In this document: one piece after another, positions 1-64,000 of the stretch
How positions within the stretch are numbered: the stretch's first letter is position 1
Layout: every line of letters starts with the position of its first letter
Source of the DNA: an uncultured Sphingopyxis sp.
Lineage (GTDB): Bacteria; Pseudomonadota; Alphaproteobacteria; Sphingomonadales; Sphingomonadaceae
Direction of reading: 5' to 3'
Assembly: GCA_964426485.1 (NCBI GenBank)
Contig: CAYRQX010000015.1
Coordinates: 7,899-71,898 of the forward strand
Length of the DNA stretch: 64,000 bases
Translations under genes and position numbers: made by a program
Notes under the pieces: model-generated
Databases searched by the model: none
What the model was told of the DNA's origin: nothing
What the model saw: the letters and a program-made list of their open reading frames with translations, nothing else

Positions 1-1
1 C

Positions 2-1966
2 CTTGCCTATGACCAGCAGAAGCTGCGCCTTTTCTACCTGACCAACGGCTACGCCGATTTCCGCGTGATTTCGGCGGTGGCTGAGCTGACGAGCAACAAG
101 CAGGACTTCATCATCACCTATGTGGTCGAGGAAGGCGAACGCTACAAGTTCGGCGACGTCGATGTGAAGAGCGAAATCCGCGACTTCCAGCCCGAGATGC
201 TGAAGAAGCTGCTGCCGATGAAGACCGGCGACTGGTATGACGCCAAGCAGGTCGAGGACACGGTCGAAAGCCTCAGCGAAACCGCGGGCCTGTTCGGCTA
301 TGCCTTTGCCGACATCAACCCCGAATTCCGCCGCGACCCCGACACGCGGACGATGGCGATCACCTTCAATGTCGCCGAAAGCCCGCGTACCTACGTCGAG
401 CGCATCGACGTCAACGGCAACACGTTGACCCACGACAAGGTCGTGCGCCGCGAATTCCGCCTGAACGAAGGCGACGCGTTCAACAGCTTCGGCGTCAAGC
501 GTACCGAGAACCGCATCAACAGCTTGGGTTATTTCCAGGAAAATCTGGAAATCGAACGCAAGGAAGGCAGCGCCCCCGACCGCATCATCCTTGAAACCAA
601 TGTCGAGGAAAAACCGACCGGCGAATTGTCGCTGTCGGCCGGTTTCTCGTCGATCGAGAATTTCCTGCTTCAGGCGTCGATCCGCCAGCGCAACTTCCGC
701 GGCCTCGGTCAGCAGCTTCAGGCGTCGGTCAACTATTCGAGCTATTCGAAGTCGATCGAGCTCGGCTTCACCGAACCCTATCTGTTCGACCGCAACATCT
801 CGGTGGGTGGCAGCGTCTATCGCCGCGATTTGAACTCGTTCAACTTCATCAACAACGACCGCCGGACGACGTTCCAGCAGGTCACGACCGGTGCGCAGAT
901 CAACGCCGGTGTGCCGCTGACCGAATTCATGTCCTTCTTCGCGCGTTACAGCATCAACTTCGACGATGTGACGCTCGACAGGGGAATCTATTATTTCGGT
1001 GGTGAGTGCGACCCGCTGGTGGCCGGCCGCTACCTTTGCGATGCGATCGGCAATCGCACGACCTCGCTGCTTGGCTATACGCTCGCCTATGACGACCGTG
1101 ACAATCGCATCCGTCCGACGCGCGGCCAGTCGCTGTCATTGAGCCAGGATTTCGCCGGTCTCGGCGGCAGCGTCAAATATGTTCGAACGCGCCTGTCCGG
1201 CAGCAAGCACTTCAACCTTGGCAGCCGCTTCATCCTCAACCTGTCGGCCGAAGGCGGCTATATCTATCCGTTCGGCAGCGCGCCGACCCCGACGAGCGAC
1301 AAGGTTCGCCTGACCGACCGCTTCTTCCTCGGCGAACCGCAGATGCGCGGTTTCGACATCCGCGGCGTCGGCCCGCGCGTCATTCGTTATTCGGTCAACA
1401 ACCTCGATCCCGCCAACCCCATTGTCGTGACGGACGGCGAGGGCGATCGCGGCCAGATCGACGACGCGCTCGGCGGCCGTGCTTATTATCAGGGTCGGCT
1501 CGAACTCGATATTCCGCTCGGCACCGGGGCGAAGGAAATGGGGCTTCGCCCGTCGATCTTCCTCGACGTCGGGTCGGTGTTCAGCGTTCGTCGGCCGCAG
1601 TTGACGACGCTCGCGAATTTCAGGGAAACCGACCCCAATGCGCCCGGTTTCGGCCTTACCAAGTCGCTGTGCCGCAACGCGACCACGGGGGTCACCCAGT
1701 TCGCGACGGAAACGATAACGACGCCAGAGGGCGGCGTTCCGACGGGCACCGGCCAATATACGACCTGCCCGACCGATTTCTCGCGCCTCGATCCGTTCGA
1801 GGAACGCTTCTTCGGCGATACGTGGATGCCGCGTGTATCGATCGGCGCCGGGGTGAACTGGAACTCTCCTTTCGGTCCCTTCCGGATCGACTTCGCTTAC
1901 GCCCTTCGCAAAGAAGAGGGCGATGATACCAAACGCTTCTCATTCAATGTAGGAACCCAATTCTGA
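2..1966 (+). CDS. bamA: Outer membrane protein assembly factor BamA (5'-truncated by window edge)
   Basis: Frame is open from base 2. POTRA-type repeats (RTYVERIDVNGNTLTHDKVVRRE), conserved loop motif MRGF, C-terminal beta-signal FSFNVGTQF; followed by skp and fabZ. Confidence 0.97.
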   Translation, partial: LAYDQQKLRLFYLTNGYADFRVISAVAELTSNKQDFIITYVVEEGERYKFGDVDVKSEIRDFQPEMLKKLLPMKTGDWYDAKQVEDTVESLSETAGLFGYAFADINPEFRRDPDTRTMAITFNVAESPRTYVERIDVNGNTLTHDKVVRREFRLNEGDAFNSFGVKRTENRINSLGYFQENLEIERKEGSAPDRIILETNVEEKPTGELSLSAGFSSIENFLLQASIRQRNFRGLGQQLQASVNYSSYSKSIELGFTEPYLFDRNISVGGSVYRRDLNSFNFINNDRRTTFQQVTTGAQINAGVPLTEFMSFFARYSINFDDVTLDRGIYYFGGECDPLVAGRYLCDAIGNRTTSLLGYTLAYDDRDNRIRPTRGQSLSLSQDFAGLGGSVKYVRTRLSGSKHFNLGSRFILNLSAEGGYIYPFGSAPTPTSDKVRLTDRFFLGEPQMRGFDIRGVGPRVIRYSVNNLDPANPIVVTDGEGDRGQIDDALGGRAYYQGRLELDIPLGTGAKEMGLRPSIFLDVGSVFSVRRPQLTTLANFRETDPNAPGFGLTKSLCRNATTGVTQFATETITTPEGGVPTGTGQYTTCPTDFSRLDPFEERFFGDTWMPRVSIGAGVNWNSPFGPFRIDFAYALRKEEGDDTKRFSFNVGTQF

Positions 1967-2655
1967 TGAAGAAACTTCTTGCCGCCTCGGCGCTGGCGAT
2001 CGCCGCACTGTCGGTCTCGCCCTTCCTGTCGGCTCCGGCCATCGCGCAGGCAAAGGGTGTCGGCGTCGCCGACGTCCGCGTCGCCGCTGCCCGTTCGAAT
2101 GCATTCCAGACCGCCTCGACCCAGATCGAGACGACCTACAAGGCGCAGATCGATCAGCAGCAGTCGCGCGGCCAGACGCTGCAGGCCGAAATCAACGTGC
2201 TGATCGCCAAATATAACGAAGAGATCAAAAAAACGCCGCGCAACGAAGCCGCCGTCGCAGCTGCCGGCAAGGCCGTTCAGGACAAGCAGCGCGCCGCGCA
2301 GACCGAGCTGGGTCAGATCGGCGCGCCCGTCGATCTCGCCATCGCTTATGTCGAGGACCAGATCAGCGTTCGCATGAACGAAGCGATCAAGGCCGCCATG
2401 ACCGCAAAGAAGGTCGACCTGCTGGTCAATCCCGAGGCAGTGATCGCGCGCGAAAACAATGTCGACATCACCGACGCGGTGGTTGCCGAACTCAATCGCA
2501 TCCTGCCGAACGTATCGACCGCGGTTCCTGCCGGTTACCAGCCCGGCCAGCTCGTCCAGCAGCGCAACCAGCAGCTGATGGATCAGGCGCGTGCCGCACA
2601 GGGTACGCGTCCGGCGGCCCCGGCCCCGGCCGGTACCGCACCGACGACCCGCTAA
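1966..2655 (+). CDS. skp: OmpH/Skp family periplasmic chaperone
   Basis: Signal peptide, helical Gln/Ala-rich body, [12 protein letters not shown]-terminal motif; canonical position between bamA and fabZ. Confidence 0.85.
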
Positions 2656-2660
2656 GCTCG

Positions 2661-3140
2661 ATGGCGGACGGGGAAAAGGCGGACGGCGCGATGGGTCCGG
2701 TGGATATCCGCCGGATCCTGACGCTGCTGCCGCATCGGTATCCGATGCTGCTCGTCGACCGGGTGGAAACGATGGTGAAAGATACCTCGATCCACGCGGT
2801 CAAGGCGGTGACGATGAACGAGCCCTTTTTCCAGGGGCATTTCCCAGGCCGGCCGATCATGCCCGGTGTCCTTATTGTCGAGGCGCTGGCTCAGGCCGGC
2901 GGCATATTGGCGGTCGAATCGCTCGGCCTCGGCGGCTCGGGCAAGCTTGTCTATTTCATGGGCATCGACGGGGTGAAGTTCCGCAAGCCCGTGGAGCCCG
3001 GCGTGTTGCTCGACCTCCACGTCACCATCCTTCAGGCGAAGCGGAATATCTGCAGGTTCGAAGGCAAGGCGATGCTGAATGGCCAGCTGGCGACCGAATG
3101 CCAGTTCACCGCAATGATCGCCGATCCGCCGAGCGACTGA
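2661..3140 (+). CDS. fabZ: 3-hydroxyacyl-ACP dehydratase FabZ
   Basis: [13 protein letters not shown] and [23 protein letters not shown] motifs. Confidence 0.97.
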
Positions 3141-3147
3141 TTGTTCA

Positions 3148-3267
3148 TTCGTTCGTCGTGAGGAGCGACAGAGCGAAGCGAAGGCCCGTCTTGAAGGGTC
3201 CCGACGTCGCGCAGGGGCCTTTGAGACGTTGTTTCGACAAGCTCAACAGCTCATCAGGACGAACGGA
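3148..3267. repeat. REP-like inverted-repeat element (TTCGACAAGCTC family)
   Basis: Outer arms TCGTTCGTCGTGAGGAGC ... GCTCATCAGGACGAACGG; contains TTCGACAAGCTCA, shared with the elements at 5124 and 6869. Confidence 0.7.
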
Positions 3268-3381
3268 TCACGACACGCACTTGCAGAATCGGCTTTACGC
3301 CACTAAAGGCCACCGCTTCGCGTTCCCGGACGCACAGACTCACGCGGCTGGTCGGAAACCAGCGGCACAGGAGCCCAAGAC

Positions 3382-3609
3382 ATGAAGAACGATATCCACC
3401 CCGACTATCACATGATCACCGTCAAGATGACCGATGGTACCGAATATCAGACGCGCTCGACGTGGGGCAAAGAGGGCGACGTGATGACGCTCGAAATCGA
3501 CCCCACCGCGCACCCGGCATGGACCGGCGGCACCGGACGCATGCTCGACGCTGCGGGCCAGGTTGCCAAGTTCAACAAGCGCTTCGGTGGTCTTACCCTC
3601 AAGCGCTAA
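3382..3609 (+). CDS. rpmE: 50S ribosomal protein L31 (Cys-free type)
   Basis: [10 protein letters not shown]...[13 protein letters not shown]...[10 protein letters not shown]; GGAG RBS upstream. Confidence 0.97.
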
Positions 3610-3617
3610 CGGCACCA

Positions 3618-3637
3618 ACCTCCGCGAAAGCGGCGGT
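3618..3637. terminator. GNRA-loop hairpin between convergent rpmE and glpK
   Basis: ACC-T-CCGC-GAAA-GCGG-C-GGT in a 27-bp convergent gap; no clear U-tract. Confidence 0.45.
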
Positions 3638-5109
3638 CAGCTCAAGACTTTTGCAAGCGCGCTTTGCCACCCGGCAAGGCGCGTTTTGCGTTTGTCGGCA
3701 TCCAGCGCCGGTGTGAAGCGCGTCGCGGTGCCGCGCATCGCCTGCGCCGCGCTTGCCAGGTCCGGATAAAGCCCGGCGCCGGTCGCCGCGAGCATCGCGG
3801 CGCCCAAGGCGGTGCTTTCGACGAAATCGGGCCGCTCGACCGTCAGGCCCAGCACATCGGCCAGATCCTGCGCCATCCAGTCGTTTGCCGCCATGCCGCC
3901 GTCGATACGAAGCTCGGCCCAGTCGACACCATCGGCGGCAAATGCCGATTTCAGATCGTTCGCCTGATAGGCCTGCGCTTCCAGCGCCGCGCGCGCGACA
4001 TGCGCCTTGCTCGTCGCAAAGCTCAGGCCCGACAGCGCCGCCAGCGCATCGGGCCGCCAGTGCGGCGCCCCCAGGCCCGACAGGGCAGGGACCAGATAGA
4101 CCCCGTCGGTATCGGCGACCGACCGTGCGAGCCCCTCGCTCTCCCCGGCGCTCGCAAGCAGGCCCAGCCCGTCGCGCAGCCATTTGATCAGGCTGCCTGC
4201 GACGAATACCGACCCCTCCAGCGCATAGGAGCGAACATCGCCTTCCTGCACCAGCACCGTCGCGAGCAGGCGATTAGCCGATTGCGGCCGCACCGTGCCA
4301 CTGGCCGACAATATGAACGCGCCCGTGCCAAAGGTCGCCTTCGTCTGCCCGGGCGACAGGCACGCCTGGCCGATCGTCGCCGCCTGCTGGTCGCCCGCCA
4401 TCCCGCAAATCGGGATCGCGCTGCCGAACAATGTGGGGCCGGTGGTGCCGACGCGCGCCGTGCATCCGGTGATTTCGGGAAGCAGGCCCAAGGGCACGCC
4501 GAGCAGCTCGCACAATTCGCTATCCCAGCCGCCCTGGCCGTTGATGTCCATCAGCAATGTGCGCGATGCATTGCTCGCGTCGGTGACGTGGACGCCGCCG
4601 GTCAGGCGATAGATGAGATAGGATTCGACCGTCCCGACCGCGAGCCGGTCGCCGGCGTCCTTGAGCTGCGGCCAGTGCTTCAACGCCCAGCCGATCTTGG
4701 TGCCCGAGAAATAGGGATCGAGCAGCAGCCCGCTCTTCGCCTGCGCCATCGGTTCATGGCCCGCTTCCTTCAGCGCCGCGCAATCGGCCGCCGAGCGCCG
4801 GTCCTGCCATACGATCGCATTCGCCAGCGGCTCGCCGGTCGTACGATCCCAGAACACCACCGTCTCGCGCTGGTTGGTGATCCCGATCGCCGCAATATGG
4901 TCGGCGCCGCCCGCCTGTGCGATCATCTCGCGCGTGCAGGCGACGGTGGCGTCCCAGATTTCGGCGGCGTCATGTTCGACGAGGCCGGGGCCGGGATAAT
5001 GTTGCCGGATCTCGCGCTGCGCGCTGCCCAGCGGAATCCCGTCGGCGCCGAAAAGCATCGTGCGCGTCGACGTCGTGCCTTCGTCGATGACGATGATCTT
5101 CTCGGCCAT
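3637..5109 (-). CDS. glpK: Glycerol kinase
   Basis: IDEGTTSTR, GITNQRET, AIVWQDRR, DQQAA, KATFGTGAF, YALEGSVF motifs of the FGGY/GlpK family. Confidence 0.93.
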   Translation of the reverse strand: MAEKIIVIDEGTTSTRTMLFGADGIPLGSAQREIRQHYPGPGLVEHDAAEIWDATVACTREMIAQAGGADHIAAIGITNQRETVVFWDRTTGEPLANAIVWQDRRSAADCAALKEAGHEPMAQAKSGLLLDPYFSGTKIGWALKHWPQLKDAGDRLAVGTVESYLIYRLTGGVHVTDASNASRTLLMDINGQGGWDSELCELLGVPLGLLPEITGCTARVGTTGPTLFGSAIPICGMAGDQQAATIGQACLSPGQTKATFGTGAFILSASGTVRPQSANRLLATVLVQEGDVRSYALEGSVFVAGSLIKWLRDGLGLLASAGESEGLARSVADTDGVYLVPALSGLGAPHWRPDALAALSGLSFATSKAHVARAALEAQAYQANDLKSAFAADGVDWAELRIDGGMAANDWMAQDLADVLGLTVERPDFVESTALGAAMLAATGAGLYPDLASAAQAMRGTATRFTPALDADKRKTRLAGWQSALAKVLS

Positions 5110-5123
5110 ATAAACCCCTCATC

Positions 5124-5210
5124 ACTTCGTGCTGAGCTTGTCGAAGCCCCCTTTTTCTGTTTCAACCCTGATGAAGAAAGAACCGCCCTTCGACAAGCTC
5201 GCGGCGAATG
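5124..5210. repeat. REP-like inverted doublet
   Basis: TTCGTGCTGAGCTTGTCGAAG ... CTTCGACAAGCTCGCGGCGAA with a purine/pyrimidine-biased spacer. Confidence 0.8.
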
Positions 5211-5465
5211 CGAATAGGTAGGCAAGCAATTATCTTGCAATATCGCGCAACCTATGCCATATATGGTGCAGCGCAGCATGGCGGGTCCACCCGCCGCAAC
5301 CACCGGCAGCGTGATTTTCCCGCCCAAATCAGGCGCGGGACGAGCCGGACCAGCGCTTTGTCCCCAGAGGCACCCTTTCACGCGGGTCGTTTCGAACCCG
5401 CGGCCCGTGCGCCGTCCGTTCGATCCGAACGGATGTGCCTGCGCGTCGCTCATAGTGAGTATTTC

Positions 5466-6848
5466 ATGACGACTTTCAACGACTTTGGCTTGCACGCCGA
5501 CATCAATCGCGCGCTTGCCGCCAAGGATTATACCGTTCCGACCCCGATCCAGGTTCAGGCGATTCCGCCGCTGATGAAGGGCCGCGACCTGTGCGGTATC
5601 GCGCAGACGGGCACTGGCAAGACCGCCGGTTTCTCGCTGCCCTCGATCCATCACCTTTTGACCTATCCGCACCGCCCGACTCCGCGCGGCTGCCGGATGC
5701 TCGTCCTCGCGCCGACGCGCGAGCTCGCCGCGCAGATTGCGCAGAGCTGCCGCGACTATGGCCGTTTCACCAAGCTCAGTGTCTCGACCGTCTTCGGCGG
5801 CGTGCCGATCAACAAGCAGATCCGCGATCTTTCGGGCGGCGTCGACATTCTCGTCGCGACCCCCGGCCGCCTGCTCGACCTGATCGACCAGCGCGCGCTG
5901 CGCCTCGACGATGTCGAAATCTTCGTCCTCGACGAAGCCGACCAGATGATGGACATGGGCTTTATCCATTCCCTGCGCCGCATCGCCAAGCTGCTGCCGT
6001 CGCGCCGCCAGAACCTGTTCTTTTCGGCGACGATGCCAAAGGAAATCGCGCACCTCGCCGAACAGTTTCTCGAGGATCCGGTCACCGTGTCGGTCACCCC
6101 GGCCGCGACCACGGTCGAAAAGATCCGCCAGTTTTCGACCTTCGTCGAACAGAAGGAAAAGCAGGCGCTGCTCCACTCGATCGTCGCCAGCGAGGATATC
6201 GACCGCGCGCTGATCTTCACCCGCACCAAGCATGGCGCCGACCGCGTCGTGCGTCACCTTGCGGGCGCGGGCATCAAGGCGATGGCAATCCATGGCAACA
6301 AGAGCCAGTCGCAGCGCACCCACGCGCTGCAGGCGTTCCGTTCGGGCGACATCAAGCTGCTCGTCGCGACCGACATTGCCGCACGCGGCATCGACGTGTC
6401 TGGCGTCAGCCATGTCATCAACTTCGAAATCCCGAACGTGCCCGAACAATATGTCCATCGCATCGGGCGCACCGCGCGCGCCGGCGCTGAGGGCATGGCG
6501 ATCAGCTTCATCGCGCCCGATGAGCGGCCGTATATGCGCGACATTGAACGCGTCACGCGGTCGAAGGCCGAACCGATGCCGCTGCCCGAGAATTTTAACG
6601 AGTTGGTGCGCAACCTGCCCAAGCCGGTTGCGGGCCCGCGCGACACGGGCAGCCAGGGCCGTGACCCGAATCGCCAGCGTCAGGACGCGCGCCGCCAGCC
6701 GAGCGGTGGCCAGCCGCGCGGCGATCGCGGTCCGCGCCGCGACGCTGCACCCGCCGGTGAAGGCGCCGAAGGCCAGCGCAAGCGCCGTTTCCGCCCGCGC
6801 AACAAGAGCGTCGGCGCGCACAAGGGCGCAGTGAAGCGCGTCGGTTGA
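5466..6848 (+). CDS. DEAD-box ATP-dependent RNA helicase (RhlE-like)
   Basis: Q-motif MTTFNDFGL...PTPIQ, AQTGTGKT, PTRELA, DEAD, SAT, ARGID, HRIGRTAR; Arg/Gly-rich tail. Start moved to ATG 5466. Confidence 0.95.
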   Translation: MTTFNDFGLHADINRALAAKDYTVPTPIQVQAIPPLMKGRDLCGIAQTGTGKTAGFSLPSIHHLLTYPHRPTPRGCRMLVLAPTRELAAQIAQSCRDYGRFTKLSVSTVFGGVPINKQIRDLSGGVDILVATPGRLLDLIDQRALRLDDVEIFVLDEADQMMDMGFIHSLRRIAKLLPSRRQNLFFSATMPKEIAHLAEQFLEDPVTVSVTPAATTVEKIRQFSTFVEQKEKQALLHSIVASEDIDRALIFTRTKHGADRVVRHLAGAGIKAMAIHGNKSQSQRTHALQAFRSGDIKLLVATDIAARGIDVSGVSHVINFEIPNVPEQYVHRIGRTARAGAEGMAISFIAPDERPYMRDIERVTRSKAEPMPLPENFNELVRNLPKPVAGPRDTGSQGRDPNRQRQDARRQPSGGQPRGDRGPRRDAAPAGEGAEGQRKRRFRPRNKSVGAHKGAVKRVG

Positions 6849-6868
6849 CGCGCTGAACAAATCTGACA

Positions 6869-6961
6869 TTCCGCTCGTGCTGAGCTTGTCGAAGCACCGT
6901 CCTTTCCTTAGGCATCATGCTGGGGAAGAGCGGCGCTTCGACAGGCTCAGGGCGAGCGGAA
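6869..6961. repeat. REP-like inverted doublet
   Basis: TTCCGCTCGTGCTGAGCTTGTCGAAGC ... GCTTCGACAGGCTCAGGGCGAGCGGAA. Confidence 0.85.
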
Positions 6962-6997
6962 GTTGATGGGCCGCTTCCTCGATAAGGGGAGCGGTTG

Positions 6998-8671
6998 ATG
7001 ACGGATGGCGAAGCAGCGGTGGTAGCACCGATCGACACCCGGCAGAGCGAACGCAAGGTGATCCTCGCGTCGTCGCTCGGCACGGTGTTCGAATGGTATG
7101 ATTTCTACCTTTACGGCCTGCTCGCGACGATCATCTCGGCGCAATTTTTTTCGGGCGTCAACGAAACCACCGGCTTTATCTTCGCGCTCGCGGCCTTTGC
7201 GGCGGGCTTTGCGGTCAGGCCGTTCGGCGCGCTCGTCTTCGGGCGCATCGGCGATCTCGTTGGGCGCAAGAATACCTTCCTCGTCACCATGGGCCTGATG
7301 GGCGCCTCGACCTTTCTCGTCGGCATATTGCCGAGCTATGCGTCGATCGGCGTCGCGGCGCCGATCCTGCTCGTCGTGCTCCGGCTGCTTCAGGGGCTCG
7401 CGCTCGGCGGCGAATATGGGGGCGCCGCAACTTACGTCGCCGAACATGCGCCCGACGGTAAACGCGGCCTCTTCACCAGCTTCATTCAAACTACCGCGAC
7501 GCTCGGCCTGTTCGCGGCGCTCGGCGTCGTCATCGTCATTCGCTCGGCGATGGGCGAGGCAGCGTTCGCCGACTGGGGCTGGCGTATCCCGTTCCTGATC
7601 TCGATCATCCTGCTCGGCGTCTCGCTGTGGATCCGCCTCCAGCTCGAAGAAAGCCCCGTCTTCAAGCAGATGAAGGAGGAAGGCACGACATCGAAAGCGC
7701 CGCTCACCGAAGCCTTCGGGCGCTGGGAAAACCTCAAATGGGTGATCGTCGCGCTGTTCGGGGCGGTCGCGGGACAGGCGGTGGTCTGGTATTCGGGGCA
7801 ATTTTATGCGCTCTTCTTCCTCGAAAAGACACTGAAGGTCGACGGCGCGACCGCGAACATATTGATCGCCATCGCGCTCGCGCTCGGCACGCCCTTTTTC
7901 ATCCTCTTCGGCTGGCTCAGCGACAAGATCGGGCGCAAGCCGATCATCCTCGCGGGTTGCGCGCTCGCCGCGCTCACCTATTTCCCGGCCTTCCACATGC
8001 TGACCAGCGCCGCCAACCCCGCGATGGCGAAAGCACAGGCGAGCGCCGCGGTGACGGTCAACGCCGATCCCGGCGCCTGCGCCTTCCAGTTCGATCCGGT
8101 GGGCAAGGAAAAGTTCGAAAGCACCGGCTGCGACATCGCCAAATCGGCGCTGGCAAAAGCTGGCGTCAGCTATACGAGCATCACCCGCCCACGCCGCACC
8201 GGCGAAGCCGCCGACGTCTGGATCGGTAAACGCGTGCTGGTGGCCCCCGAACCCTGGCGGCTTGCCGAGGAAGATCGGGCTCCCGCCGCCGAAGCCTTTC
8301 GCAAGGAACTGGCCGCCGCGACCGCCGCTGCGGGCTATCCCGCCAAGGCCGACCTCGACGCGATGAACAAGCCGCTCGTCGTCGCGATCCTCTTCTACCT
8401 CGTGCTGCTGGTGACGATGGTCTATGGCCCGATCGCGGCGTTGCTCGTCGAGCTGTTTCCCAGCCGCATCCGTTACACCGCGATGTCCTTGCCCTATCAT
8501 ATCGGCAACGGCTGGTTCGGGGGCTTCCTGCCGACGACGGCGTTTGCGATGGTCGCGGCGACGGGCAATATCTACTACGGCCTGTGGTATCCGGTGATCG
8601 TCGCGGTGATTACATTGGTCATCGGGCTGCTGTTCCTGCCCGAAACCTTCCGCCGGTCTCTCCACCCTTAG
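6998..8671 (+). CDS. MFS transporter (MHS metabolite:H+ symporter type)
   Basis: SSLGTVFEWYDF, RPFGALVFGRIGDLVGRK, GLALGGEYGGA, ELFPSRIRYT; AAGGGGA RBS; a Cys-pair insertion in the C-terminal half. Confidence 0.92.
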   Translation: MTDGEAAVVAPIDTRQSERKVILASSLGTVFEWYDFYLYGLLATIISAQFFSGVNETTGFIFALAAFAAGFAVRPFGALVFGRIGDLVGRKNTFLVTMGLMGASTFLVGILPSYASIGVAAPILLVVLRLLQGLALGGEYGGAATYVAEHAPDGKRGLFTSFIQTTATLGLFAALGVVIVIRSAMGEAAFADWGWRIPFLISIILLGVSLWIRLQLEESPVFKQMKEEGTTSKAPLTEAFGRWENLKWVIVALFGAVAGQAVVWYSGQFYALFFLEKTLKVDGATANILIAIALALGTPFFILFGWLSDKIGRKPIILAGCALAALTYFPAFHMLTSAANPAMAKAQASAAVTVNADPGACAFQFDPVGKEKFESTGCDIAKSALAKAGVSYTSITRPRRTGEAADVWIGKRVLVAPEPWRLAEEDRAPAAEAFRKELAAATAAAGYPAKADLDAMNKPLVVAILFYLVLLVTMVYGPIAALLVELFPSRIRYTAMSLPYHIGNGWFGGFLPTTAFAMVAATGNIYYGLWYPVIVAVITLVIGLLFLPETFRRSLHP

Positions 8672-8728
8672 GATAGATTGACCGACCGGACTTGTGCATT
8701 AGGTTCGCGCCAGGCCTTGAAGGGGGGC

Positions 8729-9787
8729 ATGATGATTGCCGACGACATGGATTTCGACGAGCCGCCGCCGCCGCGGCGTCCTTTGCTCCGGCGCAAGCGG
8801 GTCTTGATCCCGCTTGGCGTCGTGATTGCGGTCGTCGTCGGTTTCCTGCTGTTGCTGACCCCCGACACCGGCCGCGACGCGATGATCGCCAAATATGGCG
8901 GCCCGAACGCCACTTTCGTGGCGGGGCCGGCGGGGCAACGCATCCATTACCGCGATCAGGGCAAGCGCGATGGCAAGGCGATCATCCTGATCCACGGCGC
9001 CAATGCCAGCCTGCATACGTGGGAACCGCTGGTGGAGCGGCTCGGCGAAACCTATCGCGTTGTCACGCTCGACCTGCCCGGCCACGGCCTGACCGGCGCA
9101 ACCCCCGACACCGATTATTCGGCCGCGGGCATGATCGCCGCGATCGACGTTGTCGCGGCCAAGCTCGGGCTCGATCATTTCATCCTCGGCGGCAATTCGA
9201 TGGGCGGGTGGGTCAGCTGGCGCTACGCGCTCGCGCAGCCAGCGCGCGTCGACGCGCTGCTGCTGATCGATGCGAGCGGCATGCCGCTGCGCAAAGGGGA
9301 GAAGCGGCCCGAATCGAACGTCGGCTTCCGCGTCCTCGAATATCCCTTCGGCCGCTGGCTCGCGACACGGATCACCCCGCGGAGGCTCGTCGAACAGTCG
9401 CTGCGCGGCTCGGTCGAGAAGCAGGAGATCGTCGATGAAGCGATGATCGACCGCTATTGGGAATTGCTACGCTTCCCAGGCAATCGCGCGGCGACGGTGA
9501 CGCGTACGCGGATGAACCGCGAACCCGCAATCGCCGCGCGCGTGAGCGAGATCAAGGCGCCGACGCTGATCCTGTTCGGCGACAAGGATAGGGTGATCAA
9601 CCCAAGCGCCGCAATGACCTTCAACGAACGTATCGCCGGGTCAGAGGTCGCGATGCTGCCGGGTATCGGCCATCTGCCGATGGAGGAAGCGCCCGATGCG
9701 ACCGCAGGGGCGATCGCCGATTTCCTTACGCGGCGGCTTGATGCCCCGACTTCGGAGAATGCACCGCCTGATCCAGAAACGCGCTGA
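8729..9787 (+). CDS. Membrane-anchored alpha/beta hydrolase
   Basis: N-terminal TM helix, HGANAS oxyanion region, GNSMGG nucleophile elbow, GHLPMEE His motif. Confidence 0.88.
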   Translation: MMIADDMDFDEPPPPRRPLLRRKRVLIPLGVVIAVVVGFLLLLTPDTGRDAMIAKYGGPNATFVAGPAGQRIHYRDQGKRDGKAIILIHGANASLHTWEPLVERLGETYRVVTLDLPGHGLTGATPDTDYSAAGMIAAIDVVAAKLGLDHFILGGNSMGGWVSWRYALAQPARVDALLLIDASGMPLRKGEKRPESNVGFRVLEYPFGRWLATRITPRRLVEQSLRGSVEKQEIVDEAMIDRYWELLRFPGNRAATVTRTRMNREPAIAARVSEIKAPTLILFGDKDRVINPSAAMTFNERIAGSEVAMLPGIGHLPMEEAPDATAGAIADFLTRRLDAPTSENAPPDPETR

Positions 9788-10493
9788 TCCGCTCCGAGAC
9801 GACCGCGGCGTGGGTGAAGGGGAAGAGGTGCGAACCCGCCACCATTTCCAGCACCGCGCCATCGATCTGGTCGGCCAGCATTTCGCCATAGCATGCGGGC
9901 ATCACCCCATCCTGCTGGCCCACCAGCACCAGCGTCGGGACGTTTTTCAGTCCCGACAGGAACCCTATACTGCTCCACCCCGCCATCGCGGCGCTCTGGT
10001 ACGCGATGCCGAGCGGGGTCGCGGTCTGGATCTTGAGCCCGCTCGCCACCATGTCGTCGTCGAACATCGCCGCCCATCCGATCCCCGGTGCTCCCATGAT
10101 CGGCGTCGTCGCCATCAGCACGAGACAGCGCACGCGGCCCGGAAACTGGATCGCGATCTGCTGCGCCAGCGCGCCGCCCCAGCTGAACCCGGCAATGTCG
10201 ATCGCCTTGTGGCCCAGCCGGTCGGCGATCTCCATCACCACCGCCGCGATCGTCGGGGCGCCATAGGGCAGCAGGGCATCGGGCGATCCGCCGACGCCGG
10301 GCATGTCGAGCGTCCACACCTCGCGGCCGTGAATCTGCGCGAGCAACGGCGCCGCGGCGGTCAGGTCGGCGCCGATGCCGTTGAGGAAGAGCAAAGGCGT
10401 ACCGGCCGCGCCCTCGCGCCAACGCGCGACGCGCAGGTTGAGCCCATAGACATGCTCGTTGCTGATGGCCGGGCGGCCGCTGATCCTGCTCAT
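9726..10493 (-). CDS. Alpha/beta hydrolase (PHA depolymerase-like)
   Basis: PLLFLNGIGA, DMPGVGGSP, GFSWGGALAQQ, GSHLF. Start placed at ATG 10493 (approximate). Confidence 0.8.
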   Translation of the reverse strand: MSRISGRPAISNEHVYGLNLRVARWREGAAGTPLLFLNGIGADLTAAAPLLAQIHGREVWTLDMPGVGGSPDALLPYGAPTIAAVVMEIADRLGHKAIDIAGFSWGGALAQQIAIQFPGRVRCLVLMATTPIMGAPGIGWAAMFDDDMVASGLKIQTATPLGIAYQSAAMAGWSSIGFLSGLKNVPTLVLVGQQDGVMPACYGEMLADQIDGAVLEMVAGSHLFPFTHAAVVSERISAFLDQAVHSPKSGHQAAA

Positions 10494-10539
10494 GGCCGGT
10501 GCCTTCGCATATCTGGATGACCGGCGAAAGACCGCTGAT

Positions 10540-10785
10540 CTACTCGGCCTGTCGCGCGGCCTCGGCGGCTTGCTCGAACCGCAGGCAATCGAAAATCTTC
10601 GCGCCGGCGAGGAACACCGATCCGGTGCAGGCAAGCAGCAACAGCTTGCCGCCGGTCCCCGGATATTCGTGCAGATAGGCGGCGCCGCGCGCCATGGCCC
10701 CGACGGCAAGCGCATAGATGATCAGGCACGCTTCAAAGCGGGTCTTGATAACGAACAGGCGTCCGATCTTTTTCAGCATCACCAT
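10540..10785 (-). CDS. Small two-TM membrane protein of unknown function
   Basis: 81 aa, two hydrophobic helices, host-like codon usage, own AT-rich upstream region. Confidence 0.7.
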   Translation of the reverse strand: MVMLKKIGRLFVIKTRFEACLIIYALAVGAMARGAAYLHEYPGTGGKLLLLACTGSVFLAGAKIFDCLRFEQAAEAARQAE

Positions 10786-10841
10786 GGTCCAAGCAAGCGC
10801 CGTGCCACTGGCGCAAATGCGGGATTCGGCGCGCGGGGCTT

Positions 10842-10860
10842 ATGGTAAACTGTAAGTTAA
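10842..10860 (-). promoter_or_regulatory. Candidate CtrA-binding site
   Basis: Minus strand reads TTAA-CTTACAG-TTTACCAT, one mismatch from the TTAA-N7-TTAAC(CAT) consensus, about 60 bp upstream of the 81-aa gene. Confidence 0.45.
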
Positions 10861-10911
10861 TCCGACAGATGCGGGCAAGGGGCCAGCGGATCCGTTCGGC
10901 GATGCGTTAGT

Positions 10912-11862
10912 TCAACTCGTCTCGCGAACCCGCGCCGGGGCGCCCAGCGTACATTCCAGCTCGGCGCGGTCCCATCGCCCGGCGTCGGCCGCCGCGCCAT
11001 AGGTGCGCTCGAGAAAATCAAGCAGCAGCGCATCGGGCGACGTCGCGGTCCGCACCGCCTCATAGGGCAGGATATATTCGCCCATGCCCGTATCGAACCG
11101 CGCCGCCGCGGGCATCGGATAGTCGCGAAACCCGGCCGGTTCGGGATAGGCATAGGAATAGAAAGCCGGTTCGGGAAAAGCGTCGCCGCCCGGCCAGAAT
11201 CCCGCGCTGCTGACCTCGTGCGAATAGGCCTCGCGCGTCACCGGGTCGGGCAGGCCGGGCACCCCGCCCGGATGCGGCGGCGCCGAGCGGCCCGAAAAGC
11301 GCGTGACGGCGAGGTCGAAGCTGCCCCAAAAGAAATGCACCGGGCTCGCCTTGCCCAGAAAGCCGCTGCGGAACAGCTTGAACACCCGGTCGACCTGTAC
11401 CAGCGCGCGCCAGAAACGATGAGCGGCATCAGCGTCATAGCTTTTGTTGCTCTCGTCGCGCGCAAACGGGATCGGATCGGGCACCTCGTTGGGCACGCCA
11501 TGGATACGCACCTCTATGCCCAGGTCGGCGAGCAGCCCGAGCAGCCGGTCGTGAAAATCGGCGACGCTGCGCGGCTCCAGCACCAGTTCGCGATCCTGGC
11601 CCTGGCTGGTGCGGCAGATCAGCCGGTGGACGATGAAATCAAATTCGATCTCGAGCAGTTCATGCCCGGCCGGCATCGGTGATGTCGTCAGCCCGCGCGC
11701 GCTGACATAGAGCGGCACCTGCCAGCCATGATTGAGCCAGGGCGTCAGTGACAGGCGGACCTTGCCGACGATCTGCGTCCACAGTTGCAACGTGAGCGCG
11801 GTATCGCGCCAGTCGGCCCAGTGCAGTTCGGGCCAGATCGCGGATTGCTCGGTTGGTGACAT
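10912..11862 (-). CDS. Conserved hypothetical protein (DUF5996-like)
   Basis: WRDTALTLQLWTQIVGKVRL...VHFFWGSFDLAVTRFSGR...EAYSHEVSSAGFWPG; family recognised from memory. Start at ATG 11862. Confidence 0.8.
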   Translation of the reverse strand: MSPTEQSAIWPELHWADWRDTALTLQLWTQIVGKVRLSLTPWLNHGWQVPLYVSARGLTTSPMPAGHELLEIEFDFIVHRLICRTSQGQDRELVLEPRSVADFHDRLLGLLADLGIEVRIHGVPNEVPDPIPFARDESNKSYDADAAHRFWRALVQVDRVFKLFRSGFLGKASPVHFFWGSFDLAVTRFSGRSAPPHPGGVPGLPDPVTREAYSHEVSSAGFWPGGDAFPEPAFYSYAYPEPAGFRDYPMPAAARFDTGMGEYILPYEAVRTATSPDALLLDFLERTYGAAADAGRWDRAELECTLGAPARVRETS

Positions 11863-11924
11863 CGCGGCTTTCCTTCGACAAATATCGCACGTAGCCCCCG
11901 CGTGATGTTTAGCCGCTTTCGCGC

Positions 11925-12227
11925 CTAAAAATAGCGCGGAATCGGTCCGATCTGCGGCGTCTGGTCGGGAAGTTCGACCATCACATCGTCGATATAGCAC
12001 CATCCCCAGCCTTCGGGCGGGTCATAGCCCTCGATGATCGGATGTCCGGTCTCATGAAAATGCGCGCGCGCGTGGCGATGCGGCGAATCGTCGCAGCATC
12101 CGACATGACCGCACGAACGGCAAAGACGCAGGTGAACCCACATCCCACCGACCGCCAAACATTCCTCGCACCCCTTGGCGCTAGGAACGACGTCTTGGAT
12201 CGCGGATTCATGCGAACAGGATGTCAT
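11925..12227 (-). CDS. UBP-type zinc finger protein
   Basis: CxH...CEEC...WVHLRLCRSCGHVGCCDDSPHRHARAHFHETGHP. Start at ATG 12227. Confidence 0.88.
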   Translation of the reverse strand: MTSCSHESAIQDVVPSAKGCEECLAVGGMWVHLRLCRSCGHVGCCDDSPHRHARAHFHETGHPIIEGYDPPEGWGWCYIDDVMVELPDQTPQIGPIPRYF

Positions 12228-12338
12228 GGCGTTTCCTTTGTCGGTGGGGCACGAAATCCGCTGCCATCTATATTTCGTCCCTGATGAAAACGAAAGACGG
12301 CGGCTTATGGTCATTATGCGCAACCGACGGCCGGGGGC

Positions 12339-12370
12339 GAGTTCCGCTTTGGCGTGGTGAGCCGCCATTG
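12339..12370 (+). repeat. Lone short hairpin element of the GGGGTGG-core (L) type
   Basis: GTTCCGC-TTT-GGCGTGG-TGA-GCCGCCA, same 7-3-7-3-7 geometry as the other L ends. Confidence 0.45.
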
Positions 12371-12615
12371 TCGTTTCGGTTATTCCGAACCGGGGCCGCG
12401 ATCCGGTCGGCGCATGCGCCGGGCCATCATGCCAAAGGTCAGGAAAGGTCAGCCTATTGCAGTGCCCCATTTGTCGCGCTCGACCGACAGATGGCAGCCG
12501 GACCTTGGCCGAATCCGGCATCCGGGCAGCGACCGCTTTTGCCTGCGAATTGAAAGAGCTGAAATGAAGGCTGGCACAGCGGAATAATGTAGGAAAGCAC
12601 TTTTTTCAAAGGCGG

Positions 12616-13005
12616 ATGGCGGCTTTGGGGTGGAAAGCGGTCACGACGCCTCCTATGCTGGGGCATGGCTAAGCAAGACCCCGAATATCTAAAGAATCAA
12701 AGTCGCAGGGGACATGCTAGATATCGCTGGTACCGCGCCTATCTAAATGCAGTTACTATAGTTTGGACTGCGTTGTTCGGAGTCCTCTTTCTGATCGCTT
12801 TTGCAGATCGCATAACGGGATCGGAATGGGGCTTTGAAAGTTACATGTGGGAATTCGTGGGCTTCCTTGGTTTCGGACTGGGCGCTTGGATTTTCAACAC
12901 GCTGATACAGAAGCTGATATTAGCATACGTCCGACATACCTACGGTCCAGAACCGATCGACTGACAGCCCCGGAACGTCCGCAACCGGTCGTGAGCGGCC
13001 ATTCC
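12616..13005 (+). mobile_element. Putative hairpin-bounded mini-cassette (L end, orphan gene, R end)
   Basis: L: ATGGCGGC-TTT-GGGGTGG-AAA-GCGGTCA (12616-12643). R: CGTCCGC-AAC-CGGTCG-TGA-GCGGCCA (12976-13001). They enclose a low-GC ORF. Mobility is inferred, not shown. Confidence 0.5.
12665..12964 (+). CDS. Orphan two-TM membrane protein, low GC
   Basis: 99 aa with two hydrophobic segments; 144/300 = 48% GC by hand count versus about 65% in the flanks. Confidence 0.65.
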   Translation: MAKQDPEYLKNQSRRGHARYRWYRAYLNAVTIVWTALFGVLFLIAFADRITGSEWGFESYMWEFVGFLGFGLGAWIFNTLIQKLILAYVRHTYGPEPID

Positions 13006-13022
13006 CGGTCAGGCGCCCGCAT

Positions 13023-13694
13023 CTAAGCCGCCCGTGCGAACCAGATCACATGCCGCGGGCCTTTGCCATTGCTTCGGGCGCGCACGCCGACTTCTTCGAC
13101 CTGAAAGCCCGCCGCCGTCAGCCGCCGCGTGAAGCGCGCGTCGGGGGCCGCGGACCATATCGCCAGTATCCCGCCGGGGCGCAGCGCCGCCTTGGCCGCC
13201 GCGAGGCCCGCCACCGAATAGAGACCCTCGTTCGCCTCGCGCGTCAGACCATCGGGACCATTGTCGACGTCGAGCAGGATCGCGTCATAGCGGCGCGTCG
13301 CCCCGCCGATCGCTTTCGACACGTCGCCGAGGATCAGTTCGACCCGCGGATCGTCGAGGCAGCCCGCCGCCAGCTCGGCCATCGGACCGCGCGCCCATTC
13401 GATGATGCCCGGCACCAGCTCGGCCACGGCAATCTTTGCATCGGGGCCGAGCACCCCCAGCGCGGCGCGCAGCGTGAACCCCATGCCATAGCCGCCGATC
13501 AGCAGGCTACCCGCCTTCGGATTGCGCAGCCGGTCGCACGTCATCGTTGCCAGCGCTTCTTCGGAGCCGCTCATCCGGCTGCTCATCAATTCGTTGCGAT
13601 CGATCGCGATGATGAAATCGTCGCCGCGCCGGTACAGGCGCAGGGCGTCGCCGCCCGGCACCTCCGCCGTGCCGACCAGTTCGCGAATCTTCAA
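13023..13694 (-). CDS. Spermidine-synthase-like SAM-dependent methyltransferase fold protein
   Basis: ELMSSRMSGSEEALA, LIGGYGMGFT, AILLDVDNGP; proposed TTG start overlaps the astB stop (TTGA). Confidence 0.82.
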   Translation of the reverse strand: MKIRELVGTAEVPGGDALRLYRRGDDFIIAIDRNELMSSRMSGSEEALATMTCDRLRNPKAGSLLIGGYGMGFTLRAALGVLGPDAKIAVAELVPGIIEWARGPMAELAAGCLDDPRVELILGDVSKAIGGATRRYDAILLDVDNGPDGLTREANEGLYSVAGLAAAKAALRPGGILAIWSAAPDARFTRRLTAAGFQVEEVGVRARSNGKGPRHVIWFARAA

Positions 13695-14941
13695 TTCAGC
13701 TCGCCGAGGTCGAGCGTGTCGAGCAGCGCCGCACGCGCCTTGCGCACGTCGCCAGCCAGCGCCGCCGAGGCGAGATCGTCCGGCGTGATCGCTTCGGGCC
13801 AGTGCTTCGCTACAACATCCGATATCCGGTCGAGCTTCGCCGCGTCGGCGATGAAACGCGGGTCGACCGTAGCGGGATCGGCGACGACGCGCAGCCGCAG
13901 GCACGCAGGGCCGCCGCCATTCGCCATCGACTGGCGGACATCGACGGGCAGAAGGCGGCGGATCGGGCCGTTCCCAGCGACATGCGCCTCCAGCCATTGC
14001 CACACCGCGGGAATGGCTTGCGCCTCGGTCGGCAGCACCAGTCCCATGCCGCCGCCATCGGGCAGGCTGACGAGCTGCGCGTTGAACAGATAGGATTTGA
14101 TCGCGTCGGGCAGGCTCACCGCGCTTGCGGGCACCTCGACGATCTCGACCGCGGGAAAGGCGGCGCGGATTTCGGCATGCGCGCCCTCGCGGTCCTCGAA
14201 CGCCGTCTCATGGGTGAACAGCACATGCTCGTTCGCGACCGCGACGACGTCATTGTGAAACGCGCCGCCCTGGATCGCGCTGACCGATTGGCGGATAAAC
14301 AAAGTGCGCGCGGGGTCGAGCCGGTGGTGGCGCGCGATCGCCTTCGACGCGTCGAGATGCTGGCGCGCCGGGAAGCGGCCGCCGCCGACCCCGTAAACGA
14401 AGATTTCGACGCCCGCCGCGTCATGCCCGCTGCACAGCCGCATATGGTTCGCCGCGCCCTCGTCGCCGAAAGGCGCCGGGATCGGCGCATGGACGGTGAA
14501 AGCAGGGCCGGCGAAGGCAAGCCGAAGCTGCGCCAGCGTGCCCGGCCATTCGTGGCTGCGGTGCGGCATGGTGACGAGGTTCGCGACGGTCAGATGGCAT
14601 ATGCCGTCGGCGCTGTCGGGGGCGGGGGAGACGGTCGCGGCATTCGCGGCCCACATCGACGACGCCGACCAGGCCTGCGCGCGCAAATGCCCCTCGGCCT
14701 CCTCGGGCGCCGTGCCGAGCGTTTGAAGCCACGGCGTGTCGGGCCGGTCGAGCGGCATGAAAAAGCCCTGCGGCAGGCCGAGCGTCAGATTGTGGCGCAT
14801 CTTCTCGATGCCCTGCAACGCCGCGGCGCGCGGCTGTGACACGTCGCCGGCATGGCTCGCCGACGCGATATTGCCGCGGCTGAGTCCCGCATAATTGTGG
14901 CTGGGTCCGATGATCCCGTCGAAATTGATTTCGGTGAGCAT
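13691..14941 (-). CDS. astB: N-succinylarginine dihydrolase
   Basis: EINFDGIIGPSHNYAGLSRGN, SASSMWAANAATV, GDEGAANH, GAFHNDVVAV, SMANGGGPACLRLR. Start at ATG 14941. Confidence 0.95.
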   Translation of the reverse strand: MLTEINFDGIIGPSHNYAGLSRGNIASASHAGDVSQPRAAALQGIEKMRHNLTLGLPQGFFMPLDRPDTPWLQTLGTAPEEAEGHLRAQAWSASSMWAANAATVSPAPDSADGICHLTVANLVTMPHRSHEWPGTLAQLRLAFAGPAFTVHAPIPAPFGDEGAANHMRLCSGHDAAGVEIFVYGVGGGRFPARQHLDASKAIARHHRLDPARTLFIRQSVSAIQGGAFHNDVVAVANEHVLFTHETAFEDREGAHAEIRAAFPAVEIVEVPASAVSLPDAIKSYLFNAQLVSLPDGGGMGLVLPTEAQAIPAVWQWLEAHVAGNGPIRRLLPVDVRQSMANGGGPACLRLRVVADPATVDPRFIADAAKLDRISDVVAKHWPEAITPDDLASAALAGDVRKARAALLDTLDLGELN

Positions 14942-14942
14942 C

Positions 14943-15956
14943 TCAGCGCCCGATCCAGCTGATCTCGCCGCCCTTGCCAACGCCGAGCAGCTTTGCCGCC
15001 TCGCTATCGAGCGTCGAGCCCTCGCCGACCTTGCCGAAACAGCAGCGGAAATCGGCGAGCTGGCCCGTCGCGACCAGCGCATCGGCACCCCCAAGGTCGT
15101 CGGCGCCGGCGATGGCCGAAATCTCGACATGTTTCGCGTCGCGGACGCTCGCCACCTGATCCGTGCGTGCGGTCATCGTCGGGCCGCCGTCGAAGATGTC
15201 GACGTAATTTTCAAACGCGAAGCCCTCATTCTCCAGCATACGCATTGCGGCGCGCCCGGTCGGGTGCGGCACGCCGATGACGCTGCGCGCATGGTCGCTC
15301 AGCATCGCGATATAGACGGGGTGCTTGGGCATCAGATCGGCAATGAACTGGTTGCCGTGGACCGCGTTGAACTGATCGGCTTCCTGGAAATTCATGCCAA
15401 AAAATTTGCCCGCGACGCCGTCCCAAAAGGGCGAACCGCCCGCCTCGTCGATCACCCCGCGCAATTCGGCGAGGATGCGGTCGCCGAAGCGCGCGCGGTG
15501 GCGCGCGATGAACAGATAGCGCGAGCGCGCGAGCAGCAGCCCCAATCCGCCGGCACGCGCCGCGGGGTGCAGGAACAGCCCGCCGACCTCGCTCGCGCCG
15601 TTCAGGTCGTTGCTCAGCATCAGCACCTGCGCGTGAAAGGTGCGGTCGAGCTGTTCGCTATGCTTGCTGTCGGTGCCGATGCGATAGCTGTAGAAGGGCC
15701 AGCGCTGGCCGACCTGCCCGAAAATCTGGCAGGTGCCGCGCACTTCGCCGTTGTCGGTGTCTTCGAGCACGAGCAGGTAGAGCTCGTCCGACGGATATTC
15801 CTTGTCGCTCGCGAAGCTGGCTTGGGTGCGCTCCAGCTTGGCGGACAGCGCCTTCTTGTCGGGGGGCAGGTTGGTAAAGCCGCCGCCGGTCAGCTTCGCC
15901 ATCTCGTAAATGCTCTGCAGATCGCTTGGGCGTGCCGCCCGGATCACATAATTCAC
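14943..15956 (-). CDS. astA: Arginine N-succinyltransferase
   Basis: GGGFTNLP, SEVGGLFL, LLARSRYLF, AELRGV..GGSPFW, YVDIFDGGPT; GTG start overlaps the upstream stop. Confidence 0.92.
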   Translation of the reverse strand: MNYVIRAARPSDLQSIYEMAKLTGGGFTNLPPDKKALSAKLERTQASFASDKEYPSDELYLLVLEDTDNGEVRGTCQIFGQVGQRWPFYSYRIGTDSKHSEQLDRTFHAQVLMLSNDLNGASEVGGLFLHPAARAGGLGLLLARSRYLFIARHRARFGDRILAELRGVIDEAGGSPFWDGVAGKFFGMNFQEADQFNAVHGNQFIADLMPKHPVYIAMLSDHARSVIGVPHPTGRAAMRMLENEGFAFENYVDIFDGGPTMTARTDQVASVRDAKHVEISAIAGADDLGGADALVATGQLADFRCCFGKVGEGSTLDSEAAKLLGVGKGGEISWIGR

Positions 15957-17164
15957 ACCGTCCCCCGTTCCGCTATTCTTATCATGGTAAGTGCCGACAA
16001 TTGCGCGCGTTCGGGCAGACTGTCGACGATCAGAAATTCGTCCGACGAATGGATCGCGCCGCCGCGCGGCCCCATCGTGTCGACCACCGGCACGCCGCAC
16101 GCCGCGATATTATTGCCGTCGCACACGCCGCCGGTCGCGTTCCAGCTGATGGGAGGCAGGCCGAGCGCGGCGCCGCAGTCGCGCACCAGCTCGAACAGGC
16201 GCGTCGCCGCCGTATCGAGCGGTTTGGGCGGGCGGTTGAAGCCGCCATGGACATGGCAATGGACATCATGCTCGCGCGACACCGCGGCGATCGCGTTGCG
16301 CATCGCCGCTTCGGCGGCGGCCATGGCTTCGGGAGTCGACGGGCGCATATTGACGCGCAGGATCGCGCTGTCGGGGATGATATTGTTCGGGCCGCCGCCG
16401 TCGATCTTGGCAGGATTGACCTTCAGCGTGTCGGACTTCAGTGCGCCGAGTCGCAGCGCGAGGTCGGCGGCGGCGAGCAGCGCGTTGCGCCCGTCCTGCG
16501 GATTGCGCCCGGCATGCGCGGCGCGGCCGTGGACGATGACTGAAAAATTGCCGCTCCCCGGCCGTGCCCCCGCCAGCGTGCCGTCGGGCAGCGCGGGTTC
16601 GTAAGTCAGCGCCGCGGTCTTGCCTTTCGCAAGTTCGGCGATCAGCGCCGCCGACGCCTGGCTCCCCGTTTCCTCGTCGCTGTTGATCATCACGTCATAG
16701 CCGACGCGGCCCGCGAGCGGCGATGCCTCCAGTGCCGTCAGCGCCGCGAGGATCACCGAAATGCCCGCCTTCATGTCAGCGGTGCCGGGGCCGTTGAGCA
16801 CGCCGTCTTCCAGCCATTTCAATGTCTGGAACGGATGGTCGGCGGCGAAAACCGTGTCCATATGCCCGGTCAGCAGCAATTGCACCGGCGCCTCGGGCCG
16901 CACGCGCACATGCAGATGGTCGCCGCGCTGGATTGGGTTGACGGTGCCGGAACTGTCGACGCTTTCGACCGGATCGGCGGCAACCAGCCGGACCTCGCCG
17001 GGCAGCACCGCAAAAGCATCGGCAAGCTGGCCCGCGACGGTTTTCAATCCGGCAAGATTGCCCGTGCCGCTGTTGATCGCGGCCCATCTCTCGACCTGCG
17101 ACAGCATCGGCGCATCGGCCGCGCGCTCCAGCATCGCATTTTCTGTCGCGGTGAGATTGACCAT
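15953..17164 (-). CDS. M20-family metallohydrolase
   Basis: LTGHMDTVF, GPGTADMKAG, NSDEETGS, GRAAHAGR, GGVCDGN, HSSDEF zinc-binding motifs. Confidence 0.9.
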   Translation of the reverse strand: MVNLTATENAMLERAADAPMLSQVERWAAINSGTGNLAGLKTVAGQLADAFAVLPGEVRLVAADPVESVDSSGTVNPIQRGDHLHVRVRPEAPVQLLLTGHMDTVFAADHPFQTLKWLEDGVLNGPGTADMKAGISVILAALTALEASPLAGRVGYDVMINSDEETGSQASAALIAELAKGKTAALTYEPALPDGTLAGARPGSGNFSVIVHGRAAHAGRNPQDGRNALLAAADLALRLGALKSDTLKVNPAKIDGGGPNNIIPDSAILRVNMRPSTPEAMAAAEAAMRNAIAAVSREHDVHCHVHGGFNRPPKPLDTAATRLFELVRDCGAALGLPPISWNATGGVCDGNNIAACGVPVVDTMGPRGGAIHSSDEFLIVDSLPERAQLSALTMIRIAERGTV

Positions 17165-17356
17165 GGGGTGGCTATAGCGAGCGCCGACGGGCTTTTGCAC
17201 CCCCCGGGTCTATTTTGTCGTCGCTGTGCCGCACGTCACTCCCCTGGGGCGCTCGTTTGGATAAGGCAGTGATAGAATTGCACCGAATCGCAACGCATTA
17301 ACCGAAAGTTCGGAACAGCCTCGTTACGCTGGCCGAACCGATAAGCGAGTGAGCCG

Positions 17357-18532
17357 ATGACGACCGCCTTTGTGCTTGGCATCAATATGTCCGTTGCCGG
17401 CATTTTTGCCGTGGCGTTCGCTGTGGTCGCGGCGACGAACCGCGGCGCGCGCGGTGCGCGCTGGCTTGCGGCCGGCTATGGCATGGGCATCGTCTATGTC
17501 GCGCTCGAGTTCATCCTGACGCGGCAGGTCGACCCGACTCCCGTCGGGATCGGTATTTTCCTCGTTTTTCTGCTCGCGCTCAGCTTTGCATTGGTCGGCA
17601 TCGCCCATCATTATCGGGCGCGGCCGCCATGGGGCGCAATGGCGGCGATCTGGGTCGTCACGATCCTTGCTGTGCCGGTGATCTTCAGCTTGACCTATGG
17701 CTCGACGCTGCGGCTGACGCTCTACCAGCTGCCCTATTTTGCCATGCAGACGCTGCTCGGGTTTATGATCTGGCGTTCGGGTCGGCGCCAGGCGCTGGAC
17801 CTGCTGCTGATCGCGCTGCAGGGGATCGCGGCAGCGATCTACCTCGCCAAACCCTTTATCGCGTCGATCGTCGGGACGGCAAGCGCGCCGCAGGGCTATA
17901 TGGCGACGACCTATGCCGCCATTTCGCAGAGCGGCAGCGTCGTCACCCTCATGGCCATCGCCCTCGTCATGCTGCTCGTGATCATGCGCGACACCACGGC
18001 AGAGATGGTGGCGCGTTCCGAAACCGATCCGCTTTCGAGCGTGCTCAACCGCCGCGGTTTCGAACATCATGCCGAACTTGCGCTGCTGCGCGGCGCCGAT
18101 GCGGCGGTGCTCGTCGCGGCCGACCTCGACGATTTCAAGAAGATCAACGACAGCTTCGGCCACGCCGCAGGCGACGGGGTCATCGCGCATTTCGCCGCGA
18201 TGCTGGTCGATGCGGCGCCGGCGGGCGCGATCGTCGGCCGGGTCGGCGGCGAAGAATTTGCGGTCCTCATTCCCGATGCGCTGCTGTCCGACGGCCGCCT
18301 CTATGCCGAAACCGTGCGCATGACCTTCGCCGCGGCGCAATTGCCGGTGCTTGGAGTCGACCGGGGGTTTACGGCGTCGTTCGGCGTGGCTCAGCGCACC
18401 TCGGACGATTCGCTGTTCGATCTGTCGCGCCGCGCCGACGCGGCGCTGTACCGCGCCAAGGCGGGTGGGCGAAATCAGGTTCGCGTTGCGCTGGGCGAAT
18501 TGGCACCGATGCCCGCCGTCGGGGTGGGCTGA
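17357..18532 (+). CDS. Membrane-bound diguanylate cyclase (GGDEF domain)
   Basis: About 7 TM segments, DPLSSVLNRR, DLDDFKKINDSFGHAAGD, RVGGEEF, ADAALYRAK. Confidence 0.93.
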   Translation: MTTAFVLGINMSVAGIFAVAFAVVAATNRGARGARWLAAGYGMGIVYVALEFILTRQVDPTPVGIGIFLVFLLALSFALVGIAHHYRARPPWGAMAAIWVVTILAVPVIFSLTYGSTLRLTLYQLPYFAMQTLLGFMIWRSGRRQALDLLLIALQGIAAAIYLAKPFIASIVGTASAPQGYMATTYAAISQSGSVVTLMAIALVMLLVIMRDTTAEMVARSETDPLSSVLNRRGFEHHAELALLRGADAAVLVAADLDDFKKINDSFGHAAGDGVIAHFAAMLVDAAPAGAIVGRVGGEEFAVLIPDALLSDGRLYAETVRMTFAAAQLPVLGVDRGFTASFGVAQRTSDDSLFDLSRRADAALYRAKAGGRNQVRVALGELAPMPAVGVG

Positions 18533-18533
18533 G

Positions 18534-18833
18534 TCAGACCGCGAGCAGCGGTGTGTCTTCCTCGCGCGGCGGCGCGGGTTCGAATCCGGGCAGGGGATCG
18601 AATTCTTCTTCGATCAGTTCGATCGACGCCAGCCCGCCCAGCTTGAAATGGCCCAGCCGCGGATCCTCGTCGGACCGCCAGCTCTTGTTCAAATTGAGCG
18701 CGCTGATGAACAGGTCGCCGCGCCGTTCGAACAGCAGGTGCGGCGCCAGCGTCAGGGTCTGGCCATTATATTGGGCCGTGACCTTCCGCTTGCGGGCAAT
18801 CGCCTCCATCAATTTCAGTCGCGTGTCATCCAT
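18534..18833 (-). CDS. Small stand-alone WYL-like domain protein
   Basis: AIARKRKVTAQYNG...LAPHLLFERRGDLF...GHFKLGGLASIELIEEEF resembles the WYL pattern (Y..., vxPxxl, FxlxrI..l..F); no HTH domain. Confidence 0.6.
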   Translation of the reverse strand: MDDTRLKLMEAIARKRKVTAQYNGQTLTLAPHLLFERRGDLFISALNLNKSWRSDEDPRLGHFKLGGLASIELIEEEFDPLPGFEPAPPREEDTPLLAV

Positions 18834-19036
18834 GCTTCAAGGCCGTTCGGGGAGGAAAGATTCTGTTGTGCGTTGCAGCATAATGCACATGCGGACCAAG
18901 TGAGCAAGCGCAGAATGGCTGAAAACCTATGCGTCAAATGGCACCCATTGCCAATCGAAACCAATCGCGGCATAGGGCGGCGGCCCTTTCCTCCCCGGGT
19001 CCACTGGCGCAGCCGCGCCGACCAGAGGGTGCTTGC

Positions 19037-21145
19037 ATGACTATATTTCTCGATCGCTCCGGCCTGTCCGTCGATAAGCGACTGGCCGACTTTATCGACC
19101 AGCGCGCGCTGCCGGGGACGGGGCTCGATACCGGTAAATTCTGGGGCGACTTCGCGGACCTGCTCGGCAAATTCGCTCCCGAAAATGCGGCGCTGCTGGC
19201 CAAACGCGAGGATTTGCAAGCGCAGATCGACGCCTGGCATGAAGCGCGCGCAGGGCAGGCGCATGACGCCTCAGCCTATCAGGCCTTCCTCCGCGAGGTC
19301 GGCTATCTCGTTCCTGAGCCCATGCCCTTCAAAATCGGCACGCAGAATGTCGATCCCGAGATCGCGACAATGGCGGGACCGCAGCTCGTCGTCCCCGCAC
19401 TCAACGCCCGCTTCGCACTCAACGCCGCCAATGCGCGCTGGGGCAGCCTCTACGATGCGCTGTACGGCACCGACGCGCTCGACGCGCCGCCCGCAATTCC
19501 GGGCGGTTATGACGCGGCACGCGGCGCGGCGGTGATCGCGCGCGCCAAGGCGTTTCTCGACGAAGCGGTGCCGCTTATCGGAGTGAACGGATGGGACGAT
19601 CTTTCTTGCGATGATGATATCGACATCTTCCTGGCTGATCGGGATCAGTTGGTCGGTCGTCGAGGCAAGTCCTATCTTTTCCGGAACAACGGCCTGCATA
19701 TCGAAGTCGTCATCGACTATGATCATCCGATCGGCAAGACCGACCCTGCGGGCATCGCCGATGTCGTGCTCGAAGCCGCGCTGACGACGATCATCGACCT
19801 CGAAGACAGCGTCGCTGCGGTCGACGGCGAGGACAAGACGCTCGGCTACACCAACTGGCTCGGCCTGATGCGCGGCGACCTGACCGAAAGCTTCGCCAAG
19901 GGCGGGGCGACGGTGACGCGCGAGATGGCGGCCGACCGCGAATGGACGTCACCGGCAGGCGATCCGGTCGTCCTGCATGGCCGCAGCGTGATGTTCGTGC
20001 GCAACGTCGGCCATCTGATGACGACGCCGATGATCAAACTGCCGAACGGCGACGAAGCGCCCGAAGGTCTGTGCGACGCCGTCATCACCAGCCTCTGTTC
20101 GCTCCACGATCTCAGGGGTCTCGGGCATCTGAAAAACAGCCGCGCTGGCAGCATCTATATCGTCAAGCCGAAGCAGCATGGACCGGAAGAGTGCGGCTTC
20201 ACCGACCGGCTGTTCGATGCGGTCGAGGATATGCTCGGCCTCGCGCGCCACACGATGAAGGTCGGCGTGATGGACGAGGAACGCCGCACCAGCGCCAACC
20301 TCGCGGCGTGCATCCACGCGGTGAAGGACCGCATTGTGTTCATCAACACCGGCTTCCTCGACCGCACCGGCGACGAAATCCACACCTCGATGCGCGCGGG
20401 TCCGATGATCCCGAAGGGCGAGATGAAGGCGAGCGACTGGATTGCCTCCTACGAGGATCGCAATGTCCGTATCGGCCTCGCCTGCGGCCTTTCGGGCAAG
20501 GCGCAGATCGGCAAGGGCATGTGGGCGATGCCCGACCTGATGCGCGCTATGTTGGAGGCGAAGATCGGCCATCCGAAATCGGGCGCGAACACCGCCTGGG
20601 TCCCTTCGCCGACCGCCGCGACGCTCCACGCGCTCCATTATCACCAGATCGACGTGTTTGCGCGCCAGCGCGAGATCGCGGGCGAAGCGGTGCCTTCGCT
20701 CGATCGGTTGCTCGCCATCCCCGTCGCGACCGGCCGCAACTGGAGCGAGGCCGAAATTACCCGCGAACTCGATAACAACTGCCAGGGCATTTTGGGCTAT
20801 GTCGTGCGCTGGATCGATCAGGGGGTCGGTTGCTCCAAGGTGCCCGACATCGACGACATCGGCCTGATGGAAGATCGCGCGACGCTGCGCATCGCGTCAC
20901 AGGCTTTGGCGAATTGGCTGCTGCACGGCGTCTGTTCGGCGGAGCAGGTCGATGCCGCGCTGGCGCGCATGGCGGCAAAGGTCGATGCGCAGAACGCCGA
21001 CGATGCGCTCTACGAAAAGCTGACGCCCGACGGAATTGCCTATCAGGCGGCGCGGGCGTTGATCTTCGCGGGCGTGACGCAGCCGTCGGGTTATACCGAA
21101 CCGTTGTTGCACAAGTTCCGGCAGGCGAAGAAGGCGGCGGCGTGA
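19037..21145 (+). CDS. glcB: Malate synthase G
   Basis: GPQLVVP, NAANARWGSLYDALYGTD, TIIDLEDSVAAVD, FVRNVGHLM, KMGVMDEERRTS-like, NTGFLDRTGDE, GANTAWVPSPTAATLHA, MEDRATLRI. Confidence 0.97.
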   Translation: MTIFLDRSGLSVDKRLADFIDQRALPGTGLDTGKFWGDFADLLGKFAPENAALLAKREDLQAQIDAWHEARAGQAHDASAYQAFLREVGYLVPEPMPFKIGTQNVDPEIATMAGPQLVVPALNARFALNAANARWGSLYDALYGTDALDAPPAIPGGYDAARGAAVIARAKAFLDEAVPLIGVNGWDDLSCDDDIDIFLADRDQLVGRRGKSYLFRNNGLHIEVVIDYDHPIGKTDPAGIADVVLEAALTTIIDLEDSVAAVDGEDKTLGYTNWLGLMRGDLTESFAKGGATVTREMAADREWTSPAGDPVVLHGRSVMFVRNVGHLMTTPMIKLPNGDEAPEGLCDAVITSLCSLHDLRGLGHLKNSRAGSIYIVKPKQHGPEECGFTDRLFDAVEDMLGLARHTMKVGVMDEERRTSANLAACIHAVKDRIVFINTGFLDRTGDEIHTSMRAGPMIPKGEMKASDWIASYEDRNVRIGLACGLSGKAQIGKGMWAMPDLMRAMLEAKIGHPKSGANTAWVPSPTAATLHALHYHQIDVFARQREIAGEAVPSLDRLLAIPVATGRNWSEAEITRELDNNCQGILGYVVRWIDQGVGCSKVPDIDDIGLMEDRATLRIASQALANWLLHGVCSAEQVDAALARMAAKVDAQNADDALYEKLTPDGIAYQAARALIFAGVTQPSGYTEPLLHKFRQAKKAAA

Positions 21146-21522
21146 TGCTGTCCGCTTCGTGTCTTTGCGGCGCGACGCGATACACATTGTCGGGCCCGAT
21201 CGACGAGGTGGTGCTGTGCCAGTGCGGTCAGTGCCGCCGCGCCAACGGTGGAGCGTTCAACGTGGCGGTTCTGGCCGATGCGGCTGACGTTGCGTTCGAT
21301 GCACGCGACGCCGTTTGCGAATATGAAAGCTCGCCGGGCAAATATCGCGCCTTCTGCTCGGGATGCGGCGCGCCCGTCTACAGCCGCCGCGACGACTCGC
21401 CCGGCATACTCCGTCTCCGCGGCGGATTGATCGACGCGCTGCCCGCCCCGCGCCGCCTCACCGTAAGCCACCGCGCCGACGGCTGGGACTGGATAGCGGG
21501 CGTCGAGGGAAGGGACGGCTGA
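21145..21522 (+). CDS. GFA family (CENP-V-like) protein
   Basis: SCLCGA...CQCGQCRR...FCSGCG zinc motifs; start overlaps the glcB stop. Confidence 0.85.
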   Translation: MLSASCLCGATRYTLSGPIDEVVLCQCGQCRRANGGAFNVAVLADAADVAFDARDAVCEYESSPGKYRAFCSGCGAPVYSRRDDSPGILRLRGGLIDALPAPRRLTVSHRADGWDWIAGVEGRDG

Positions 21523-21660
21523 CGACCCGAAGCGGACCTATCCTTCATTCGTCACCCCGGACTTGATCCGGGGTCCATGACTGCAGCGCTGCCGTGGATC
21601 CCGGATCAAGTCCGGGATGACGAATGATGGGTACGTCCGCCACCCACCCCTTTCCCGCCG
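21512..21660 (-). repeat. Composite element: L hairpin + CGTC-type REP doublet + R hairpin (copy 1)
   Basis: 46-bp near-perfect arms 21532-21577 and 21595-21640 (CGTCACCCCGGACTTGATCCGGGG type) with a 17-nt loop; flanked by GGGGTGG-core and GGGTCG-core short hairpins. Confidence 0.9.
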
Positions 21661-21736
21661 CTTCCATACAATACGCCTTGCCTTCACCCCTTATAGTCCG
21701 GCATTTTGCGGCATGCGCAAACCGGGGGGCAGGGTG

Positions 21737-23752
21737 ATGACGGCACCGTTTAATTTCGGGCAGCTCAAATTTCTGAAGGCGCTGACCGAGGCGCTGTTTC
21801 ACGAGGCCGAGATGGCGATCACGCCCGATCAGGTCGTCGCCAATGTCTGCGACCTGTTCGCGAAGGTCGGCGGGACCAAGCTCGACGAGATCCGGCTGTC
21901 GCTGACCGCGACCGAATTTGTCCTCGGCGGCCCCTTTTTTACCGAGGACGATGTCGCGGGGCGCGCGGAGAAGTTGAAAGATCGGCTGCAGAACAGCCAG
22001 ATCGATCTGTTTCAGGACATGGCGCGGCTGCGCGGCATCATCTACGCCTGCTATTACGGCCATTGGCAGCCGGGGCTGGAACCCGGCGACCAGAGTGCCA
22101 ACGCCGCCAACCCGGTGCATCGCCAGATCGGTTTCACCCTGCCGAAGTTCCGCCAGCGCGGCAGCTATGACGTGCCGCTGGAGCCGGTCCGTGGGCGTGA
22201 GATCGACCCCGCGCATATCCTCGATGCGAGCAGCCTTGAGGACGAATATGACGTGATCGTCATCGGCTCGGGCGCTGGCGGCGGGGTCGCTGCCTATAAT
22301 ATCGCGGCACAGGGTTATAAGGTGCTCATCGTCGAGGCGGGGCCTTTCTATCCCAGCCACGCGATCACGCATCACGAACTCGACATGATCGCCAGTCTTT
22401 ACAAGCATGGCGCGCTGCAAACCTCGACCAACCGCGATTTCGTGGTGTTTCAGGGGCGCTGCGTCGGCGGGTCGTCGACGATCAACAATGGTATCTGTCT
22501 GCGCGTCAACGAGGCGGGACGCACGCACCCTGACGCAAAGGACGTGCTCGCCAAATGGGCGAGCATCGGCGCACCGGTCGATGCCGCCGCCTTTCACGCC
22601 AGCTATGACGCTGTGCAGGCGAAGCTCGGTATCGCGCCGATCGAACCGCGCAGCGGCCGCCACAACGGCCCGCATCTGATAGAAGGTTGGCGAACCTATG
22701 CCGCCGGATCGACCAACCCGCGCGACAGCCGGGCGATCGCCGACTGGTTCGCCAAGAATTTCGGCCCGCCGAACACGGCCAGCGCCTGCGCCTATTGCGG
22801 CTATTGCAATTCGGGCTGCGCCTATGGCCGCCGCATGGGGATTGCGCAAACCTATCTGCCCGAGGCGTGCCGCGATTTCGGCGCGCGCATTCTGCCGGGG
22901 ACGAAGGCCGACCGCATCATATGGCAAACCGCCTATGACGGTCGGCGCGAGGCCGAGGCGGTGAAGCTGGTGCTGCCCGACGGGTCGAAAACGCTCGTCC
23001 GGGCGCGCGTCGGTGTCGTCGTGGCATGCGGCACGATCGCCTCGTCCAAGCTGCTCGACCGCAGCGATATCGACCGCACCGGCTATCAGGTGTCGCTCAA
23101 CGTCGCCTCGCCCGTCGTCGCACTGATGCCGGGCGGCGTCGGCGGCGATGCGTGGGACGAAGATCAGATGTCGAGCTATGTCGATTGCGGCGACTTTCTG
23201 CTCGAAAGCCATTTTCAGCCGCCGATGTCGATGGCCTCGCTGATGCCCGGCTGGTTCGGCGATCATGCGGCGCGGATGAAGAATTTCGGCCGCGTCCATT
23301 CGGCGGGCATATTGTTTCCCGCCGACCGGCGCGGGCAGATCGTCGATGGCAAGCTGAAGTTCAGCCTCGACGTGGACGACGATATCCCCGTGCTGCGCGA
23401 CGCGATGGCGACGCTGACCAAGGTCCATTTCGCCGCGGGCGCGCTCGAATGCTATCCGGCGCTGGCAAGGGGGCAGACGATCACCCCCGACATGGATGTC
23501 GACGCCTTTTTCCGCGATGCGATCCGCGAACAGGATGATGTCACCCTGTCGAGCAGCCATCCGCACGGCGGCAATGCGATCAATGAGGATCCGCAACATG
23601 GCGTCGTCGACCTCGACTGCCGCGTCCACGAAACGACCAATGTGTTCGTCACCGACGCCAGCACCTTCCCCAGTTGCATCCGCGTCAACGCCCAATGGAC
23701 GACGATGGCGATGGCGCAATATGCGACCGGGCGGAGCGATCCCTTTCGTTAA
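21737..23752 (+). CDS. GMC-family FAD oxidoreductase with N-terminal extra domain
   Basis: YDVIVIGSGAGGG, GRCVGGSSTINNG, CAYCGYCNSGC, SSHPHGG, VTDASTFP..VNAQWT. Confidence 0.88.
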   Translation: MTAPFNFGQLKFLKALTEALFHEAEMAITPDQVVANVCDLFAKVGGTKLDEIRLSLTATEFVLGGPFFTEDDVAGRAEKLKDRLQNSQIDLFQDMARLRGIIYACYYGHWQPGLEPGDQSANAANPVHRQIGFTLPKFRQRGSYDVPLEPVRGREIDPAHILDASSLEDEYDVIVIGSGAGGGVAAYNIAAQGYKVLIVEAGPFYPSHAITHHELDMIASLYKHGALQTSTNRDFVVFQGRCVGGSSTINNGICLRVNEAGRTHPDAKDVLAKWASIGAPVDAAAFHASYDAVQAKLGIAPIEPRSGRHNGPHLIEGWRTYAAGSTNPRDSRAIADWFAKNFGPPNTASACAYCGYCNSGCAYGRRMGIAQTYLPEACRDFGARILPGTKADRIIWQTAYDGRREAEAVKLVLPDGSKTLVRARVGVVVACGTIASSKLLDRSDIDRTGYQVSLNVASPVVALMPGGVGGDAWDEDQMSSYVDCGDFLLESHFQPPMSMASLMPGWFGDHAARMKNFGRVHSAGILFPADRRGQIVDGKLKFSLDVDDDIPVLRDAMATLTKVHFAAGALECYPALARGQTITPDMDVDAFFRDAIREQDDVTLSSSHPHGGNAINEDPQHGVVDLDCRVHETTNVFVTDASTFPSCIRVNAQWTTMAMAQYATGRSDPFR

Positions 23753-23780
23753 AACCCAATCGCGCCTACATGGCGCGCGC

Positions 23781-24506
23781 ATGTTCCAGGTTGCCGCTCT
23801 CTACCGCTTCGCGTCGTTCGACGATCCCGCCGCCCTGCGCCAGCCGTTGCTCGATCTTTGCGCGGCTGAGGGCGTGATGGGCACGCTGCTTCTCGCGCGC
23901 GAAGGCATCAACGGCACGATCGCGGGAAGCGAGGCGGGAATCACCGCGGTGCTCGGCCATATTCGCGGCCTGCCCGATTGCGCCGGGCTCGACGTCAAAT
24001 TTTCGACCGCCGCCGACATGCCGTTCCAGCGGATGAAGGTGCGGCTGAAAAAGGAAATCGTGACGATGAAGGTGCCGGGGCTCGACCCCGCGCGCGACGC
24101 CGCACCTTATGTCGACCCCGCCGACTGGAACGCGATCGTCGATGACCCCGATACGGTGCTGATCGACACCCGCAACGGCTTCGAGGTCGGCTACGGCAGC
24201 TTCGACGGCGCGCTGAATCCTGAAACCAAGAGCTTCGGCGAATTCCCCTACTGGTGGCGCGCCAACGCCGATCGCTTCGCGGGCAAGCGCGTCGCGATGT
24301 TCTGCACCGGCGGCATCCGCTGCGAAAAATCGACCGCCTTCCTCCGCCACGAAGGCGTCGAGGACGTCGTCCATCTGAAGGGCGGCATCCTCGCCTATCT
24401 CGAACAGGTGCCGGCGGAGGAGAGCCGCTGGCACGGCAGCTGTTTCGTCTTCGACGAGCGGGTGAGCGTGGGGCATGGACTGGTCGAGGTTGGTGAGAAG
24501 GACTGA
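23781..24506 (+). CDS. trhO: Rhodanese-related tRNA uridine(34) hydroxylase, short form
   Basis: GTLLLAREGINGT, RMKVRLKKEIVT, IDTRNGFE, FCTGGIRCEK, HLKGGILAYL, CFVFDERV. Confidence 0.85.
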   Translation: MFQVAALYRFASFDDPAALRQPLLDLCAAEGVMGTLLLAREGINGTIAGSEAGITAVLGHIRGLPDCAGLDVKFSTAADMPFQRMKVRLKKEIVTMKVPGLDPARDAAPYVDPADWNAIVDDPDTVLIDTRNGFEVGYGSFDGALNPETKSFGEFPYWWRANADRFAGKRVAMFCTGGIRCEKSTAFLRHEGVEDVVHLKGGILAYLEQVPAEESRWHGSCFVFDERVSVGHGLVEVGEKD

Positions 24507-24510
24507 GCGA

Positions 24511-24675
24511 GCGACGGGTTCGGGGTGGATTGCAGACGGTCCCCTCTATTTCCGTTCGTGTCGAGCGAAGTCGAGACACCCCGAAGGCGCGCGCTACCGA
24601 TGGGTGTCTCGACTTCGCTCGACACGAACGGGATTTAGAAGGCGGTTTGTCCGCAACTGGTCGACGGTGGACATC
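24511..24675 (+). repeat. Composite element: L hairpin + REP doublet (second family) + R hairpin
   Basis: Perfect 30-bp arms CCGTTCGTGTCGAGCGAAGTCGAGACACCC (24552-24581 and 24602-24631); L end 24512-24538, R end 24648-24673. Confidence 0.88.
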
Positions 24676-24736
24676 GCGGGACGTCGTTGACGAGAGAGGC
24701 ATTGCGCGCGCCTCTCTCCCGCCCCACGTTTGCAAT

Positions 24737-27145
24737 ATGTCTCTCCCCGCCCCATTCTCCGACTGGTTCGCCGCACGCGGGTGGCGGCTCAGGCGGCACC
24801 AGGCCGATATGCTTGCCGCAGGCGCCCGGGGCGAAAGCGCGTTGCTCGTCGCCGCGACGGGGGCGGGCAAGACTTTATCGGGATTCCTGCCCACGCTCGT
24901 CGATCTGGCGCAGCATCCGACCGACCGGCTGCACACGCTGTACGTGTCGCCGTTGAAGGCGCTCGCGGCCGACGTCGAACGCAACCTCACTGCCCCGATC
25001 GCCGAGATGGCGCTCGACATCAGCGTCGAGAGCCGCAGCGGCGACACCAGTTCCGACAAGAAGGCGCGCCAGCGCAGCCGCCCCCCGAACATCCTGCTGA
25101 CCACCCCCGAATCGCTGTCGCTGCTGCTGTCCTATCCCGACAGTTTCATGATGTTCGCCGATTTGAGGACGGTGGTGATCGACGAAATCCATGCCTTCGC
25201 GCCCGGCAAGCGTGGCGATCTTCTGAGCCTCGCATTGGCGCGGCTCCAGATGATCGCGCCCGGCCTGCGCCGCGTCGGCCTGTCGGCCACGATCGCCGAC
25301 GCCACCGCCTATCGCGGTTGGCTCGCGCCCAACGGCGATGCGGACGCGGTGACATTGGTCGAGGGTGAGGCCGGCGCCGATCCCGAGATCGCTATCTTGC
25401 TGCCCGAGGGTGCCGTGCCGTGGGCAGGGCATTCGGGGCGCTGGGCGGTGCATCAGGTGATGGACGAGGTGGCGAAGAACCGCACCACGATCATATTCTG
25501 CAACACGCGCGGGCTCGCCGAGTTGATCTTTCAGGAGCTGTGGAAGGTCAACGACCTGTCGCTGCCGATCGCCATCCATCACGGCAGCCTCGATCGCGAG
25601 GCGCGGCAACGCGCCGAGGCGGCGATGGCCGAAGGGCGGCTGCGCGCGCTTGTCGCGACGTCCAGCCTCGATCTCGGGCTCGACTGGGGCGATGTCGATT
25701 GTGTCATCCAGATGGGGGCGCCGAAGGGTTCCTCACGCCTGCTCCAGCGCATCGGGCGTGCCAACCACCGGCTCGACGAGCCAAGCCGCGCGCTGATCGT
25801 TCCAGGCAACCGCTTCGAATATCTCGAGGCGCGCGCGGCGCTCGATGCCGTGGAGGCGGGCGAGCGCGATGCGGACCGATTTCGCCCCGGCGCGCTCGAC
25901 GTGCTCGCGCAGCATGTGATGGCGCTCGCCTGCGCGGCGCCGTTCAAGGAGGATGAACTGCTCGCCGAAATCCGGTCGGCGACACCCTATCAATGGATCG
26001 ACGCCCCGACCTTCGCGCGCCTGCTCGGCTTCGTGCGCGACGGGGGCTATGCGCTGAAAAGCTATGATCGTTTCCGCCGCCTTGCGCCCGACGGGCAGGG
26101 TGGCTGGCGCATCGCGCATCCGCGGCTTGCGGCGCAGCACCGGCTCAACGCCGGGATCATCGTCGATGCGCCGACGCTCAACGTGCGGTTCAAAAACGGC
26201 CGCCGCCTCGGCAGCGTCGAGGAATATTTCGCGAGCACGCTGACCGCGGGCGACACCTTCGCCTTTGCCGGGCTCAGCCTTGAGGTCGAGAGCATCCGCG
26301 ACACCGACCTTTATGTCCGTGCGACGACGAAGCCCGCGCGCATCCCGACCTATGTCGGCGCGCGCATGGCGCTGTCGACGCGGCTCGCTGACCGGGTGCG
26401 CGGCTTCCTGGCCGATCCTGCGAGCTGGGAGCGCTTTCCCGAGGATGTGCGTTTCTGGCTGGAGATGCAGCAATTGCGATCGGTCTTGCCGCGTCCCGGC
26501 GAGCTGCTCGTCGAAACCTTCCCGCACGAGGGGCTTCATTATATGGTCGCTTACCCGTTCGAGGGGTGGAATGCCCATCAGTCGCTCGGCATGCTGATCA
26601 CCAAGCGGATGGACCGCGCCGGGCTGCAACCGATGGGCTTCGTCGCGTCGGACTACGCGCTCGCGACCTGGTCGCTGCGCCCGGTCACCGATCCCGCCGC
26701 GCTGTTCGATTCGTCGATCCTCGAGGATGAGTTCGTCGAATGGGTCGAAAGCTCGCACCTGCTCAAACGCGCGTTTCGCGAGGTCGCGGTGATCGGCGGG
26801 CTGATCGAGCGCCAGCATCCGGGCAAGCGCAAGACGGGCAAACAGGTGACTTTTTCGACCGACCTGATCTTCGACGTGCTGCGCAAATATGAGCCCGACC
26901 ATTTGCTGCTGGAGGCGGCATGGGCCGACGCGCGCGAGCGGTTGACCGACGTCGCGCGTCTGGGCGACCTTCTCGACCGCGCCGCGGGGACGATGTTGCA
27001 CCAAAAGCTCGACCGGATCAGCCCGCTCGCCATCCCGGTGCTCGTGCTGATCGGGCGCGAGAATGTCGCGGCGGCGGACATCGACGACGCGCTGCTGGGC
27101 GAGCTTGCCGACAGTCTGGCCGAGGAAGCCATGCGCGCCGGATAA
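24737..27145 (+). CDS. lhr: Lhr-core type DEXH helicase (ligase-associated DNA damage response)
   Basis: AATGAGKT, YVSPLKAL, TTPESL, DEIH, SAT, HHGSL, SLDLGLDWG, QRIGRANH. Confidence 0.92.
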   Translation: MSLPAPFSDWFAARGWRLRRHQADMLAAGARGESALLVAATGAGKTLSGFLPTLVDLAQHPTDRLHTLYVSPLKALAADVERNLTAPIAEMALDISVESRSGDTSSDKKARQRSRPPNILLTTPESLSLLLSYPDSFMMFADLRTVVIDEIHAFAPGKRGDLLSLALARLQMIAPGLRRVGLSATIADATAYRGWLAPNGDADAVTLVEGEAGADPEIAILLPEGAVPWAGHSGRWAVHQVMDEVAKNRTTIIFCNTRGLAELIFQELWKVNDLSLPIAIHHGSLDREARQRAEAAMAEGRLRALVATSSLDLGLDWGDVDCVIQMGAPKGSSRLLQRIGRANHRLDEPSRALIVPGNRFEYLEARAALDAVEAGERDADRFRPGALDVLAQHVMALACAAPFKEDELLAEIRSATPYQWIDAPTFARLLGFVRDGGYALKSYDRFRRLAPDGQGGWRIAHPRLAAQHRLNAGIIVDAPTLNVRFKNGRRLGSVEEYFASTLTAGDTFAFAGLSLEVESIRDTDLYVRATTKPARIPTYVGARMALSTRLADRVRGFLADPASWERFPEDVRFWLEMQQLRSVLPRPGELLVETFPHEGLHYMVAYPFEGWNAHQSLGMLITKRMDRAGLQPMGFVASDYALATWSLRPVTDPAALFDSSILEDEFVEWVESSHLLKRAFREVAVIGGLIERQHPGKRKTGKQVTFSTDLIFDVLRKYEPDHLLLEAAWADARERLTDVARLGDLLDRAAGTMLHQKLDRISPLAIPVLVLIGRENVAAADIDDALLGELADSLAEEAMRAG

Positions 27146-27229
27146 GGCAGTGCGGCGCATCCGGCGTTTCGCTTGCTGCGATGGCGGATGAGGCGTAGAT
27201 TGCGTCCAAACATAATGAGGATGCCAGCG

Positions 27230-28264
27230 ATGACCTATGCTTCGAAGCGGTCCGTCCTTTTGGCGCTGCTCGCCGCGCCCGCGCTGATCGGCGCGACGCC
27301 TGCCCCCGCCGATCCTGCGCCCGTTCCCGCCGCGGCCCCGGCCTCGCCCGGCGAAGCCATCGCGCCGCCGGTCACGGTGATCCCGTTTATCGAACCCTTC
27401 GACCTCGACGCGACGCGGCGCATGTCGGTCAAGGTCATGGTCGGCGGCCAGGGACCCTTTTCATTTCTGGTCGACACCGGCGCCGAACGGACCGTGATCG
27501 CCCGCGAACTCGCCGAACGGCTGGGGTTGGTACCAGGCGAAAAGCTGCGGCTGGCGACGATCGGCGGGTCGGCCATAGTGCCGAGCTATCGCGTCGCGGC
27601 GCTTCAGATGCAGAAGCTGCACCTTGCCGCTGTCGAGGCTCCCGCCTTTTTCGGGCGGCATATCGGTGCCGCCGGGCTGATCGGGGTCGATATGCTCGAA
27701 CAGCGGCGCGTGCTGATCGATTTCCGCAAGGAAAGCATGCAGATACTCGAAACACGCCGCCGCGCGCCGTCGCTGATCAAGGATGATGATGCGATCGTCG
27801 TCACCGCGCGCAATTCGGCGGGGCGTCTGATCCTCTCCGACGCGCGGCTGAACGGAAAACGCATCGACGTCATCGTCGACACGGGGGCGCAGACCAGTGT
27901 CGGCAATATGGCGCTGAAAAAGCTGGTTACGGAAAAGCGCGCCAACCGTTTTCCCTTTACACCGGCGATCCTCGACGCCGTAACCGGCGAAGCGGTGCCC
28001 GCGACGCAGACCGCGATCAAACGCATCGTGATCAACGGCATGGACGTCAACGACCTGCCCGTGAGCTTTGCCGACAGCCATGCGTTCCGCGTCCTCGGCC
28101 TGCACGAACGGCCCGCGCTCCTGCTCGGCATGGACAGCCTGTCGCTGTTCGACCGCGTCGAGATCGATTTCCCCAACAAGCGCGTCGTGTTCGACCTGCC
28201 CGACGGGGCGCATCGCGAATCCGGTCGGCGCTTTGCCGCAAATGGCGTCGCTGCGGGCGGTTAG
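27230..28264 (+). CDS. Secreted two-domain retropepsin-like aspartyl protease
   Basis: Signal peptide, Pro/Ala linker, two DTGA catalytic motifs (FLVDTGA, IVDTGA) and GLIGVD / LLGMD hydrophobic-Gly motifs. Confidence 0.85.
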   Translation: MTYASKRSVLLALLAAPALIGATPAPADPAPVPAAAPASPGEAIAPPVTVIPFIEPFDLDATRRMSVKVMVGGQGPFSFLVDTGAERTVIARELAERLGLVPGEKLRLATIGGSAIVPSYRVAALQMQKLHLAAVEAPAFFGRHIGAAGLIGVDMLEQRRVLIDFRKESMQILETRRRAPSLIKDDDAIVVTARNSAGRLILSDARLNGKRIDVIVDTGAQTSVGNMALKKLVTEKRANRFPFTPAILDAVTGEAVPATQTAIKRIVINGMDVNDLPVSFADSHAFRVLGLHERPALLLGMDSLSLFDRVEIDFPNKRVVFDLPDGAHRESGRRFAANGVAAGG

Positions 28265-28312
28265 GGGGCGAGGCCGCTTGCGGCGGGGCGCCGCCGCAGC
28301 CATAGCGGGCGG

Positions 28313-29029
28313 ATGTCCGCCGCCACGACTTTCGATTTTGCAGGCCAGTCGTTTCAGATGCTGGCCGACCGGGCGCTGTTCTGGCCGCGTCACGGGGCGT
28401 TGATCGTCGCCGACCTGCATCTGGAAAAAGCGAGCTGGTACGCCGCGTTCGGCCAACCGCTGCCGCCCTATGACAGCCACGACACGCTCGATCGGCTCGC
28501 GACGCTTGCGACCGAGACCGGCGCGCGGACGATCTGGTGCCTCGGCGACAGTTTTCACGATCGGGGCGCGGCGGAGCGTATCGTCCCCGCAGTCGCCGAA
28601 CGCCTGTTCGGGCAAGCGGCGTCGGCGAAACTGCTGTGGATCGCGGGCAATCACGACGGACTGACCGGCGGCGCGTGGGGCGGCGAAGTCGCCGACGAAC
28701 TGCTGATCGACGGCATCGTCTTTCGCCACCAAAGCCTGGCCAGCGAAACGCGGCCGGAAATTTCGGGGCATTTCCATCCGAAATTGCGGCTCAATATCCG
28801 TGGTCGTTCGGTGTCGCGCCCCTGTTTCGCGGGCGACGCGCAGCGCCTGATTCTGCCCGCCTTCGGTGCGCTGACGGGCGGGCTCGCGGTCGACGACGCG
28901 GTCATTGCCGCGAATTTTGCCGGCGCATATGAAGCGATGCTGGTCGCGCGCGGCCGCCGGCTCTGCTTTCCGTGCCCCGGCCGAGGCGCCGATGACGCTA
29001 CGGCAAGCCGCGCGGTTGCCGCTCGCTAG
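28313..29029 (+). CDS. pdeM: Metallophosphoesterase/endonuclease (PdeM/MPE)
   Basis: ADLHLEK, CLGDSFH, GNHD, SGHFHP, LPAFG; linked to Lhr. Confidence 0.88.
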   Translation: MSAATTFDFAGQSFQMLADRALFWPRHGALIVADLHLEKASWYAAFGQPLPPYDSHDTLDRLATLATETGARTIWCLGDSFHDRGAAERIVPAVAERLFGQAASAKLLWIAGNHDGLTGGAWGGEVADELLIDGIVFRHQSLASETRPEISGHFHPKLRLNIRGRSVSRPCFAGDAQRLILPAFGALTGGLAVDDAVIAANFAGAYEAMLVARGRRLCFPCPGRGADDATASRAVAAR

Positions 29030-29188
29030 CGGCTAAGCCACGTCGAAGAGGCGATTTTCTGCCTGTGGCCAAAAAGCATCACCCGACCAAAAACGACGGT
29101 AATACGGGCCTTGCGCTGGATTGGCTGCGCAATTGAGTTATGCTCTCCCGGCAACAAAAATAAATAAATGTTGAGAGGAGTGCCCGAT

Positions 29189-32005
29189 ATGAAATCATCT
29201 TCCCTTCGTGCTGCCCGTTTTTTGCGCACCAGCGCCCTCGGCGTATCGCTTGCCATCGCTGCCGTCGCCGCACCGGCCTATGCGCAGGATGCGCCGGCCG
29301 ACACCGCAACCGACGACAGCGACGACACCCCGATCATCGTCACCGCGCAGGGCCGTTCGCAGCTGCTATCTGACGTCCCCGTCGCCATTTCGGCAGTCAG
29401 CGCCGAAACGCTGCAAAACAGCGGCGCGAACGACATTCGCCAGCTGAACCAAGTCGCGCCGTCGCTGCTCGTTTCGTCGACCGGTTCGGAAGCCAATGGT
29501 TCGGCGCGTATCCGCGGCATCGGTACGGTCGGTGACAATCCCGGCCTCGAAAGCTCGGTTCCTGTCTTCATCGACGGCGTTTATCGCTCGCGTTCGGGCA
29601 TCGGCCTCAACGAACTGGGCGAACTCGACCGGATCGAGGTCCAGCGCGGCCCGCAGGGCACGCTCGGCGGGCGCAACTCGTCGGCGGGCCTCATCAGCAT
29701 TTATTCGAAGAAGCCCGATTTCAACTTTGGTGCCACCGGCGAAGTGACCTATGGCAATTATGATTATTGGCGCCTCGGCGGCAGCGTCACCGGCCCGATC
29801 GGCGAGACGCTCGCCGCGCGGCTCGACGGCGTCTGGGTCAAGCGCGACGGTTTCTACAACGACACTGCGAACAACCGCGACGTCAACAACCGCGACCGCT
29901 ATTTCCTACGCGGACAATTGCTGTTCGAACCGACCGATGCGCTGTCGGTCCGCCTGATCGCCGACTATACGTCGCGCGACGAGGAATGCTGCGCGGCAAC
30001 CTATGTCGGCCCGACGGTCAATCCCTATATCGGCAATCTCAACACGCCGAGCCCCGCCAATGCGCCGACCGCGACGACGAACAACATCATCCGCGTGCTC
30101 GCCGATCTCGGCCAGCCGCTGTCGGCGTTCAACCAGGGTTACAGCCGCGATATCTCGGTCACCCCGGGGCGTAGCTTCGCCGGCAAGACCAAGGATTACG
30201 GCTTTTCGGGGCAGATCGATTATGATTTCGGCGGCGCGACGCTGACCTCGATCACCGCCTATCGCGAATATCGGTCGAGCCAGGCTGGCGACGTCGATTA
30301 TGGCGCGGTCGATATCCTCTATCGCGCGCCCGACGCCGACGCTTATCGCCAGTTCCACACCTTTACGCAGGAACTGCGCCTGCAGGGCGAAGCGTTTGAC
30401 GGCAAGCTCGACTGGCTCGTCGGCGGCTTCTACGCGGATGAAAAGCTGCGGGTGCGCGACAATCTGCGCTTCGGTGAGGATTATGGCCGGTTCGCGGCAT
30501 GCCGCCTCATCACCGGCACGCCGCTGGCGGGCCTATATTCGCCGACAAACCCGTCATGCATCATTCCCGGCGTCGGCCCGGCGACGATCGCCGCTGCAAA
30601 CGGTCCGTCCGGCCCGGATATCGTCGCGGCGCTGACCGCGCTCGACGGCCTGAGCGATCTCGGCAGCATCAACGACGTCTATCGCCAGAATGGCAAGAAT
30701 TGGGCGTTGTTCACGCACAATATCCTCCACATCACCGACAAACTCGATTTTACCTTCGGTGTCCGTTACACGAACGACAAGAAGAAATTCTCGGCGACGT
30801 TCACCAACGACAATACGGTGTGTACGACGGTTCAGGGTCTGGTGCTCGACGATGCGGCGCAGCCCGATATTCCAGGCACCGCCGACAATTTGGCGCGCGC
30901 CGTCGCGGGCGGCCTGATCGGCCTCGCCTGTCAGGGCAATTCGACCGCCGAGCTCAACAATGTGTCGATCAACGACCAGCGCAGCGAGGACGAATGGACC
31001 GGCACCGCGATCCTTTCGTACAAGCCGATCGACGACCTGATGGTCTATGCAAGCTATTCGCGCGGCTACAAAGCGGGCGGCTTCAACCTCGACCGCTCGG
31101 CGCTGAAATCGCCGATCCTGCCCTTCGCGGCGGCCGGCGGAGCCCAGGCGCTGGTCAGCAATCTGCAGTTCGATCCGGAAAAGGTCGACAGCTATGAAAT
31201 CGGCGCCAAATATGCGACCGGCCCGTTCGGCCTTGGCCTGACCTTCTTCCGGTCGGATTTCTCGAGCTTCCAGCTCAACACGTTCAACGGCACGGTCTTT
31301 CTTGTCCAGAACATCAACGGCTGCGACAGCGACCTGAACGGCGGCGACCGCGACCAGAGCAAGTTCACCGGAGCCCCGAACTTCAACGCGGCCGCGGGAT
31401 CGACCGGTGCCTGCGCCGCCGACGACGTCAGCCACGGCGTCCGGTCGCAGGGCTTCGAACTCGAAGCCTCGCTCGTCCCGGCGCGCGACTTCCGTATGAC
31501 CGCGGGCCTGACATATGCGCAGACCAAATATCGGGGACAGCTGGTCGGCAACAATTCCGGCGCGCCCCTCGATCAGGCGCTGCGCCTGCTGCCCGGCAAC
31601 AATCTGTCGAACGCGCCCGAACTGGTCGCGACCGGCAGCGTCGCCTGGACGCCCGACATTGGCAGCGGCGGCCTTTCCGGACTCGTCTATTTCGATGGCC
31701 GTATGACCAGCGATTACAACACCGGGTCCGACCTGTTCCCGCAAAAGGCGCAGGACGGCTTCGCACTGTTCAACGCGCGCATCGGCATTCGCGGTCCCGA
31801 CGAGAAGTGGGGCATCGAATTCTGGGGGCAGAATATCTTCAACAAGCAATATGCCCAGGTCGCGTTCAACTCCCCGTTCCAGGAAGGCGGCACCTCGGCG
31901 ACCACCGCCTTCGCCGACCCGCAATATCCGGGCGGCCGCCAGATCTTCTCGCAGTTCCTTGCCGAGCCGCGGACCTATGGCGTGACGCTGCGCGGCAAAT
32001 TCTAA
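29189..32005 (+). CDS. TonB-dependent receptor (paralog 1)
   Basis: Signal peptide, IIVTAQ TonB box, plug motif EVQRGPQGTLGGRN, GYKAGGFN, C-terminal PRTYGVTLRGKF; GAGAGGAG RBS. Confidence 0.95.
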   Translation: MKSSSLRAARFLRTSALGVSLAIAAVAAPAYAQDAPADTATDDSDDTPIIVTAQGRSQLLSDVPVAISAVSAETLQNSGANDIRQLNQVAPSLLVSSTGSEANGSARIRGIGTVGDNPGLESSVPVFIDGVYRSRSGIGLNELGELDRIEVQRGPQGTLGGRNSSAGLISIYSKKPDFNFGATGEVTYGNYDYWRLGGSVTGPIGETLAARLDGVWVKRDGFYNDTANNRDVNNRDRYFLRGQLLFEPTDALSVRLIADYTSRDEECCAATYVGPTVNPYIGNLNTPSPANAPTATTNNIIRVLADLGQPLSAFNQGYSRDISVTPGRSFAGKTKDYGFSGQIDYDFGGATLTSITAYREYRSSQAGDVDYGAVDILYRAPDADAYRQFHTFTQELRLQGEAFDGKLDWLVGGFYADEKLRVRDNLRFGEDYGRFAACRLITGTPLAGLYSPTNPSCIIPGVGPATIAAANGPSGPDIVAALTALDGLSDLGSINDVYRQNGKNWALFTHNILHITDKLDFTFGVRYTNDKKKFSATFTNDNTVCTTVQGLVLDDAAQPDIPGTADNLARAVAGGLIGLACQGNSTAELNNVSINDQRSEDEWTGTAILSYKPIDDLMVYASYSRGYKAGGFNLDRSALKSPILPFAAAGGAQALVSNLQFDPEKVDSYEIGAKYATGPFGLGLTFFRSDFSSFQLNTFNGTVFLVQNINGCDSDLNGGDRDQSKFTGAPNFNAAAGSTGACAADDVSHGVRSQGFELEASLVPARDFRMTAGLTYAQTKYRGQLVGNNSGAPLDQALRLLPGNNLSNAPELVATGSVAWTPDIGSGGLSGLVYFDGRMTSDYNTGSDLFPQKAQDGFALFNARIGIRGPDEKWGIEFWGQNIFNKQYAQVAFNSPFQEGGTSATTAFADPQYPGGRQIFSQFLAEPRTYGVTLRGKF

Positions 32006-32029
32006 GCACCGGCGAATACAGGACTATCG

Positions 32030-32063
32030 GGGGCGGAGCACAGGCTGTTCCGCCCCCTTTCTT
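32030..32063 (+). terminator. Rho-independent terminator after TBDR1
   Basis: GGGGCGGAG...TTCCGCCCC stem followed by TTTCTTT. Confidence 0.75.
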
Positions 32064-32242
32064 TGCCAGGGCCAAGTCAACCCGTCACATCCGACAGCTG
32101 TGACATAAATGACGCGGCGCGCCGGACAAATATGTTGTGGAAAGGGCTTGCGCTGGCTTGGCGCGGCCCGGTCATGATAGGCTGCCGCTCAAATAGAATA
32201 TCGTGACGCTCTCCCGCGAAAAACACCTGTGGAGGAGGGCCC

Positions 32243-35053
32243 ATGACCATGAAAGACCGTTCGCGCCATATCCGCCTGCTGCGTAGCTGCGCCGCGGGCC
32301 TGCCGATTGTCCTTGCCCTGTGGGCCGTGCCTGCCACGGCGCAGGATCCGGGCGCCCAGCAAAACGACGAGACGATCATCGTGACCGCGACGCGGCGCAG
32401 CGAGGCGCTGTCCGACGTCCCGATCGCGGTCTCCGCGGTCACCGGCGAGACGCTGGAAAAGACCGGCGCGACCGACGTGCGCGCGCTGGGACAGGTCGCG
32501 CCGTCGCTGCTGGTGTCGGGCGCGACGAGCGAGGTCAATTTTTCGGCGCGCATCCGCGGCATCGGCACGGTCGGCGAGAACCCCGGCCTCGAATCGTCGG
32601 TCGGCCTGTTCATCGACGGCGTCTATCGCAGCCGCACCGGCGTCGGTCTCTCCGAACTCGGCGACATCGAGCGCGTCGAGGTGCTGCGCGGGCCGCAGGG
32701 CACGCTGTTCGGCCGCAACTCGACTGCGGGGCTGATCAACATCGTCACCAAAGGCCCCGAGCTCGGCCGCTTCGGCGCCAAGGGTTCGATATCCTATGGC
32801 AATTATGATTATTGGCGCGTCGACGGCATGATCAATGCGCCGCTGGGCGACAAGGTGGCGGCGCGCATCGACGGCGTATGGCAGAAACGCGACGGTTTCA
32901 TCGACAATGCGACGCCCGGCGAACCCGACATCAACGACCGCGACCGCTGGCTGGTGCGCGGGCAGCTGCTGTTCGAACCGAGCGAGACGATGAAATTCCG
33001 CCTGATCGCCGATTACAGCAAGCGCAACGAAAATTGCTGCGGCGGCGTCCTGCTGAACCCCGTCCGTAATCTGGCGCGCGGAGCCGACGGCTTTCCCGTC
33101 GCATCGGCGAACAGCTTGTTGCCGATCCTGCAGACACTGGGCGCGAACCATCAGGTCGCGCCGGCGGGAACGCCCTTTGTCCGGCGACAGGCGACGACGC
33201 CCGGGGTCACCTATCGCTCGGACACCAAAGACTGGGGCGTTTCGGGCGAGCTGGGCTGGGAGCTCGGCGCGGCGACATTGACCTCGATCACCGCCTATCG
33301 CGATTACCGGAATGCGCAGGGCCAGGACGCCGATTTCAGCGCGCTCGACATCCTTCGCCGGACCGACCTCGACCGCCGGTTCCGGCTGTTCACGCAGGAA
33401 GTCCGGTTGCAGGGCGAGGCGTTCGACGGGCGGCTCGACTGGCTGGTCGGCGGCTATTATGCGAACGAGAAACTCGATGTCGACGACGATATTGTTTACG
33501 GCAACAATTACGAACAATTCGCCAACTGCCTGCTCTTCGCAAGCGCGTTGCCGACTGCGGTGCTGCCGTCGAACGCGTCGTGCGTCAACGTGCCGGTGGT
33601 CCAGGGGACGATTACCGCGCTGTCGGGATTGCCCGTCGGCGACCCGCGCCGCGCCTCGATCCCGCTGCTCACGGCGCTGATCGCCAATCCGGCGCGTCCG
33701 GGCTTCGGCTCGCTGGCCGCGGCGCTCGGCCAGCCGACGCTCGCGATCAACGGCACCGGCAATCAGGGATCGACCTTTGCGCAGCGCAGCCGCAACTTTG
33801 CGGTCTTTACGCACAACAGCTTCGACATCGTTCCCGACGTGCTGACCTTCACGATCGGCGCGCGCTATACAAGCGAACGCAAGACACTGGATGCCGACGC
33901 GAATTTCAACAATGCGATATGCCCGCTGATCGTCAATTCGCCCTTCCAGTCGCTCGCGACCTTGCCCTGCGTCATCAACGGCACCGCACCCGACCTGCCG
34001 CGCGGCAGCGCGGGCACGAAGTTCAAGGATAATGAATGGACCGGGACCGCGGTGCTCAGCTGGAAACCCGCCCCCGAATGGCTGGTCTATGGATCGGCGT
34101 CGAAGGGATATAAGGCGGGCGGCTTCAACCTCGATTTCTCGGCGCTCGACCGGACGTGCAACACCGCCTTCGACACCCTGTGCGCCGCGCGGCTGGCGGC
34201 GCCCGCCAACACCTCTGGTAACGGCCGGCCCGAGGCAAGCGACCTGCAATTCGCGAGCGAAAAGGTCGATGCCTATGAACTCGGGATCAAATGGGACGGC
34301 CCCGGGATCGACGTCAATGTCGCGGCTTTCTATCAGGAATATAGCAATTACCAGCTCAACACCTTCAACGGCGTCAATTTCGAAGTCACCAATATCCAGG
34401 CGTGCAAGGACGATCTGAACGGCGCCGACGCCGACGGGTCGGCGACGACCGGCGCTTGCCCGTCCGACCGGCTGAAACCGGGCGTGCGGTCGAAGGGGGT
34501 CGAGATCGAGGCGTTCCTGCGCCCCGCGCGATATGTGGCGGTCAATATGGGGCTGACCTGGGTCGACACGCTTTATCGCCGCAATCTGGTGGGCACGGGC
34601 GGGCGGGCGCTGTCGCCGGTGCTGTTCCAGCTTCCCGGCCGCGGCGTGTCGAACGCGCCGCGCTATGTCGCGACCGCGGGGATCAGCTGGACCCCGCCGA
34701 TCGGCAGCTCGGGGATGAGCGCGCTCGTCTATCTCGACACGCGCCTGCAAAGCGACACCAACACCGGGTCCGACCTCGACGTCGAAAAGGTCCAGGACGG
34801 CTTCGCGATCTTCAACGGCCGCATCGGCCTTTATGGGCCGGAGCGGCGCTGGGGGGTCGAAATCTGGGGCCAGAATCTGTTCAACAAGACATATTACCAG
34901 ATCGGCGCCGACATGCCGTTGCAGGGTGGCGGCACCTTCCGCGCCGTCGCGGCGCCCGCTTCTTCGGGGTTGGCAGGCACCGCGAACCAGCTGTTCGTCG
35001 GCTTCCCCGGCGAACCGCGGACCTACGGCATAACGCTGCGCGGCCAGTTCTGA
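32243..35053 (+). CDS. TonB-dependent receptor (paralog 2)
   Basis: IIVTATRR, EVLRGPQGTLFGRN, GYKAGGFNLD, C-terminal PRTYGITLRGQF; GGAGGAG RBS. Confidence 0.95.
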   Translation: MTMKDRSRHIRLLRSCAAGLPIVLALWAVPATAQDPGAQQNDETIIVTATRRSEALSDVPIAVSAVTGETLEKTGATDVRALGQVAPSLLVSGATSEVNFSARIRGIGTVGENPGLESSVGLFIDGVYRSRTGVGLSELGDIERVEVLRGPQGTLFGRNSTAGLINIVTKGPELGRFGAKGSISYGNYDYWRVDGMINAPLGDKVAARIDGVWQKRDGFIDNATPGEPDINDRDRWLVRGQLLFEPSETMKFRLIADYSKRNENCCGGVLLNPVRNLARGADGFPVASANSLLPILQTLGANHQVAPAGTPFVRRQATTPGVTYRSDTKDWGVSGELGWELGAATLTSITAYRDYRNAQGQDADFSALDILRRTDLDRRFRLFTQEVRLQGEAFDGRLDWLVGGYYANEKLDVDDDIVYGNNYEQFANCLLFASALPTAVLPSNASCVNVPVVQGTITALSGLPVGDPRRASIPLLTALIANPARPGFGSLAAALGQPTLAINGTGNQGSTFAQRSRNFAVFTHNSFDIVPDVLTFTIGARYTSERKTLDADANFNNAICPLIVNSPFQSLATLPCVINGTAPDLPRGSAGTKFKDNEWTGTAVLSWKPAPEWLVYGSASKGYKAGGFNLDFSALDRTCNTAFDTLCAARLAAPANTSGNGRPEASDLQFASEKVDAYELGIKWDGPGIDVNVAAFYQEYSNYQLNTFNGVNFEVTNIQACKDDLNGADADGSATTGACPSDRLKPGVRSKGVEIEAFLRPARYVAVNMGLTWVDTLYRRNLVGTGGRALSPVLFQLPGRGVSNAPRYVATAGISWTPPIGSSGMSALVYLDTRLQSDTNTGSDLDVEKVQDGFAIFNGRIGLYGPERRWGVEIWGQNLFNKTYYQIGADMPLQGGGTFRAVAAPASSGLAGTANQLFVGFPGEPRTYGITLRGQF

Positions 35054-35057
35054 CCGT

Positions 35058-35133
35058 CTCTCCCGCTCTCCGCTTTGGGGAGGGCGTAGGGAGGGCCTGC
35101 CGCGGCCGGGCACTGTCGCGTCAGGCCCTTTCC
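35058..35133. repeat. Degenerate REP-like hairpins (CTCTCCC...GGGAGGG type)
   Basis: GCTCTCC-GCTTT-GGGGAGGGC plus GGAGGGCCTG...CAGGCCCTTTCC. Confidence 0.35.
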
Positions 35134-35407
35134 TTTTCCGGCCCTTTCCTCTTCCGATTGTGTGGACGAGGAGCCCGAAACCGAGCCGACCCCAGAAGCA
35201 GAATCCGCCGCAATGACGATCTGACGCGACGGCGAAAACGGCGATGGGCGCCCCAATTTCCCGCCGCCGCAAGACTATGTCGGCATCGAGGAAGGTCCGT
35301 TCGCTGACGAGGACTATGCACGCGCGCTCGACGTCACCGAGGAAGCGGCTTGGAAGCTGCGGATGACCTTTGGCAAGTTGTTAAAACCATTGCCGTAAAG
35401 CCGAAAC

Positions 35408-36040
35408 ATGCCCGCCCACAATGGCACGATTGCAGGGGAAAGAGCCTCCTTGCTCGCACGCTTTCGCCGCGAGCCGGTGGGTCTCGTCTATTCGCGTGCA
35501 CCAGGCGGCGAGGGGCGGCTGATCAGCGAGGAGGAGGCTGTCGCGCTGCTCGTGGAGTTTGACCTGATGTCGCACGTCCACGCACGCCGCTTTTCATATT
35601 CGGTTTGGATCGCTGTGATAGGGTTTCCGCTCTTTATCGGCGCGGGTATGACCCTCACGCCACTATTCGGACTTGCGGCGTTGGTATCGTTTGTCGGATG
35701 GTTCATCGTCGCGCTCGTTCAGCGGCTGCAACGGGCGCGGTTCGTTTCCCGCATATGGTCGCGGCTCGACCGCAACCCACCCGTGCGGGCACTCTCGCGA
35801 TCGGAGAAGCTTGCACGCGGTTTCACAATCCCGTGGTGGCAAACCGCGCTCATTTTATTGACCGTCGGCCCCTTTGCCTTGTTCGTTCAGGCGCCAAAAA
35901 ACGCCCTGCCTCAACCTTGGCGCGAGTGGCAGACGATTGCCATCGCTTTCGTCTTTGTAGCTGTCATCGTCATATTGGCAGTGCATGGCGTCCGGTGGTT
36001 GCTTCACCGTACCACGGACAGGCCGTCGGGACGGCGATAA
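35408..36040 (+). CDS. Orphan four-TM membrane protein
   Basis: 210 aa with two pairs of TM helices; many A/T-ending codons; start uncertain. Confidence 0.6.
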   Translation: MPAHNGTIAGERASLLARFRREPVGLVYSRAPGGEGRLISEEEAVALLVEFDLMSHVHARRFSYSVWIAVIGFPLFIGAGMTLTPLFGLAALVSFVGWFIVALVQRLQRARFVSRIWSRLDRNPPVRALSRSEKLARGFTIPWWQTALILLTVGPFALFVQAPKNALPQPWREWQTIAIAFVFVAVIVILAVHGVRWLLHRTTDRPSGRR

Positions 36041-36115
36041 CCCGCTGCCCGCCAGCAGCGTCTGCTAATCGGTGGAAGGCTGCCCCCTCAACTGACTCGG
36101 GACCGTCACTCCATC

Positions 36116-36742
36116 CTACACCGCCACGCGCGCCGCGCCATATTCGTACCAGCCGAACGGCCGCGGGGTTTTCGGGATATAGGCGGCGGCTTGCCGGTCG
36201 ACGGCAAAGCCCGCCTTTTCATAGGCATCGGCGATCGGCCGGGTCAGGTGGCAATTGCCGCCGATGCGCCTCCACACCGGTTCGATCCGCCGCTGCCATT
36301 TCGCGACCGCGGCGTCGGGCGCGGCGCCATGCTCCAGAAACAGCGCGGTCCCGCCGGGTTTCAGCACGCGGCGGATCTCGCTCAGCACCGCCGCCTGATC
36401 GTCCACCGAGCACAAGGTAAATGTCGTCACCACCGTATCGAACGACCCGCTCGCGAACGGCATGGCCTCGCCGATCCCTTCGCGGATATCGGCCTCGATC
36501 CCGCGCGCCGCCGCCGCCGCGACGCTCATCGCGAGCAGTTCGGGCGACGGATCGAGCCCGCTGAAACTCTCGATCTGCCCCGGCCGGTAAAATTCCATGT
36601 TGATCCCGCCGCCGCAGCCAAGCTCGAGCACATGGCCGCGCGCGTGCGGCACGACCTTGCTGCGCACCTTCATGATCTGCCCCTGCGAACAGGCGCATTT
36701 GATCAGCCGCGGCACCCCATGACGTTCCCACCAGCTTGCCAT
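36116..36742 (-). CDS. Class I SAM-dependent methyltransferase
   Basis: VLELGCGGG, FDTVVTTFTLCSV, RVLKPGG..LFLEHG, GNCHLTR. Confidence 0.92.
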   Translation of the reverse strand: MASWWERHGVPRLIKCACSQGQIMKVRSKVVPHARGHVLELGCGGGINMEFYRPGQIESFSGLDPSPELLAMSVAAAAARGIEADIREGIGEAMPFASGSFDTVVTTFTLCSVDDQAAVLSEIRRVLKPGGTALFLEHGAAPDAAVAKWQRRIEPVWRRIGGNCHLTRPIADAYEKAGFAVDRQAAAYIPKTPRPFGWYEYGAARVAV

Positions 36743-36836
36743 TTGCCAGTCTCCCCTTGGCGCGGAAGGTGACCCTTGCTAGCGCGGTTGGCAACACCCA
36801 TTTGTGCTTGTCCGCACAGCTCTTTGAAAGACCGTC

Positions 36837-37802
36837 ATGCCCAGCGTTCACCACACCAAGATGCTCATCCTCGGCTCCGGCCCGGCCGGCCTGTCGGCCG
36901 CCATTTATGCCGCGCGCGCGGGCATGATGCCGATCGTCGTGCAGGGGCTGCAACCCGGCGGCCAGTTGACGATCACCACCGACGTCGAAAACTACCCCGG
37001 TTTTGCCGAGGTGGTGCAGGGCCCCTGGCTGATGGAACAGATGACGGCGCAGGCGATGCATGTCGGCACCAGCATGATCTGGGACACGATCGTCGATGTC
37101 GACCTGTCGCGCCGCCCGTTCAAGCTGACCGGCGACGGCGGCGACGTCTATATGGCCGAAACGCTGGTGATCGCGACGGGCGCGCAGGCGAAATGGCTCG
37201 GCGTTCCGGGCGAGCAGGAACTGGGCGGCAAGGGCGTGTCGGCGTGCGCGACGTGCGACGGTTTCTTCTATCGCGGCAAAAAGGTCGTCGTGATCGGCGG
37301 CGGCAACCCCGCTGTTGAGGAGGAGCTCTACCTCACCAACCACAGCGAAGACGTGACTTTGATCCACCGCCGCGACCATCTGCGTGCCGAAAAGATCCTG
37401 CAGGATCGGTTGCTGGTCAACCCGAAGATCAAGGTTCTTTGGAACAAGCGCGTCGATCGTTTCGTCGCGGGCGAAGGCGTGTCGGGGCTCGTCGGCGTCG
37501 ACCTGATCGACACCGTCACCGGCGAGGCGAGCTTTGAGCCCACCGACGGCGGTTTCGTCGCGATCGGGCACAGCCCGTCGACCGAGCTGTTCAAGGGCAA
37601 GCTGCCGCTCGACGCCGACGGCTATCTGGAAGTGACGCCGGGCACGTCGTTGACCTCGATTCCGGGCGTGTTCGCGGCGGGCGATGTGACCGACAAGATC
37701 TATCGTCAGGCGGTGACCGCGGCGGGTATGGGCTGCATGGCGGCGCTGGATGCCGAGCGGTTTTTGGCTGAGGCGGAGTATCACGCGATGGCGGACGCCT
37801 GA
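36837..37802 (+). CDS. trxB: Thioredoxin-disulfide reductase
   Basis: GSGPAGLSAA, GGQLTITTDVENYPG, SACATCDGFF, HRRD, FAAGDV..YRQAVTAAG. Confidence 0.96.
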   Translation: MPSVHHTKMLILGSGPAGLSAAIYAARAGMMPIVVQGLQPGGQLTITTDVENYPGFAEVVQGPWLMEQMTAQAMHVGTSMIWDTIVDVDLSRRPFKLTGDGGDVYMAETLVIATGAQAKWLGVPGEQELGGKGVSACATCDGFFYRGKKVVVIGGGNPAVEEELYLTNHSEDVTLIHRRDHLRAEKILQDRLLVNPKIKVLWNKRVDRFVAGEGVSGLVGVDLIDTVTGEASFEPTDGGFVAIGHSPSTELFKGKLPLDADGYLEVTPGTSLTSIPGVFAAGDVTDKIYRQAVTAAGMGCMAALDAERFLAEAEYHAMADA

Positions 37803-37812
37803 GGCGACACTG

Positions 37813-37964
37813 TAACGGCGGGAAGCGACCCGAAGCGGAGCTATCCTTCATCGTCACCCCGGACTTGATCCGGGGTCCATGACTGCAGCGCTGCCGTGGA
37901 TCCCGGATCAAGTCCGGGATGACGAATGATGGGTACGTCCGCCATCCACCCCAAACCAGACATC
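37813..37964 (-). repeat. Composite element: L hairpin + CGTC-type REP doublet + R hairpin (copy 2)
   Basis: Near-identical to 21512-21660 over about 120 bp, including the loop TGACTGCAGCGCTGCCG. Confidence 0.9.
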
Positions 37965-37980
37965 GGCATCGGGCGGGCAT

Positions 37981-38778
37981 TTATCGCCCCAATATGTCCA
38001 CAATCCGCGCTGCCAGCCACTCTCCATCGTCGCCGGCAAAACTGTGTGATGCGCTGGCAAGGCGCTCGACCGGAACGCAGTTCAGTGCTGCCGGGCAATT
38101 TTCCACGAACGCCTGCGCGGTCCGATCGCCGGTCGCGAGCAGGATGATGACGGGGCAGGCGAGGATGGCCACCGCATTGTCAATCCGCGACGCTAGACCA
38201 TCAGGCGCAGGGGGTGCAGCCGGCGTCTTGAGCGCCGAAAGACCCCGGAATAATTTGCGGAAATCGACCTCGCCCCTGATCAGCCTCAGCAGGCTTTTCG
38301 GGTCCTTCAGCCGCGCCAGATAGCGCGCGCGGATCGCCGAAGCCGGCGGCAGCGCCGGCGCCTCGGCGTCTTCCGCGTCACCGTCATATGTCCACGGATT
38401 GGCGACGATCAGGCCATTGAACGAGAGCGGCTGATGAAGCAGCAGCGCGCTCGCGGCATCGCAATTGCCGAACGCGATAATCCGCGAGACATGCGGCGCC
38501 GCCTCGCGGAACGCGGCAATCGCCGCCCTGATATCGGGCCCGCTGCTCTCGAACCCGCCGTTCGCGCCTTCGCTGTCGCCGATCCCGCGCCGGTCGAACC
38601 GAAACACCGGATAGCCCGCCTCGGCGATCCGTGCCGCCAGCATCGCCATGCCGCGATGCGCGCCGCTGCGGATTTCATTGCCCCCTGACACGATCAGCAG
38701 GCCCGTGCCGCCCGCCGCGTCGTCGAGGCTCGCCGCGAGCGTCGCGCCTTCGCAGGCGAAATTCAGCTGATGCCGCAT
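37981..38778 (-). CDS. Exosortase A system-associated hydrolase 1
   Basis: GGNEIRSGAHRG, FDRRGIGDSEG, GNCDAASA, ANPW, HSF; locus context. Confidence 0.88.
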   Translation of the reverse strand: MRHQLNFACEGATLAASLDDAAGGTGLLIVSGGNEIRSGAHRGMAMLAARIAEAGYPVFRFDRRGIGDSEGANGGFESSGPDIRAAIAAFREAAPHVSRIIAFGNCDAASALLLHQPLSFNGLIVANPWTYDGDAEDAEAPALPPASAIRARYLARLKDPKSLLRLIRGEVDFRKLFRGLSALKTPAAPPAPDGLASRIDNAVAILACPVIILLATGDRTAQAFVENCPAALNCVPVERLASASHSFAGDDGEWLAARIVDILGR

Positions 38779-39431
38779 GTCTTGCTCCATGCGGAAATAT
38801 CGGCGGCGATCGCCGCCGCCATCGCGGCATCTTCGCCGGGTTCGGCGCGCAACCACAGCGGCGTTCCCGCGATACCGTCGGCGCCGAGCCCGACGCTGCG
38901 CAAAGGGTCGACCGCCTCCGCTTCGCTGGTGCCGAGCTGCGCAATCATGGTGGGCGACAATCGGTTGCCGGCAAGCAACAGCGGCGCGGTTTTCGCTTCG
39001 TCCTGCAGACTTTCAAGCGAAGATGACACGCCTGCCTCGCGGTCGGCGCTTACCCGCGCGCGCATCAAGGTGCGGAGCAGCGACGCCCCGCCGGCGGGTG
39101 CAAGGCGCCACCATGCTCTGGCTTGCGCCTTATGATCGATCAGCGCCCCGCCGCGAAACGAAGCTATGATGGTCGGGCCATCGATTCCGGAGACCACCTC
39201 GGCAAGCGCATCCCGCCAGCACGCCAGATCGACCTCGACGAGCGGAACAAGGCTCTCATTCTGCCCCGGCAGGTCCGGAAGCACCGCCGCAAACCCCTCG
39301 GCCGCCAGCGCGCGCATGGCGAGCACCAGCGTGCGGCGCGTGCGGTTCGCCTCCTCGAACAGCGGCGGGACGATCAGGATGGTGGCGCGGGGTGTGCCCG
39401 CACAGTCGATGCGCAGGATATGTTCGCTCAT
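38763..39431 (-). CDS. Exosortase A system-associated hydrolase 2-like
   Basis: PPLFEEANRTRR, PDLPGQNES; adjacent to hydrolase 1. Confidence 0.8.
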   Translation of the reverse strand: MSEHILRIDCAGTPRATILIVPPLFEEANRTRRTLVLAMRALAAEGFAAVLPDLPGQNESLVPLVEVDLACWRDALAEVVSGIDGPTIIASFRGGALIDHKAQARAWWRLAPAGGASLLRTLMRARVSADREAGVSSSLESLQDEAKTAPLLLAGNRLSPTMIAQLGTSEAEAVDPLRSVGLGADGIAGTPLWLRAEPGEDAAMAAAIAADISAWSKTCGIS

Positions 39432-39445
39432 GCGCGCATCCGGGC

Positions 39446-39712
39446 TCAGTCGGTCGCTTTGCGCAGCGAAAAGGTGAGCAAATTGCCGTATGTTTCGAAG
39501 ATTTCGCCGTCGATCTCGTCATCGTCGATCAGGATGCCGAGCCGGTCTTCCATCTCGGTCAGCACCGTCGCGACCGCCATCGAATCGAATTCGGGCAGCG
39601 CACCGAAAAGTCCGCTGTCTTCTCTCAGCGCCGCGGCGCGCGCTTCGCCGAGCCCCAGCACATCGGCGAGCAGGGCGCGAAGGGTGGCGTCGACGGAACT
39701 GCTATCGGTCAC
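39446..39712 (-). CDS. Acyl carrier protein (EPS-locus type)
   Basis: LFGALPEFDSMAV phosphopantetheine Ser motif; GTG start with GAGG RBS. Confidence 0.88.
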   Translation of the reverse strand: MTDSSSVDATLRALLADVLGLGEARAAALREDSGLFGALPEFDSMAVATVLTEMEDRLGILIDDDEIDGEIFETYGNLLTFSLRKATD

Positions 39713-40704
39713 TTGTCTTTCCTCAATAGGGAACGGGCAAAGATCTTCAACGCCGGCCCCCATGCCGCGACGCGCGACGGATTGAAAGCCTCGATACGCC
39801 ACAACGGGTCGTGCCGGTTCATCCAGTCGCGCTTGTAGCCGTCGTTGCCGGTACCGAAATCGACGCGCTTCACGCCATCGATCTCGATCACATGGCGGAA
39901 CAAGGCTGCCGACAGCAGGGTGCCCGGCGACGCTTTCAAACTGTCCTCGACATGCGCGAGCTTGTGGATGAACGCCGTGCCATCCTCGACGGTCCAAAAT
40001 TGCGCGGCGACGGGCACGCCGTCGATGCGCGCGATCCCCATACGCAGCCGCCCCCCGATACTTTCGCACTCGGCAAAGCCGCGCAGCAGCGCGGGGTGTC
40101 CCTCTTCGGGTTTCCAGCTCGCGGCATAAATTTGTTCGTACGCCGCCCAGCTTCCCGGGTCGAATTCGGTGAGCAGCTGGATATCGACGACGCCCTTCTT
40201 CGCCTTGCGCTGGACGGTGCTGCGCAGCGCCCCCGGCCGGCTCGCCCACCATCTATCATGGTCCATGTCGCCCAGCTCGAGCCAATGGCGGTCGCCCGCC
40301 GGGGTTGCCTTCACCCACCAGCCCGCGGCACGAAGCGCGGCGGCAAGCTCTTCGGTGTCGAGCAGGGGATAGAGCGTCAGGCGGTTGGCGTTGCGGCGAA
40401 GATCGGCAAAGAGCATCCGCAAGGCGTCGCTTCGTCCTTCGTCGCCGGTAAAGAGCGGACGGATCGAAAAGCTGTACCAGTTGGTGAGCCCGGCGAATTC
40501 GCCCGGCTTCTCGACTCGCAGCGGCAGCCACGCCGTCGTCGACCCGGCGCTGGCATGGGCATCGAGACGGCCCCGGCCGGCAAAGCCATGCGCCTCCAGC
40601 AAATCGAACCAGGACGCGCGATCGAAGGGCGACGCAAAGCCGGCCGCGCGCGCCGTGGCGGGCAGCCGCATATCATTAGCCTGATGTTCACCGTTCCCTT
40701 GCAT
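39709..40704 (-). CDS. GNAT/CelD-like acyltransferase
   Basis: IYAASWKPEEG, PVAAQFW, AFIHKLAH, SPGTLL, VDFGTGNDGYKRDW. Confidence 0.82.
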   Translation of the reverse strand: MQGNGEHQANDMRLPATARAAGFASPFDRASWFDLLEAHGFAGRGRLDAHASAGSTTAWLPLRVEKPGEFAGLTNWYSFSIRPLFTGDEGRSDALRMLFADLRRNANRLTLYPLLDTEELAAALRAAGWWVKATPAGDRHWLELGDMDHDRWWASRPGALRSTVQRKAKKGVVDIQLLTEFDPGSWAAYEQIYAASWKPEEGHPALLRGFAECESIGGRLRMGIARIDGVPVAAQFWTVEDGTAFIHKLAHVEDSLKASPGTLLSAALFRHVIEIDGVKRVDFGTGNDGYKRDWMNRHDPLWRIEAFNPSRVAAWGPALKIFARSLLRKDK

Positions 40705-40739
40705 GGTGCTGCCCTCTATCACTCCACTCCTAACAGCCG

Positions 40740-42272
40740 ATGACCAAAGCCGAAAACCCATCTTCCAGGCCGATCGACCATCTCGCCCGCTGCGGCGGCG
40801 CCGACGCGCCTGCGCTGCTTGTCGGCGACAGGGTCACGACCTTCGCCGATCTCGACGTTGGCGTGGGACGGCTCGCGTCATGGCTGCTCGAACAGGCCGG
40901 CGGCCCCGGCGAACGCGTCGCAAGCTGGAGCGCGAAGACGCGGCTCGCCTGCCTGATGCCGCTCGCCGCAGCGCGCGCGGGGTTGATCCATGTGCCGGTC
41001 AATCCGTTGCTCAAGGGGCCGCAGGTCGCGCATATCCTGTCCGACAGCGGCGCAAAACTGCTCGTCACCAACGGCGCACGCGCCGAGATGCTAGGCGATG
41101 GCCCGCCCGACGAATGCGTGGTGCAGGATCTCAAGATCGGTGAGGACGTCATTGATTCGGGCGGGCAGGGGCTGCCGCCGTCGGTCGCCGAACCCGACGA
41201 TCTTGCCGCCATCCTCTATACCAGCGGATCGACGGGGCGGCCCAAGGGCGTGATGCTCAGCCACGCGAACCTGTGGCTGGGGGCCGAGAGCGTCGCCTCC
41301 TATCTGAAGATCATGCCCGACGACCGCGTCCTCGGCGTGCTGGCGCTCAGTTTCGATTATGGCCAGAACCAGCTGCTTTCGAGCTGGTATGCGGGGGCGG
41401 CGGTCGCGCCGCTCGACTATCTGACCGCGCGTGACGTCGTGAAGGCGGTGGCGCGGCACAAGGCGACGACGCTCGCGGGCGTGCCGCCGCTCTGGGTGCA
41501 ACTCGTCGAGGCCGAATGGCCCGCCGAAACGGCGGTGCATTTGAAACGCTTGACCAACAGCGGCGGCGCGCTCACTCCGTTGCTGATCGACGCGATGCGC
41601 CGGACCTTCCCCAACGCCGATATCTATCCGATGTACGGGCTGACCGAGGCGTTCCGCTCGACCTATCTCGACCCGAAATATGTTGCCGACCATCCGACCT
41701 CGATGGGCCGCGCGATCCCGCATGCCGAGATTCTGGTGTGCCGTCCCGACGGCACGATCACCGCCGACGAGGAACCGGGCGAACTCGTCCATTGCGGCCC
41801 GCTCGTCGCCAAGGGCTATTGGCAGGATGAAGAACGCACCGCGCAGCGCTTCAAACCGGCGCCGCGCGCGTCCGAATATGGCGGCATGGCGGTGTGGTCG
41901 GGCGATACGGTGCGCCGCGACGCCAATCGTCTGCTTTATTTCGTCGGCCGCGATGATGCGATGATCAAGACCGCGGGCAATCGCGTCAGCCCGACCGAGG
42001 TCGAGGATGTCGCGGTCGCATCGAGGCTGATCTACGAAGCGGTCGCGTTCGGTGTGCCCGATCCGCGGCTCGGCGCCGCGATCATCCTCATCGTTCGCGG
42101 CAAGGACGGCGTCGCCGACGAAGAGGGGCTGCGCGCCGATCTGCGCCAGAATCTTCCCAATTTCATGCAGCCGCAGACGATCGAATGGCGCGATGAATTG
42201 CCGCGCAATCCCAATGGCAAGCTCGACCGCGTGGCAATTGCCGCCGGCTGGGCGAAGGAGCCCATGGCATGA
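40740..42272 (+). CDS. Acyl-CoA ligase (AMP-forming), exosortase A-associated
   Basis: YTSGSTGRPKGV, YGLTEAFRS, SGDTV, GRDDAMIKTAGNRVSP, NPNGK. Confidence 0.92.
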   Translation: MTKAENPSSRPIDHLARCGGADAPALLVGDRVTTFADLDVGVGRLASWLLEQAGGPGERVASWSAKTRLACLMPLAAARAGLIHVPVNPLLKGPQVAHILSDSGAKLLVTNGARAEMLGDGPPDECVVQDLKIGEDVIDSGGQGLPPSVAEPDDLAAILYTSGSTGRPKGVMLSHANLWLGAESVASYLKIMPDDRVLGVLALSFDYGQNQLLSSWYAGAAVAPLDYLTARDVVKAVARHKATTLAGVPPLWVQLVEAEWPAETAVHLKRLTNSGGALTPLLIDAMRRTFPNADIYPMYGLTEAFRSTYLDPKYVADHPTSMGRAIPHAEILVCRPDGTITADEEPGELVHCGPLVAKGYWQDEERTAQRFKPAPRASEYGGMAVWSGDTVRRDANRLLYFVGRDDAMIKTAGNRVSPTEVEDVAVASRLIYEAVAFGVPDPRLGAAIILIVRGKDGVADEEGLRADLRQNLPNFMQPQTIEWRDELPRNPNGKLDRVAIAAGWAKEPMA

Positions 42273-43498
42273 AACCACACGGCCCGATCCCGCCCGGCTT
42301 CCGCGCTGATGCAAGCCACATGCTGCTCATCGGCGGCGACCGTGCCGAGGCGCTCGCCGACGTCGCGGGCGATACGCCGCTGTTCGTTTACGACAGCGCG
42401 ATGCTCACCGCGCGCATCGCCGAATGGCGCGCCGCGATGCCCGCCGACGTCCAGCTGCACTATGCGATAAAGGCGAACCCCTATGCGCCTTTGCTCGCCT
42501 TCATGGCGCGGCTCGTCGACGGCTTCGACGTCGCCTCGGGCGGCGAGCTCAAAGCCGCGCTTGCCAGCGGGATGCCGGCGGGCGACATCAGTTTCGCGGG
42601 CCCCGGCAAGCGCGACCGCGAACTCGAAGCGACGATCAGCGCGGGCGCGACGCTCAACCTCGAATCGGTGGGCGAGGCCGAACGGGCGCTGTCGATTGCG
42701 AACCACCTCGGCCTCACGCCCAGCCTCGCGGTGCGCGTCAATCCCGACTTCGACCTCAAAGGGTCGGGCATGAAGATGGGCGGCGGCGCCAAGCCATTCG
42801 GCGTCGACGCCGCCGAAGTCCCCGCGCTCGTCCGCCGCCTGATCGATGCCGGCGCCGACTGGCAGGGTTTCCATATTTTCGCGGGATCGCAGGCACTTGA
42901 TGCCGCCGCCATCGCCGACACGCAGGCGCAGACCGTCGCGCTCGCCGCGCGGCTTGCGAATAAGATCGGGGAGACCCCGCCGCTCGTCAATCTCGGCGGC
43001 GGCATGGGGGTGCCCTATTTTCCCGGCGACAAGCCGGTCGATGTCGCCGCAGTCGGCGCGGCGCTCGGCGAGACGCTCGCGGCGCGCGACCCGGTCCTTA
43101 CAAAGAGCCATTTTGCGATGGAACTGGGCCGCTGGCTCGTGGCCGAAGCCGGTGTCTATCTGACCCGCATCGTCGACCGGAAGACCAGCCATGGCGAAAC
43201 CTTCCTCGTCACCGACGGCGGCCTCCACCACCAGCTCGCCGCGAGCGGCAATTTCGGTACGGTGATCCGGCGCAATTATCCGATCGCGGTCGCAGGCGCC
43301 TTCGGCAACGAGCCCGCCGAAACCGTCTCGGTGGTCGGCTGCCTCTGCACCCCGCTCGACCGCCTTGGCGATCAGGTCGCGCTCCCTCGCGCCGAGGTCG
43401 GCGACCTCATCGCGATCTTCCTCGCCGGCGCCTATGGTGCGAGCGCGAGCCCCGCGACCTTCCTGGGCCAGGGTCCGGCGCGCGAAATGCTCGTCTGA
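42269..43498 (+). CDS. PLP-dependent decarboxylase (LysA-like fold), exosortase A-associated
   Basis: HYAIKANP, DVASGGE, FAGPGK, NLGGG, ELGR, GCLCTPLD, GAYG. Confidence 0.92.
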   Translation: MKPHGPIPPGFRADASHMLLIGGDRAEALADVAGDTPLFVYDSAMLTARIAEWRAAMPADVQLHYAIKANPYAPLLAFMARLVDGFDVASGGELKAALASGMPAGDISFAGPGKRDRELEATISAGATLNLESVGEAERALSIANHLGLTPSLAVRVNPDFDLKGSGMKMGGGAKPFGVDAAEVPALVRRLIDAGADWQGFHIFAGSQALDAAAIADTQAQTVALAARLANKIGETPPLVNLGGGMGVPYFPGDKPVDVAAVGAALGETLAARDPVLTKSHFAMELGRWLVAEAGVYLTRIVDRKTSHGETFLVTDGGLHHQLAASGNFGTVIRRNYPIAVAGAFGNEPAETVSVVGCLCTPLDRLGDQVALPRAEVGDLIAIFLAGAYGASASPATFLGQGPAREMLV

Positions 43499-43672
43499 TA
43501 CGCGTCAACCTGTTCCTTATCGGGACATGTTCCGACGAACGCGATCCAAACTTATGTCAATACTAACATTATGTTCACCCTTTTCGAGCAATGGCGGAAG
43601 CTGACACAATGGCTGTCGCCGCGGAGTTTCCGGACCGCGGCTCCCCCGGCGGCCCCGAAAGGTTGATGGATT

Positions 43673-44329
43673 ATGGCTTCGTTCCCCTCGCTCCGCCTCG
43701 CGCGCGCCGCGCTCGCCTCGGGCATTGCCGCGACCGCGCTGACCGGCTGCATGGGCGCCGGCGGGACCGCGCCGCAGCTGCCGAGCGCGAATTTCGTCCA
43801 GAATCAGGAAGGGCCGGGCGAAGAATATATCATCGGCCCGCTCGACGAGCTCCAGATCTTCGTCTGGCGCAACCCCGAACTCGGGGGCAAGGTGCAGGTG
43901 CGCCCCGATGGCCGCATCACCACCCCGCTGATCACCGACATGCCCGCCGTGGGCAAGACCCCCACGATGCTGCAACAGGATCTCAAGCTCCAGCTCAGCC
44001 AATATATCACCGATCCGATCGTCAGCGTCATCGTCACCAGCTTCAACAGCACCTTCTCGCAGCAGGTGCGCGTCGTCGGCGCCACCGAAAAACCGGCGTC
44101 TATCCCGTTCCGCGCCAACATGACCGTGCTCGACGCAATGATTGCAGTGGGCGGCCTGGGCGAATATGCCGCTGGGAACAAGGCGCGACTCGTCCGTTTC
44201 GACAAGGGCAGTGGGAAGCAGCAGGAGTTCGGCCTACGGCTGAACGACCTGATCAAGCGCGGCGATATCAAGGCGAACGTGCGGCTTCAGCCGGGCGATG
44301 TGATCATCATCCCCGAAAGCATGTTCTGA
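43673..44329 (+). CDS. Polysaccharide export lipoprotein (Wza-like), PEP-CTERM system
   Basis: Lipobox LTGC, YIIGPLDELQIFVW, VRPDGRITTP, LQPGDVIIIPES. Confidence 0.9.
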   Translation: MASFPSLRLARAALASGIAATALTGCMGAGGTAPQLPSANFVQNQEGPGEEYIIGPLDELQIFVWRNPELGGKVQVRPDGRITTPLITDMPAVGKTPTMLQQDLKLQLSQYITDPIVSVIVTSFNSTFSQQVRVVGATEKPASIPFRANMTVLDAMIAVGGLGEYAAGNKARLVRFDKGSGKQQEFGLRLNDLIKRGDIKANVRLQPGDVIIIPESMF

Positions 44330-44377
44330 TATCGACCGGCCGCCACCCACCCATCTCCCAAGGATAGATTGCGAGCG

Positions 44378-45919
44378 ATGAACAGCCTTTACGACGAATT
44401 CCGGGTAGCGCTGCATAGCGTCTGGACGCGCCGGTGGCTCGTGCTCGCGGTGGCGTGGGGCATCTGCATCCTCGGCTGGCTGGCGATCGCGTCGATCCCC
44501 AACCGCTACGACAGCCGCGCGCGCCTGCTCGTCGAAGTCAACGAAATCCTGCCCGACGACGCGCAGGGTGTCGGCGGGCGTCCGCAGCTCGACCAGATCC
44601 GCGAGACGCTGACCAGCGCGCGCAACATGGAAAAGGTCGCCGCCACCACCGGTCTGCTCCCCGCCGGCGCGGGTGAGCGCGAAAAGGCCGGCACCGTCGC
44701 GATGCTGCAAAAGAATATCAAGGTCATCCCCCAGCAGGACAATATCTTTGAAATCACCTCGAGCGTCGCGGTCGGCAGCCTGTCCGACGCCGACAATGCC
44801 AAGCTCGCATCGGGGGTGCTGGACAGCCTGATCACCGTGTTCCGCGACGACCAGCTGCGCGGCGGCCGGATGAACGCGCGCGAGGGCCTCAAATTCCTCG
44901 ACGCGCAGATAGCCGACCGCGAAAAGGCGCTGCGCGAGGTCGAAGCGCGCCGCGGCGCGTTCGAGGCGCAAAATATCGGCCTGATCCCCGGCGGCAGCGG
45001 ATCGCCCGCCCAGCGCGTCGAAGCCGCGCGCGCCGAACTTGGCCAGATCGATTCGCAGCTCGTGTCGGCGCAGGCGCAACTTGCCGCCGCGAACGGCCAG
45101 CTGGCCTCGACCCCCGCGACGATCAACATTCCCGGCATGGGCAGCGTCGGCGGCGGTGTTGCGCGCCAGCAGCTTGCCGGCGCGCAGAACGAACTGTCGT
45201 CGATGCGTGCGCGCGGGCTGACCGACGCGCACCCCGACGTCATCGCACTCAAAAGCCAGATCGCCTCGCTGAAGGCCATGGCCGACCGCGAAGGCGCCGG
45301 CGGCGGTGGGGGCGGCAATTCGCAGAACCCCGCTTATGCCTCGCTGTCGGCGATGCGCGCCGAGCGCCAGGCGACCGTCAGCGCGCTGTCATCGCGCAAG
45401 GCGCAGCTTACCGGCGACATCGCGCGCATCACGTCGCAGCAGATCCAGAACCCCGGCATCGCCGCCGAGTACGACCGGATCAACGGCGAATATACCGCGT
45501 TCAAGGCGCAGTACGACAAATTGCTTGCGCAGCGCGAACAGGTCCGCATGCGCGGCGAGGTCCAGACCGAAACCGACGCGATCAAGATCGAACTGCTCGA
45601 CCCGCCGTCGAAACCGACGAGCCCGGCGGCGCCCAACCGGCCTCTGTTCCTGACCCTCGTGCTGCTCGCGGGAATCGGCGGGGGCGTCGGCGCGGCCTTC
45701 GGCCTCGGCCAGGTCCGCACCAGTTACGCGACCGCCGCGAAGCTGGAACGCGCCAGCGGCCTGCCGGTGATCGGGTCGATTACTGAGGTCGTGACGGCGG
45801 AACGCCATCTCGACCGGCGCAAGAAGCTCGTCTGGCTGGCGGGTGGCGGCGGCGCGCTCGTCGGGCTCTACGCCTTGTTGCTGGTCGCCGAGTTTATCCA
45901 GCGCGGCATGGTTGCGTGA
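44378..45919 (+). CDS. Polysaccharide chain length determinant, PEP-CTERM system
   Basis: N- and C-terminal TM helices, long coiled coil, YTxxHPDV-like LTDAHPDV, PSKP.P..PNR. Confidence 0.88.
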   Translation: MNSLYDEFRVALHSVWTRRWLVLAVAWGICILGWLAIASIPNRYDSRARLLVEVNEILPDDAQGVGGRPQLDQIRETLTSARNMEKVAATTGLLPAGAGEREKAGTVAMLQKNIKVIPQQDNIFEITSSVAVGSLSDADNAKLASGVLDSLITVFRDDQLRGGRMNAREGLKFLDAQIADREKALREVEARRGAFEAQNIGLIPGGSGSPAQRVEAARAELGQIDSQLVSAQAQLAAANGQLASTPATINIPGMGSVGGGVARQQLAGAQNELSSMRARGLTDAHPDVIALKSQIASLKAMADREGAGGGGGGNSQNPAYASLSAMRAERQATVSALSSRKAQLTGDIARITSQQIQNPGIAAEYDRINGEYTAFKAQYDKLLAQREQVRMRGEVQTETDAIKIELLDPPSKPTSPAAPNRPLFLTLVLLAGIGGGVGAAFGLGQVRTSYATAAKLERASGLPVIGSITEVVTAERHLDRRKKLVWLAGGGGALVGLYALLLVAEFIQRGMVA

Positions 45920-45933
45920 CGGGGGACGATGAC

Positions 45934-46971
45934 ATGAACGATCAACGCAAAGTCAAGCGTCCGCCCTCGCTCCTCGAACGCGCAGCCGACATGTTCGGCC
46001 TCGATCCCGCCGCCAATGCGCCGACGATCGACGTGTCGCAACTGCCGCCCGAAACGCGCAAAAAGGCGAAGAAGGCGAACCCGGCCGAGGCCGCCGAGCC
46101 CGTCGCGGAAACGCCGCAGCCCGAAATTCTCGACCCTGTCGTCGACGCGGCGGCCGCCGTCGAAGCCGCACCCGCCCCACCCAAGCCGTCGCCGCGCAAG
46201 GACGTCGCCAAGGCGGCGCCCGCCATCGTGCCGACGCGTCAGGGAACGGTCGACCGCGCACGCCTCGCATCGCGCGGCATGATCGTGCCCGGCACGCCCG
46301 TCACCGGCATTTCCGAAGAATATCGCATCGTGAAGCGCGAGCTGATCCGAAATTTCGGCGGCGCCGGCAATCGTCCGATCCTGCCGCGCGGCCATCGCGT
46401 GCTGATCGCATCGGCGAACCCGGGCGAAGGCAAGACCTTCTCGGCGGTCAATCTCGCGCTTAGCTTGGCGGTCGAGGCCGACCATGACGTGCTGCTGATC
46501 GACGCCGACATCGCGAAGCCGAGCGTGCTCGAAGCCCTGGGGCTCGAAGACGGACCCGGCCTGATGGACGCGCTCGCCGACCCGCATTTGCCGCTCGGCG
46601 ACTGCCTGATCCAGACCGACATAGCGGGCCTCAAGGTCATGCCCGCGGGCACCGGCCATATGCACGATACCGAACTCCTCGCTTCGGCGCGGACCGAGGC
46701 TTTGTTCACGCAGCTCGAACAGGGCGCGCCGGGCCGGATCCTCATCATCGATTCGCCGCCGGTGCTCGCGGCATCGCCCGCGGCGGTGCTCGCGGGGCAT
46801 GTTGGGCAGACGATCATGGTCGTGCGCGCCGACGAAACGCTCGAATCGGCGCTGCGCGACGCGATCGGCCTGATGGGCGCCTGTCCCCATATCCAACTGC
46901 TCCTCAACGGGGTCAAATTCTCGCCGGGCGGACGCCGCTTCGGGACTTATTACGGACAGGGAGGCGCATGA
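45934..46971 (+). CDS. BY-kinase (polysaccharide tyrosine autokinase)
   Basis: EEYRIVKR, SANPGEGKT, LIDAD, IIDSPP, C-terminal Tyr cluster GTYYG. Confidence 0.88.
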   Translation: MNDQRKVKRPPSLLERAADMFGLDPAANAPTIDVSQLPPETRKKAKKANPAEAAEPVAETPQPEILDPVVDAAAAVEAAPAPPKPSPRKDVAKAAPAIVPTRQGTVDRARLASRGMIVPGTPVTGISEEYRIVKRELIRNFGGAGNRPILPRGHRVLIASANPGEGKTFSAVNLALSLAVEADHDVLLIDADIAKPSVLEALGLEDGPGLMDALADPHLPLGDCLIQTDIAGLKVMPAGTGHMHDTELLASARTEALFTQLEQGAPGRILIIDSPPVLAASPAAVLAGHVGQTIMVVRADETLESALRDAIGLMGACPHIQLLLNGVKFSPGGRRFGTYYGQGGA

Positions 46972-48680
46972 TGCGCACCACCACCATGCGTCATATGTCG
47001 ACGCTGGCGGCCCTGCTGCTCGCCGGGACGGCGACGGGCGCGCACGCCCAATTTTCGGGCGATCCCGGGGCGGGCAGCGGCAACGCGCCGTCTGCCGGCA
47101 CGCCGGCATCGGAGGGTCGCGCGGCAAAGCGCGCCGAAGGTCGCCGCACGCAGCGCCAGGTCGACGTCAGCCCCTATCTCGAAATCGATCAGGTGCTGAC
47201 CGCCGACCTCAAAAATGGCGGCGACGTCCTCACCTATACGAACCTTGCGGTCGGCGTTGATGCCGCAATCGTGACGAACCGCGCCGAACTCGCGGGGACC
47301 GTGCGCTATGAACATCGCATCGGATGGAATGGCGGTCTGGGCGATTCCGACACGATCAGCGGCCTCGCCCGCGGCCGGATCGAGGCCGCACGCGGCCTGA
47401 ATCTCGAAGGCGGCGCGCTCGCGACGCGCACGCGCGCGGACGGGCAGGGCGCGGCCAGCGGCCTGTTCATCGGCGATGCCAGCAATGTCGCGAACCTCTA
47501 TTCGGTATACGCCGGACCGACCTTCGCGCGCCGCATCGGCGGGCTCGACGTCGGGGCCGGCTACCGCTTCGGCTATACCAAGGTCGATATCGACGAACCC
47601 GCGATCCTGTCGCCGGGAACGCAGCCGCAGGATATTTTCGACAGCTCGACGAACCATGTCGCCTGGGCCAGCGTCGGGGCGCGGCCGGGCGACCTGCCGT
47701 TCGGATGGCAGGTATCGGGCGGGTATGAGCGCGAGGATGCCAGCCAACTCGACCAGCGCTACGAAGGGAAATTTGCCCGCGCCGATGTGACGGTGCCGAT
47801 CGGCCCGACCGTCGCGCTGCTCGGCGGCGTCGGCTATGAGGATATCGAAATCGGCCAGCGCAACCCGGTCGTCGACGCCAATGGCGTGCCGGTACGCGAC
47901 GCGAACGGCCGCTTCATCACCGACAAATCGACCCCGCGCCAGCTGTCGTTCGACACCGACGGGCTGATCTGGGACGCCGGCGTGATGTGGCAGCCCAGCC
48001 GCCGCACCTCGCTGACCGCCCGCGTCGGACGCCGTTATGGCGACACCATCTACACCGGCAGCTTTTCCTATCGCGCCGATCATGCGACATCGATCCAGGT
48101 CGGCGTCTACGACGGGCTCTCCAGCCTCGGTCGCGGGCTGTCGGGCGGGCTGGCGGCGTTGCCGACGCAGTTCGATCCGACGCGCAATCCGATCAGCGGT
48201 GACGTCAATCCGTGCGTCTTCGGGCAGCAGGGCGGCGGCTGTCTCAGCAATCAGCTCGGCAATGCGACCTCGGCGCAATATCGCAGCCGCGGCGTGCAGG
48301 CGTCGCTGTCGTCGCGCTTCGGGGGCTGGCATTATGGCGTCGGCATCGGTTACGACCGCCGCAAATTGCTCGCGCCCTTATTGTCACCGATTGGCAGTCT
48401 CAACGGGATCACGGACGAGAATTATTATCTCTTCATGTCGGCGGCACGCCAGCTCGACGTCGATTCCGACATCACCCTGTCGGGCTATGTCAATCATTTC
48501 GACAATGGCGCACCGGGCGCGAGCGACGTTCAGTCGGCGGGCCTGACAACATCCTATTCGCGGCGCTTCTGGCGCGGCCTCACGGGGACCGCGGCGGCCA
48601 GCCTCAATGCCTTCGACCAAGAAGGCTTCAACAGTCAGCTTATCGGTTCAGCTTTGGTGGGACTTCGTTACAACTTCTGA
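46968..48680 (+). CDS. PEP-CTERM system-associated outer-membrane beta-barrel protein (TIGR03016-like)
   Basis: Signal peptide, amphipathic beta-strands, C-terminal LRYNF; position in the locus. Confidence 0.7.
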   Translation: MMRTTTMRHMSTLAALLLAGTATGAHAQFSGDPGAGSGNAPSAGTPASEGRAAKRAEGRRTQRQVDVSPYLEIDQVLTADLKNGGDVLTYTNLAVGVDAAIVTNRAELAGTVRYEHRIGWNGGLGDSDTISGLARGRIEAARGLNLEGGALATRTRADGQGAASGLFIGDASNVANLYSVYAGPTFARRIGGLDVGAGYRFGYTKVDIDEPAILSPGTQPQDIFDSSTNHVAWASVGARPGDLPFGWQVSGGYEREDASQLDQRYEGKFARADVTVPIGPTVALLGGVGYEDIEIGQRNPVVDANGVPVRDANGRFITDKSTPRQLSFDTDGLIWDAGVMWQPSRRTSLTARVGRRYGDTIYTGSFSYRADHATSIQVGVYDGLSSLGRGLSGGLAALPTQFDPTRNPISGDVNPCVFGQQGGGCLSNQLGNATSAQYRSRGVQASLSSRFGGWHYGVGIGYDRRKLLAPLLSPIGSLNGITDENYYLFMSAARQLDVDSDITLSGYVNHFDNGAPGASDVQSAGLTTSYSRRFWRGLTGTAAASLNAFDQEGFNSQLIGSALVGLRYNF

Positions 48681-48701
48681 CCAGGCAACGGGATTTTTGC
48701 G

Positions 48702-49958
48702 ATGTACGATCAATTCTATGGTTTCACCGGGCGTCCGTTCCAGCTGACGCCAGACCCGAATTTTTATTTCGAGAGCGGCACGCACCGGAAAGCGATGTCC
48801 TACCTTGGTTACGGCCTCGCGCAGGGTGAAGGCTTCATCGTCATCACCGGTGACGTCGGCGCGGGCAAGACGACGCTCGTCGGCCACCTGATGAACACGA
48901 TCGACCCCAACCGCCTGACCGCGGTCAAGCTGGTGTCGACGCAGGTCGAGGGCGACGATCTTCTCCGCCTCGTCGCCGAACAATTCGGCATCGAATGGGA
49001 AGGGCAGAGCAAGGCCGAACTGCTGCGTTCGATGGAGGAATATCTGCGCGAACAGGCGCGCGCCGGTCGCCGCACCTTGTTGATCGTCGACGAGGGGCAG
49101 AATCTCGCCATCTCGGCGCTCGAAGAGCTGCGCATGCTCTCGAACTTCCAGCTGGGCGGCCATTCGCTGCTCCAGATTTTCCTGCTCGGCCAGCCCGAAT
49201 TCCGCCAGACTTTGTTCCATTCGCCGACGCTCGAACAGCTGCGCCAGCGCGTGATTGCGACGCATCACCTCGACCCGATGGAGCCCGAGGAGGTCGAACC
49301 CTATATCCTCCACCGTCTCGGCAAGGTCGGCTGGACCGGCAACCCCAGCTTCAGCCCCGACGCGTTCGAGGAAATCTTCGATTACAGCGAAGGCGTGCCG
49401 CGCAAATTGAACGTGCTCGTCAGCCGCCTGCTGCTATATGGTGCGGTTGAACAGATGCACCGTATCACGGCGCAGAATGTGCGCTCGGTGGTTGCGGAGA
49501 TCGAGGCCGACCGTGGCATCGATGCGTCGACGCTCGCACCGCTGCCCGTCGACGAGATCGTGGCGGCGGCGGCTACCGCCGCGGCGCCGACACCCGCACC
49601 CTTCGCCGCGCCGCAAGCTGCAAATGAAACGGGGCTCGAATGGCCGGCGCGCGCCGCGACGCCGGTTGCCGACGGCCCGGCGCCCTTCGCCGCGCCCGCC
49701 GAACCGGCGCCTGCCCCAACCGCGCCCCCCCAAACCGAGCCCGTCGTCACGTTGACGCCGCCGGATGCGGCTCCGGCCGCGCCTGCGGTCGATCCCGAAC
49801 ATCTCGCCGCGCTCGAAAAGCAGATCGCGTCGCTCGAGGAACGCCTAGTCGAACAGGACGCCGCGCTCCGCCGCGTGCTCGACCTCTTGATCGAATGGGT
49901 CGAGCGCGATCCGGACAATGCTCCCAACCCGGCAAATTCGCGTACCTGGGCCGCCTGA
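48702..49958 (+). CDS. XrtA/PEP-CTERM system-associated ExeA-like ATPase
   Basis: FYGFTGRPFQLTPDP, GDVGAGKTT, IVDEGQNL, LGQPEF, GVPRKLN. Confidence 0.9.
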   Translation: MYDQFYGFTGRPFQLTPDPNFYFESGTHRKAMSYLGYGLAQGEGFIVITGDVGAGKTTLVGHLMNTIDPNRLTAVKLVSTQVEGDDLLRLVAEQFGIEWEGQSKAELLRSMEEYLREQARAGRRTLLIVDEGQNLAISALEELRMLSNFQLGGHSLLQIFLLGQPEFRQTLFHSPTLEQLRQRVIATHHLDPMEPEEVEPYILHRLGKVGWTGNPSFSPDAFEEIFDYSEGVPRKLNVLVSRLLLYGAVEQMHRITAQNVRSVVAEIEADRGIDASTLAPLPVDEIVAAAATAAAPTPAPFAAPQAANETGLEWPARAATPVADGPAPFAAPAEPAPAPTAPPQTEPVVTLTPPDAAPAAPAVDPEHLAALEKQIASLEERLVEQDAALRRVLDLLIEWVERDPDNAPNPANSRTWAA

Positions 49959-50003
49959 CAGCGCGGCCAAAATCGGCTAGCCTGCTGATGAAGGTGAAGA
50001 AGA

Positions 50004-50864
50004 ATGCAGAACGGCCTTTCGGTCGATGTCGAGGACTGGTTCCAGGTCGGCGCTTTTGAGCGCACGATCGACCGCAACGACTGGCCGACGCTCGAATGCC
50101 GGGTCGAGGCGAATTGCGACGCGGTGCTCCAGATTTTCGCCGATGCGGGCGCCAAGGGCACCTTCTTCACGCTGGGCTGGGTCGCCGAACGCTATCCCGC
50201 GCTGATCAGCCGCATCGTCGCGGCGGGGCACGAACTGGCCAGCCATGGCTACGACCACAAGCGCGTCTTCAACATGACCGCCGACGAATTTGCGGCGGAT
50301 CTCAAGAAGACGCAGGCGATCCTTGAGGATTTGGGCGGCGCCCAAATCCGCGGCTATCGCGCGCCGAGCTTCTCGGTCGATACGCGCACGCCGTGGGCGC
50401 ATGCGGTGCTCGCCGAACAGGGCTATGCTTATTCGAGCAGCGTCGCGCCCGTCGTCCACGATCATTATGGCTGGCCGCAAAGCCCGCGCCATGCCTGGCG
50501 CCCGCTTCCCGACAGCGACTTCGTCGAATGGCCGGTCACCACCGCGCGCTTTGCCGGACGGACATTGGCGGCGGGCGGGGGCGGCTTCATGCGGATGCTG
50601 CCCTATCGCTTCACGCGCTGGGCGATCGCGCGGATGAACGAAGAGGGGCACCCGGCGATCCTCTATTTCCATCCGTGGGAAATCGACCCCGGTCAGCCGC
50701 GCGTCGCCGATGCGCCGATCCGGTCAAAGATCCGCCATTATAATGGCTTGTCGGCGATGGCCGGCAAACTGAAGAAATTGCTCGCCGATTTCGAATGGAC
50801 GCGCGCCGACGCCTTGCTCCCCGCGCAGCAGCAGCGGGCTTTGCCGTGGCGCGCGGCGGCGTGA
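50004..50864 (+). CDS. XrtA system polysaccharide deacetylase
   Basis: SVDVEDWFQV, TFFTLGW, HELASHGYDH, GYRAPSFS, YFHPWEID. Confidence 0.92.
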   Translation: MQNGLSVDVEDWFQVGAFERTIDRNDWPTLECRVEANCDAVLQIFADAGAKGTFFTLGWVAERYPALISRIVAAGHELASHGYDHKRVFNMTADEFAADLKKTQAILEDLGGAQIRGYRAPSFSVDTRTPWAHAVLAEQGYAYSSSVAPVVHDHYGWPQSPRHAWRPLPDSDFVEWPVTTARFAGRTLAAGGGGFMRMLPYRFTRWAIARMNEEGHPAILYFHPWEIDPGQPRVADAPIRSKIRHYNGLSAMAGKLKKLLADFEWTRADALLPAQQQRALPWRAAA

Positions 50865-51919
50865 ACGCCCCCGTGCCGATCGACCAGAGCTTCACCGCCG
50901 CTCCGCTTTCCGATGCGGCTGCGTGGGACGCCTATGTCGCGGCGCACGCGCAAGCGACGCCCTTCCACACCCGCGCGTGGTGCGAAGCGATCAGCAGGGC
51001 CACCGGCCACCGCTGCCACCTCGTCACCGTGCGCGACGCCAGCGGCGCGCTGACTGGAATCCTGCCGCTCCATCATGTCCGCTCGCCCCTGTTCGGTCAG
51101 GCGCTGGTCGGCAGCGGCTTTGCGGTGGGCGGCGGCATCCTCGCCGACAATCCGGCTGCGGCGGCGACGCTTGCACAAGGCGCGGCTGACATGGCGCGAT
51201 CGCTCGGCGTCCCGTCGGTCGAACTGCGCGGCGGACCGCAGCCCGCAGGCTGGCATGCCGAGGAAGGCACCTACGCCGGCTTCGCCCGCGACCTTGCCGC
51301 CGACGACGCCGCCGAACTCCTCGCCATCCCGCGCAAGCAGCGCGCCGAGGTCCGCAAGGCGCTCGAAAGCGGCCTCACGGTCATCACCGGCCGCTCCGAA
51401 CAGGATCAACGCGACCACTACCGCATCTACGCGACGAGCGTGCGCAACCTGGGTACGCCGGTCTTTCCCAAAAAGCTGTTCGATGCGGTGCTCGATGCCT
51501 TTGGCGACGATGCCGACATTTTGACGGTGCGCGAATCTGGTCGGCCGATCGCCAGCGTGCTCAGCCTTTATTGGCGGGGCACGGTGATGCCTTATTGGGG
51601 CGGCGGCACCGCCGACGCCCGCCGCCTCCGCGCGAACGAACTCATGTATTTCGCGCTGATGCGCCATGCGCGAACCAAGGCGTGTACCCGCTTCGATTTC
51701 GGCCGCTCAAAGCTGGGCACGGGCCCCTTTGCCTACAAGAAGAATTGGGGTTTCGAGCCGCAGCCACTCGTCTACGCCCGCTGGCTTGCGCCCGGTGAGA
51801 CGCCGCGCGACACCAATCCGAACAGCGCCAAATATCGGCTGCAGGTCGACCTGTGGAAGAAACTGCCGCTGTGGGCGGCGAACCGCATCGGCCCCGTTAT
51901 CGCCCGCGGGCTTGGATAG
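50861..51919 (+). CDS. FemAB-family XrtA/PEP-CTERM system-associated protein
   Basis: RKQRAEVRK, RNLGTPVF, FDFGRSK, YKKNWGF, NPNSAKY, WKKLP. Confidence 0.9.
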   Translation: MNAPVPIDQSFTAAPLSDAAAWDAYVAAHAQATPFHTRAWCEAISRATGHRCHLVTVRDASGALTGILPLHHVRSPLFGQALVGSGFAVGGGILADNPAAAATLAQGAADMARSLGVPSVELRGGPQPAGWHAEEGTYAGFARDLAADDAAELLAIPRKQRAEVRKALESGLTVITGRSEQDQRDHYRIYATSVRNLGTPVFPKKLFDAVLDAFGDDADILTVRESGRPIASVLSLYWRGTVMPYWGGGTADARRLRANELMYFALMRHARTKACTRFDFGRSKLGTGPFAYKKNWGFEPQPLVYARWLAPGETPRDTNPNSAKYRLQVDLWKKLPLWAANRIGPVIARGLG

Positions 51920-51931
51920 GCTCTGGGGCTA

Positions 51932-53137
51932 ATGCCGGAAATCCTGTTCCTCGTTCACCGCGCGCCCTGGCCCCCCGACCGCGGCGACCGGATCCGCAGC
52001 TGGCACCTGTTCGAGGCGTTGGCAAAGCTCGCGCCGGTGCACGTCGCCGCGCTCGCCGACAATGCGGCAGAGGCCGAAATTGCGCGCTCGAAAATGGCCG
52101 GGCTTTGCAAGAGCTTGACGATCGAAGTACGGCGCGCGTCGCGACCGCTCGCTCTTGCGCAGGCCGTGCTGCATGGCGAGCCTGTTTCGAACCGCCTGTT
52201 CCGCAACGCGACGCTGGCGCGAAATGTCGATACGCTGATCGGCCAAGGCGACGTGAGCCATATCGTCGTTTTCTCGGGTCAGATGGCACAATATATACCG
52301 CCTGATTTCAATGGCCCGGTGTTGATGGATTTCGTCGACGTCGATTCCGCCAAATTCGCGACCTACGCGGAACAGGACAAACGCCAGCCATTGCACTGGG
52401 TGCACCAACGCGAAGCGCGCGTGCTGGGTGCCTATGAGGCAGACGTTGCCCGCCGTGTCGATGTCAGCCTGTTCGTCAGCGAGGCCGAGGCCGCATTGTT
52501 TCGCGAGCAGAGCAAAATCGGCGCCGACAAGGTACGAGCCGTCGAAAATGGCATCGACACGGACAGGTTCGATCCGGCGATTCCGCTCGACGCAGTCGGT
52601 GCAGGGGAGGGACCGCTCGCGGTCTTCACTGGCCAGATGGACTACCGCCCGAATATCGATGCGGTGCGCTGGTATGCAAATGACGTCCTGCCGCTGATTC
52701 GTCAGCGTCATCCGCAAGCCCGTTTTGCAATCGTCGGCCGCGCGCCGACCGATGACGTTTGCGCGCTCGCGGCGCTGCCGGGTGTGACGGTGACCGGCGA
52801 AGTTCCCGACGTGCGGCCATGGCTCGCCGCGGCCGATGTCGTTGTCGCGCCGCTGCTCCTCGCCCGCGGCGTCCAGAACAAGTTGCTTGAGGCGATGGCG
52901 ATGGCGCGGCCGGTGGTTGCGAGCGCCGCAGCGGCGACGGGAATCGACGCAGCACCGGGAGAACATCTCCTCGTCGTCGACGGCGCCACCGCAACGGCCG
53001 AAGCCGTCGACTCGCTCTTCAACGACCGGGCCGCCGCGGCCAGGATGGGACAGGCAGCGCGGGCGCGGATGATCGCGCGCTATGGCTGGGAGGCCCGGCT
53101 GGCGCCGCTGGGCGACCTGCTGGGATTGTCCGCGTGA
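51932..53137 (+). CDS. GT4-type sugar transferase, PEP-CTERM/EpsH1 system-associated
   Basis: HRAPWPPDRGDRIRSW, DFVDVDSAK, FTGQMDYRPN, ARGVQNKLLEAMAM. Confidence 0.9.
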   Translation: MPEILFLVHRAPWPPDRGDRIRSWHLFEALAKLAPVHVAALADNAAEAEIARSKMAGLCKSLTIEVRRASRPLALAQAVLHGEPVSNRLFRNATLARNVDTLIGQGDVSHIVVFSGQMAQYIPPDFNGPVLMDFVDVDSAKFATYAEQDKRQPLHWVHQREARVLGAYEADVARRVDVSLFVSEAEAALFREQSKIGADKVRAVENGIDTDRFDPAIPLDAVGAGEGPLAVFTGQMDYRPNIDAVRWYANDVLPLIRQRHPQARFAIVGRAPTDDVCALAALPGVTVTGEVPDVRPWLAAADVVVAPLLLARGVQNKLLEAMAMARPVVASAAAATGIDAAPGEHLLVVDGATATAEAVDSLFNDRAAAARMGQAARARMIARYGWEARLAPLGDLLGLSA

Positions 53138-54612
53138 CGCTGTGGCAGCGCCATCTACTCGCGCTCGCGCTCCTGTCGGCCGCGATCTTCGCGATCTTCT
53201 GGCGCGAAGCCGCCGATGTAGCCGGTATCTGGTGGAACAGCTCGACCTTCACCCATTGCCTGCTGATCGTGCCGATGATCGGGTGGTTGGTGTCGCAGCG
53301 CGTCGCGCTCCTGCGCCCGCTGACGCCCGTCTATTGGTGGCCGGCGCTCATATGGATGGCGGGCGCGGGACTGGTGTGGCTGGTGGGTGAAGCCGCTGGC
53401 GTCGGCCTATTCCGCCAGCTCGGGCTGGTGCTGATGCTGCAGGGCGCGGTCGCGGTGACGCTCGGCGAAAAGCTCGTGCGCGCGTTGCTGTTCCCGCTCG
53501 GCTATGCGCTGCTGCTCGTGCCGTTCGGTGAAGAATTGGTGCCGCTGCTCCAGACGCTCACCGCGCATATCAGCATGATCCTGCTCCATCTGTCGGGCAT
53601 CCGGGCCGAGATGGAGGGCGTGTTCATCACCACCTCCGCCGGCTTTTTCGAAGTTGCCGAGGCCTGTTCGGGGGTCAATTTCCTGATCGCGATGCTCGCC
53701 TATGCGGTGTTCGCGGCGCATCTGTGTTTCACGAGCTGGACGCGGCGGATCGTCTTTGTCGCCGCGGCGCTTGCGACGACAATCCTCGCCAACGCGCTGC
53801 GCGCTTACGGCACGATGGTTGCCGCTGAAATCTGGGGGATCGAGGCGGCGGGCGGGATCGACCATATCTTCTACGGCTGGTTCTTCTTCGGCGCCGTGAT
53901 CCTGCTCGTCATGCTCGTCGCGCGTCGCTGGTTCGATCGGCCAGCAAACGACACCGCGGTCGATGTGAGCGGGCTGGGCGGGGTGCCGCGCTTTGCCGGG
54001 CCAGCGAAAGCCGTGCTGCCTGCGGCGCTTGCGGTTCCGTTACTCTTCCTCGGCTGGGGGTATCTGGCGGGGGCGCGCAGCGCCGCCTTGCCGCCTACGC
54101 TCGCGATCGGCGCGGCACCGGGATGGATCGAGGCGCGCGCTGAGGGAATGACGTGGCTCCCGCGCTTCGACGGAGCCGATCGACGGCAGCTGCGTCATTT
54201 TGCCAGCGACAAGGGGCAGGTCGTGACCGTCGCGATCGGCGGCTATTCACGTCAGGCCGAAGGCCGCGAGGTCGTGGCCTTCGGGCAAGGCGCGGTCGAC
54301 CCTGACAGCAAATGGGCGTGGAGCGCCTCGTTGCCGGCGGTCGAAGGAGCAAAGACCGAACGCCTGCTGCATCCCGGCCCGGTGCTGCGCGACGCGGCGA
54401 CCTGGTACGTCGTTGACGGCAAGGTGACCGGCAGCGCGCGCGCGGCAAAGCTTGCGGGTCTAAAGGCGCGGCTGTTCGGCGGCGATCCGCGCGCGCTGTC
54501 GCTCATCATATCGAGCGAAGAACGCCGGGGCGGGCGCGATGCGATAGAGGATTTCGTTTCCGCGTCGGGCGGAGTCAATGCGATGGCTGACCGCGCGCTG
54601 AAAACAAGCTAG
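53134..54612 (+). CDS. xrtA: Exosortase A fused to EpsI-like domain
   Basis: Catalytic residues in VAEACSG (Cys), NALRAY (Arg), DHIFYGW (His); multiple TM helices; periplasmic C-terminal EpsI-like domain. Confidence 0.92.
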   Translation: MTLWQRHLLALALLSAAIFAIFWREAADVAGIWWNSSTFTHCLLIVPMIGWLVSQRVALLRPLTPVYWWPALIWMAGAGLVWLVGEAAGVGLFRQLGLVLMLQGAVAVTLGEKLVRALLFPLGYALLLVPFGEELVPLLQTLTAHISMILLHLSGIRAEMEGVFITTSAGFFEVAEACSGVNFLIAMLAYAVFAAHLCFTSWTRRIVFVAAALATTILANALRAYGTMVAAEIWGIEAAGGIDHIFYGWFFFGAVILLVMLVARRWFDRPANDTAVDVSGLGGVPRFAGPAKAVLPAALAVPLLFLGWGYLAGARSAALPPTLAIGAAPGWIEARAEGMTWLPRFDGADRRQLRHFASDKGQVVTVAIGGYSRQAEGREVVAFGQGAVDPDSKWAWSASLPAVEGAKTERLLHPGPVLRDAATWYVVDGKVTGSARAAKLAGLKARLFGGDPRALSLIISSEERRGGRDAIEDFVSASGGVNAMADRALKTS

Positions 54613-54622
54613 GCCTGCAATA

Positions 54623-56518
54623 ATGTGTGGGATCGCGGGCATCTATCATCTGGAGACGGCCAAGCCGGTCGATCCCGCACGCCTCCGCGCGATGCTCCAG
54701 CCGATGCAGCACCGCGGCCCCGACGGATCGGGCGAATGGACCGCCCCCGGCGTCGGCCTCGGCCACCTCCGCCTCTCGATCATCGACATCGCGGGCAGCC
54801 CGCAACCGATGGCGAGCGACGACGAACTTGTCACGCTCACCTATAATGGTGAAATCTATAATTTCCGCGAGTTGCGGTCCGAACTTGAGGATCGCGGTCA
54901 CCGCTTCCGTACCAACGGCGATACCGAGGTCATCATCGCCGCGTGGCGGCAATGGGGACCCGATTGCCTGTCGCGGCTCAACGGCATGTTCGCCTTTGCG
55001 ATCCACGATCATCAGCGCGGGTGCCTGTTCCTCGCCCGCGACCGGCTGGGGGTGAAGCCGCTTCACTATGTCCGCTTGTCCGACGGATCGGTCGCCTTCG
55101 CGTCAGAATTGAAAGGCCTGCTGCGCAATCCGCTGCTCCGACAAGAAGCCAATCTGACCGCGATCGAGGATTTCCTCGCTTTCGGCTATGTCCCCGACGA
55201 CAATTGCATCGTCGCGGGGGTCGAGAAGCTGCCCGCCGGCCATTATCTGATGCTCGAACGCGGCAAGCGGGTGCCAGCGCCGACGCGCTGGTGGGCGCCC
55301 GATTTTTCGAAGCGCATCCGTGCGAGCGAAGGCGAGGCGGCCGAGCATCTGGTCCGCCTGATGCGTGCCGCGGTAACCGATCGCATGGTGTCCGACGTGC
55401 CGCTCGGCGCCTTCCTCTCCGGCGGCGTCGACAGCAGCGCGGTCGTTGCATTGATGGCCGAGGCGAGCGCAAAGGCGGTCAAGACCTGTACGATCGGTTT
55501 CGATCAGGCGGCGCTCGATGAAACCACTTACGCCCAGCAGATCGCCGAGCGTTTCGCGACTGACCACCGGACGCGCACCGTGTCGTCGGGCGACTTCACG
55601 CTTGTCGACACGATCGCCGACCATTTCGACGAGCCTTTTGCCGACGCCAGTGCGCTGCCGACGTATCGGGTATGCGAGCTCGCGCGCGAAGAGGTGACGG
55701 TCGCCTTGTCGGGCGACGGCGCGGACGAGGCATTCGCCGGATACCGCCGCCTCGTTTTCCAGCATCAGGAGGAGAAGCTGCGCGGACTGATCCCCGGCTT
55801 CCTGCGCCGCGGCGTGCTCGGCCCGCTGTCGCATGTCTGGCCGCAGATGGACTGGGCGCCGCGTCCGCTCCGCGCCCGCGCGACGCTCGCCAGCCTGTCG
55901 AAAAGCGGCGCCGAGGGTTATGCCGAAGCCGTTGGCGTGACGGGGCAAGCGCAACGATCGCGTCTGTTCAACGACGCCGCGCATCATGCGCTCGGCGATC
56001 ATGTCGCAGAGACGCGATACTGGAAGGCGATGGCCGAGGCACCGGCGCGCGAGCCGCTCGACCGCGCGCAATATGCCGACCTGATGATCTGGCTTCCTGG
56101 CGACATACTGACCAAGACCGACCGGATGAGCATGGCGGTCAGCCTTGAGGCGCGCGAACCTTTGCTCGATTACCGCCTGATCGAATTTGCCGCCAGCCTG
56201 CCCGCGTCGATGCGCGTCAAGCGCGGGACGGGCAAGGCCATCATGAAGCAGGCGATGGAACGCTATCTGCCGCACGATATCCTTTATCGCCCGAAGATGG
56301 GGTTTGTGACGCCGGTATCGCATTGGTTCCGCGGCCCGCTCGTCGAGGCTGCGAAGGCGCTGGCGACCTCGTCGACGCTCGCGCGCTCGGGGTGGTTCGA
56401 CATGGCCGAAATCGAACGCATCGTCGCTGCGCACCAATCGGGCCGGCGCGATCACGGCCGATTGATCTGGCAATTCTTCATGCTGGAAAAATCGTTGGCG
56501 AAGCTGTTCGGGATCTGA
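54623..56518 (+). CDS. Asparagine-synthase-like glutamine amidotransferase, XrtA system
   Basis: MCGIAG N-terminal nucleophile, HRGPD, NGEIYNF, RDRLGVKP, FLSGGVDSS, SGDGADE, SLEAREP. Confidence 0.93.
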   Translation: MCGIAGIYHLETAKPVDPARLRAMLQPMQHRGPDGSGEWTAPGVGLGHLRLSIIDIAGSPQPMASDDELVTLTYNGEIYNFRELRSELEDRGHRFRTNGDTEVIIAAWRQWGPDCLSRLNGMFAFAIHDHQRGCLFLARDRLGVKPLHYVRLSDGSVAFASELKGLLRNPLLRQEANLTAIEDFLAFGYVPDDNCIVAGVEKLPAGHYLMLERGKRVPAPTRWWAPDFSKRIRASEGEAAEHLVRLMRAAVTDRMVSDVPLGAFLSGGVDSSAVVALMAEASAKAVKTCTIGFDQAALDETTYAQQIAERFATDHRTRTVSSGDFTLVDTIADHFDEPFADASALPTYRVCELAREEVTVALSGDGADEAFAGYRRLVFQHQEEKLRGLIPGFLRRGVLGPLSHVWPQMDWAPRPLRARATLASLSKSGAEGYAEAVGVTGQAQRSRLFNDAAHHALGDHVAETRYWKAMAEAPAREPLDRAQYADLMIWLPGDILTKTDRMSMAVSLEAREPLLDYRLIEFAASLPASMRVKRGTGKAIMKQAMERYLPHDILYRPKMGFVTPVSHWFRGPLVEAAKALATSSTLARSGWFDMAEIERIVAAHQSGRRDHGRLIWQFFMLEKSLAKLFGI

Positions 56519-56595
56519 TCTTTCCGCAGCTGAGCAGTTGAGCCCGACCTTATTTGCCACCCATCCTTAACGCTTGGCTGCTAGGCTCGCTGTCA

Positions 56596-57780
56596 ATGAC
56601 GGTCCATCCAGCCTTTCCGACAAGCGGCACCGAAGCCGCACCGCTCACCGTGCGCGTGGTCGATCCGCTGGCGCTGTCACCCGATCTTGCCGCGCAGTGG
56701 GACCGGCTGGCCGACGCGGCGAGCGAACCCAATCCGTTCGCCGAACGCTGGTGCCTGCAATCGGCGCTGCATCTGCTCGATCCCGAGCGGCATGCGCGGC
56801 TGGTGCTCGTTCGCGACGGCAGCGCCGGGCCGGTCATCGGCATCATGCCGCTCGCCGCCGCAACGCATTATGGCCGCGTGCCGCTGCGGCATGTCACGGG
56901 CTGGGCGCATCCCAATCATTTTCTCGGAAGCCCGCTCGTGCGCGCGGGTTGCGAAAGGCTGTTCTGGTCGATCCTGCTCGGCTGGTGCGACGCGGCGCCT
57001 TGGGCGCGCACGATGGTCCATCTGCCGCGGCTGGCCGAGGATGGGCCGCTGCACCGCGCGCTTGTCGATGTCGCGCGGATACGCGGAAGTGAGGCGGAGG
57101 TGGTGCACCGCGAGGAACGCGCGCTGCTCGAAAGCAATTTGTCGCCGGAGGCATATTGGGACGCCGCCGTGCGTGCGAAGAAGCGCAAGGAATTGCGGCG
57201 GCAGGCGAACCGGCTCGCCGAGCAGGGCGAAGTGCAATTTCGCCGCTGGCAATCTGGCGAGGCGATCGATCCGTGGATCGATGCCTTCCTCGACCTCGAG
57301 GCGCGCGGCTGGAAGGGGCGCGCCAAGTCGGCGCTGGCGAGCCAGAACGACACCGAGGCCTGGTTCCGCGCCATCCTCATCGCGGCGGGCGACGCGGGGC
57401 GGCTCGACATGCGCGCGCTCGATCTGGACGACCGCCCGCTTGCGATGCTCATCAACTTCCTCTGCCCGCCCGGCGGCTTTTCGTTCAAGACCGCATTCGA
57501 CGAGGAATATGCCCGCTTCTCGCCCGGCGTGTTGTTGCAGCAGGCGAATCTCGACCTGCTGGGCGATCCGCGCATCGACTGGGTCGACAGTTGCGCTGCA
57601 CCGGGTCATCCGATGATCGACAGCGTCTGGCGCGAGCGCCGCGCGCTGCTGTGGGTGAACGTCCCGCTGGCGGCGGCCGCAGACCGCCTGCGCTTTGCCA
57701 TGCTGACGAAAACCGAGCGGCTCTGGCGGCGCTGGAAGGGTGACGCCGCGCCCGAAAATGAAGTAGAAAGTCTGTCATGA
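56596..57780 (+). CDS. CelD/BcsL-like GNAT acyltransferase
   Basis: SEPNPFAERW, KKRKELRRQ, FLDLEARGWKG, FKTAFDE...SPGVLL, DSCAAPGHPM. Confidence 0.82.
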   Translation: MTVHPAFPTSGTEAAPLTVRVVDPLALSPDLAAQWDRLADAASEPNPFAERWCLQSALHLLDPERHARLVLVRDGSAGPVIGIMPLAAATHYGRVPLRHVTGWAHPNHFLGSPLVRAGCERLFWSILLGWCDAAPWARTMVHLPRLAEDGPLHRALVDVARIRGSEAEVVHREERALLESNLSPEAYWDAAVRAKKRKELRRQANRLAEQGEVQFRRWQSGEAIDPWIDAFLDLEARGWKGRAKSALASQNDTEAWFRAILIAAGDAGRLDMRALDLDDRPLAMLINFLCPPGGFSFKTAFDEEYARFSPGVLLQQANLDLLGDPRIDWVDSCAAPGHPMIDSVWRERRALLWVNVPLAAAADRLRFAMLTKTERLWRRWKGDAAPENEVESLS

Positions 57781-58643
57781 CCGCGCATCAGCCGATCAAT
57801 CGCCCGGTATTTCCCGTCGAAACGCTCGAGCGGATGGCGGCGCTCTATCCTTTGCAGGCGGGGCTGCTCCACCATCATCTGCCCGATCACCCTTTGCTGT
57901 CGCTCGAAGCCCTCGCCCAGCTTGGCGAAAGCCTGCCCGCGAGCGCGGTTGAATATAATCCGGGCAATGTGCCGATCGGCATTCTGCCCGAAGACCTTCC
58001 CTCCAACGGCCTGTCGATCGGCGAAACGATCCGCACGATCGACAGCAACGGCAGCTGGGCGGTGCTCAAGAATATCGAGAATGTCGATGCCTATCGAACG
58101 TTGCTGATGGACCTGCTCGGCGAACTGAAATCCGTTGTCGAGCCGCGCACCGGCGCGATGCTGACGCCGCAGGGTTTCATCTTCATCTCGTCGCCGCGAT
58201 CGATCACGCCCTTCCACTTCGATCCCGAGCATAATATCCTGCTGCAGCTCAAGGGCACGAAGGTGATGAACGTCTGGCCGTCGGGCGACGAACGTTTCGC
58301 GCATCGCCGCGAGCATGAACGTTACCACACCGGCGGCCATCGCAATTTGCCGTGGCACGACGATTATCATGATGATGCGCAGCAAGTGCCGCTCGGCCCC
58401 GGCGACGCGGTGCTGATGCCGGTGATGGCGCCGCATTTTGTCGCCAATGGCGACGCGCCATCGATCTCGCTGTCGATCACCTGGCGCAGCGAATGGAGCT
58501 ATCGCGAGTCCGAGGCGCACGCCGCCAATGCAACGCTGCGCCGCATCGGCCTCGACCCCGCGATGCCGCCGCGCTGGCCGAGCTATGCCTGGTTGAAAAC
58601 GGTGGTCTGGCGCATCGCGCGCCGCCTCAAATTGGTTTCCTGA
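57777..58643 (+). CDS. JmjC/cupin-like 2-oxoglutarate-Fe(II) oxygenase
   Basis: TPFHFDPEHNILLQ (HxD), K in the following strand, LGPGD, PHFV distal His, SLSITW. Confidence 0.75.
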   Translation: MTAHQPINRPVFPVETLERMAALYPLQAGLLHHHLPDHPLLSLEALAQLGESLPASAVEYNPGNVPIGILPEDLPSNGLSIGETIRTIDSNGSWAVLKNIENVDAYRTLLMDLLGELKSVVEPRTGAMLTPQGFIFISSPRSITPFHFDPEHNILLQLKGTKVMNVWPSGDERFAHRREHERYHTGGHRNLPWHDDYHDDAQQVPLGPGDAVLMPVMAPHFVANGDAPSISLSITWRSEWSYRESEAHAANATLRRIGLDPAMPPRWPSYAWLKTVVWRIARRLKLVS

Positions 58644-58736
58644 AGCCGCCGCAAAACATCGATGACAGATTGCTTTCAATTGGCGCAATTTGGCGTTATG
58701 GGCCCGCATCCTTGATTTCGAGCCCATAGAGGACTG

Positions 58737-58955
58737 ATGGCGAAAGAAGAACTTCTGGAAATGCGCGGCCAAGTGGTCGAACTGCTGCCCAACGCGATGT
58801 TTCGCGTCAAACTGGAAAATGACCACGAGATTCTGGGTCACACCGCCGGCAAGATGCGCAAGAACCGGATCCGCGTTCTGGTGGGCGACGAAGTGCTCGT
58901 CGAACTCACGCCTTATGACCTGACCAAGGGTCGGATCACCTATCGCTTCAAGTGA
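58737..58955 (+). CDS. infA: Translation initiation factor IF-1
   Basis: [11 protein letters not shown]...LPNAMFRV...[30 protein letters not shown]. Confidence 0.98.
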
Positions 58956-59542
58956 GCGGCGCGGCGAACTTCCCTGCGCTGGTACTGGCTTCGACCTCAC
59001 CGCGGCGGCGCGAGTTGCTGGCGCGGATCGGCCTTGAGCCGAAGCGTATCGCTGCGCCTGAAATCGACGAAACGCCGCTGAAAGCCGAACGGCCGCGCGA
59101 TTATGTCGCACGGCTCGCCAAGGGCAAGGCGCTGGCGGTCGAGCGCGCGCCCGACGAGGTCGTGCTGGCGGGCGATACAACGGTCGCGGTCGGTCGCCGC
59201 ATCCTCGAAAAGCCCGCCGACGAGGCCGATCTGCGCCGGATGCTCGCGCTGTTGTCGGGTCGGCGGCATCATGTCTATTCGGGGATATGCGTCGTCGGCA
59301 CCGACGGCAAAGCGCGCGTGCGCGTCGTCGACACGGTCGTCGCGTTCAAGGCGCTGAGCGCCGCCGAGATCGACCGCTATGTCGAATCGGGCGAAGGGAT
59401 GGGCAAGGCGGGCGGTTATGCGATCCAGGGCCGCGCCGAAACCTTTGTCCGCTTCCTGTCGGGCAGCCATTCGAACGTCGTTGGCCTGCCATTATTCGAA
59501 ACGCGCGCATTGTTGACGAGCGCGGGAATCGCGCTTGGCTGA
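58952..59542 (+). CDS. maf: Maf family nucleotide pyrophosphatase
   Basis: [44 protein letters not shown]. Confidence 0.95.
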
Positions 59543-60527
59543 GTGGCTCTACGAAGCCGGAATCGGTGAGGCGCGCGCGGCGCTGGTCGAGGATGGCGCG
59601 ATCGTCGAAGCCCGGATCGAGCGCGAAGGCGAGGGACCGCGCATCGGGGCAATCGCCCAGGCGAAGCTCGTCGAAGCGGGGCGGGGTGGCAAAGGCGCGC
59701 TGGTCGCGCTCGACTGCCCCGGTCAGCCGCACGCGACGCTTTCCGACCTTCCCCCGAAAACGTCGGTGGGCGCCTCATTTCTGGTTGAAATTACCCGCAT
59801 GGCCCTGCGCGAGCGCGGCCGCGACAAGCCCGCCCGCGTGCGGCTGGCCGAAGCCGGTGCGGCGGTCTCAGATGGTCCTGACCTGCGCGCGCGAATTGGT
59901 AGCAGCGGCAGCCCCGTTGTCGACCTGCGCCCCACCGACGTCGACCGGTTGGAACAGGCGGGATGGTCGGAACTGATCGATTGCGTGCGCGCAGGTCATT
60001 GGCCGTTCGACGGTGGCGCGCTCTGGGTCGATGCGACCCCTGCGATGGTGCTGATCGATATCGATGGCGAAGGCGATACCTTGGCGCTGGCCATGTCGGG
60101 CGCGCGGATGGCTACGGCGGTGATCCGCCGCTGCGACATCGGGGGCTCGATCGGTATCGATTTTCCCTCGCTTCCCGATCGCGCGGGGCGTCATGCGGTT
60201 GACGCAGCTGTCGATGCCGCCCTGCCAGCCCCGTTCGAGCGTACCGCAGTCAATGGTTTCGGGCTGATGCAGATCATCCGCCGTCGCCTGCGGCCCTCGC
60301 TGATCGAGCAGATATGTCTCGATCCCGTCGCCACCGATGGCGCGCTATTGCTACGGCAAGCGGAACGCGCGGCGGGTACGGGGATTTTGAAACTGAGCGC
60401 ACGCCCTGCGGTTATCGACCATATCGGTGCCCGGCCGCTCTGGATCGAAATGTTGCAAAGGCGTACGGGCAGGCCTGTCGAACTGATCGCCGATGCCCAG
60501 AGCAAAGGAATGGGCCATGCCCAATAA
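59535..60527 (+). CDS. Ribonuclease E/G-like protein (short, divergent)
   Basis: GGALWVDATPAMVLIDIDG, GGSIGIDF, NGFGLMQIIR; canonical maf-rng-yacG context. Confidence 0.75.
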   Translation: MAEWLYEAGIGEARAALVEDGAIVEARIEREGEGPRIGAIAQAKLVEAGRGGKGALVALDCPGQPHATLSDLPPKTSVGASFLVEITRMALRERGRDKPARVRLAEAGAAVSDGPDLRARIGSSGSPVVDLRPTDVDRLEQAGWSELIDCVRAGHWPFDGGALWVDATPAMVLIDIDGEGDTLALAMSGARMATAVIRRCDIGGSIGIDFPSLPDRAGRHAVDAAVDAALPAPFERTAVNGFGLMQIIRRRLRPSLIEQICLDPVATDGALLLRQAERAAGTGILKLSARPAVIDHIGARPLWIEMLQRRTGRPVELIADAQSKGMGHAQ

Positions 60528-60711
60528 GATATCCGCCAAATCACTAGCCTGTCCGTTGTGCGGCAAGCCGCGTGAGCCCGAATATAAGCCCTTTTGCAGC
60601 CGCGGCTGCCGCGATCGCGACCTGTTGACCTGGTTTGGCGAAGGCTATCGCGTACCGGTCGACCAGGCGCCCGATGGCACCGCCGATGACGATCGTTTCG
60701 ACGACAACTGA
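60517..60711 (+). CDS. yacG: DNA gyrase inhibitor YacG
   Basis: CPLCGK...PFCSRGCRDRDL..W..E.YR.P. Confidence 0.9.
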   Translation: MPNKISAKSLACPLCGKPREPEYKPFCSRGCRDRDLLTWFGEGYRVPVDQAPDGTADDDRFDDN

Positions 60712-60806
60712 CCGTGTAACAGAGCGTCACAAAGCCTCTGGACAGGATGCAAAGCCCTGCCTATAGCCGCCGCTCGCCAGCGCGACCGACCGGTCGCAGC
60801 GGCCGT

Positions 60807-60882
60807 GCCCGGGTAGCTCAGTTGGTAGAGCATGCGATTGAAAATCGCAGTGTCGGCGGTTCGACCCCGTCCCCGGGCACCA
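60807..60882 (+). tRNA. tRNA-Phe(GAA)
   Basis: GCCCGGG acceptor pairing with CCCGGGC-A-CCA; D-arm GCTC/GAGC; anticodon stem TGCGA/TCGCA with loop TT-GAA-AA; GGTTCGA T-loop; 76 nt. Confidence 0.96.
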
Positions 60883-61033
60883 TTTTCCTCCTCCCGAAAA
60901 TGTCGCGCGCCGCACACCGATTGCTATTGCCCTCAAACACCCGAATATCACCGGGAGCAACCGTCCTGAAAGGACGCAAAAGCGCGGATTTTCGCCCCTA
61001 CCAATGGGGTGTTGTGCGTGTTACTGCCGCGCG

Positions 61034-61966
61034 ATGAACAGGATCGTGAACAAACTCAACCGGTTGTGGAAGGAGCGCGCGCACCGCGCCGCAGCCCATG
61101 CGGTGTTGGACACGCCCCCCGTCGTGCCGGCTGACGACGGACTGGTCCTGTTTTCGATGATCGGCACGCGGGTGCTGCTGCCCTATCTGGTCGCGGTCAA
61201 ATCGCTGCATTCGAAACTTCAAAGGGGCCGCATCGTCATCCTCGACGACGGCAGTTTGACCGATGCCGACCGCGCGATACTCGCGGCGCATCTGGGCCAG
61301 CCGCCCGTCATTTCGATTGCCGATGTCGATACGGGCCCATGCCCTCGTGGCGGCACCTGGGAACGGCTGCTCACCATCCTCGACATGCGCGCGACCGATT
61401 ATGTGATCCAGCTCGATTCCGATACGGTGACGCTGGGCGACGTGCCGGACATTGCGGAGGCGGTCACTCGCAATCGCAGCTTCACATTGCGCGGCGATTC
61501 CGATTCGCGGTTATTGTCCTTTGCCGAAATGGCGGAACAGACTGACGACGACGCCTTTTTGTTCAATCCCGACGCGCATGTTCAGGGCGCGATCGAAAGC
61601 GGACTCGACCGGGTAGCGTTGCCGATGCGCGCCCATCCGCTGTATGTTCGTGGATGCTCCGGCTTTGCCGGGTTTGCGCGGAGCGGAGACGGCCGCACGC
61701 TCGCAGAGGCCTTTTCGATCGAGGCGGAAAGATTGCTTGGCGCCGAGCGTTGGGCGCGCTGGGGCAGCGAGCAGGTGACCTCGAACCTGGTCATCGCCAA
61801 CGAGCCCGACGCGTTGCTGTTGCCCTATGAACATTATCTCAACTTCTGGGATGACGGCGTGCCGTCCGATGCCCGTTTCGTTCACTTCATCGGCAGCTAT
61901 CGTTTCAGCGGCAACGCCTATATCGATGCGACGCGCGCTGCTGTCGCGGCGCTGGGTCGCGCTTAG
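61034..61966 (+). CDS. Putative GT-A-fold glycosyltransferase-like protein
   Basis: ILDDGSL, VIQLDSDTV (DxD), SEQ, FVHFIG; convergent with a flippase. Confidence 0.6.
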   Translation: MNRIVNKLNRLWKERAHRAAAHAVLDTPPVVPADDGLVLFSMIGTRVLLPYLVAVKSLHSKLQRGRIVILDDGSLTDADRAILAAHLGQPPVISIADVDTGPCPRGGTWERLLTILDMRATDYVIQLDSDTVTLGDVPDIAEAVTRNRSFTLRGDSDSRLLSFAEMAEQTDDDAFLFNPDAHVQGAIESGLDRVALPMRAHPLYVRGCSGFAGFARSGDGRTLAEAFSIEAERLLGAERWARWGSEQVTSNLVIANEPDALLLPYEHYLNFWDDGVPSDARFVHFIGSYRFSGNAYIDATRAAVAALGRA

Positions 61967-61975
61967 GTCCTGACG

Positions 61976-63496
61976 CTAGGCGGCGACCCCCGGATCGGCC
62001 GGCATCCTGCGTCCACGCACCAGTTCGATCAGATCGCGGACCGTTGCGCGCGCGAACAGCGCCAGCCACAGGCAATAAATTGGTCCGCCCGTAGCGACGA
62101 GCACCATCAGCCGGATCGGCTGCGGCAGCGCGGGCAGCAAACGGTCGACCAGCATGACTGCCGCTGCCATGACTGCGGCTGCGAAAATGGGCGGCGCGAC
62201 CGCACGGAGCAACTCGATCGACCGGATTCCGATAACCGGCAAGGACCGGACGGCGGCAAAGACGAGCAGCAATGGATAGGCGATCAGCCAGGCCCATGCG
62301 ATGCCAATGATCCCCCACCGGGCGCCGATCACAAATATAACCGGCATCAACAGCGCGCCGGCGATGGCATTGCCCGACGCAATGCCCGGCCGGCCGAGCG
62401 CGTCGGTTGCGGGCCGCAGCAACGTGAACAGGGTCCAGAAGGGCATGGCGAGGGCAAGTGGCAGGAGCAGCGGCACGATCTCGCGCCATTTGTCGCCGAG
62501 CAGCGTAAGCACGAGCGGTTCGGCCACCGCGGCGAGGCCGAAGAAGAACGGCATGGCCGCGACCATGATCGCCCGCGTCGAGCGCGTGAAGCCGGCAGCC
62601 AGCGCGGCGCGGTCATTCTGCATCCGAGCATAGGCGGCGAAAGCCACTTCGTTGAGCGGAGGCACAACCTTGTTGTTGAAGATCTGCGTCAGCAGCAGCG
62701 CCGTCGTATAGATGCCGACCAGGTGTGCGTCGAACCAGCGGCCCGCGATCAATATGTCTGCCTGGCTTTGGATGAAAGCGAACAACTGCCCAACCGCCAT
62801 CAGCCCGCCATAACGTGCGATCGAACCCGCGCCGCGGAAATCGAAGCTGGGCCACATCCAGCTACGCGCCGCAATCGTCAGGCCCAGCGCGCGCGACGTA
62901 AACATGGCGATCGGCGCCCAGACGAGCGCCCACACGCCCCAGCCCGCCAGCGCGCCGCCGAGCGCGACGCCCGCCCCGATCAACGCCGAGACCAGATTGA
63001 CCTGCGCCTGACGCTGGAACTCCATGGAACGCGCCAGCTGCGCATAAGCGAGCGCGGAAAAGGGAATGGTCAGATAGATCAGCGACTGCACCCGCAGCAG
63101 GTCGGCAACCATCGGTTGCCGATAATAAGCGGCGGCAAGCGGGGCGCAGACGATCTGTGCGAGCGCGAGCGCGATATTGAGCAGCAGCATCAATCCGAAA
63201 ATCTGCCTCAATTCCTGTCTGCTGATCTCGTCGCGCTGGATCGCGGCACTCGCAAGGCCATAGCCATTGAGCAAGGTGAAGAGCATCAACATCACCTGTG
63301 TCAGCGCGAACAACCCATAGTCTTCGGGGGTAAGGATGCGGATGACGAGGAAGGTCGATGCCCAGGCGACGATTTGCCCGGCGATCTGCGACCCGGAGCG
63401 CCAGATCACCGCGCGGCGCACTTGCTGACCGAAATCGGGCGCAAGGGGCGTGTCTGGACCAATCGAGGTTTCCGGGGGCATTGCGCGACCTGACAT
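61976..63496 (-). CDS. Polysaccharide flippase (Wzx/MOP family)
   Basis: LIRILTPEDYGLFA-like motif, about 12 TM segments, GVWALVW, GIYTTA; start may be 63481. Confidence 0.88.
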   Translation of the reverse strand: MSGRAMPPETSIGPDTPLAPDFGQQVRRAVIWRSGSQIAGQIVAWASTFLVIRILTPEDYGLFALTQVMLMLFTLLNGYGLASAAIQRDEISRQELRQIFGLMLLLNIALALAQIVCAPLAAAYYRQPMVADLLRVQSLIYLTIPFSALAYAQLARSMEFQRQAQVNLVSALIGAGVALGGALAGWGVWALVWAPIAMFTSRALGLTIAARSWMWPSFDFRGAGSIARYGGLMAVGQLFAFIQSQADILIAGRWFDAHLVGIYTTALLLTQIFNNKVVPPLNEVAFAAYARMQNDRAALAAGFTRSTRAIMVAAMPFFFGLAAVAEPLVLTLLGDKWREIVPLLLPLALAMPFWTLFTLLRPATDALGRPGIASGNAIAGALLMPVIFVIGARWGIIGIAWAWLIAYPLLLVFAAVRSLPVIGIRSIELLRAVAPPIFAAAVMAAAVMLVDRLLPALPQPIRLMVLVATGGPIYCLWLALFARATVRDLIELVRGRRMPADPGVAA

Positions 63497-63721
63497 GCGG
63501 CGATCCTAGCAACTATTCGTTGGCAAAGCATTGCACGCGCGCATCATCGCCGGGCCGTCACGCAAACTGTTGCTATTTAGTCACGAATCGTTCGAAAATA
63601 TGCTTGCTCGCGCGCGTGCGCGTTGACGCGGCAGGGCGGTGCGTTAGACCGACCGTTCACCGCCGGGCATCTCCCGATAAGCCTTTGGCTGCGCACCGGT
63701 GGCTTTGGAGAGAGAGACATC

Positions 63722-64000
63722 ATGACCTTGCGCAACATTTTGTTGGGCGCCACCGTTTTGTGCGCCGCCACTACCCCTGTTTATGCCTTCGCCCAGGATG
63801 CCGCGCCGACCGACGCCGGAACGACGGCCGACGACACCGATTATGGCAATGACATCATCGTGACCGCCAGCAAGCGCTCGCAGACGCTGCAGGACACGCC
63901 CGTCGCGGTGTCGGTGACATCGGCGGCGCAGCTGGAGGATTCGCAGATCCGCGACCTCATCGACCTGCAGACCGCAGTCCCCAGCCTGCGCGTGTCGCAG
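63722..64000 (+). CDS. TonB-dependent receptor N-terminus (3'-truncated by window edge; not in the ORF track)
   Basis: MTLRNILLGATVLCAATTPVYAFAQD...DIIVTASKRSQTLQDTPVAVSV...IRDLIDLQTAVPSL; GGAGAGAG RBS. Confidence 0.9.
   Translation, partial: MTLRNILLGATVLCAATTPVYAFAQDAAPTDAGTTADDTDYGNDIIVTASKRSQTLQDTPVAVSVTSAAQLEDSQIRDLIDLQTAVPSLRVSQ

Follow-up and report, generated by a model that had tools for sequence, protein, structure and literature searches.

Two short sites, here termed L and R, delimit interchangeable pieces of DNA at four intergenic loci of the window (the whole stretch of 64,000 nucleotides from an uncultured Sphingopyxis sp. that was analysed), and we see about an even chance that they are the boundary sites of small non-autonomous modules exchanged by a trans-acting, conservative recombination at heterospecific sites. 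When the sequence was re-read, all four L and all four R sites of the original prediction were present where it had placed them (Table 1). Consensus and information profiles reveal that each site is an imperfect palindrome of about 29 bp and that both follow a common design of ATGTCsGC-type arms around an asymmetric core. The order of the half-sites is opposite: L consists of a G-arm (ATGnCGGC-TTT), the core GGGGTGG and an inverted C-arm (GrA-GCGGACrT), while R is composed of a C-arm (AyGTCCGC-AAY/TTC), the core YGGTCG and an inverted G-arm (nnn-GCCGnC-ATTC). The cores, 7 nt in L and 6 nt in R, differ in sequence. As each site pairs a G-arm with a C-arm, G.G and C.C mismatches arise in the centre. 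The arms are complementary at the consensus level only (5.7/8 and 4.8/8 positions paired) and display no unit-specific covariation (z 0.5–1.4, in a set of loci ascertained with a fixed 3′ arm), and a T-tract is absent 3′ of the sites.

Table 1. Positions of the L and R sites and of the modules between them, counted from the first letter of the window.
Feature	Start	End	Strand	Description
L′ (degenerate L)	12340	12368	+	TTCCGC-TTT-GGCGTGG-TGA-GCCGCC; start of the D repeat; absent from the original prediction
D repeat	12343	12640	+	about 295 bp, L-type core on each side (L-D-L); absent from the original prediction
L, locus 1	12616	12644	+	ATGGCGGC-TTT-GGGGTGG-AAA-GCGGTCAC
ORF99, cargo gene of locus 1	12665	12964	+	99 aa; hydrophobic central stretches (by eye)
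R, locus 1	12975	13004	+	ACGTCCGC-AAC-CGGTCG-TGA-GCGGCC-ATTC
R, locus 3	21512	21539	-	AGGTCCGC-TTC-GGGTCG-TCA-GCCGTC
Cargo, locus 3	21540	21632	-	family A palindrome; exact SRM matches at 21550 (+) and 21594 (-), inverted doublet
L, locus 3	21633	21662	-	upstream of GMC oxidoreductase gene
L, locus 2	24510	24539	+	begins 4-6 nt past the stop codon of a trhO-like (UPF0176/rhodanese) gene
Cargo, locus 2	24540	24646	+	long palindrome, family C (CCGTTCGTGTCGAGCGAAGTCGAGACACCC...)
R, locus 2	24647	24674	+	TTGTCCGC-AAC-TGGTCG-ACG-GTGGAC-AT
R, locus 4	37815	37842	-	AGCTCCGC-TTC-GGGTCG-CTT-CCCGCC
Cargo, locus 4	37843	37934	-	SRM doublet of family A with 98% identity to the cargo of locus 3
L, locus 4	37935	37963	-	18 nt past the stop codon of a hydrolase gene

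Both sites are abundant and strictly polar. Profile searches with nhmmer (E ≤ 1.3) detected 66 L and 43 R in the genome to which the window belongs (hereafter the host genome), and the exact pattern TTTGGGGTGGNNNGCGGAC occurs there 18 times, compared to none for a control pattern read backwards. Of the neighbouring L/R pairs less than 1.2 kb apart, all 30 run from L to R on one strand and none is arranged otherwise, an outcome with a probability of about 4^-30 if the four arrangements were equally likely; the genome-wide scan thus places the pairing beyond chance. The orientation of L does not switch between replichores. Complete Sphingopyxis genomes harbor 5–39 L each, and more than 113 exact L matches fall almost exclusively into Sphingopyxis records, the family being common in this genus and sporadic in other Sphingomonadaceae. 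At loci 1, 2 and 4 one end of the unit does lie within about 20 bp of a neighbour's stop codon, as had been proposed for every unit.

Each L-R interval contains one module, which is either a hairpin doublet of the Ssn type (Ssn-related motif, SRM), the 295-bp D repeat or a compact orphan gene of low GC content. Cargo genes occur in either orientation relative to the L-to-R direction, and most are orphans, one per module; a single WapI-like immunity gene and a single UPF0167 gene are among them. ORF99 of locus 1 belongs to no Pfam family and its unit has a GC content of 0.50 compared to 0.64 for the genome; 15 homologues with 47–90% identity mark it as a real gene, in agreement with the predicted protein-coding cargo. 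Upstream of it, L′ (a 12-bit match to the L profile, at a place where other D copies carry the canonical GGGGTGG) and the D repeat that fills the adjoining DNA give locus 1 the structure L′-D-L-gene-R. BLAST identified at least 17 copies of D in the host genome, 91–97% identical and each followed by a different module, the L-D-L arrangement is present at at least eight loci, and D-like copies are also found in other Sphingopyxis species. The D repeat contains a T-run.

The other three modules of the window are palindromic, as are the blocks of several families that follow 28 of the 66 L in the host genome. The prediction of two unrelated REP doublets proved correct in that the cargos of loci 3 and 4 represent one family and that of locus 2 another. 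Family A, of which the host genome has 11 near-identical copies, is not new: the hairpin cargo of loci 3 and 4 comprises two exact copies, inverted, of the SRM, a published repeat class (PMC11893778; search pattern HGTCWYN(0-2)YYVSBRHN(0-5)WNVSBRGN(0-2)RNCYNB). Neither family C, which recurs at C74, C35, C61, C63 and C136, nor L and R match this pattern. The earlier designation as undescribed applies to L and R, for which the literature searched holds no description, and not to the cargo of loci 3 and 4.

That cargo and sites form units independent of their surroundings is apparent from their recurrence in foreign contexts. Homologues of ORF99 on three metagenome contigs lie in unrelated gene neighbourhoods; in two of them (L147 and L148) L is located upstream and R downstream, while for the more distant homologue in L150 L is degenerate and R not recognisable, leaving a recognisable R in 2/3 of the metagenome contexts. 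The sequence GGGGTGG-AAA-GC upstream of the gene is kept in 4/4 contexts with differing 5′ arms. A gene of 149 aa likewise forms an L-gene-R module in an unrelated context in S. terrae, and the C25 unit of the host genome is 88.6% identical to S. terrae from L through CGGTCG, with unrelated flanks. The paralogous cassettes C52 and C116 have common sequence only from GGGGTGG onward, and copies with 91–98% identical bodies differ in their 5′ arms and in the 3 nt that follow the cores. Two paralogous cassettes also have unlike R arms and triplets, so that the right boundary is drawn less sharply than the left.

Conversely, orthologous loci carry differing cargo (C27 compared to L065, C116 to L043 and L123, C2a to L032 and C4 to L028). 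The expected empty sites were obtained in part: loci 1, 3 and 4 are empty or otherwise filled in relatives, but the edges do not coincide exactly with L and R, because the species compared are only about 85% identical. At locus 3 the flank outside the 5′ arm of L is also present in relatives without the unit, and in relatives the same intergenic loci are occupied by other repeats that lack both L and R. R-linker-L junctions are found at L023, L053, L098 and L147, of which L023, L053 and L147 are short arrays of 2–3 units, and a five-cassette array with such junctions is present in G199, which belongs to another genus of the Sphingomonadaceae; in the host genome units are mostly single. The same units in unrelated flanks, the differing or empty orthologues and the arrays support the original prediction that L and R act as the two termini of non-autonomous units with arbitrary cargo.

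The enzyme gene was predicted to lie outside the window, and indeed none is found within it or beside copies elsewhere. Tyrosine recombinases show no enrichment in the vicinity of L (2/113 loci), and the array in G199 has none within 12 kb. IntI is absent from the host genome, four other Sphingopyxis genomes and G199 (TIGR02249, best score 101 bits compared to a cut-off of 265), and L, R and the R-linker-L junctions contain no attC-type RYYYAAC ... GTTRRRY cores in direct reading. Target-site duplications are absent as well, the longest shared direct k-mer being 4.62 compared to 4.62 ± 0.17 for shuffled pairs. Excision products, circles, hybrid sites of the attB/attP type and unoccupied 'arm-TTT-nnn-arm' sites were looked for and not found. 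A candidate chromosomal dif is located on C9 (ATATCCGATAA-TATATA-TTATGTTAAAT); L and R as dif sites were rejected, with at most 7/11 positions in common with the XerC arm and no convincing match to the XerD arm.

We infer that a trans-encoded enzyme moves and exchanges the modules, and would expect it to cut at the two cores. In its simplest form, this would be conservative site-specific recombination in which each site joins solely with its own kind, L with L and R with R, resulting in cassette exchange, and a circle with one L could integrate at another L to yield L-D-L. Exchange at the cores would explain why the outer arms remain with the locus whereas core, inner arm and cargo move as one, and why each site pairs a G-arm with a C-arm. 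A parallel in form may be drawn to the dif modules (pdif/XerCD) of Acinetobacter plasmids, which are likewise discrete modules with arbitrary cargo in varied contexts. They lie between a pair of short, imperfectly palindromic sites whose half-sites are reversed in order from one end to the other, and have no enzyme gene inside and no target-site duplication (PMC6449649, PMC13141974). In contrast to these, L and R are unlike the candidate dif of their own genome and have cores of 7 and 6 nt that differ between the ends, and the units are chromosomal, dispersed, 0.1–0.9 kb long and often contain only a hairpin repeat.

A different reading, which we hold to be unlikely, is that L and R are short palindromic repeats piling up in a preferred order at variable intergenic hot spots, with no dedicated enzyme. 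The modules would pass from strain to strain through transformation and homologous recombination, a process on which Ssn nucleases, with the hairpin cargo as their recognition target, might have an influence. E. coli BIMEs and Neisseria NIMEs (dRS3-flanked RS blocks) likewise place palindromic units in fixed order around interchangeable intergenic repeat blocks. The behaviour of the loci as general hot spots, filled in relatives with other repeats, and the outcome of the enzyme search fit such a passive mosaic, as does the palindromic cargo itself, since family A consists of SRM of the Ssn/NTS-SRM kind and the host genome has five small GIY-YIG genes, each flanked by hairpins; in Neisseria, NTS/SRM repeats occur in clusters about genes and affect transformation (PMC11893778). 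However, L and R match neither SRM nor dRS3, their polarity is absolute, homology breaks at the cores, and one and the same gene retains its L core and its 3-nt spacer across unrelated contexts of different genera and metagenomes, which flank-driven homologous recombination cannot yield. Protein-coding cargo also exceeds the definition of BIMEs and NIMEs, and we know of none that bracket protein-coding genes.

Single-strand transposition by an HUH enzyme, the mechanism put forward in the original prediction, would make L and R the end hairpins of PATE-like or rolling-circle elements (IS200/IS605, RAYT or IS91 type); to this we assign a low probability. Like PATEs derived from IS200/IS605 and REPINs of REP/RAYT systems, the units are non-autonomous, lack target-site duplications and have two distinct, polar, hairpin-like ends, and the left flank is constant (GC-TTT). 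Moreover, GTCGGCTTT adjoins the left end of an IS91-family element in the host genome, G002 and G038, and in G002 the R-core-like GGTCG-TAG-CTAGCCGCG follows on the right. The inner sequences of these IS91-family ends, however, are unrelated to L and R. An IS91-type Y2 gene, expected alongside such ends, occurs in 15/41 genomes of the genus and does not co-occur with L, being missing from the L-richest genomes (G011 with 39 L, G006 with 20, G047 with 18, G007 with 12 and G042 with 11). The sole Y1 HUH gene of the host genome (PF01797, C13:40702-41031) is a RAYT, and the AT-rich REP on its flanks (AATAAATAGGGACnGTCCCTATTTATT, 53 copies) is its own and unrelated to L and R. Together with the missing covariation and an orientation not linked to the replichore, this leaves the proposed mechanism akin to IS200/IS605 or RAYT unsupported. 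Mobile insertion cassettes (MICs) and other cargo-carrying MITEs hold passenger genes between conserved ends and are mobilised in trans, a likeness that would make the outer 8-bp arms (ATGnCGGC ... GCCGnCAT), which are inverted repeats at the consensus level, the terminal inverted repeats of elements served by an IS-encoded DDE transposase. We deem this very improbable, as target-site duplications are absent, the two ends have different cores, copies that are near-identical in other respects differ in their outer arms and a non-exhaustive search revealed no IS with such ends. Almost no weight falls on RNA-level elements (terminators, stabilisers or small RNAs) kept beside genes for expression control: units do lie near stop codons and D has its T-run, but units and cargo genes occur in either orientation relative to neighbours and to the L-to-R direction, respectively, no T-tract follows L or R, and Rfam gives no match.

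If modules are indeed exchanged at L and R by an enzyme acting in trans, Sphingopyxis and some other Sphingomonadaceae might possess a previously undescribed gene-cassette exchange system with a recombinase other than IntI, a possibility that we put forward tentatively and with some doubt. Orphan genes (immunity-like, membrane or secreted) and hairpin repeats would then change places between dozens of positions scattered over the chromosome, in a natural counterpart of recombinase-mediated cassette exchange. To our knowledge, the bacterial class of Sphingopyxis is reported to lack integrons. The L/R system differs from these in lacking IntI and RYYYAAC/GTTRRRY cores, and its cassettes stand in both orientations, mostly single and dispersed rather than in one array beside an integrase. 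Its modules resemble integron cassettes in being compact, mostly orphan single genes that can form arrays whose junction sites are conserved. One can even draw the R-linker-L junction like a folded attC site, in which two boxes pair, the spacer stays unpaired and the loop varies, but the junctions fold only weakly better than shuffled sequences (z -0.7 to -2.9).

All eight L and R motif positions given in the original prediction proved exact when re-read in the window (C15:7899-71898; draft genome 4.43 Mb, 64% GC). The polarity proposed there, with L preceding R, extends to the whole genome, as L lies upstream of R on the same strand in 30 of 30 neighbour pairs less than 1.2 kb apart. The 113 loci of other genomes contain 28 cases of L before R versus three of R before L, and those of the latter that were read (loci L023 and L053) are junctions of consecutive units. 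No replication-strand bias of L orientation was evident in six complete genomes, with the origin taken as near coordinate 1. A regular expression for the L core and its 3′ arm yields 52 sites in the genome under study, about 42 of them clearly belonging to one family, and nhmmer profiles detect 66 L and 43 R sites (E<=1.3). The exact L pattern with its 16 specified bases occurs 18 times in this genome, and a slightly looser one 5-39 times per complete genome of the genus; read backwards, the L pattern is absent from this genome and from the complete genus genomes. Across 185,579 species genomes, the exact L pattern was matched more than 113 times, almost always in Sphingopyxis records, and 11 of the 112 other Sphingomonadaceae genera sampled carry one to three copies each, with a single match of the backwards control.

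Consensus and information profiles reveal that both sites share one building plan: L reads AtGnCGGC-TTT-GGGGTGG-GrA-GCGGACrT and R reads AyGTCCGC-(AAY or TTC)-YGGTCG-nnn-sCsGnC-ATTC, with information content spanning from 11 nt before GGGGTGG to about 15 nt past GGTCG and random flanks outside. The outer arms (ATGnCGGC and GCCGnCAT) are mutual inverted repeats, as are the inner arms (GCGGAC and GTCCGC). Since outer arms pair with each other and inner arms likewise, the arms within one site mismatch at the centre, with G.G in L and C.C in R. The consensus can be read as the layout of recombinase core sites (11-7-11 for L, 11-6-11 for R), in which two kinds of half-site stand in opposite order at the two ends. 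Unit-specific covariation of the arms did not exceed shuffles in any of the four possible pairings, and Rfam gave no match. The R site of locus 2 is followed immediately by a short GC-rich hairpin, GAGAGAGGCATTGCGCGCGCCTCTCTC, located upstream of an lhr-like gene.

The cargo between the sites is diverse. Long palindromes of several families follow 28 of the 66 L sites of this genome (R being detected for 21 of these), the D repeat follows eight, and other sequence the remaining 30, about 17 of which combine low GC (0.49-0.57 vs 0.64 for the genome) with a small ORF in either orientation. In the units read, these ORFs encode 80-210 aa and begin or end no more than a few tens of bases from the sites. 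Proteins encoded by the cargo are orphans: a significant Pfam family (UPF0167/CbrC) was found for one of ten tested from this genome, and the single cassette protein analysed from another genus proved to be a WapI-like immunity protein. Signal- or lipoprotein-like N-termini were recognized by eye in several of them. The family A palindrome found in loci 3 and 4 consists of two exact matches, inverted relative to each other, to the Ssn-related motif (SRM), a published repeat class (Chenal et al. 2025, PMC11893778); judged by this doublet, the family A cargo is a known repeat class. SRM is matched neither by L or R nor by the palindromic family C cargo of locus 2. A further repeat family (TCTCTGCATTCTCTGCGCCTCTGCGCGAATC...) is present within one cargo unit of this genome and in the hot spot upstream of the GMC gene in a relative (G005, locus L011).

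Locus 1 is longer than originally described, because a degenerate L′ and the D repeat had been missed: L′ opens D and D ends in L, so that the locus reads L′-D-L-ORF99-R, ORF99 being its 99-aa cargo gene. D contains no conserved ORF and has no Rfam match; its 3′ end is GTAGGAAAGCACTTTTTTCAAAGGCGG, the opposite strand of which reads like a -35/-10 promoter (TTGAAA...TACATT). The small zf-UBP gene beside locus 1 is itself variably present. Where it is absent, the upstream gene is joined directly to the methyltransferase gene across a gap of 9 bp (relative G013) or 166 bp (G033). Given this variable presence, the zf-UBP gene may belong to the variable segment.

Coordinates of features in the window and elsewhere (C-numbers, contigs of the genome under study; L plus number, sequence loci; G-numbers, other genomes)
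Feature	Position	Remarks
zf-UBP gene beside locus 1	window 11925-12226 (-)	
Degenerate L′	window 12340-12368	core GGCGTGG; opens D
D repeat, 295 bp	window 12343-12640	at least 17 genome copies, 91-97% identical; ends in L at 12616
Hairpin 3′ of locus 2 R	window 24690-24730	
TCTCTGCATTCTCTGCGCCTCTGCGCGAATC repeat family inside a cargo unit	C27:23600-23760	
RAYT, single Y1 HUH gene	C13:40367-41170	231-aa frame; outside window; flanked by AATAAATAGGGACnGTCCCTATTTATT palindromes
Candidate chromosomal dif	C9, about 76930 (-)	ATATCCGATAA-TATATA-TTATGTTAAAT
IS91-family element	C91:8439-10537 (locus L180)	301-aa tyrosine recombinase and 397-aa Y2 transposase
Regulator and integrase genes, G101 (another genus)	L152:2011-4166	XRE-type regulator and 416-aa tyrosine integrase, bracketed by two divergent L sites
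Five-cassette array, G199 (another Sphingomonadaceae genus)	L153:900-4100	single-gene cassettes, both orientations
Small GIY-YIG (Ssn-like) gene	C13:78206-78424	
Small GIY-YIG (Ssn-like) gene	C40:8853-9071	
Small GIY-YIG (Ssn-like) gene	C71:10945-11157	
Small GIY-YIG (Ssn-like) gene	C63:3798-4007	
Small GIY-YIG (Ssn-like) gene	C110:2161-2376	

The same modules recur in different contexts. ORF99 belongs to a real gene family with 15 homologues, and in three metagenome contigs GGGGTGG-AAA-GC precedes the homologue amid unrelated neighbours (Band_7/ribulose-phosphate epimerase, PEPCK/peptidase and a contig end); a recognisable R follows it in the two closer contigs, and the outer 5′ arms differ among the contexts. 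Likewise, over its whole length from the L arm to CGGTCG, a unit of this genome encoding a 149-aa membrane protein (C25) is 88.6% identical to one of S. terrae NBRC 15098, the flanks of the two being unrelated, and the homology of the paralogous cassettes C52 and C116 begins at GGGGTGG with none upstream. Bodies are 91-98% identical among copies, yet the outer arms and the three bases beside the cores vary, so that the recently shared unit extends from core to core; the outer arms behave as part of the locus. These comparisons are evidence for L-X-R (X, the bracketed module) as a movable or exchangeable unit.

Orthologous positions offer a complementary view. The same L within orthologous flanks is followed by different cargo in units C116 (compared with loci L043 and L123), C27 (L065), C2a (L032) and C4 (L028). 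The search for empty sites called for in the original prediction found empty or otherwise filled alleles in relatives at the orthologous positions of window loci 1, 3 and 4. Locus 1 corresponds to 13 bp in G035 as compared with about 790 bp here, and to a different 524-bp insert in G042; at locus 3, upstream of the GMC gene, six relatives contain nothing and others different L-containing mosaics; and at locus 4 the stop codons of the trxB and hydrolase genes abut in at least six relatives, and others contain different repeats.

Units may also be joined in arrays. In loci L023, L053, L098 and L147, R is followed by a conserved linker of about 33 nt and then by L. The five cassettes of the G199 array encode a WapI-like immunity protein, a rhomboid-like membrane protein, an 84-aa protein, a lipoprotein and a 159-aa protein, and its R-linker-L junctions measure about 125 nt and include several AATGTCCGC copies. 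A ring-hydroxylating dioxygenase gene borders the array on one side and an Mrr-like/AbiE-like defence region on the other; recombinase genes are absent up to 12 kb away, and a 119-aa fragment with weak integrase similarity is found about 7 kb upstream. When R-linker-L is folded as single-stranded DNA, an outer stem of R-left and L-right closes, with z-scores only modestly beyond shuffles.

Which enzyme could act on these sites? The original prediction had suggested mobilisation by an enzyme encoded elsewhere, with reference to HUH enzymes that recognise single-stranded hairpins. The sole Y1 gene, a RAYT, is embedded in its own REP family AATAAATAGGGACnGTCCCTATTTATT, which has 53 genome copies, often paired about 60 nt apart, the whole being a classical REP-RAYT system; L and R are hence not the REPs of this RAYT, and we rejected the link. 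The idea that units insert into the loops of hairpins already present was likewise rejected, since no unoccupied arm-TTT-nnn-arm sites were found, all matches being chance occurrences in coding sequence or one ordinary terminator. No target-site duplication accompanies the L/R units, which argues against a DDE transposase, and a DDE MITE was rejected on this ground. An integron was rejected for lack of both IntI and attC cores; integrons are not known from this bacterial group. XerCD was dismissed as well, since the candidate chromosomal dif is canonical, with no resemblance to L or R.

A tyrosine recombinase as partner, also considered originally, finds no backing in co-occurrence, as such genes show no excess around L (2 of 113 loci vs about 4 predicted from genome density). 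The left end of the IS91-family element abuts ATGTCGGCTTT, comprising the L outer arm and TTT, just past a terminator; GTCGGCTTT precedes this element in G002 and G038 too, and its right end there is followed by an R-core-like GGTCG-TAG-CTAGCCGCG (GGTCGTAGCTAGCCGCG). The G010 copy has different flanks, and the Y2 gene, confined to 15 of 41 genus genomes, is lacking where L is most abundant, a phyletic distribution that does not fit L; we keep the element as a lead only. In G101 the integrase stop codon lies 6 nt from an L; we treat this enzyme as a coincidental island integrase because homologues are rare (2 of 41 Sphingopyxis genomes) and the one copy inspected adjoins a tRNA gene without L.

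The model covering most facts is, we infer, conservative site-specific recombination by a trans-encoded enzyme. This putative enzyme would treat L and R as heterospecific sites, so that L x L plus R x R recombination would result in cassette exchange, and integration of a one-L circle at an L would yield L-D-L. Such recombination would explain why polarity is strict, why homology extends from core to core, why the outer arms stay with the locus and why G.G and C.C mismatches occur. Hybrid sites (attB-like TTTGGGGTCG, attP-like GTCCGC-TTC-YGGTGG) were not found in convincing form, and neither were circles.

When compared to known systems, L/R units are closest in function to integron cassettes and to Acinetobacter dif modules (PMC6449649, PMC13141974), and closest in form to BIME/NIME mosaics and Ssn/SRM repeats. 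However, their sites are non-dif, the system has neither IntI nor attC, the units carry coding cargo, which BIME/NIME mosaics are not known to do, and SRM matches are lacking in L and R; in contrast to PATE/REPIN there is no cognate Y1, and in contrast to MIC no target-site duplication. Since each known system fails on a defining feature, we filed the units under the kind 'site-bounded module'. We found no literature on Sphingopyxis REP, MITE or cassette elements, and even if read conservatively as mosaic repeats, L and R form a sharply defined, previously undescribed repeat pair. Should L and R indeed be exchange sites for the modules, bacteria would have a second, integrase-unlinked route by which single genes are redistributed over many chromosomal slots, and the positions and spread of many Sphingopyxis orphan genes would be explained. 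As a practical tool for exchanging cassettes in Alphaproteobacteria, a short heterospecific site pair plus a small host factor would be of interest. For annotation, L and R should be masked and the bracketed small genes treated as real.

The recently described Ssn hairpin repeats are here tied to a defined bracket of L and R, which provides a testable handle on repeat placement. Neither L nor R occurs within 1.5 kb of the five small GIY-YIG genes of this genome. Every one of these genes has an inverted hairpin repeat of its own on both sides, and the sequence family of the repeat differs from gene to gene, an arrangement as described for Ssn/SRM systems.

Follow-up and report, generated by a model that had tools for sequence, protein, structure and literature searches.

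The question raised by this locus is how a short reading frame of unusually low GC content came to lie, with hardly any spare DNA on either side, between two short conserved motifs, L and R, in an uncultured Sphingopyxis. The window, that is, the whole stretch of DNA analysed, spans 64,000 nucleotides. We consider it likely that the frame is a real, laterally acquired gene and the sole cargo of an enzyme-less mobile unit (approximately positions 12620-13005 of the window) which is bounded by L and R and constitutes a slot of exchangeable content. The features of the locus are listed in Table 1.

Table 1. Features at and around the L/R-bounded unit, in window coordinates.
Feature	Position	Strand	Basis
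Left neighbour, zf-UBP zinc-finger gene	11925-12227	-	Pfam PF02148, E = 2e-13
Body of the ~295-bp multicopy repeat adjoining the cassette's L core	12346-12622	+	Copies in this genome (G000)
Sigma-70-like match CTGAAA-18-AATAAT within the 295-bp repeat, at its right end	12559-12588	+	Consensus match only
L core TTTGGGGTGGAAAGCGGTC, left end motif of the mobile unit	12624-12642	+	19-nt pattern count, homology breakpoints
Inferred promoter: -35-like TGGAAA (12631-12636, L loop), 17-nt spacer, -10-like TATGCT (12654-12659)	12631-12659	+	Geometry
Cargo gene; product of 99 aa, predicted two-helix (helical-hairpin) membrane protein, family rare and unnamed	12665-12964	+	Homologs, substitutions, AlphaFold2
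R end motif: core GTCCGCAACCGGTCG (12977-12991) plus ~14 nt (TGAGCGGCCATTCC)	12977-13005	+	Homology end
Right neighbour, spermine-synthase-like or SAM-methyltransferase-like gene	13023-13694 (5' limit approximate)	-	Pfam PF01564, PF05430

The frame has a GC content of 0.48, compared with 0.651 across the window and 0.642 across the genome, and its GC3 is 0.50 against 0.79 in the neighbouring gene. Its ATG lies 20 nt downstream of the end of the L motif (12644) and its stop 11 nt before the start of the R motif (12976), and this bears out the tight packing described in an earlier reading made from the sequence only. Fifteen homologs of 98-112 aa were found, in a family of 42 clusters among 1.84 billion proteins, with invariant motifs at the N-terminus (QDPEYLKNQS..H) and the C-terminus (Y.RH.YG..P). 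Third codon positions account for 19 of 31, 20 of 40 and 64 of 103 substitutions in three comparisons. The AlphaFold2 model of the protein (pLDDT 94) contains two long helices, H6-51 and H58-93, the first of which is strongly hydrophobic. The homologs with their conserved terminal motifs, the third-position bias and the confident model together establish that the frame is a real gene. Its product is predicted to be a two-helix membrane hairpin, in keeping with the single low-GC frame with two transmembrane segments described from the sequence. The protein has no match in Pfam or among PDB folds (E > 1).

The R motif, GTCCGCWWYYGGTCG and ~10 nt more, is an imperfect inverted copy of the L motif, TTTGGGGTGGRRAGCGGAC; when L is aligned with the reverse complement of R, imperfect inverted repeats of ~25 nt are obtained which have stems GTCNGC/GCNGAC and TTT...GG loops in common. 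The 19-nt L core pattern (with up to two mismatches) occurs 55 times in this genome and the reversed control not at all; a second Sphingopyxis genome has 47 L cores, and the counts elsewhere were 0-10. R cores terminate 44 L..R units. Under strict patterns there are ~44 pairs of L followed by R within 800 nt in the whole genome, where ~0.2 would be expected; the succession of L and then R is far from chance. In folding stability neither motif region exceeds shuffled sequence (z-scores of -0.28 and -1.07 on the two strands of the L region and of +1.49 and +0.73 on those of the R region), so the term 'hairpin' is used here to describe a sequence and not a demonstrated structure. A long-range pairing of the 5' arm of L with the 3' arm of R, which are complementary by eye, was rejected, the pairing within units being no better than with shuffled partners, and an Rfam search of window positions 11800-13400 returned no match. 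The outer arms of L and R are inherited separately from the cargo, and the ends of the unit are for that reason uncertain by a few nucleotides.

The 'L hairpin' of the earlier reading survives in part: the L motif does border the unit, but neither L nor R is unusually stable, and the 5' arm that had been assigned to it (ATGGCGGC) belongs to a 295-bp repeat (12346-12640) inserted at L, of which it forms the conserved right end, and lies outside the cassette. This genome contains 13 near-full copies of the repeat at 90.5-97.3% identity, together with one 70%-identical copy and partial copies, and all of the aligned copies uncut by a contig end terminate at an L core. The last ~45-70 nt of the repeat (GGCTGGCACAGCGGAATAATGTAGGAAAGC...) are also present upstream of L in the two closest homolog loci, and the homology of loci L006 and L038 to the window begins within its right end. 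The repeat always joins at the L loop, and were it to circularise, the junction would again form an L-like hairpin. This repeat illustrates that L is targeted by other DNA.

Homologs of the 99-aa protein, 47-90% identical to it, are encoded at unrelated loci in other organisms, and the neighbouring genes differ between these loci (L001-L006 and L038-L041). An L-derived promoter-like box, 'GGGGTGGAAAG', stands upstream of the ATG at all nine homolog loci and 'GTCCGCAAYYGGTCG' follows ~10 nt after the stop at the closer ones; R is retained at five or six of the nine, the three or four remotest having a weak R or none. At L006 (90% amino acid identity) and L038 (80%) the DNA homology to the window stops exactly at the end of R, its last bases being ...GCNGNCAT(T/G)C, near window position 13005. 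A DNA search found the gene absent from 40 of 40 relatives, and it is missing from 399 of 400 other Sphingomonadales species genomes searched; the lone match is a 43%-identical copy with two in-frame TGA codons. Judging from its low GC3 and these sequence comparisons, the gene is foreign and patchy in its distribution, and it is not, as the sequence-only reading had allowed that it might be, syntenic and vertically inherited in the genus.

The locus itself was compared across relatives by anchoring on the right neighbour, which is conserved in the genus (75-91% identical in more than 15 relatives). The left neighbour is variably present, being missing in G013 and G021 and directly adjoining the methyltransferase-like gene in G023. 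The orthologous locus is empty in G013 and G023, and in five other genomes (G021, G011, G007, G003 and G002) it carries L-X-R units of palindromic repeats. From R to the stop codon of the neighbouring gene there are 15, 20 and 31 nt in three species; the differing distances look like separate insertions in a hot spot, and on the same grounds a conserved ancestral slot was rejected for this locus. Two checks that the sequence-only reading had proposed, a search for L/R flanks on distant homologs at unrelated loci and a comparison of this locus across the genus for empty sites or other content, thus both speak for the cassette reading.

Throughout this genome, L and R bracket about 16 different single low-GC ORFs, including the 99-aa gene, and about 25 other L..R units are gene-less and filled by pairs of REP sequences. 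The gene-size units have L..R distances of 253-787 bp and contain one ORF each, of 78-216 aa and GC 0.50-0.58; in seven compact units, 21-28 nt separate the inner stem from the start codon, and 0-14 nt remain between the stop and the opposite end. The search patterns were loose enough that about 4-5 of the 16 gene-size pairs could be due to chance, and copies elsewhere independently confirm 10 of the 16. A SpoU methylase is the only Pfam match above the curated cut-off among 14 other cargo proteins. Cargo genes are oriented either way within units, and the units are scattered singly in the chromosome.

Nine of the other cassettes of this genome have copies, 73-96% identical, in other species; the homology is limited to the L..R unit, and none of 15 loci has homologous flanks. 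One genome (G014) holds a 95%-identical cassette at another position, and its site orthologous to that of our genome is empty. Within our genome, contigs C52 and C116 have one cassette in common (89% identity over 547 bp), with homology breakpoints 3 nt before TTTGGGG and ~10 nt after GGTCG. The cargo ORF called on the minus strand of C116 is probably spurious, as the real gene, on the plus strand, is interrupted by a stop in C116 and intact in C52. Across cassette copies the onset of homology falls between -13 and +3 nt around TTTGGGG, and for more than 10 independent cassettes the boundaries of homology coincide with L and R. No 4-mer direct repeat exceeds the shuffled control at any register in 43 units, and the C52/C116 pair likewise has no target-site duplication. 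These comparisons show L, cargo and R travelling as one block, between unrelated loci and from species to species, without target-site duplication.

Content is also exchanged at fixed positions. At three of seven sites where other species have a cassette, this genome carries an L/R unit with REP content, and at window positions 24510-24680 six genomes, ours among them, carry L-X-R units that differ in X, and two others are empty there; this site, and the sites compared between contig C44 and G014, look like shared slots. The filler X is a CGTC-tagged REP, for example CGTCATCCCGGACTTGATCCGGGATCCA, made up of CGTC, a short GC-rich palindrome and a CCA-like tail. Three types of X occur at 44, 35 and 24 loci, many of them outside L/R units, and the criteria for CGTC REPs fit X, not L or R. 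Since the same ends enclose either REP filler or unrelated small genes, L..R acts as an exchangeable slot. In other genera and in metagenome contigs tandem L-gene-R.L-gene-R arrays are found, and of five R.L junctions detected in genome loci four have a spacing of 28 nt; in our genome there is no genuine R.L adjacency. Two claims of the sequence-only reading gain from these data: that the L/R system moves genes and not repeats alone agrees with ~15 further single-gene units, nine of which recur in other species, and a gene-cassette-like acquisition with minimal non-coding DNA is supported by the L/R-flanked homologs, the non-syntenic gene and the recurring units.

The L loop may also supply part of a promoter. 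With the ATG of the 99-aa gene 5 nt after the -10-like TATGCT, the mRNA would be leaderless or nearly so. The same order, a TGGAAA-like box, 17 +/- 1 nt, a -10-like box, 5-7 nt and the start codon, is found at all nine homolog loci, and the geometry is retained down to 47% protein identity; the -10-like box reads TAnnnT at eight of them and TGAGCT at the ninth. This L-loop promoter is putative. A sigma-70-like consensus search gave one site, where 0.4 are expected in shuffles; it lies at 12559-12588 and is a possible alternative promoter, from which the transcript would have a ~70-nt leader containing L.

No enzyme was found in association with the units. The 78-kb contig that includes the window encodes no tyrosine recombinase (the PF00589 profile has 20 matches in this genome, none of them on this contig), and there is no PF00589 match above threshold near eight cassette-array regions in eight other genomes of seven genera; the sole nearby match is weak, sub-threshold and ~2.3 kb from the array of G156. 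Leaving that match aside, an integrase beside units or arrays was rejected. The cassette ends have no GTTRRRY/RYYYAAC cores, the nearest match to GTTRRRY on either strand being at least 1.1 kb away, and on both counts the sequence-only reading, which had noted neither intI nor attC cores, was correct. A RAYT/Y1 enzyme was rejected for its wrong flanking repeats and the few genomes that have one: the single Y1 gene of this genome is flanked by an unrelated repeat, AATAGGGACNGTCCCTATTTA, such a gene is present in 10 of 61 genomes of the genus, and the L-rich genomes G110, G013, G021, G011 and G046 have none. An IS110/IS1111-type enzyme was rejected as missing from most L-rich genomes (IS110-type PF01548 is present in four of nine and absent in five). 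No credible L..R pair in this genome contains a transposase-size ORF, and an 845-bp IS5-like insert in G045, the single IS encountered, has ends unrelated to L and R. Neither integrases nor Y1 or IS110 enzymes follow the L/R system.

Recombination at the L and R cores is the explanation that we favour. An enzyme acting in trans, whose gene would not be adjacent to the units, may recombine DNA at these cores by a conservative logic like that of integrons or pdif modules, either swapping the content of an existing slot or placing a unit in a new intergenic site. The -35-like TGGAAA of the L loop would then lie 17 nt before a -10 borne by the cargo, itself 5-7 nt before the start codon, giving a leaderless or near-leaderless cargo transcript, and in cassettes of opposite orientation the reverse complement of R would take over the promoter role. 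An extension of this proposal, which we put forward tentatively as a possibility, is that the Sphingomonadaceae have a gene-cassette system of their own, in which L and R are half-sites for an unlinked recombinase, circular R.L-joined intermediates swap genes and fillers, and the 295-bp repeat uses the same machinery. The recombinase might be a housekeeping enzyme or one still to be found, and single promoter-equipped genes and REP fillers would be swapped between slots and species.

The units resemble integron cassettes in being compact single ORFs of atypical composition, with minimal non-coding DNA and mostly unassigned function, in having imperfect inverted-repeat sites that are able to fold and that occur in various contexts, and in sharing tandem arrays (for L/R, in other genera), common sites and exchangeable content. 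Unlike integrons, they have no integrase adjoining units or arrays and no R'/R'' cores (GTTRRRY/RYYYAAC); the L and R halves bracket the gene, whereas an integron site follows each ORF; the units in our genome are single and scattered in the chromosome, with cargo in either orientation; and a promoter seems to come with the end motif. Alphaproteobacteria reportedly lack integrons. The pdif (XerC/XerD) modules of Acinetobacter plasmids are likewise small gene modules between inverted recombination sites in varied contexts, and they too encode no dedicated recombinase nearby, for which reason a housekeeping enzyme is invoked for them; L and R, however, show by eye no resemblance to the 11-6-11 organisation of dif, and L/R units are chromosomal and spread through a whole alphaproteobacterial family. 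In Neisseria, the dRS3/NIME sequences and minimal mobile elements have short conserved inverted repeats around variable intergenic repeats, with alternative contents per site between strains. Inverted repeats and alternative contents are thus alike in the two cases, but the sequence family and the host differ, and it is the L and R repeats themselves that bound the gene and set the limits of homology.

Among the alternatives to recombination at the cores, a classical non-autonomous transposon, a MIC or MITE with a passenger gene whose ends L and R would serve as terminal inverted repeats for a DDE transposase encoded elsewhere, is unlikely. The ~25-nt imperfect inverted repeats at the ends of the unit, which encloses the 99-aa membrane protein as its only ORF and no transposase gene, and the movement of such enzyme-less units as blocks are what such an element would show, and IS ends (IS1, IS10, IS30, IS911) typically carry a -35 box that faces inward in their terminal repeat. 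The target-site duplication is nevertheless missing both from the 43 units, whatever fixed register is taken, and from the C52/C116 pair, and the outermost bases, which in DDE elements are the most conserved, are here the least conserved and are inherited apart from the cargo. The lack of any transposase-size ORF between credible L..R ends in this genome and the unrelated ends of the IS5-like insert also argue against it. Compared with known elements of this kind (MIC231 of the Bacillus cereus group; the Tn3-derived TIMEs, PMC4133298), the units share inverted-repeat ends, the missing transposase, a passenger gene and an excess of short gene-less versions over gene-carrying ones; they differ in the missing target-site duplication, in that no matching parent IS was found in our genome, in their variable outermost bases, and in having slots common to several genomes with exchanged content.

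We regard it as very unlikely that L and R serve primarily to express the cargo, as a promoter and a 3' element, and are not recombination sites, and that they spread by promoter propagation or gene conversion (RecA or template switching) after DNA uptake. This account draws on the -35/-10/start geometry, the only part of L retained in the most distant homolog loci, on the constant spacing of start codons from L or from R in reverse complement, and on the failure to find a dedicated enzyme; in addition, the outer arms differ between 95-96%-identical cassettes, as if crossovers took place inside short cores. Against it, about 25 gene-less REP fillers are enclosed by this same pair of motifs. 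Units also occur at sites which are empty in related species, with no L or R, and short-homology exchange with a resident slot therefore cannot explain first arrivals. Moreover, RecA-dependent exchange usually needs longer homology than the conserved cores, of 15-19 nt, provide.

A REPIN-type origin, with L and R as a REP doublet moved as ssDNA by a RAYT, TIRYT or IS200-like Y1 HUH transposase and the gene caught in between, is in our view highly improbable. Such an origin would fit the inverted doublet of hairpin-capable, intergenic motifs and the missing target duplication, which is expected for HUH enzymes; CGTC-tagged REP pairs are, moreover, the commonest L..R content, and CGTC REPs predominate in Alphaproteobacteria (PMC3733652). 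The Y1 survey speaks against it on each count, the different repeat flanking the single Y1 gene of our genome, the small share of the genus with such a gene and its absence from the five L-rich genomes, and no dedicated transposase has been reported for CGTC REPs (PMC3733652). REP, BIME and REPIN sequences and the CGTC REPs (PMC3733652) form intergenic mosaics with inverted pairs of hairpin-forming motifs, as L and R do, and it is CGTC-type pairs that usually fill L..R units; unlike in REPINs, the L/R doublet encloses whole genes that move along with it, and Y1 is missing from most carrier genomes. Lastly, the acquisition of an orphan gene by some other route, between two REP-like repeats inserted independently, is barely credible: L and R do each occur singly and relatives have a hot spot for such repeats in this intergenic region, but ~0.2 strict pairs are expected against ~44 seen, homologs at unrelated loci have the same flanks, and more than 10 independent cassettes have their homology boundaries at these motifs.

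The L/R system appears to be a novel take on the theme of gene cassettes and MICs, found across the Sphingomonadaceae and characterised by short conserved ends, no linked enzyme, no target duplication, mostly ORFan cargo and, as its sequence suggests, an apparent built-in promoter for leaderless expression. If this is correct, the low-GC orphan gene in the window would be mobile cargo and not an annotation artefact, and L and R would provide a sequence handle for mining accessory genes and for finding the recombinase. It would also tie the spread of transposase-less, CGTC-type REP mosaics to the lack of integrons in the class, and an environmentally important alphaproteobacterial family would have a previously undescribed way to package and exchange single genes.

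The 99-aa ORF is present in the window much as the sequence-only reading described it, as a low-GC gene set tightly between two hairpin motifs, L on the left and R on the right. With a GC content of 0.48 it lies below both the window (0.651) and the genome (0.642), and its GC3 of 0.50 compares with 0.79 for the gene next to it. Third codon positions hold 19 of 31, 20 of 40 and 64 of 103 substitutions relative to three homologous DNA copies, and the ORF is a real gene. A search of 5.8 billion proteins returned 15 homologs (98–112 aa, 47–90% identity), and the family is small and rare, since no more than 42 clusters matched its profile among 1.84 billion representative proteins. In the family alignment, invariant residues fall in an N-terminal (QDPEYLKNQSRRGHARYR) and a C-terminal motif (AYVRHTYGPEP) that flank two hydrophobic helices, and the AlphaFold2 model is a helical hairpin (H6–51 and H58–93, pLDDT 94); the protein matches no Pfam family, and no PDB fold resembles it significantly. 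We infer that the product is a small inner-membrane helical-hairpin protein whose conserved termini face the cytoplasm. The region 11800–13400 contains no Rfam matches. The zf-UBP gene to the left is variably present (absent from relatives G013 and G021, and directly adjoining the methyltransferase-like gene in G023), so that everything that lies between the conserved neighbours is variable. Elsewhere in the window, positions 29322–30274 and 32364–33310, 3042 bp apart and 71–78% identical over several segments, are probably tandem paralogous genes.

Coordinates of features in the window and of the Y1 gene elsewhere in the same genome
Feature	Position	Strand	Remark
zf-UBP gene (left neighbour)	11925–12227	-	
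295-bp non-coding repeat	12346–12640		right end is the 5' arm of the L hairpin
L hairpin	12616–12644		20 nt before the ATG of the 99-aa ORF
99-aa ORF	12665–12964	+	as described by the sequence-only reading
R hairpin	12976–13005		11 nt past the stop of the 99-aa ORF
Spermine-synthase-like or SAM-methyltransferase-like gene (right neighbour)	ends 13023	-	
L-X-R unit	21510–21662	-	CGTC-tagged REP pair
L-X-R unit	24510–24680	+	30-nt perfect palindrome, unlike the CGTC-tagged REP pairs
L-X-R unit	37815–37968	-	CGTC-tagged REP pair
Y1 gene (IS200/RAYT-like, 222 aa)	G000 (window genome) C13:40702–41031 (locus L027 1201–1869)		bracketed by AATAGGGACNGTCCCTATTTA palindromes

The gene is not vertically inherited. 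DNA matching the ORF was absent from all 40 relatives, sampled as one genome per species and so not at strain resolution, and among 401 Sphingomonadales species genomes searched at the protein level, that of the window included, the only matches were the window genome itself and one 43%-identical copy (locus L077, G446:C2:41490–41777), which is probably decaying given this divergence and its two in-frame TGA codons. At the site orthologous to the cassette position, downstream of the methyltransferase-like gene, G013 and G023 lack L and R altogether, and five other relatives (G021, G011, G007, G003 and G002) carry L-X-R units in which the content X is REP filler. The distance from R to the stop codon of that gene is 15, 20 and 31 nt in three species, which argues for repeated insertion into a hot spot at this locus and not for one ancestral slot. 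Nine loci with homologs, drawn from metagenomes and from one genome assembly, have wholly different neighbours (among them PEPCK, Band_7 with ribulose-phosphate epimerase, a Host_attach gene and ADH); an L-derived, GGGGTGGAAAG-like box is kept upstream of the start in all nine, and an R core about 10 nt past the stop in five or six. The two closest copies, at 90% and 80% protein identity, match the window in their DNA from ~45–70 nt upstream of L up to the last bases of R, near 13005, where the match halts. The box is followed in all nine by a 17 ± 1-nt spacer, a −10-like hexamer (TAnnnT in eight, TGAGCT in one) and, after 5–7 nt, the start codon. This conserved geometry suggests a promoter with a leaderless or near-leaderless start, in which a −35 element (TGGAAA, inside the L loop) and the −10 would direct transcription from at or beside the start codon. 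In Alphaproteobacteria, leaderless mRNAs are a common feature. The window has a second promoter-like site at 12559–12588.

Genome-wide searches define L as a family with the core TTTGGGGTGGRRAGCGGAC, with 55 copies in the window genome, 47 in another species of the genus and 1–10 in 64 of the 112 other genera sampled from the bacterial family (reversed control, 0–2). The R family has the core GTCCGC(AA/TT)YYGGTCG, and its reverse complement resembles L, with the same GTCNGC/GCNGAC stems around a loop that is similar in part; the two are accordingly imperfect inverted copies of a single motif, and an L..R pair is a REPIN- or BIME-like doublet. The ends of the units are defined to within a few nucleotides. 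RNA folding of the L and R regions was no better than that of dinucleotide shuffles, so the stability of the hairpins is not the signal; a proposed unit-specific pairing of the outer arms failed its test. The content of ~25 units in the window genome is palindromic filler, chiefly of three types that place R 115, 119 or 130 nt from L. The two commonest (115 and 119 nt) are CGTC-tagged REP pairs, a type reported from Alphaproteobacteria that has no known dedicated transposase (PMC3733652). Fillers also occur without L and R, which makes the modules independent. Two units (on contigs C39 and C108) are essentially empty, and 16 hold a single ORF of 78–216 aa (GC 0.50–0.58) that fills an L-to-R interval of 253–787 nt. 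These cargos are mutually unrelated, and apart from one SpoU-type methylase none has a Pfam match above the curated cut-off. In seven compact units the start codon lies 21–28 nt past an inner GCGGAC stem, which is that of L when the cargo is on the plus strand and that of reverse-complemented R when it is on the minus strand, and the stop codon lies 0–14 nt from the opposite inner stem; the count of cargo orientations is approximate, since the predicted minus-strand ORF on contig C116 is probably spurious.

Sister cassettes move as blocks. When the interiors of the 16 were searched against 60 other species of the genus, nine recurred at 73–96% identity, and at 15 loci homology to the window genome starts −13 to +3 nt around TTTGGGG and finishes within the R end, with no flank alignment at any of the 15 over 1.5 kb on each side. 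The exception is a more diverged, 85%-identical copy of the C27 cassette in G008, which aligns from +28. G014 carries a 95%-identical copy of the C2:86461 cassette at a different place and is contiguous and empty at the site orthologous to C2:86461 itself; for three further cassettes the flanks are contiguous in other species, without L or R there. Within the window genome, the same cassette is found on C52 and C116 (89% identity over 547 bp), with homology starting 3 nt before TTTGGGG and ending ~10 nt after GGTCG, between unrelated flanks and without a direct repeat. No target duplications were found over 43 units. This block mobility and the ends that travel with the 99-aa gene support the earlier proposal that L/R units move genes and that the 99-aa ORF is one such cargo. 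In another species, an 845-bp IS5-like element that has inverted ends of its own interrupts a copy of a C25-type cassette (locus L087, G045:C1 ~1021438–1022766), showing that ordinary insertion sequences can hit cassettes.

L/R sites also appear to act as slots for exchangeable content. The window genome has seven informative sites at which other species hold a cassette; four are empty and three (C44, C106 and C87) hold an L/R unit with REP-type content, far above chance given that ~1% of intergenic regions carry such a unit. At C44 the units of the window genome and G014 have the same orientation and lie 20 and 10 nt past the stop of the same gene, one containing a REP pair and the other a gene. 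The site at window 24510–24680 is empty in G023 and G042 and has L and R with R3' in the same register and different contents in G013, G046 and G110; five related species in all hold different fillers there. Cassette pairs of 95–96% identity differ in the L 5' arm and the R 3' arm, which lie outside the cores, and at two sites the R 3' arm partly coincides with native chromosomal sequence; both features would fit crossovers inside the cores, and the arm difference could stem in part from non-coding ends decaying faster.

The L hairpin had been taken as the cassette end, which does not hold for its 5' arm (ATGGCGGC): this lies outside the cassette and is the conserved right end of the 295-bp repeat. 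The window genome has 13 near-full copies (90.5–97.3% identity) and partial ones, and no Rfam family was found for the repeat. All aligned copies uncut by a contig end finish at an L core, and the sequence after that L differs between them. The left end is a more degenerate L-like sequence, and the joined ends would give a perfect L-like hairpin, GGCGGC-TTTGGGGTGGTGA-GCCGCC, from which the repeat appears to dock into already existing L motifs; it looks like a small element integrating site-specifically into L loops. Relatives also carry the repeat at 69–87% identity, with six copies in G018.

Tandem L-gene-R.L-gene-R arrays occur in other genera of the family and on metagenome contigs, and none was found in the window genome. 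Four R.L junctions in two genomes of other genera are alike in their 28-nt spacing and in a conserved sequence at the junction, a third genome has a fifth junction of 16 nt, and one genome pairs L with its own reverse complement. Locus L047 (G059 contig C6, 15.8 kb, GC 0.53, another genus) carries successive small ORFs with L motifs of alternating orientation between them, and may be an island or plasmid rich in L-type cassettes. The literature searched yielded no description of such units in sphingomonads.

We favour a mechanism in which an unlinked enzyme would recombine the L and R cores, on the same logic as integrons or pdif modules. Our reasons are that target duplications are absent, the tips vary, different contents occupy shared slots, the 295-bp repeat appears to dock into the L loop and arrays have fixed R.L junctions. 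The sequence-only reading was right that no intI is at hand: contig C15, which contains the window, has no tyrosine recombinase, some genomes with units have only four matches in total, and the only one near the examined arrays is a weak, sub-threshold match ~2.3 kb from the G156 array. The rest of the search for an enzyme was negative too: no L..R pair of the window genome encloses a transposase-size ORF with credible ends, there is no recombinase-like cargo, and IS110-type transposases are absent from five of nine L-rich genomes. Movement as a DDE-type MIC or MITE ranks second. Below this stand a RAYT-type mechanism and homology-only exchange. The single Y1 gene of the window genome is bracketed by a repeat unrelated to L/R, its locus looking like a 'TIRtron' in the sense of PMC3733652, and a Y1 gene is present in only 10 of 61 genomes of the genus; the bracketing palindrome also occurs on C40, near 12700. 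Coincidence is excluded: under strict patterns, the window genome has ~44 cases in which R comes no more than 800 nt after L on the same strand, against ~0.2 expected by chance (loose patterns have a higher background, ~7 chance pairs, and our conclusions on units therefore lean on independently confirmed ones).
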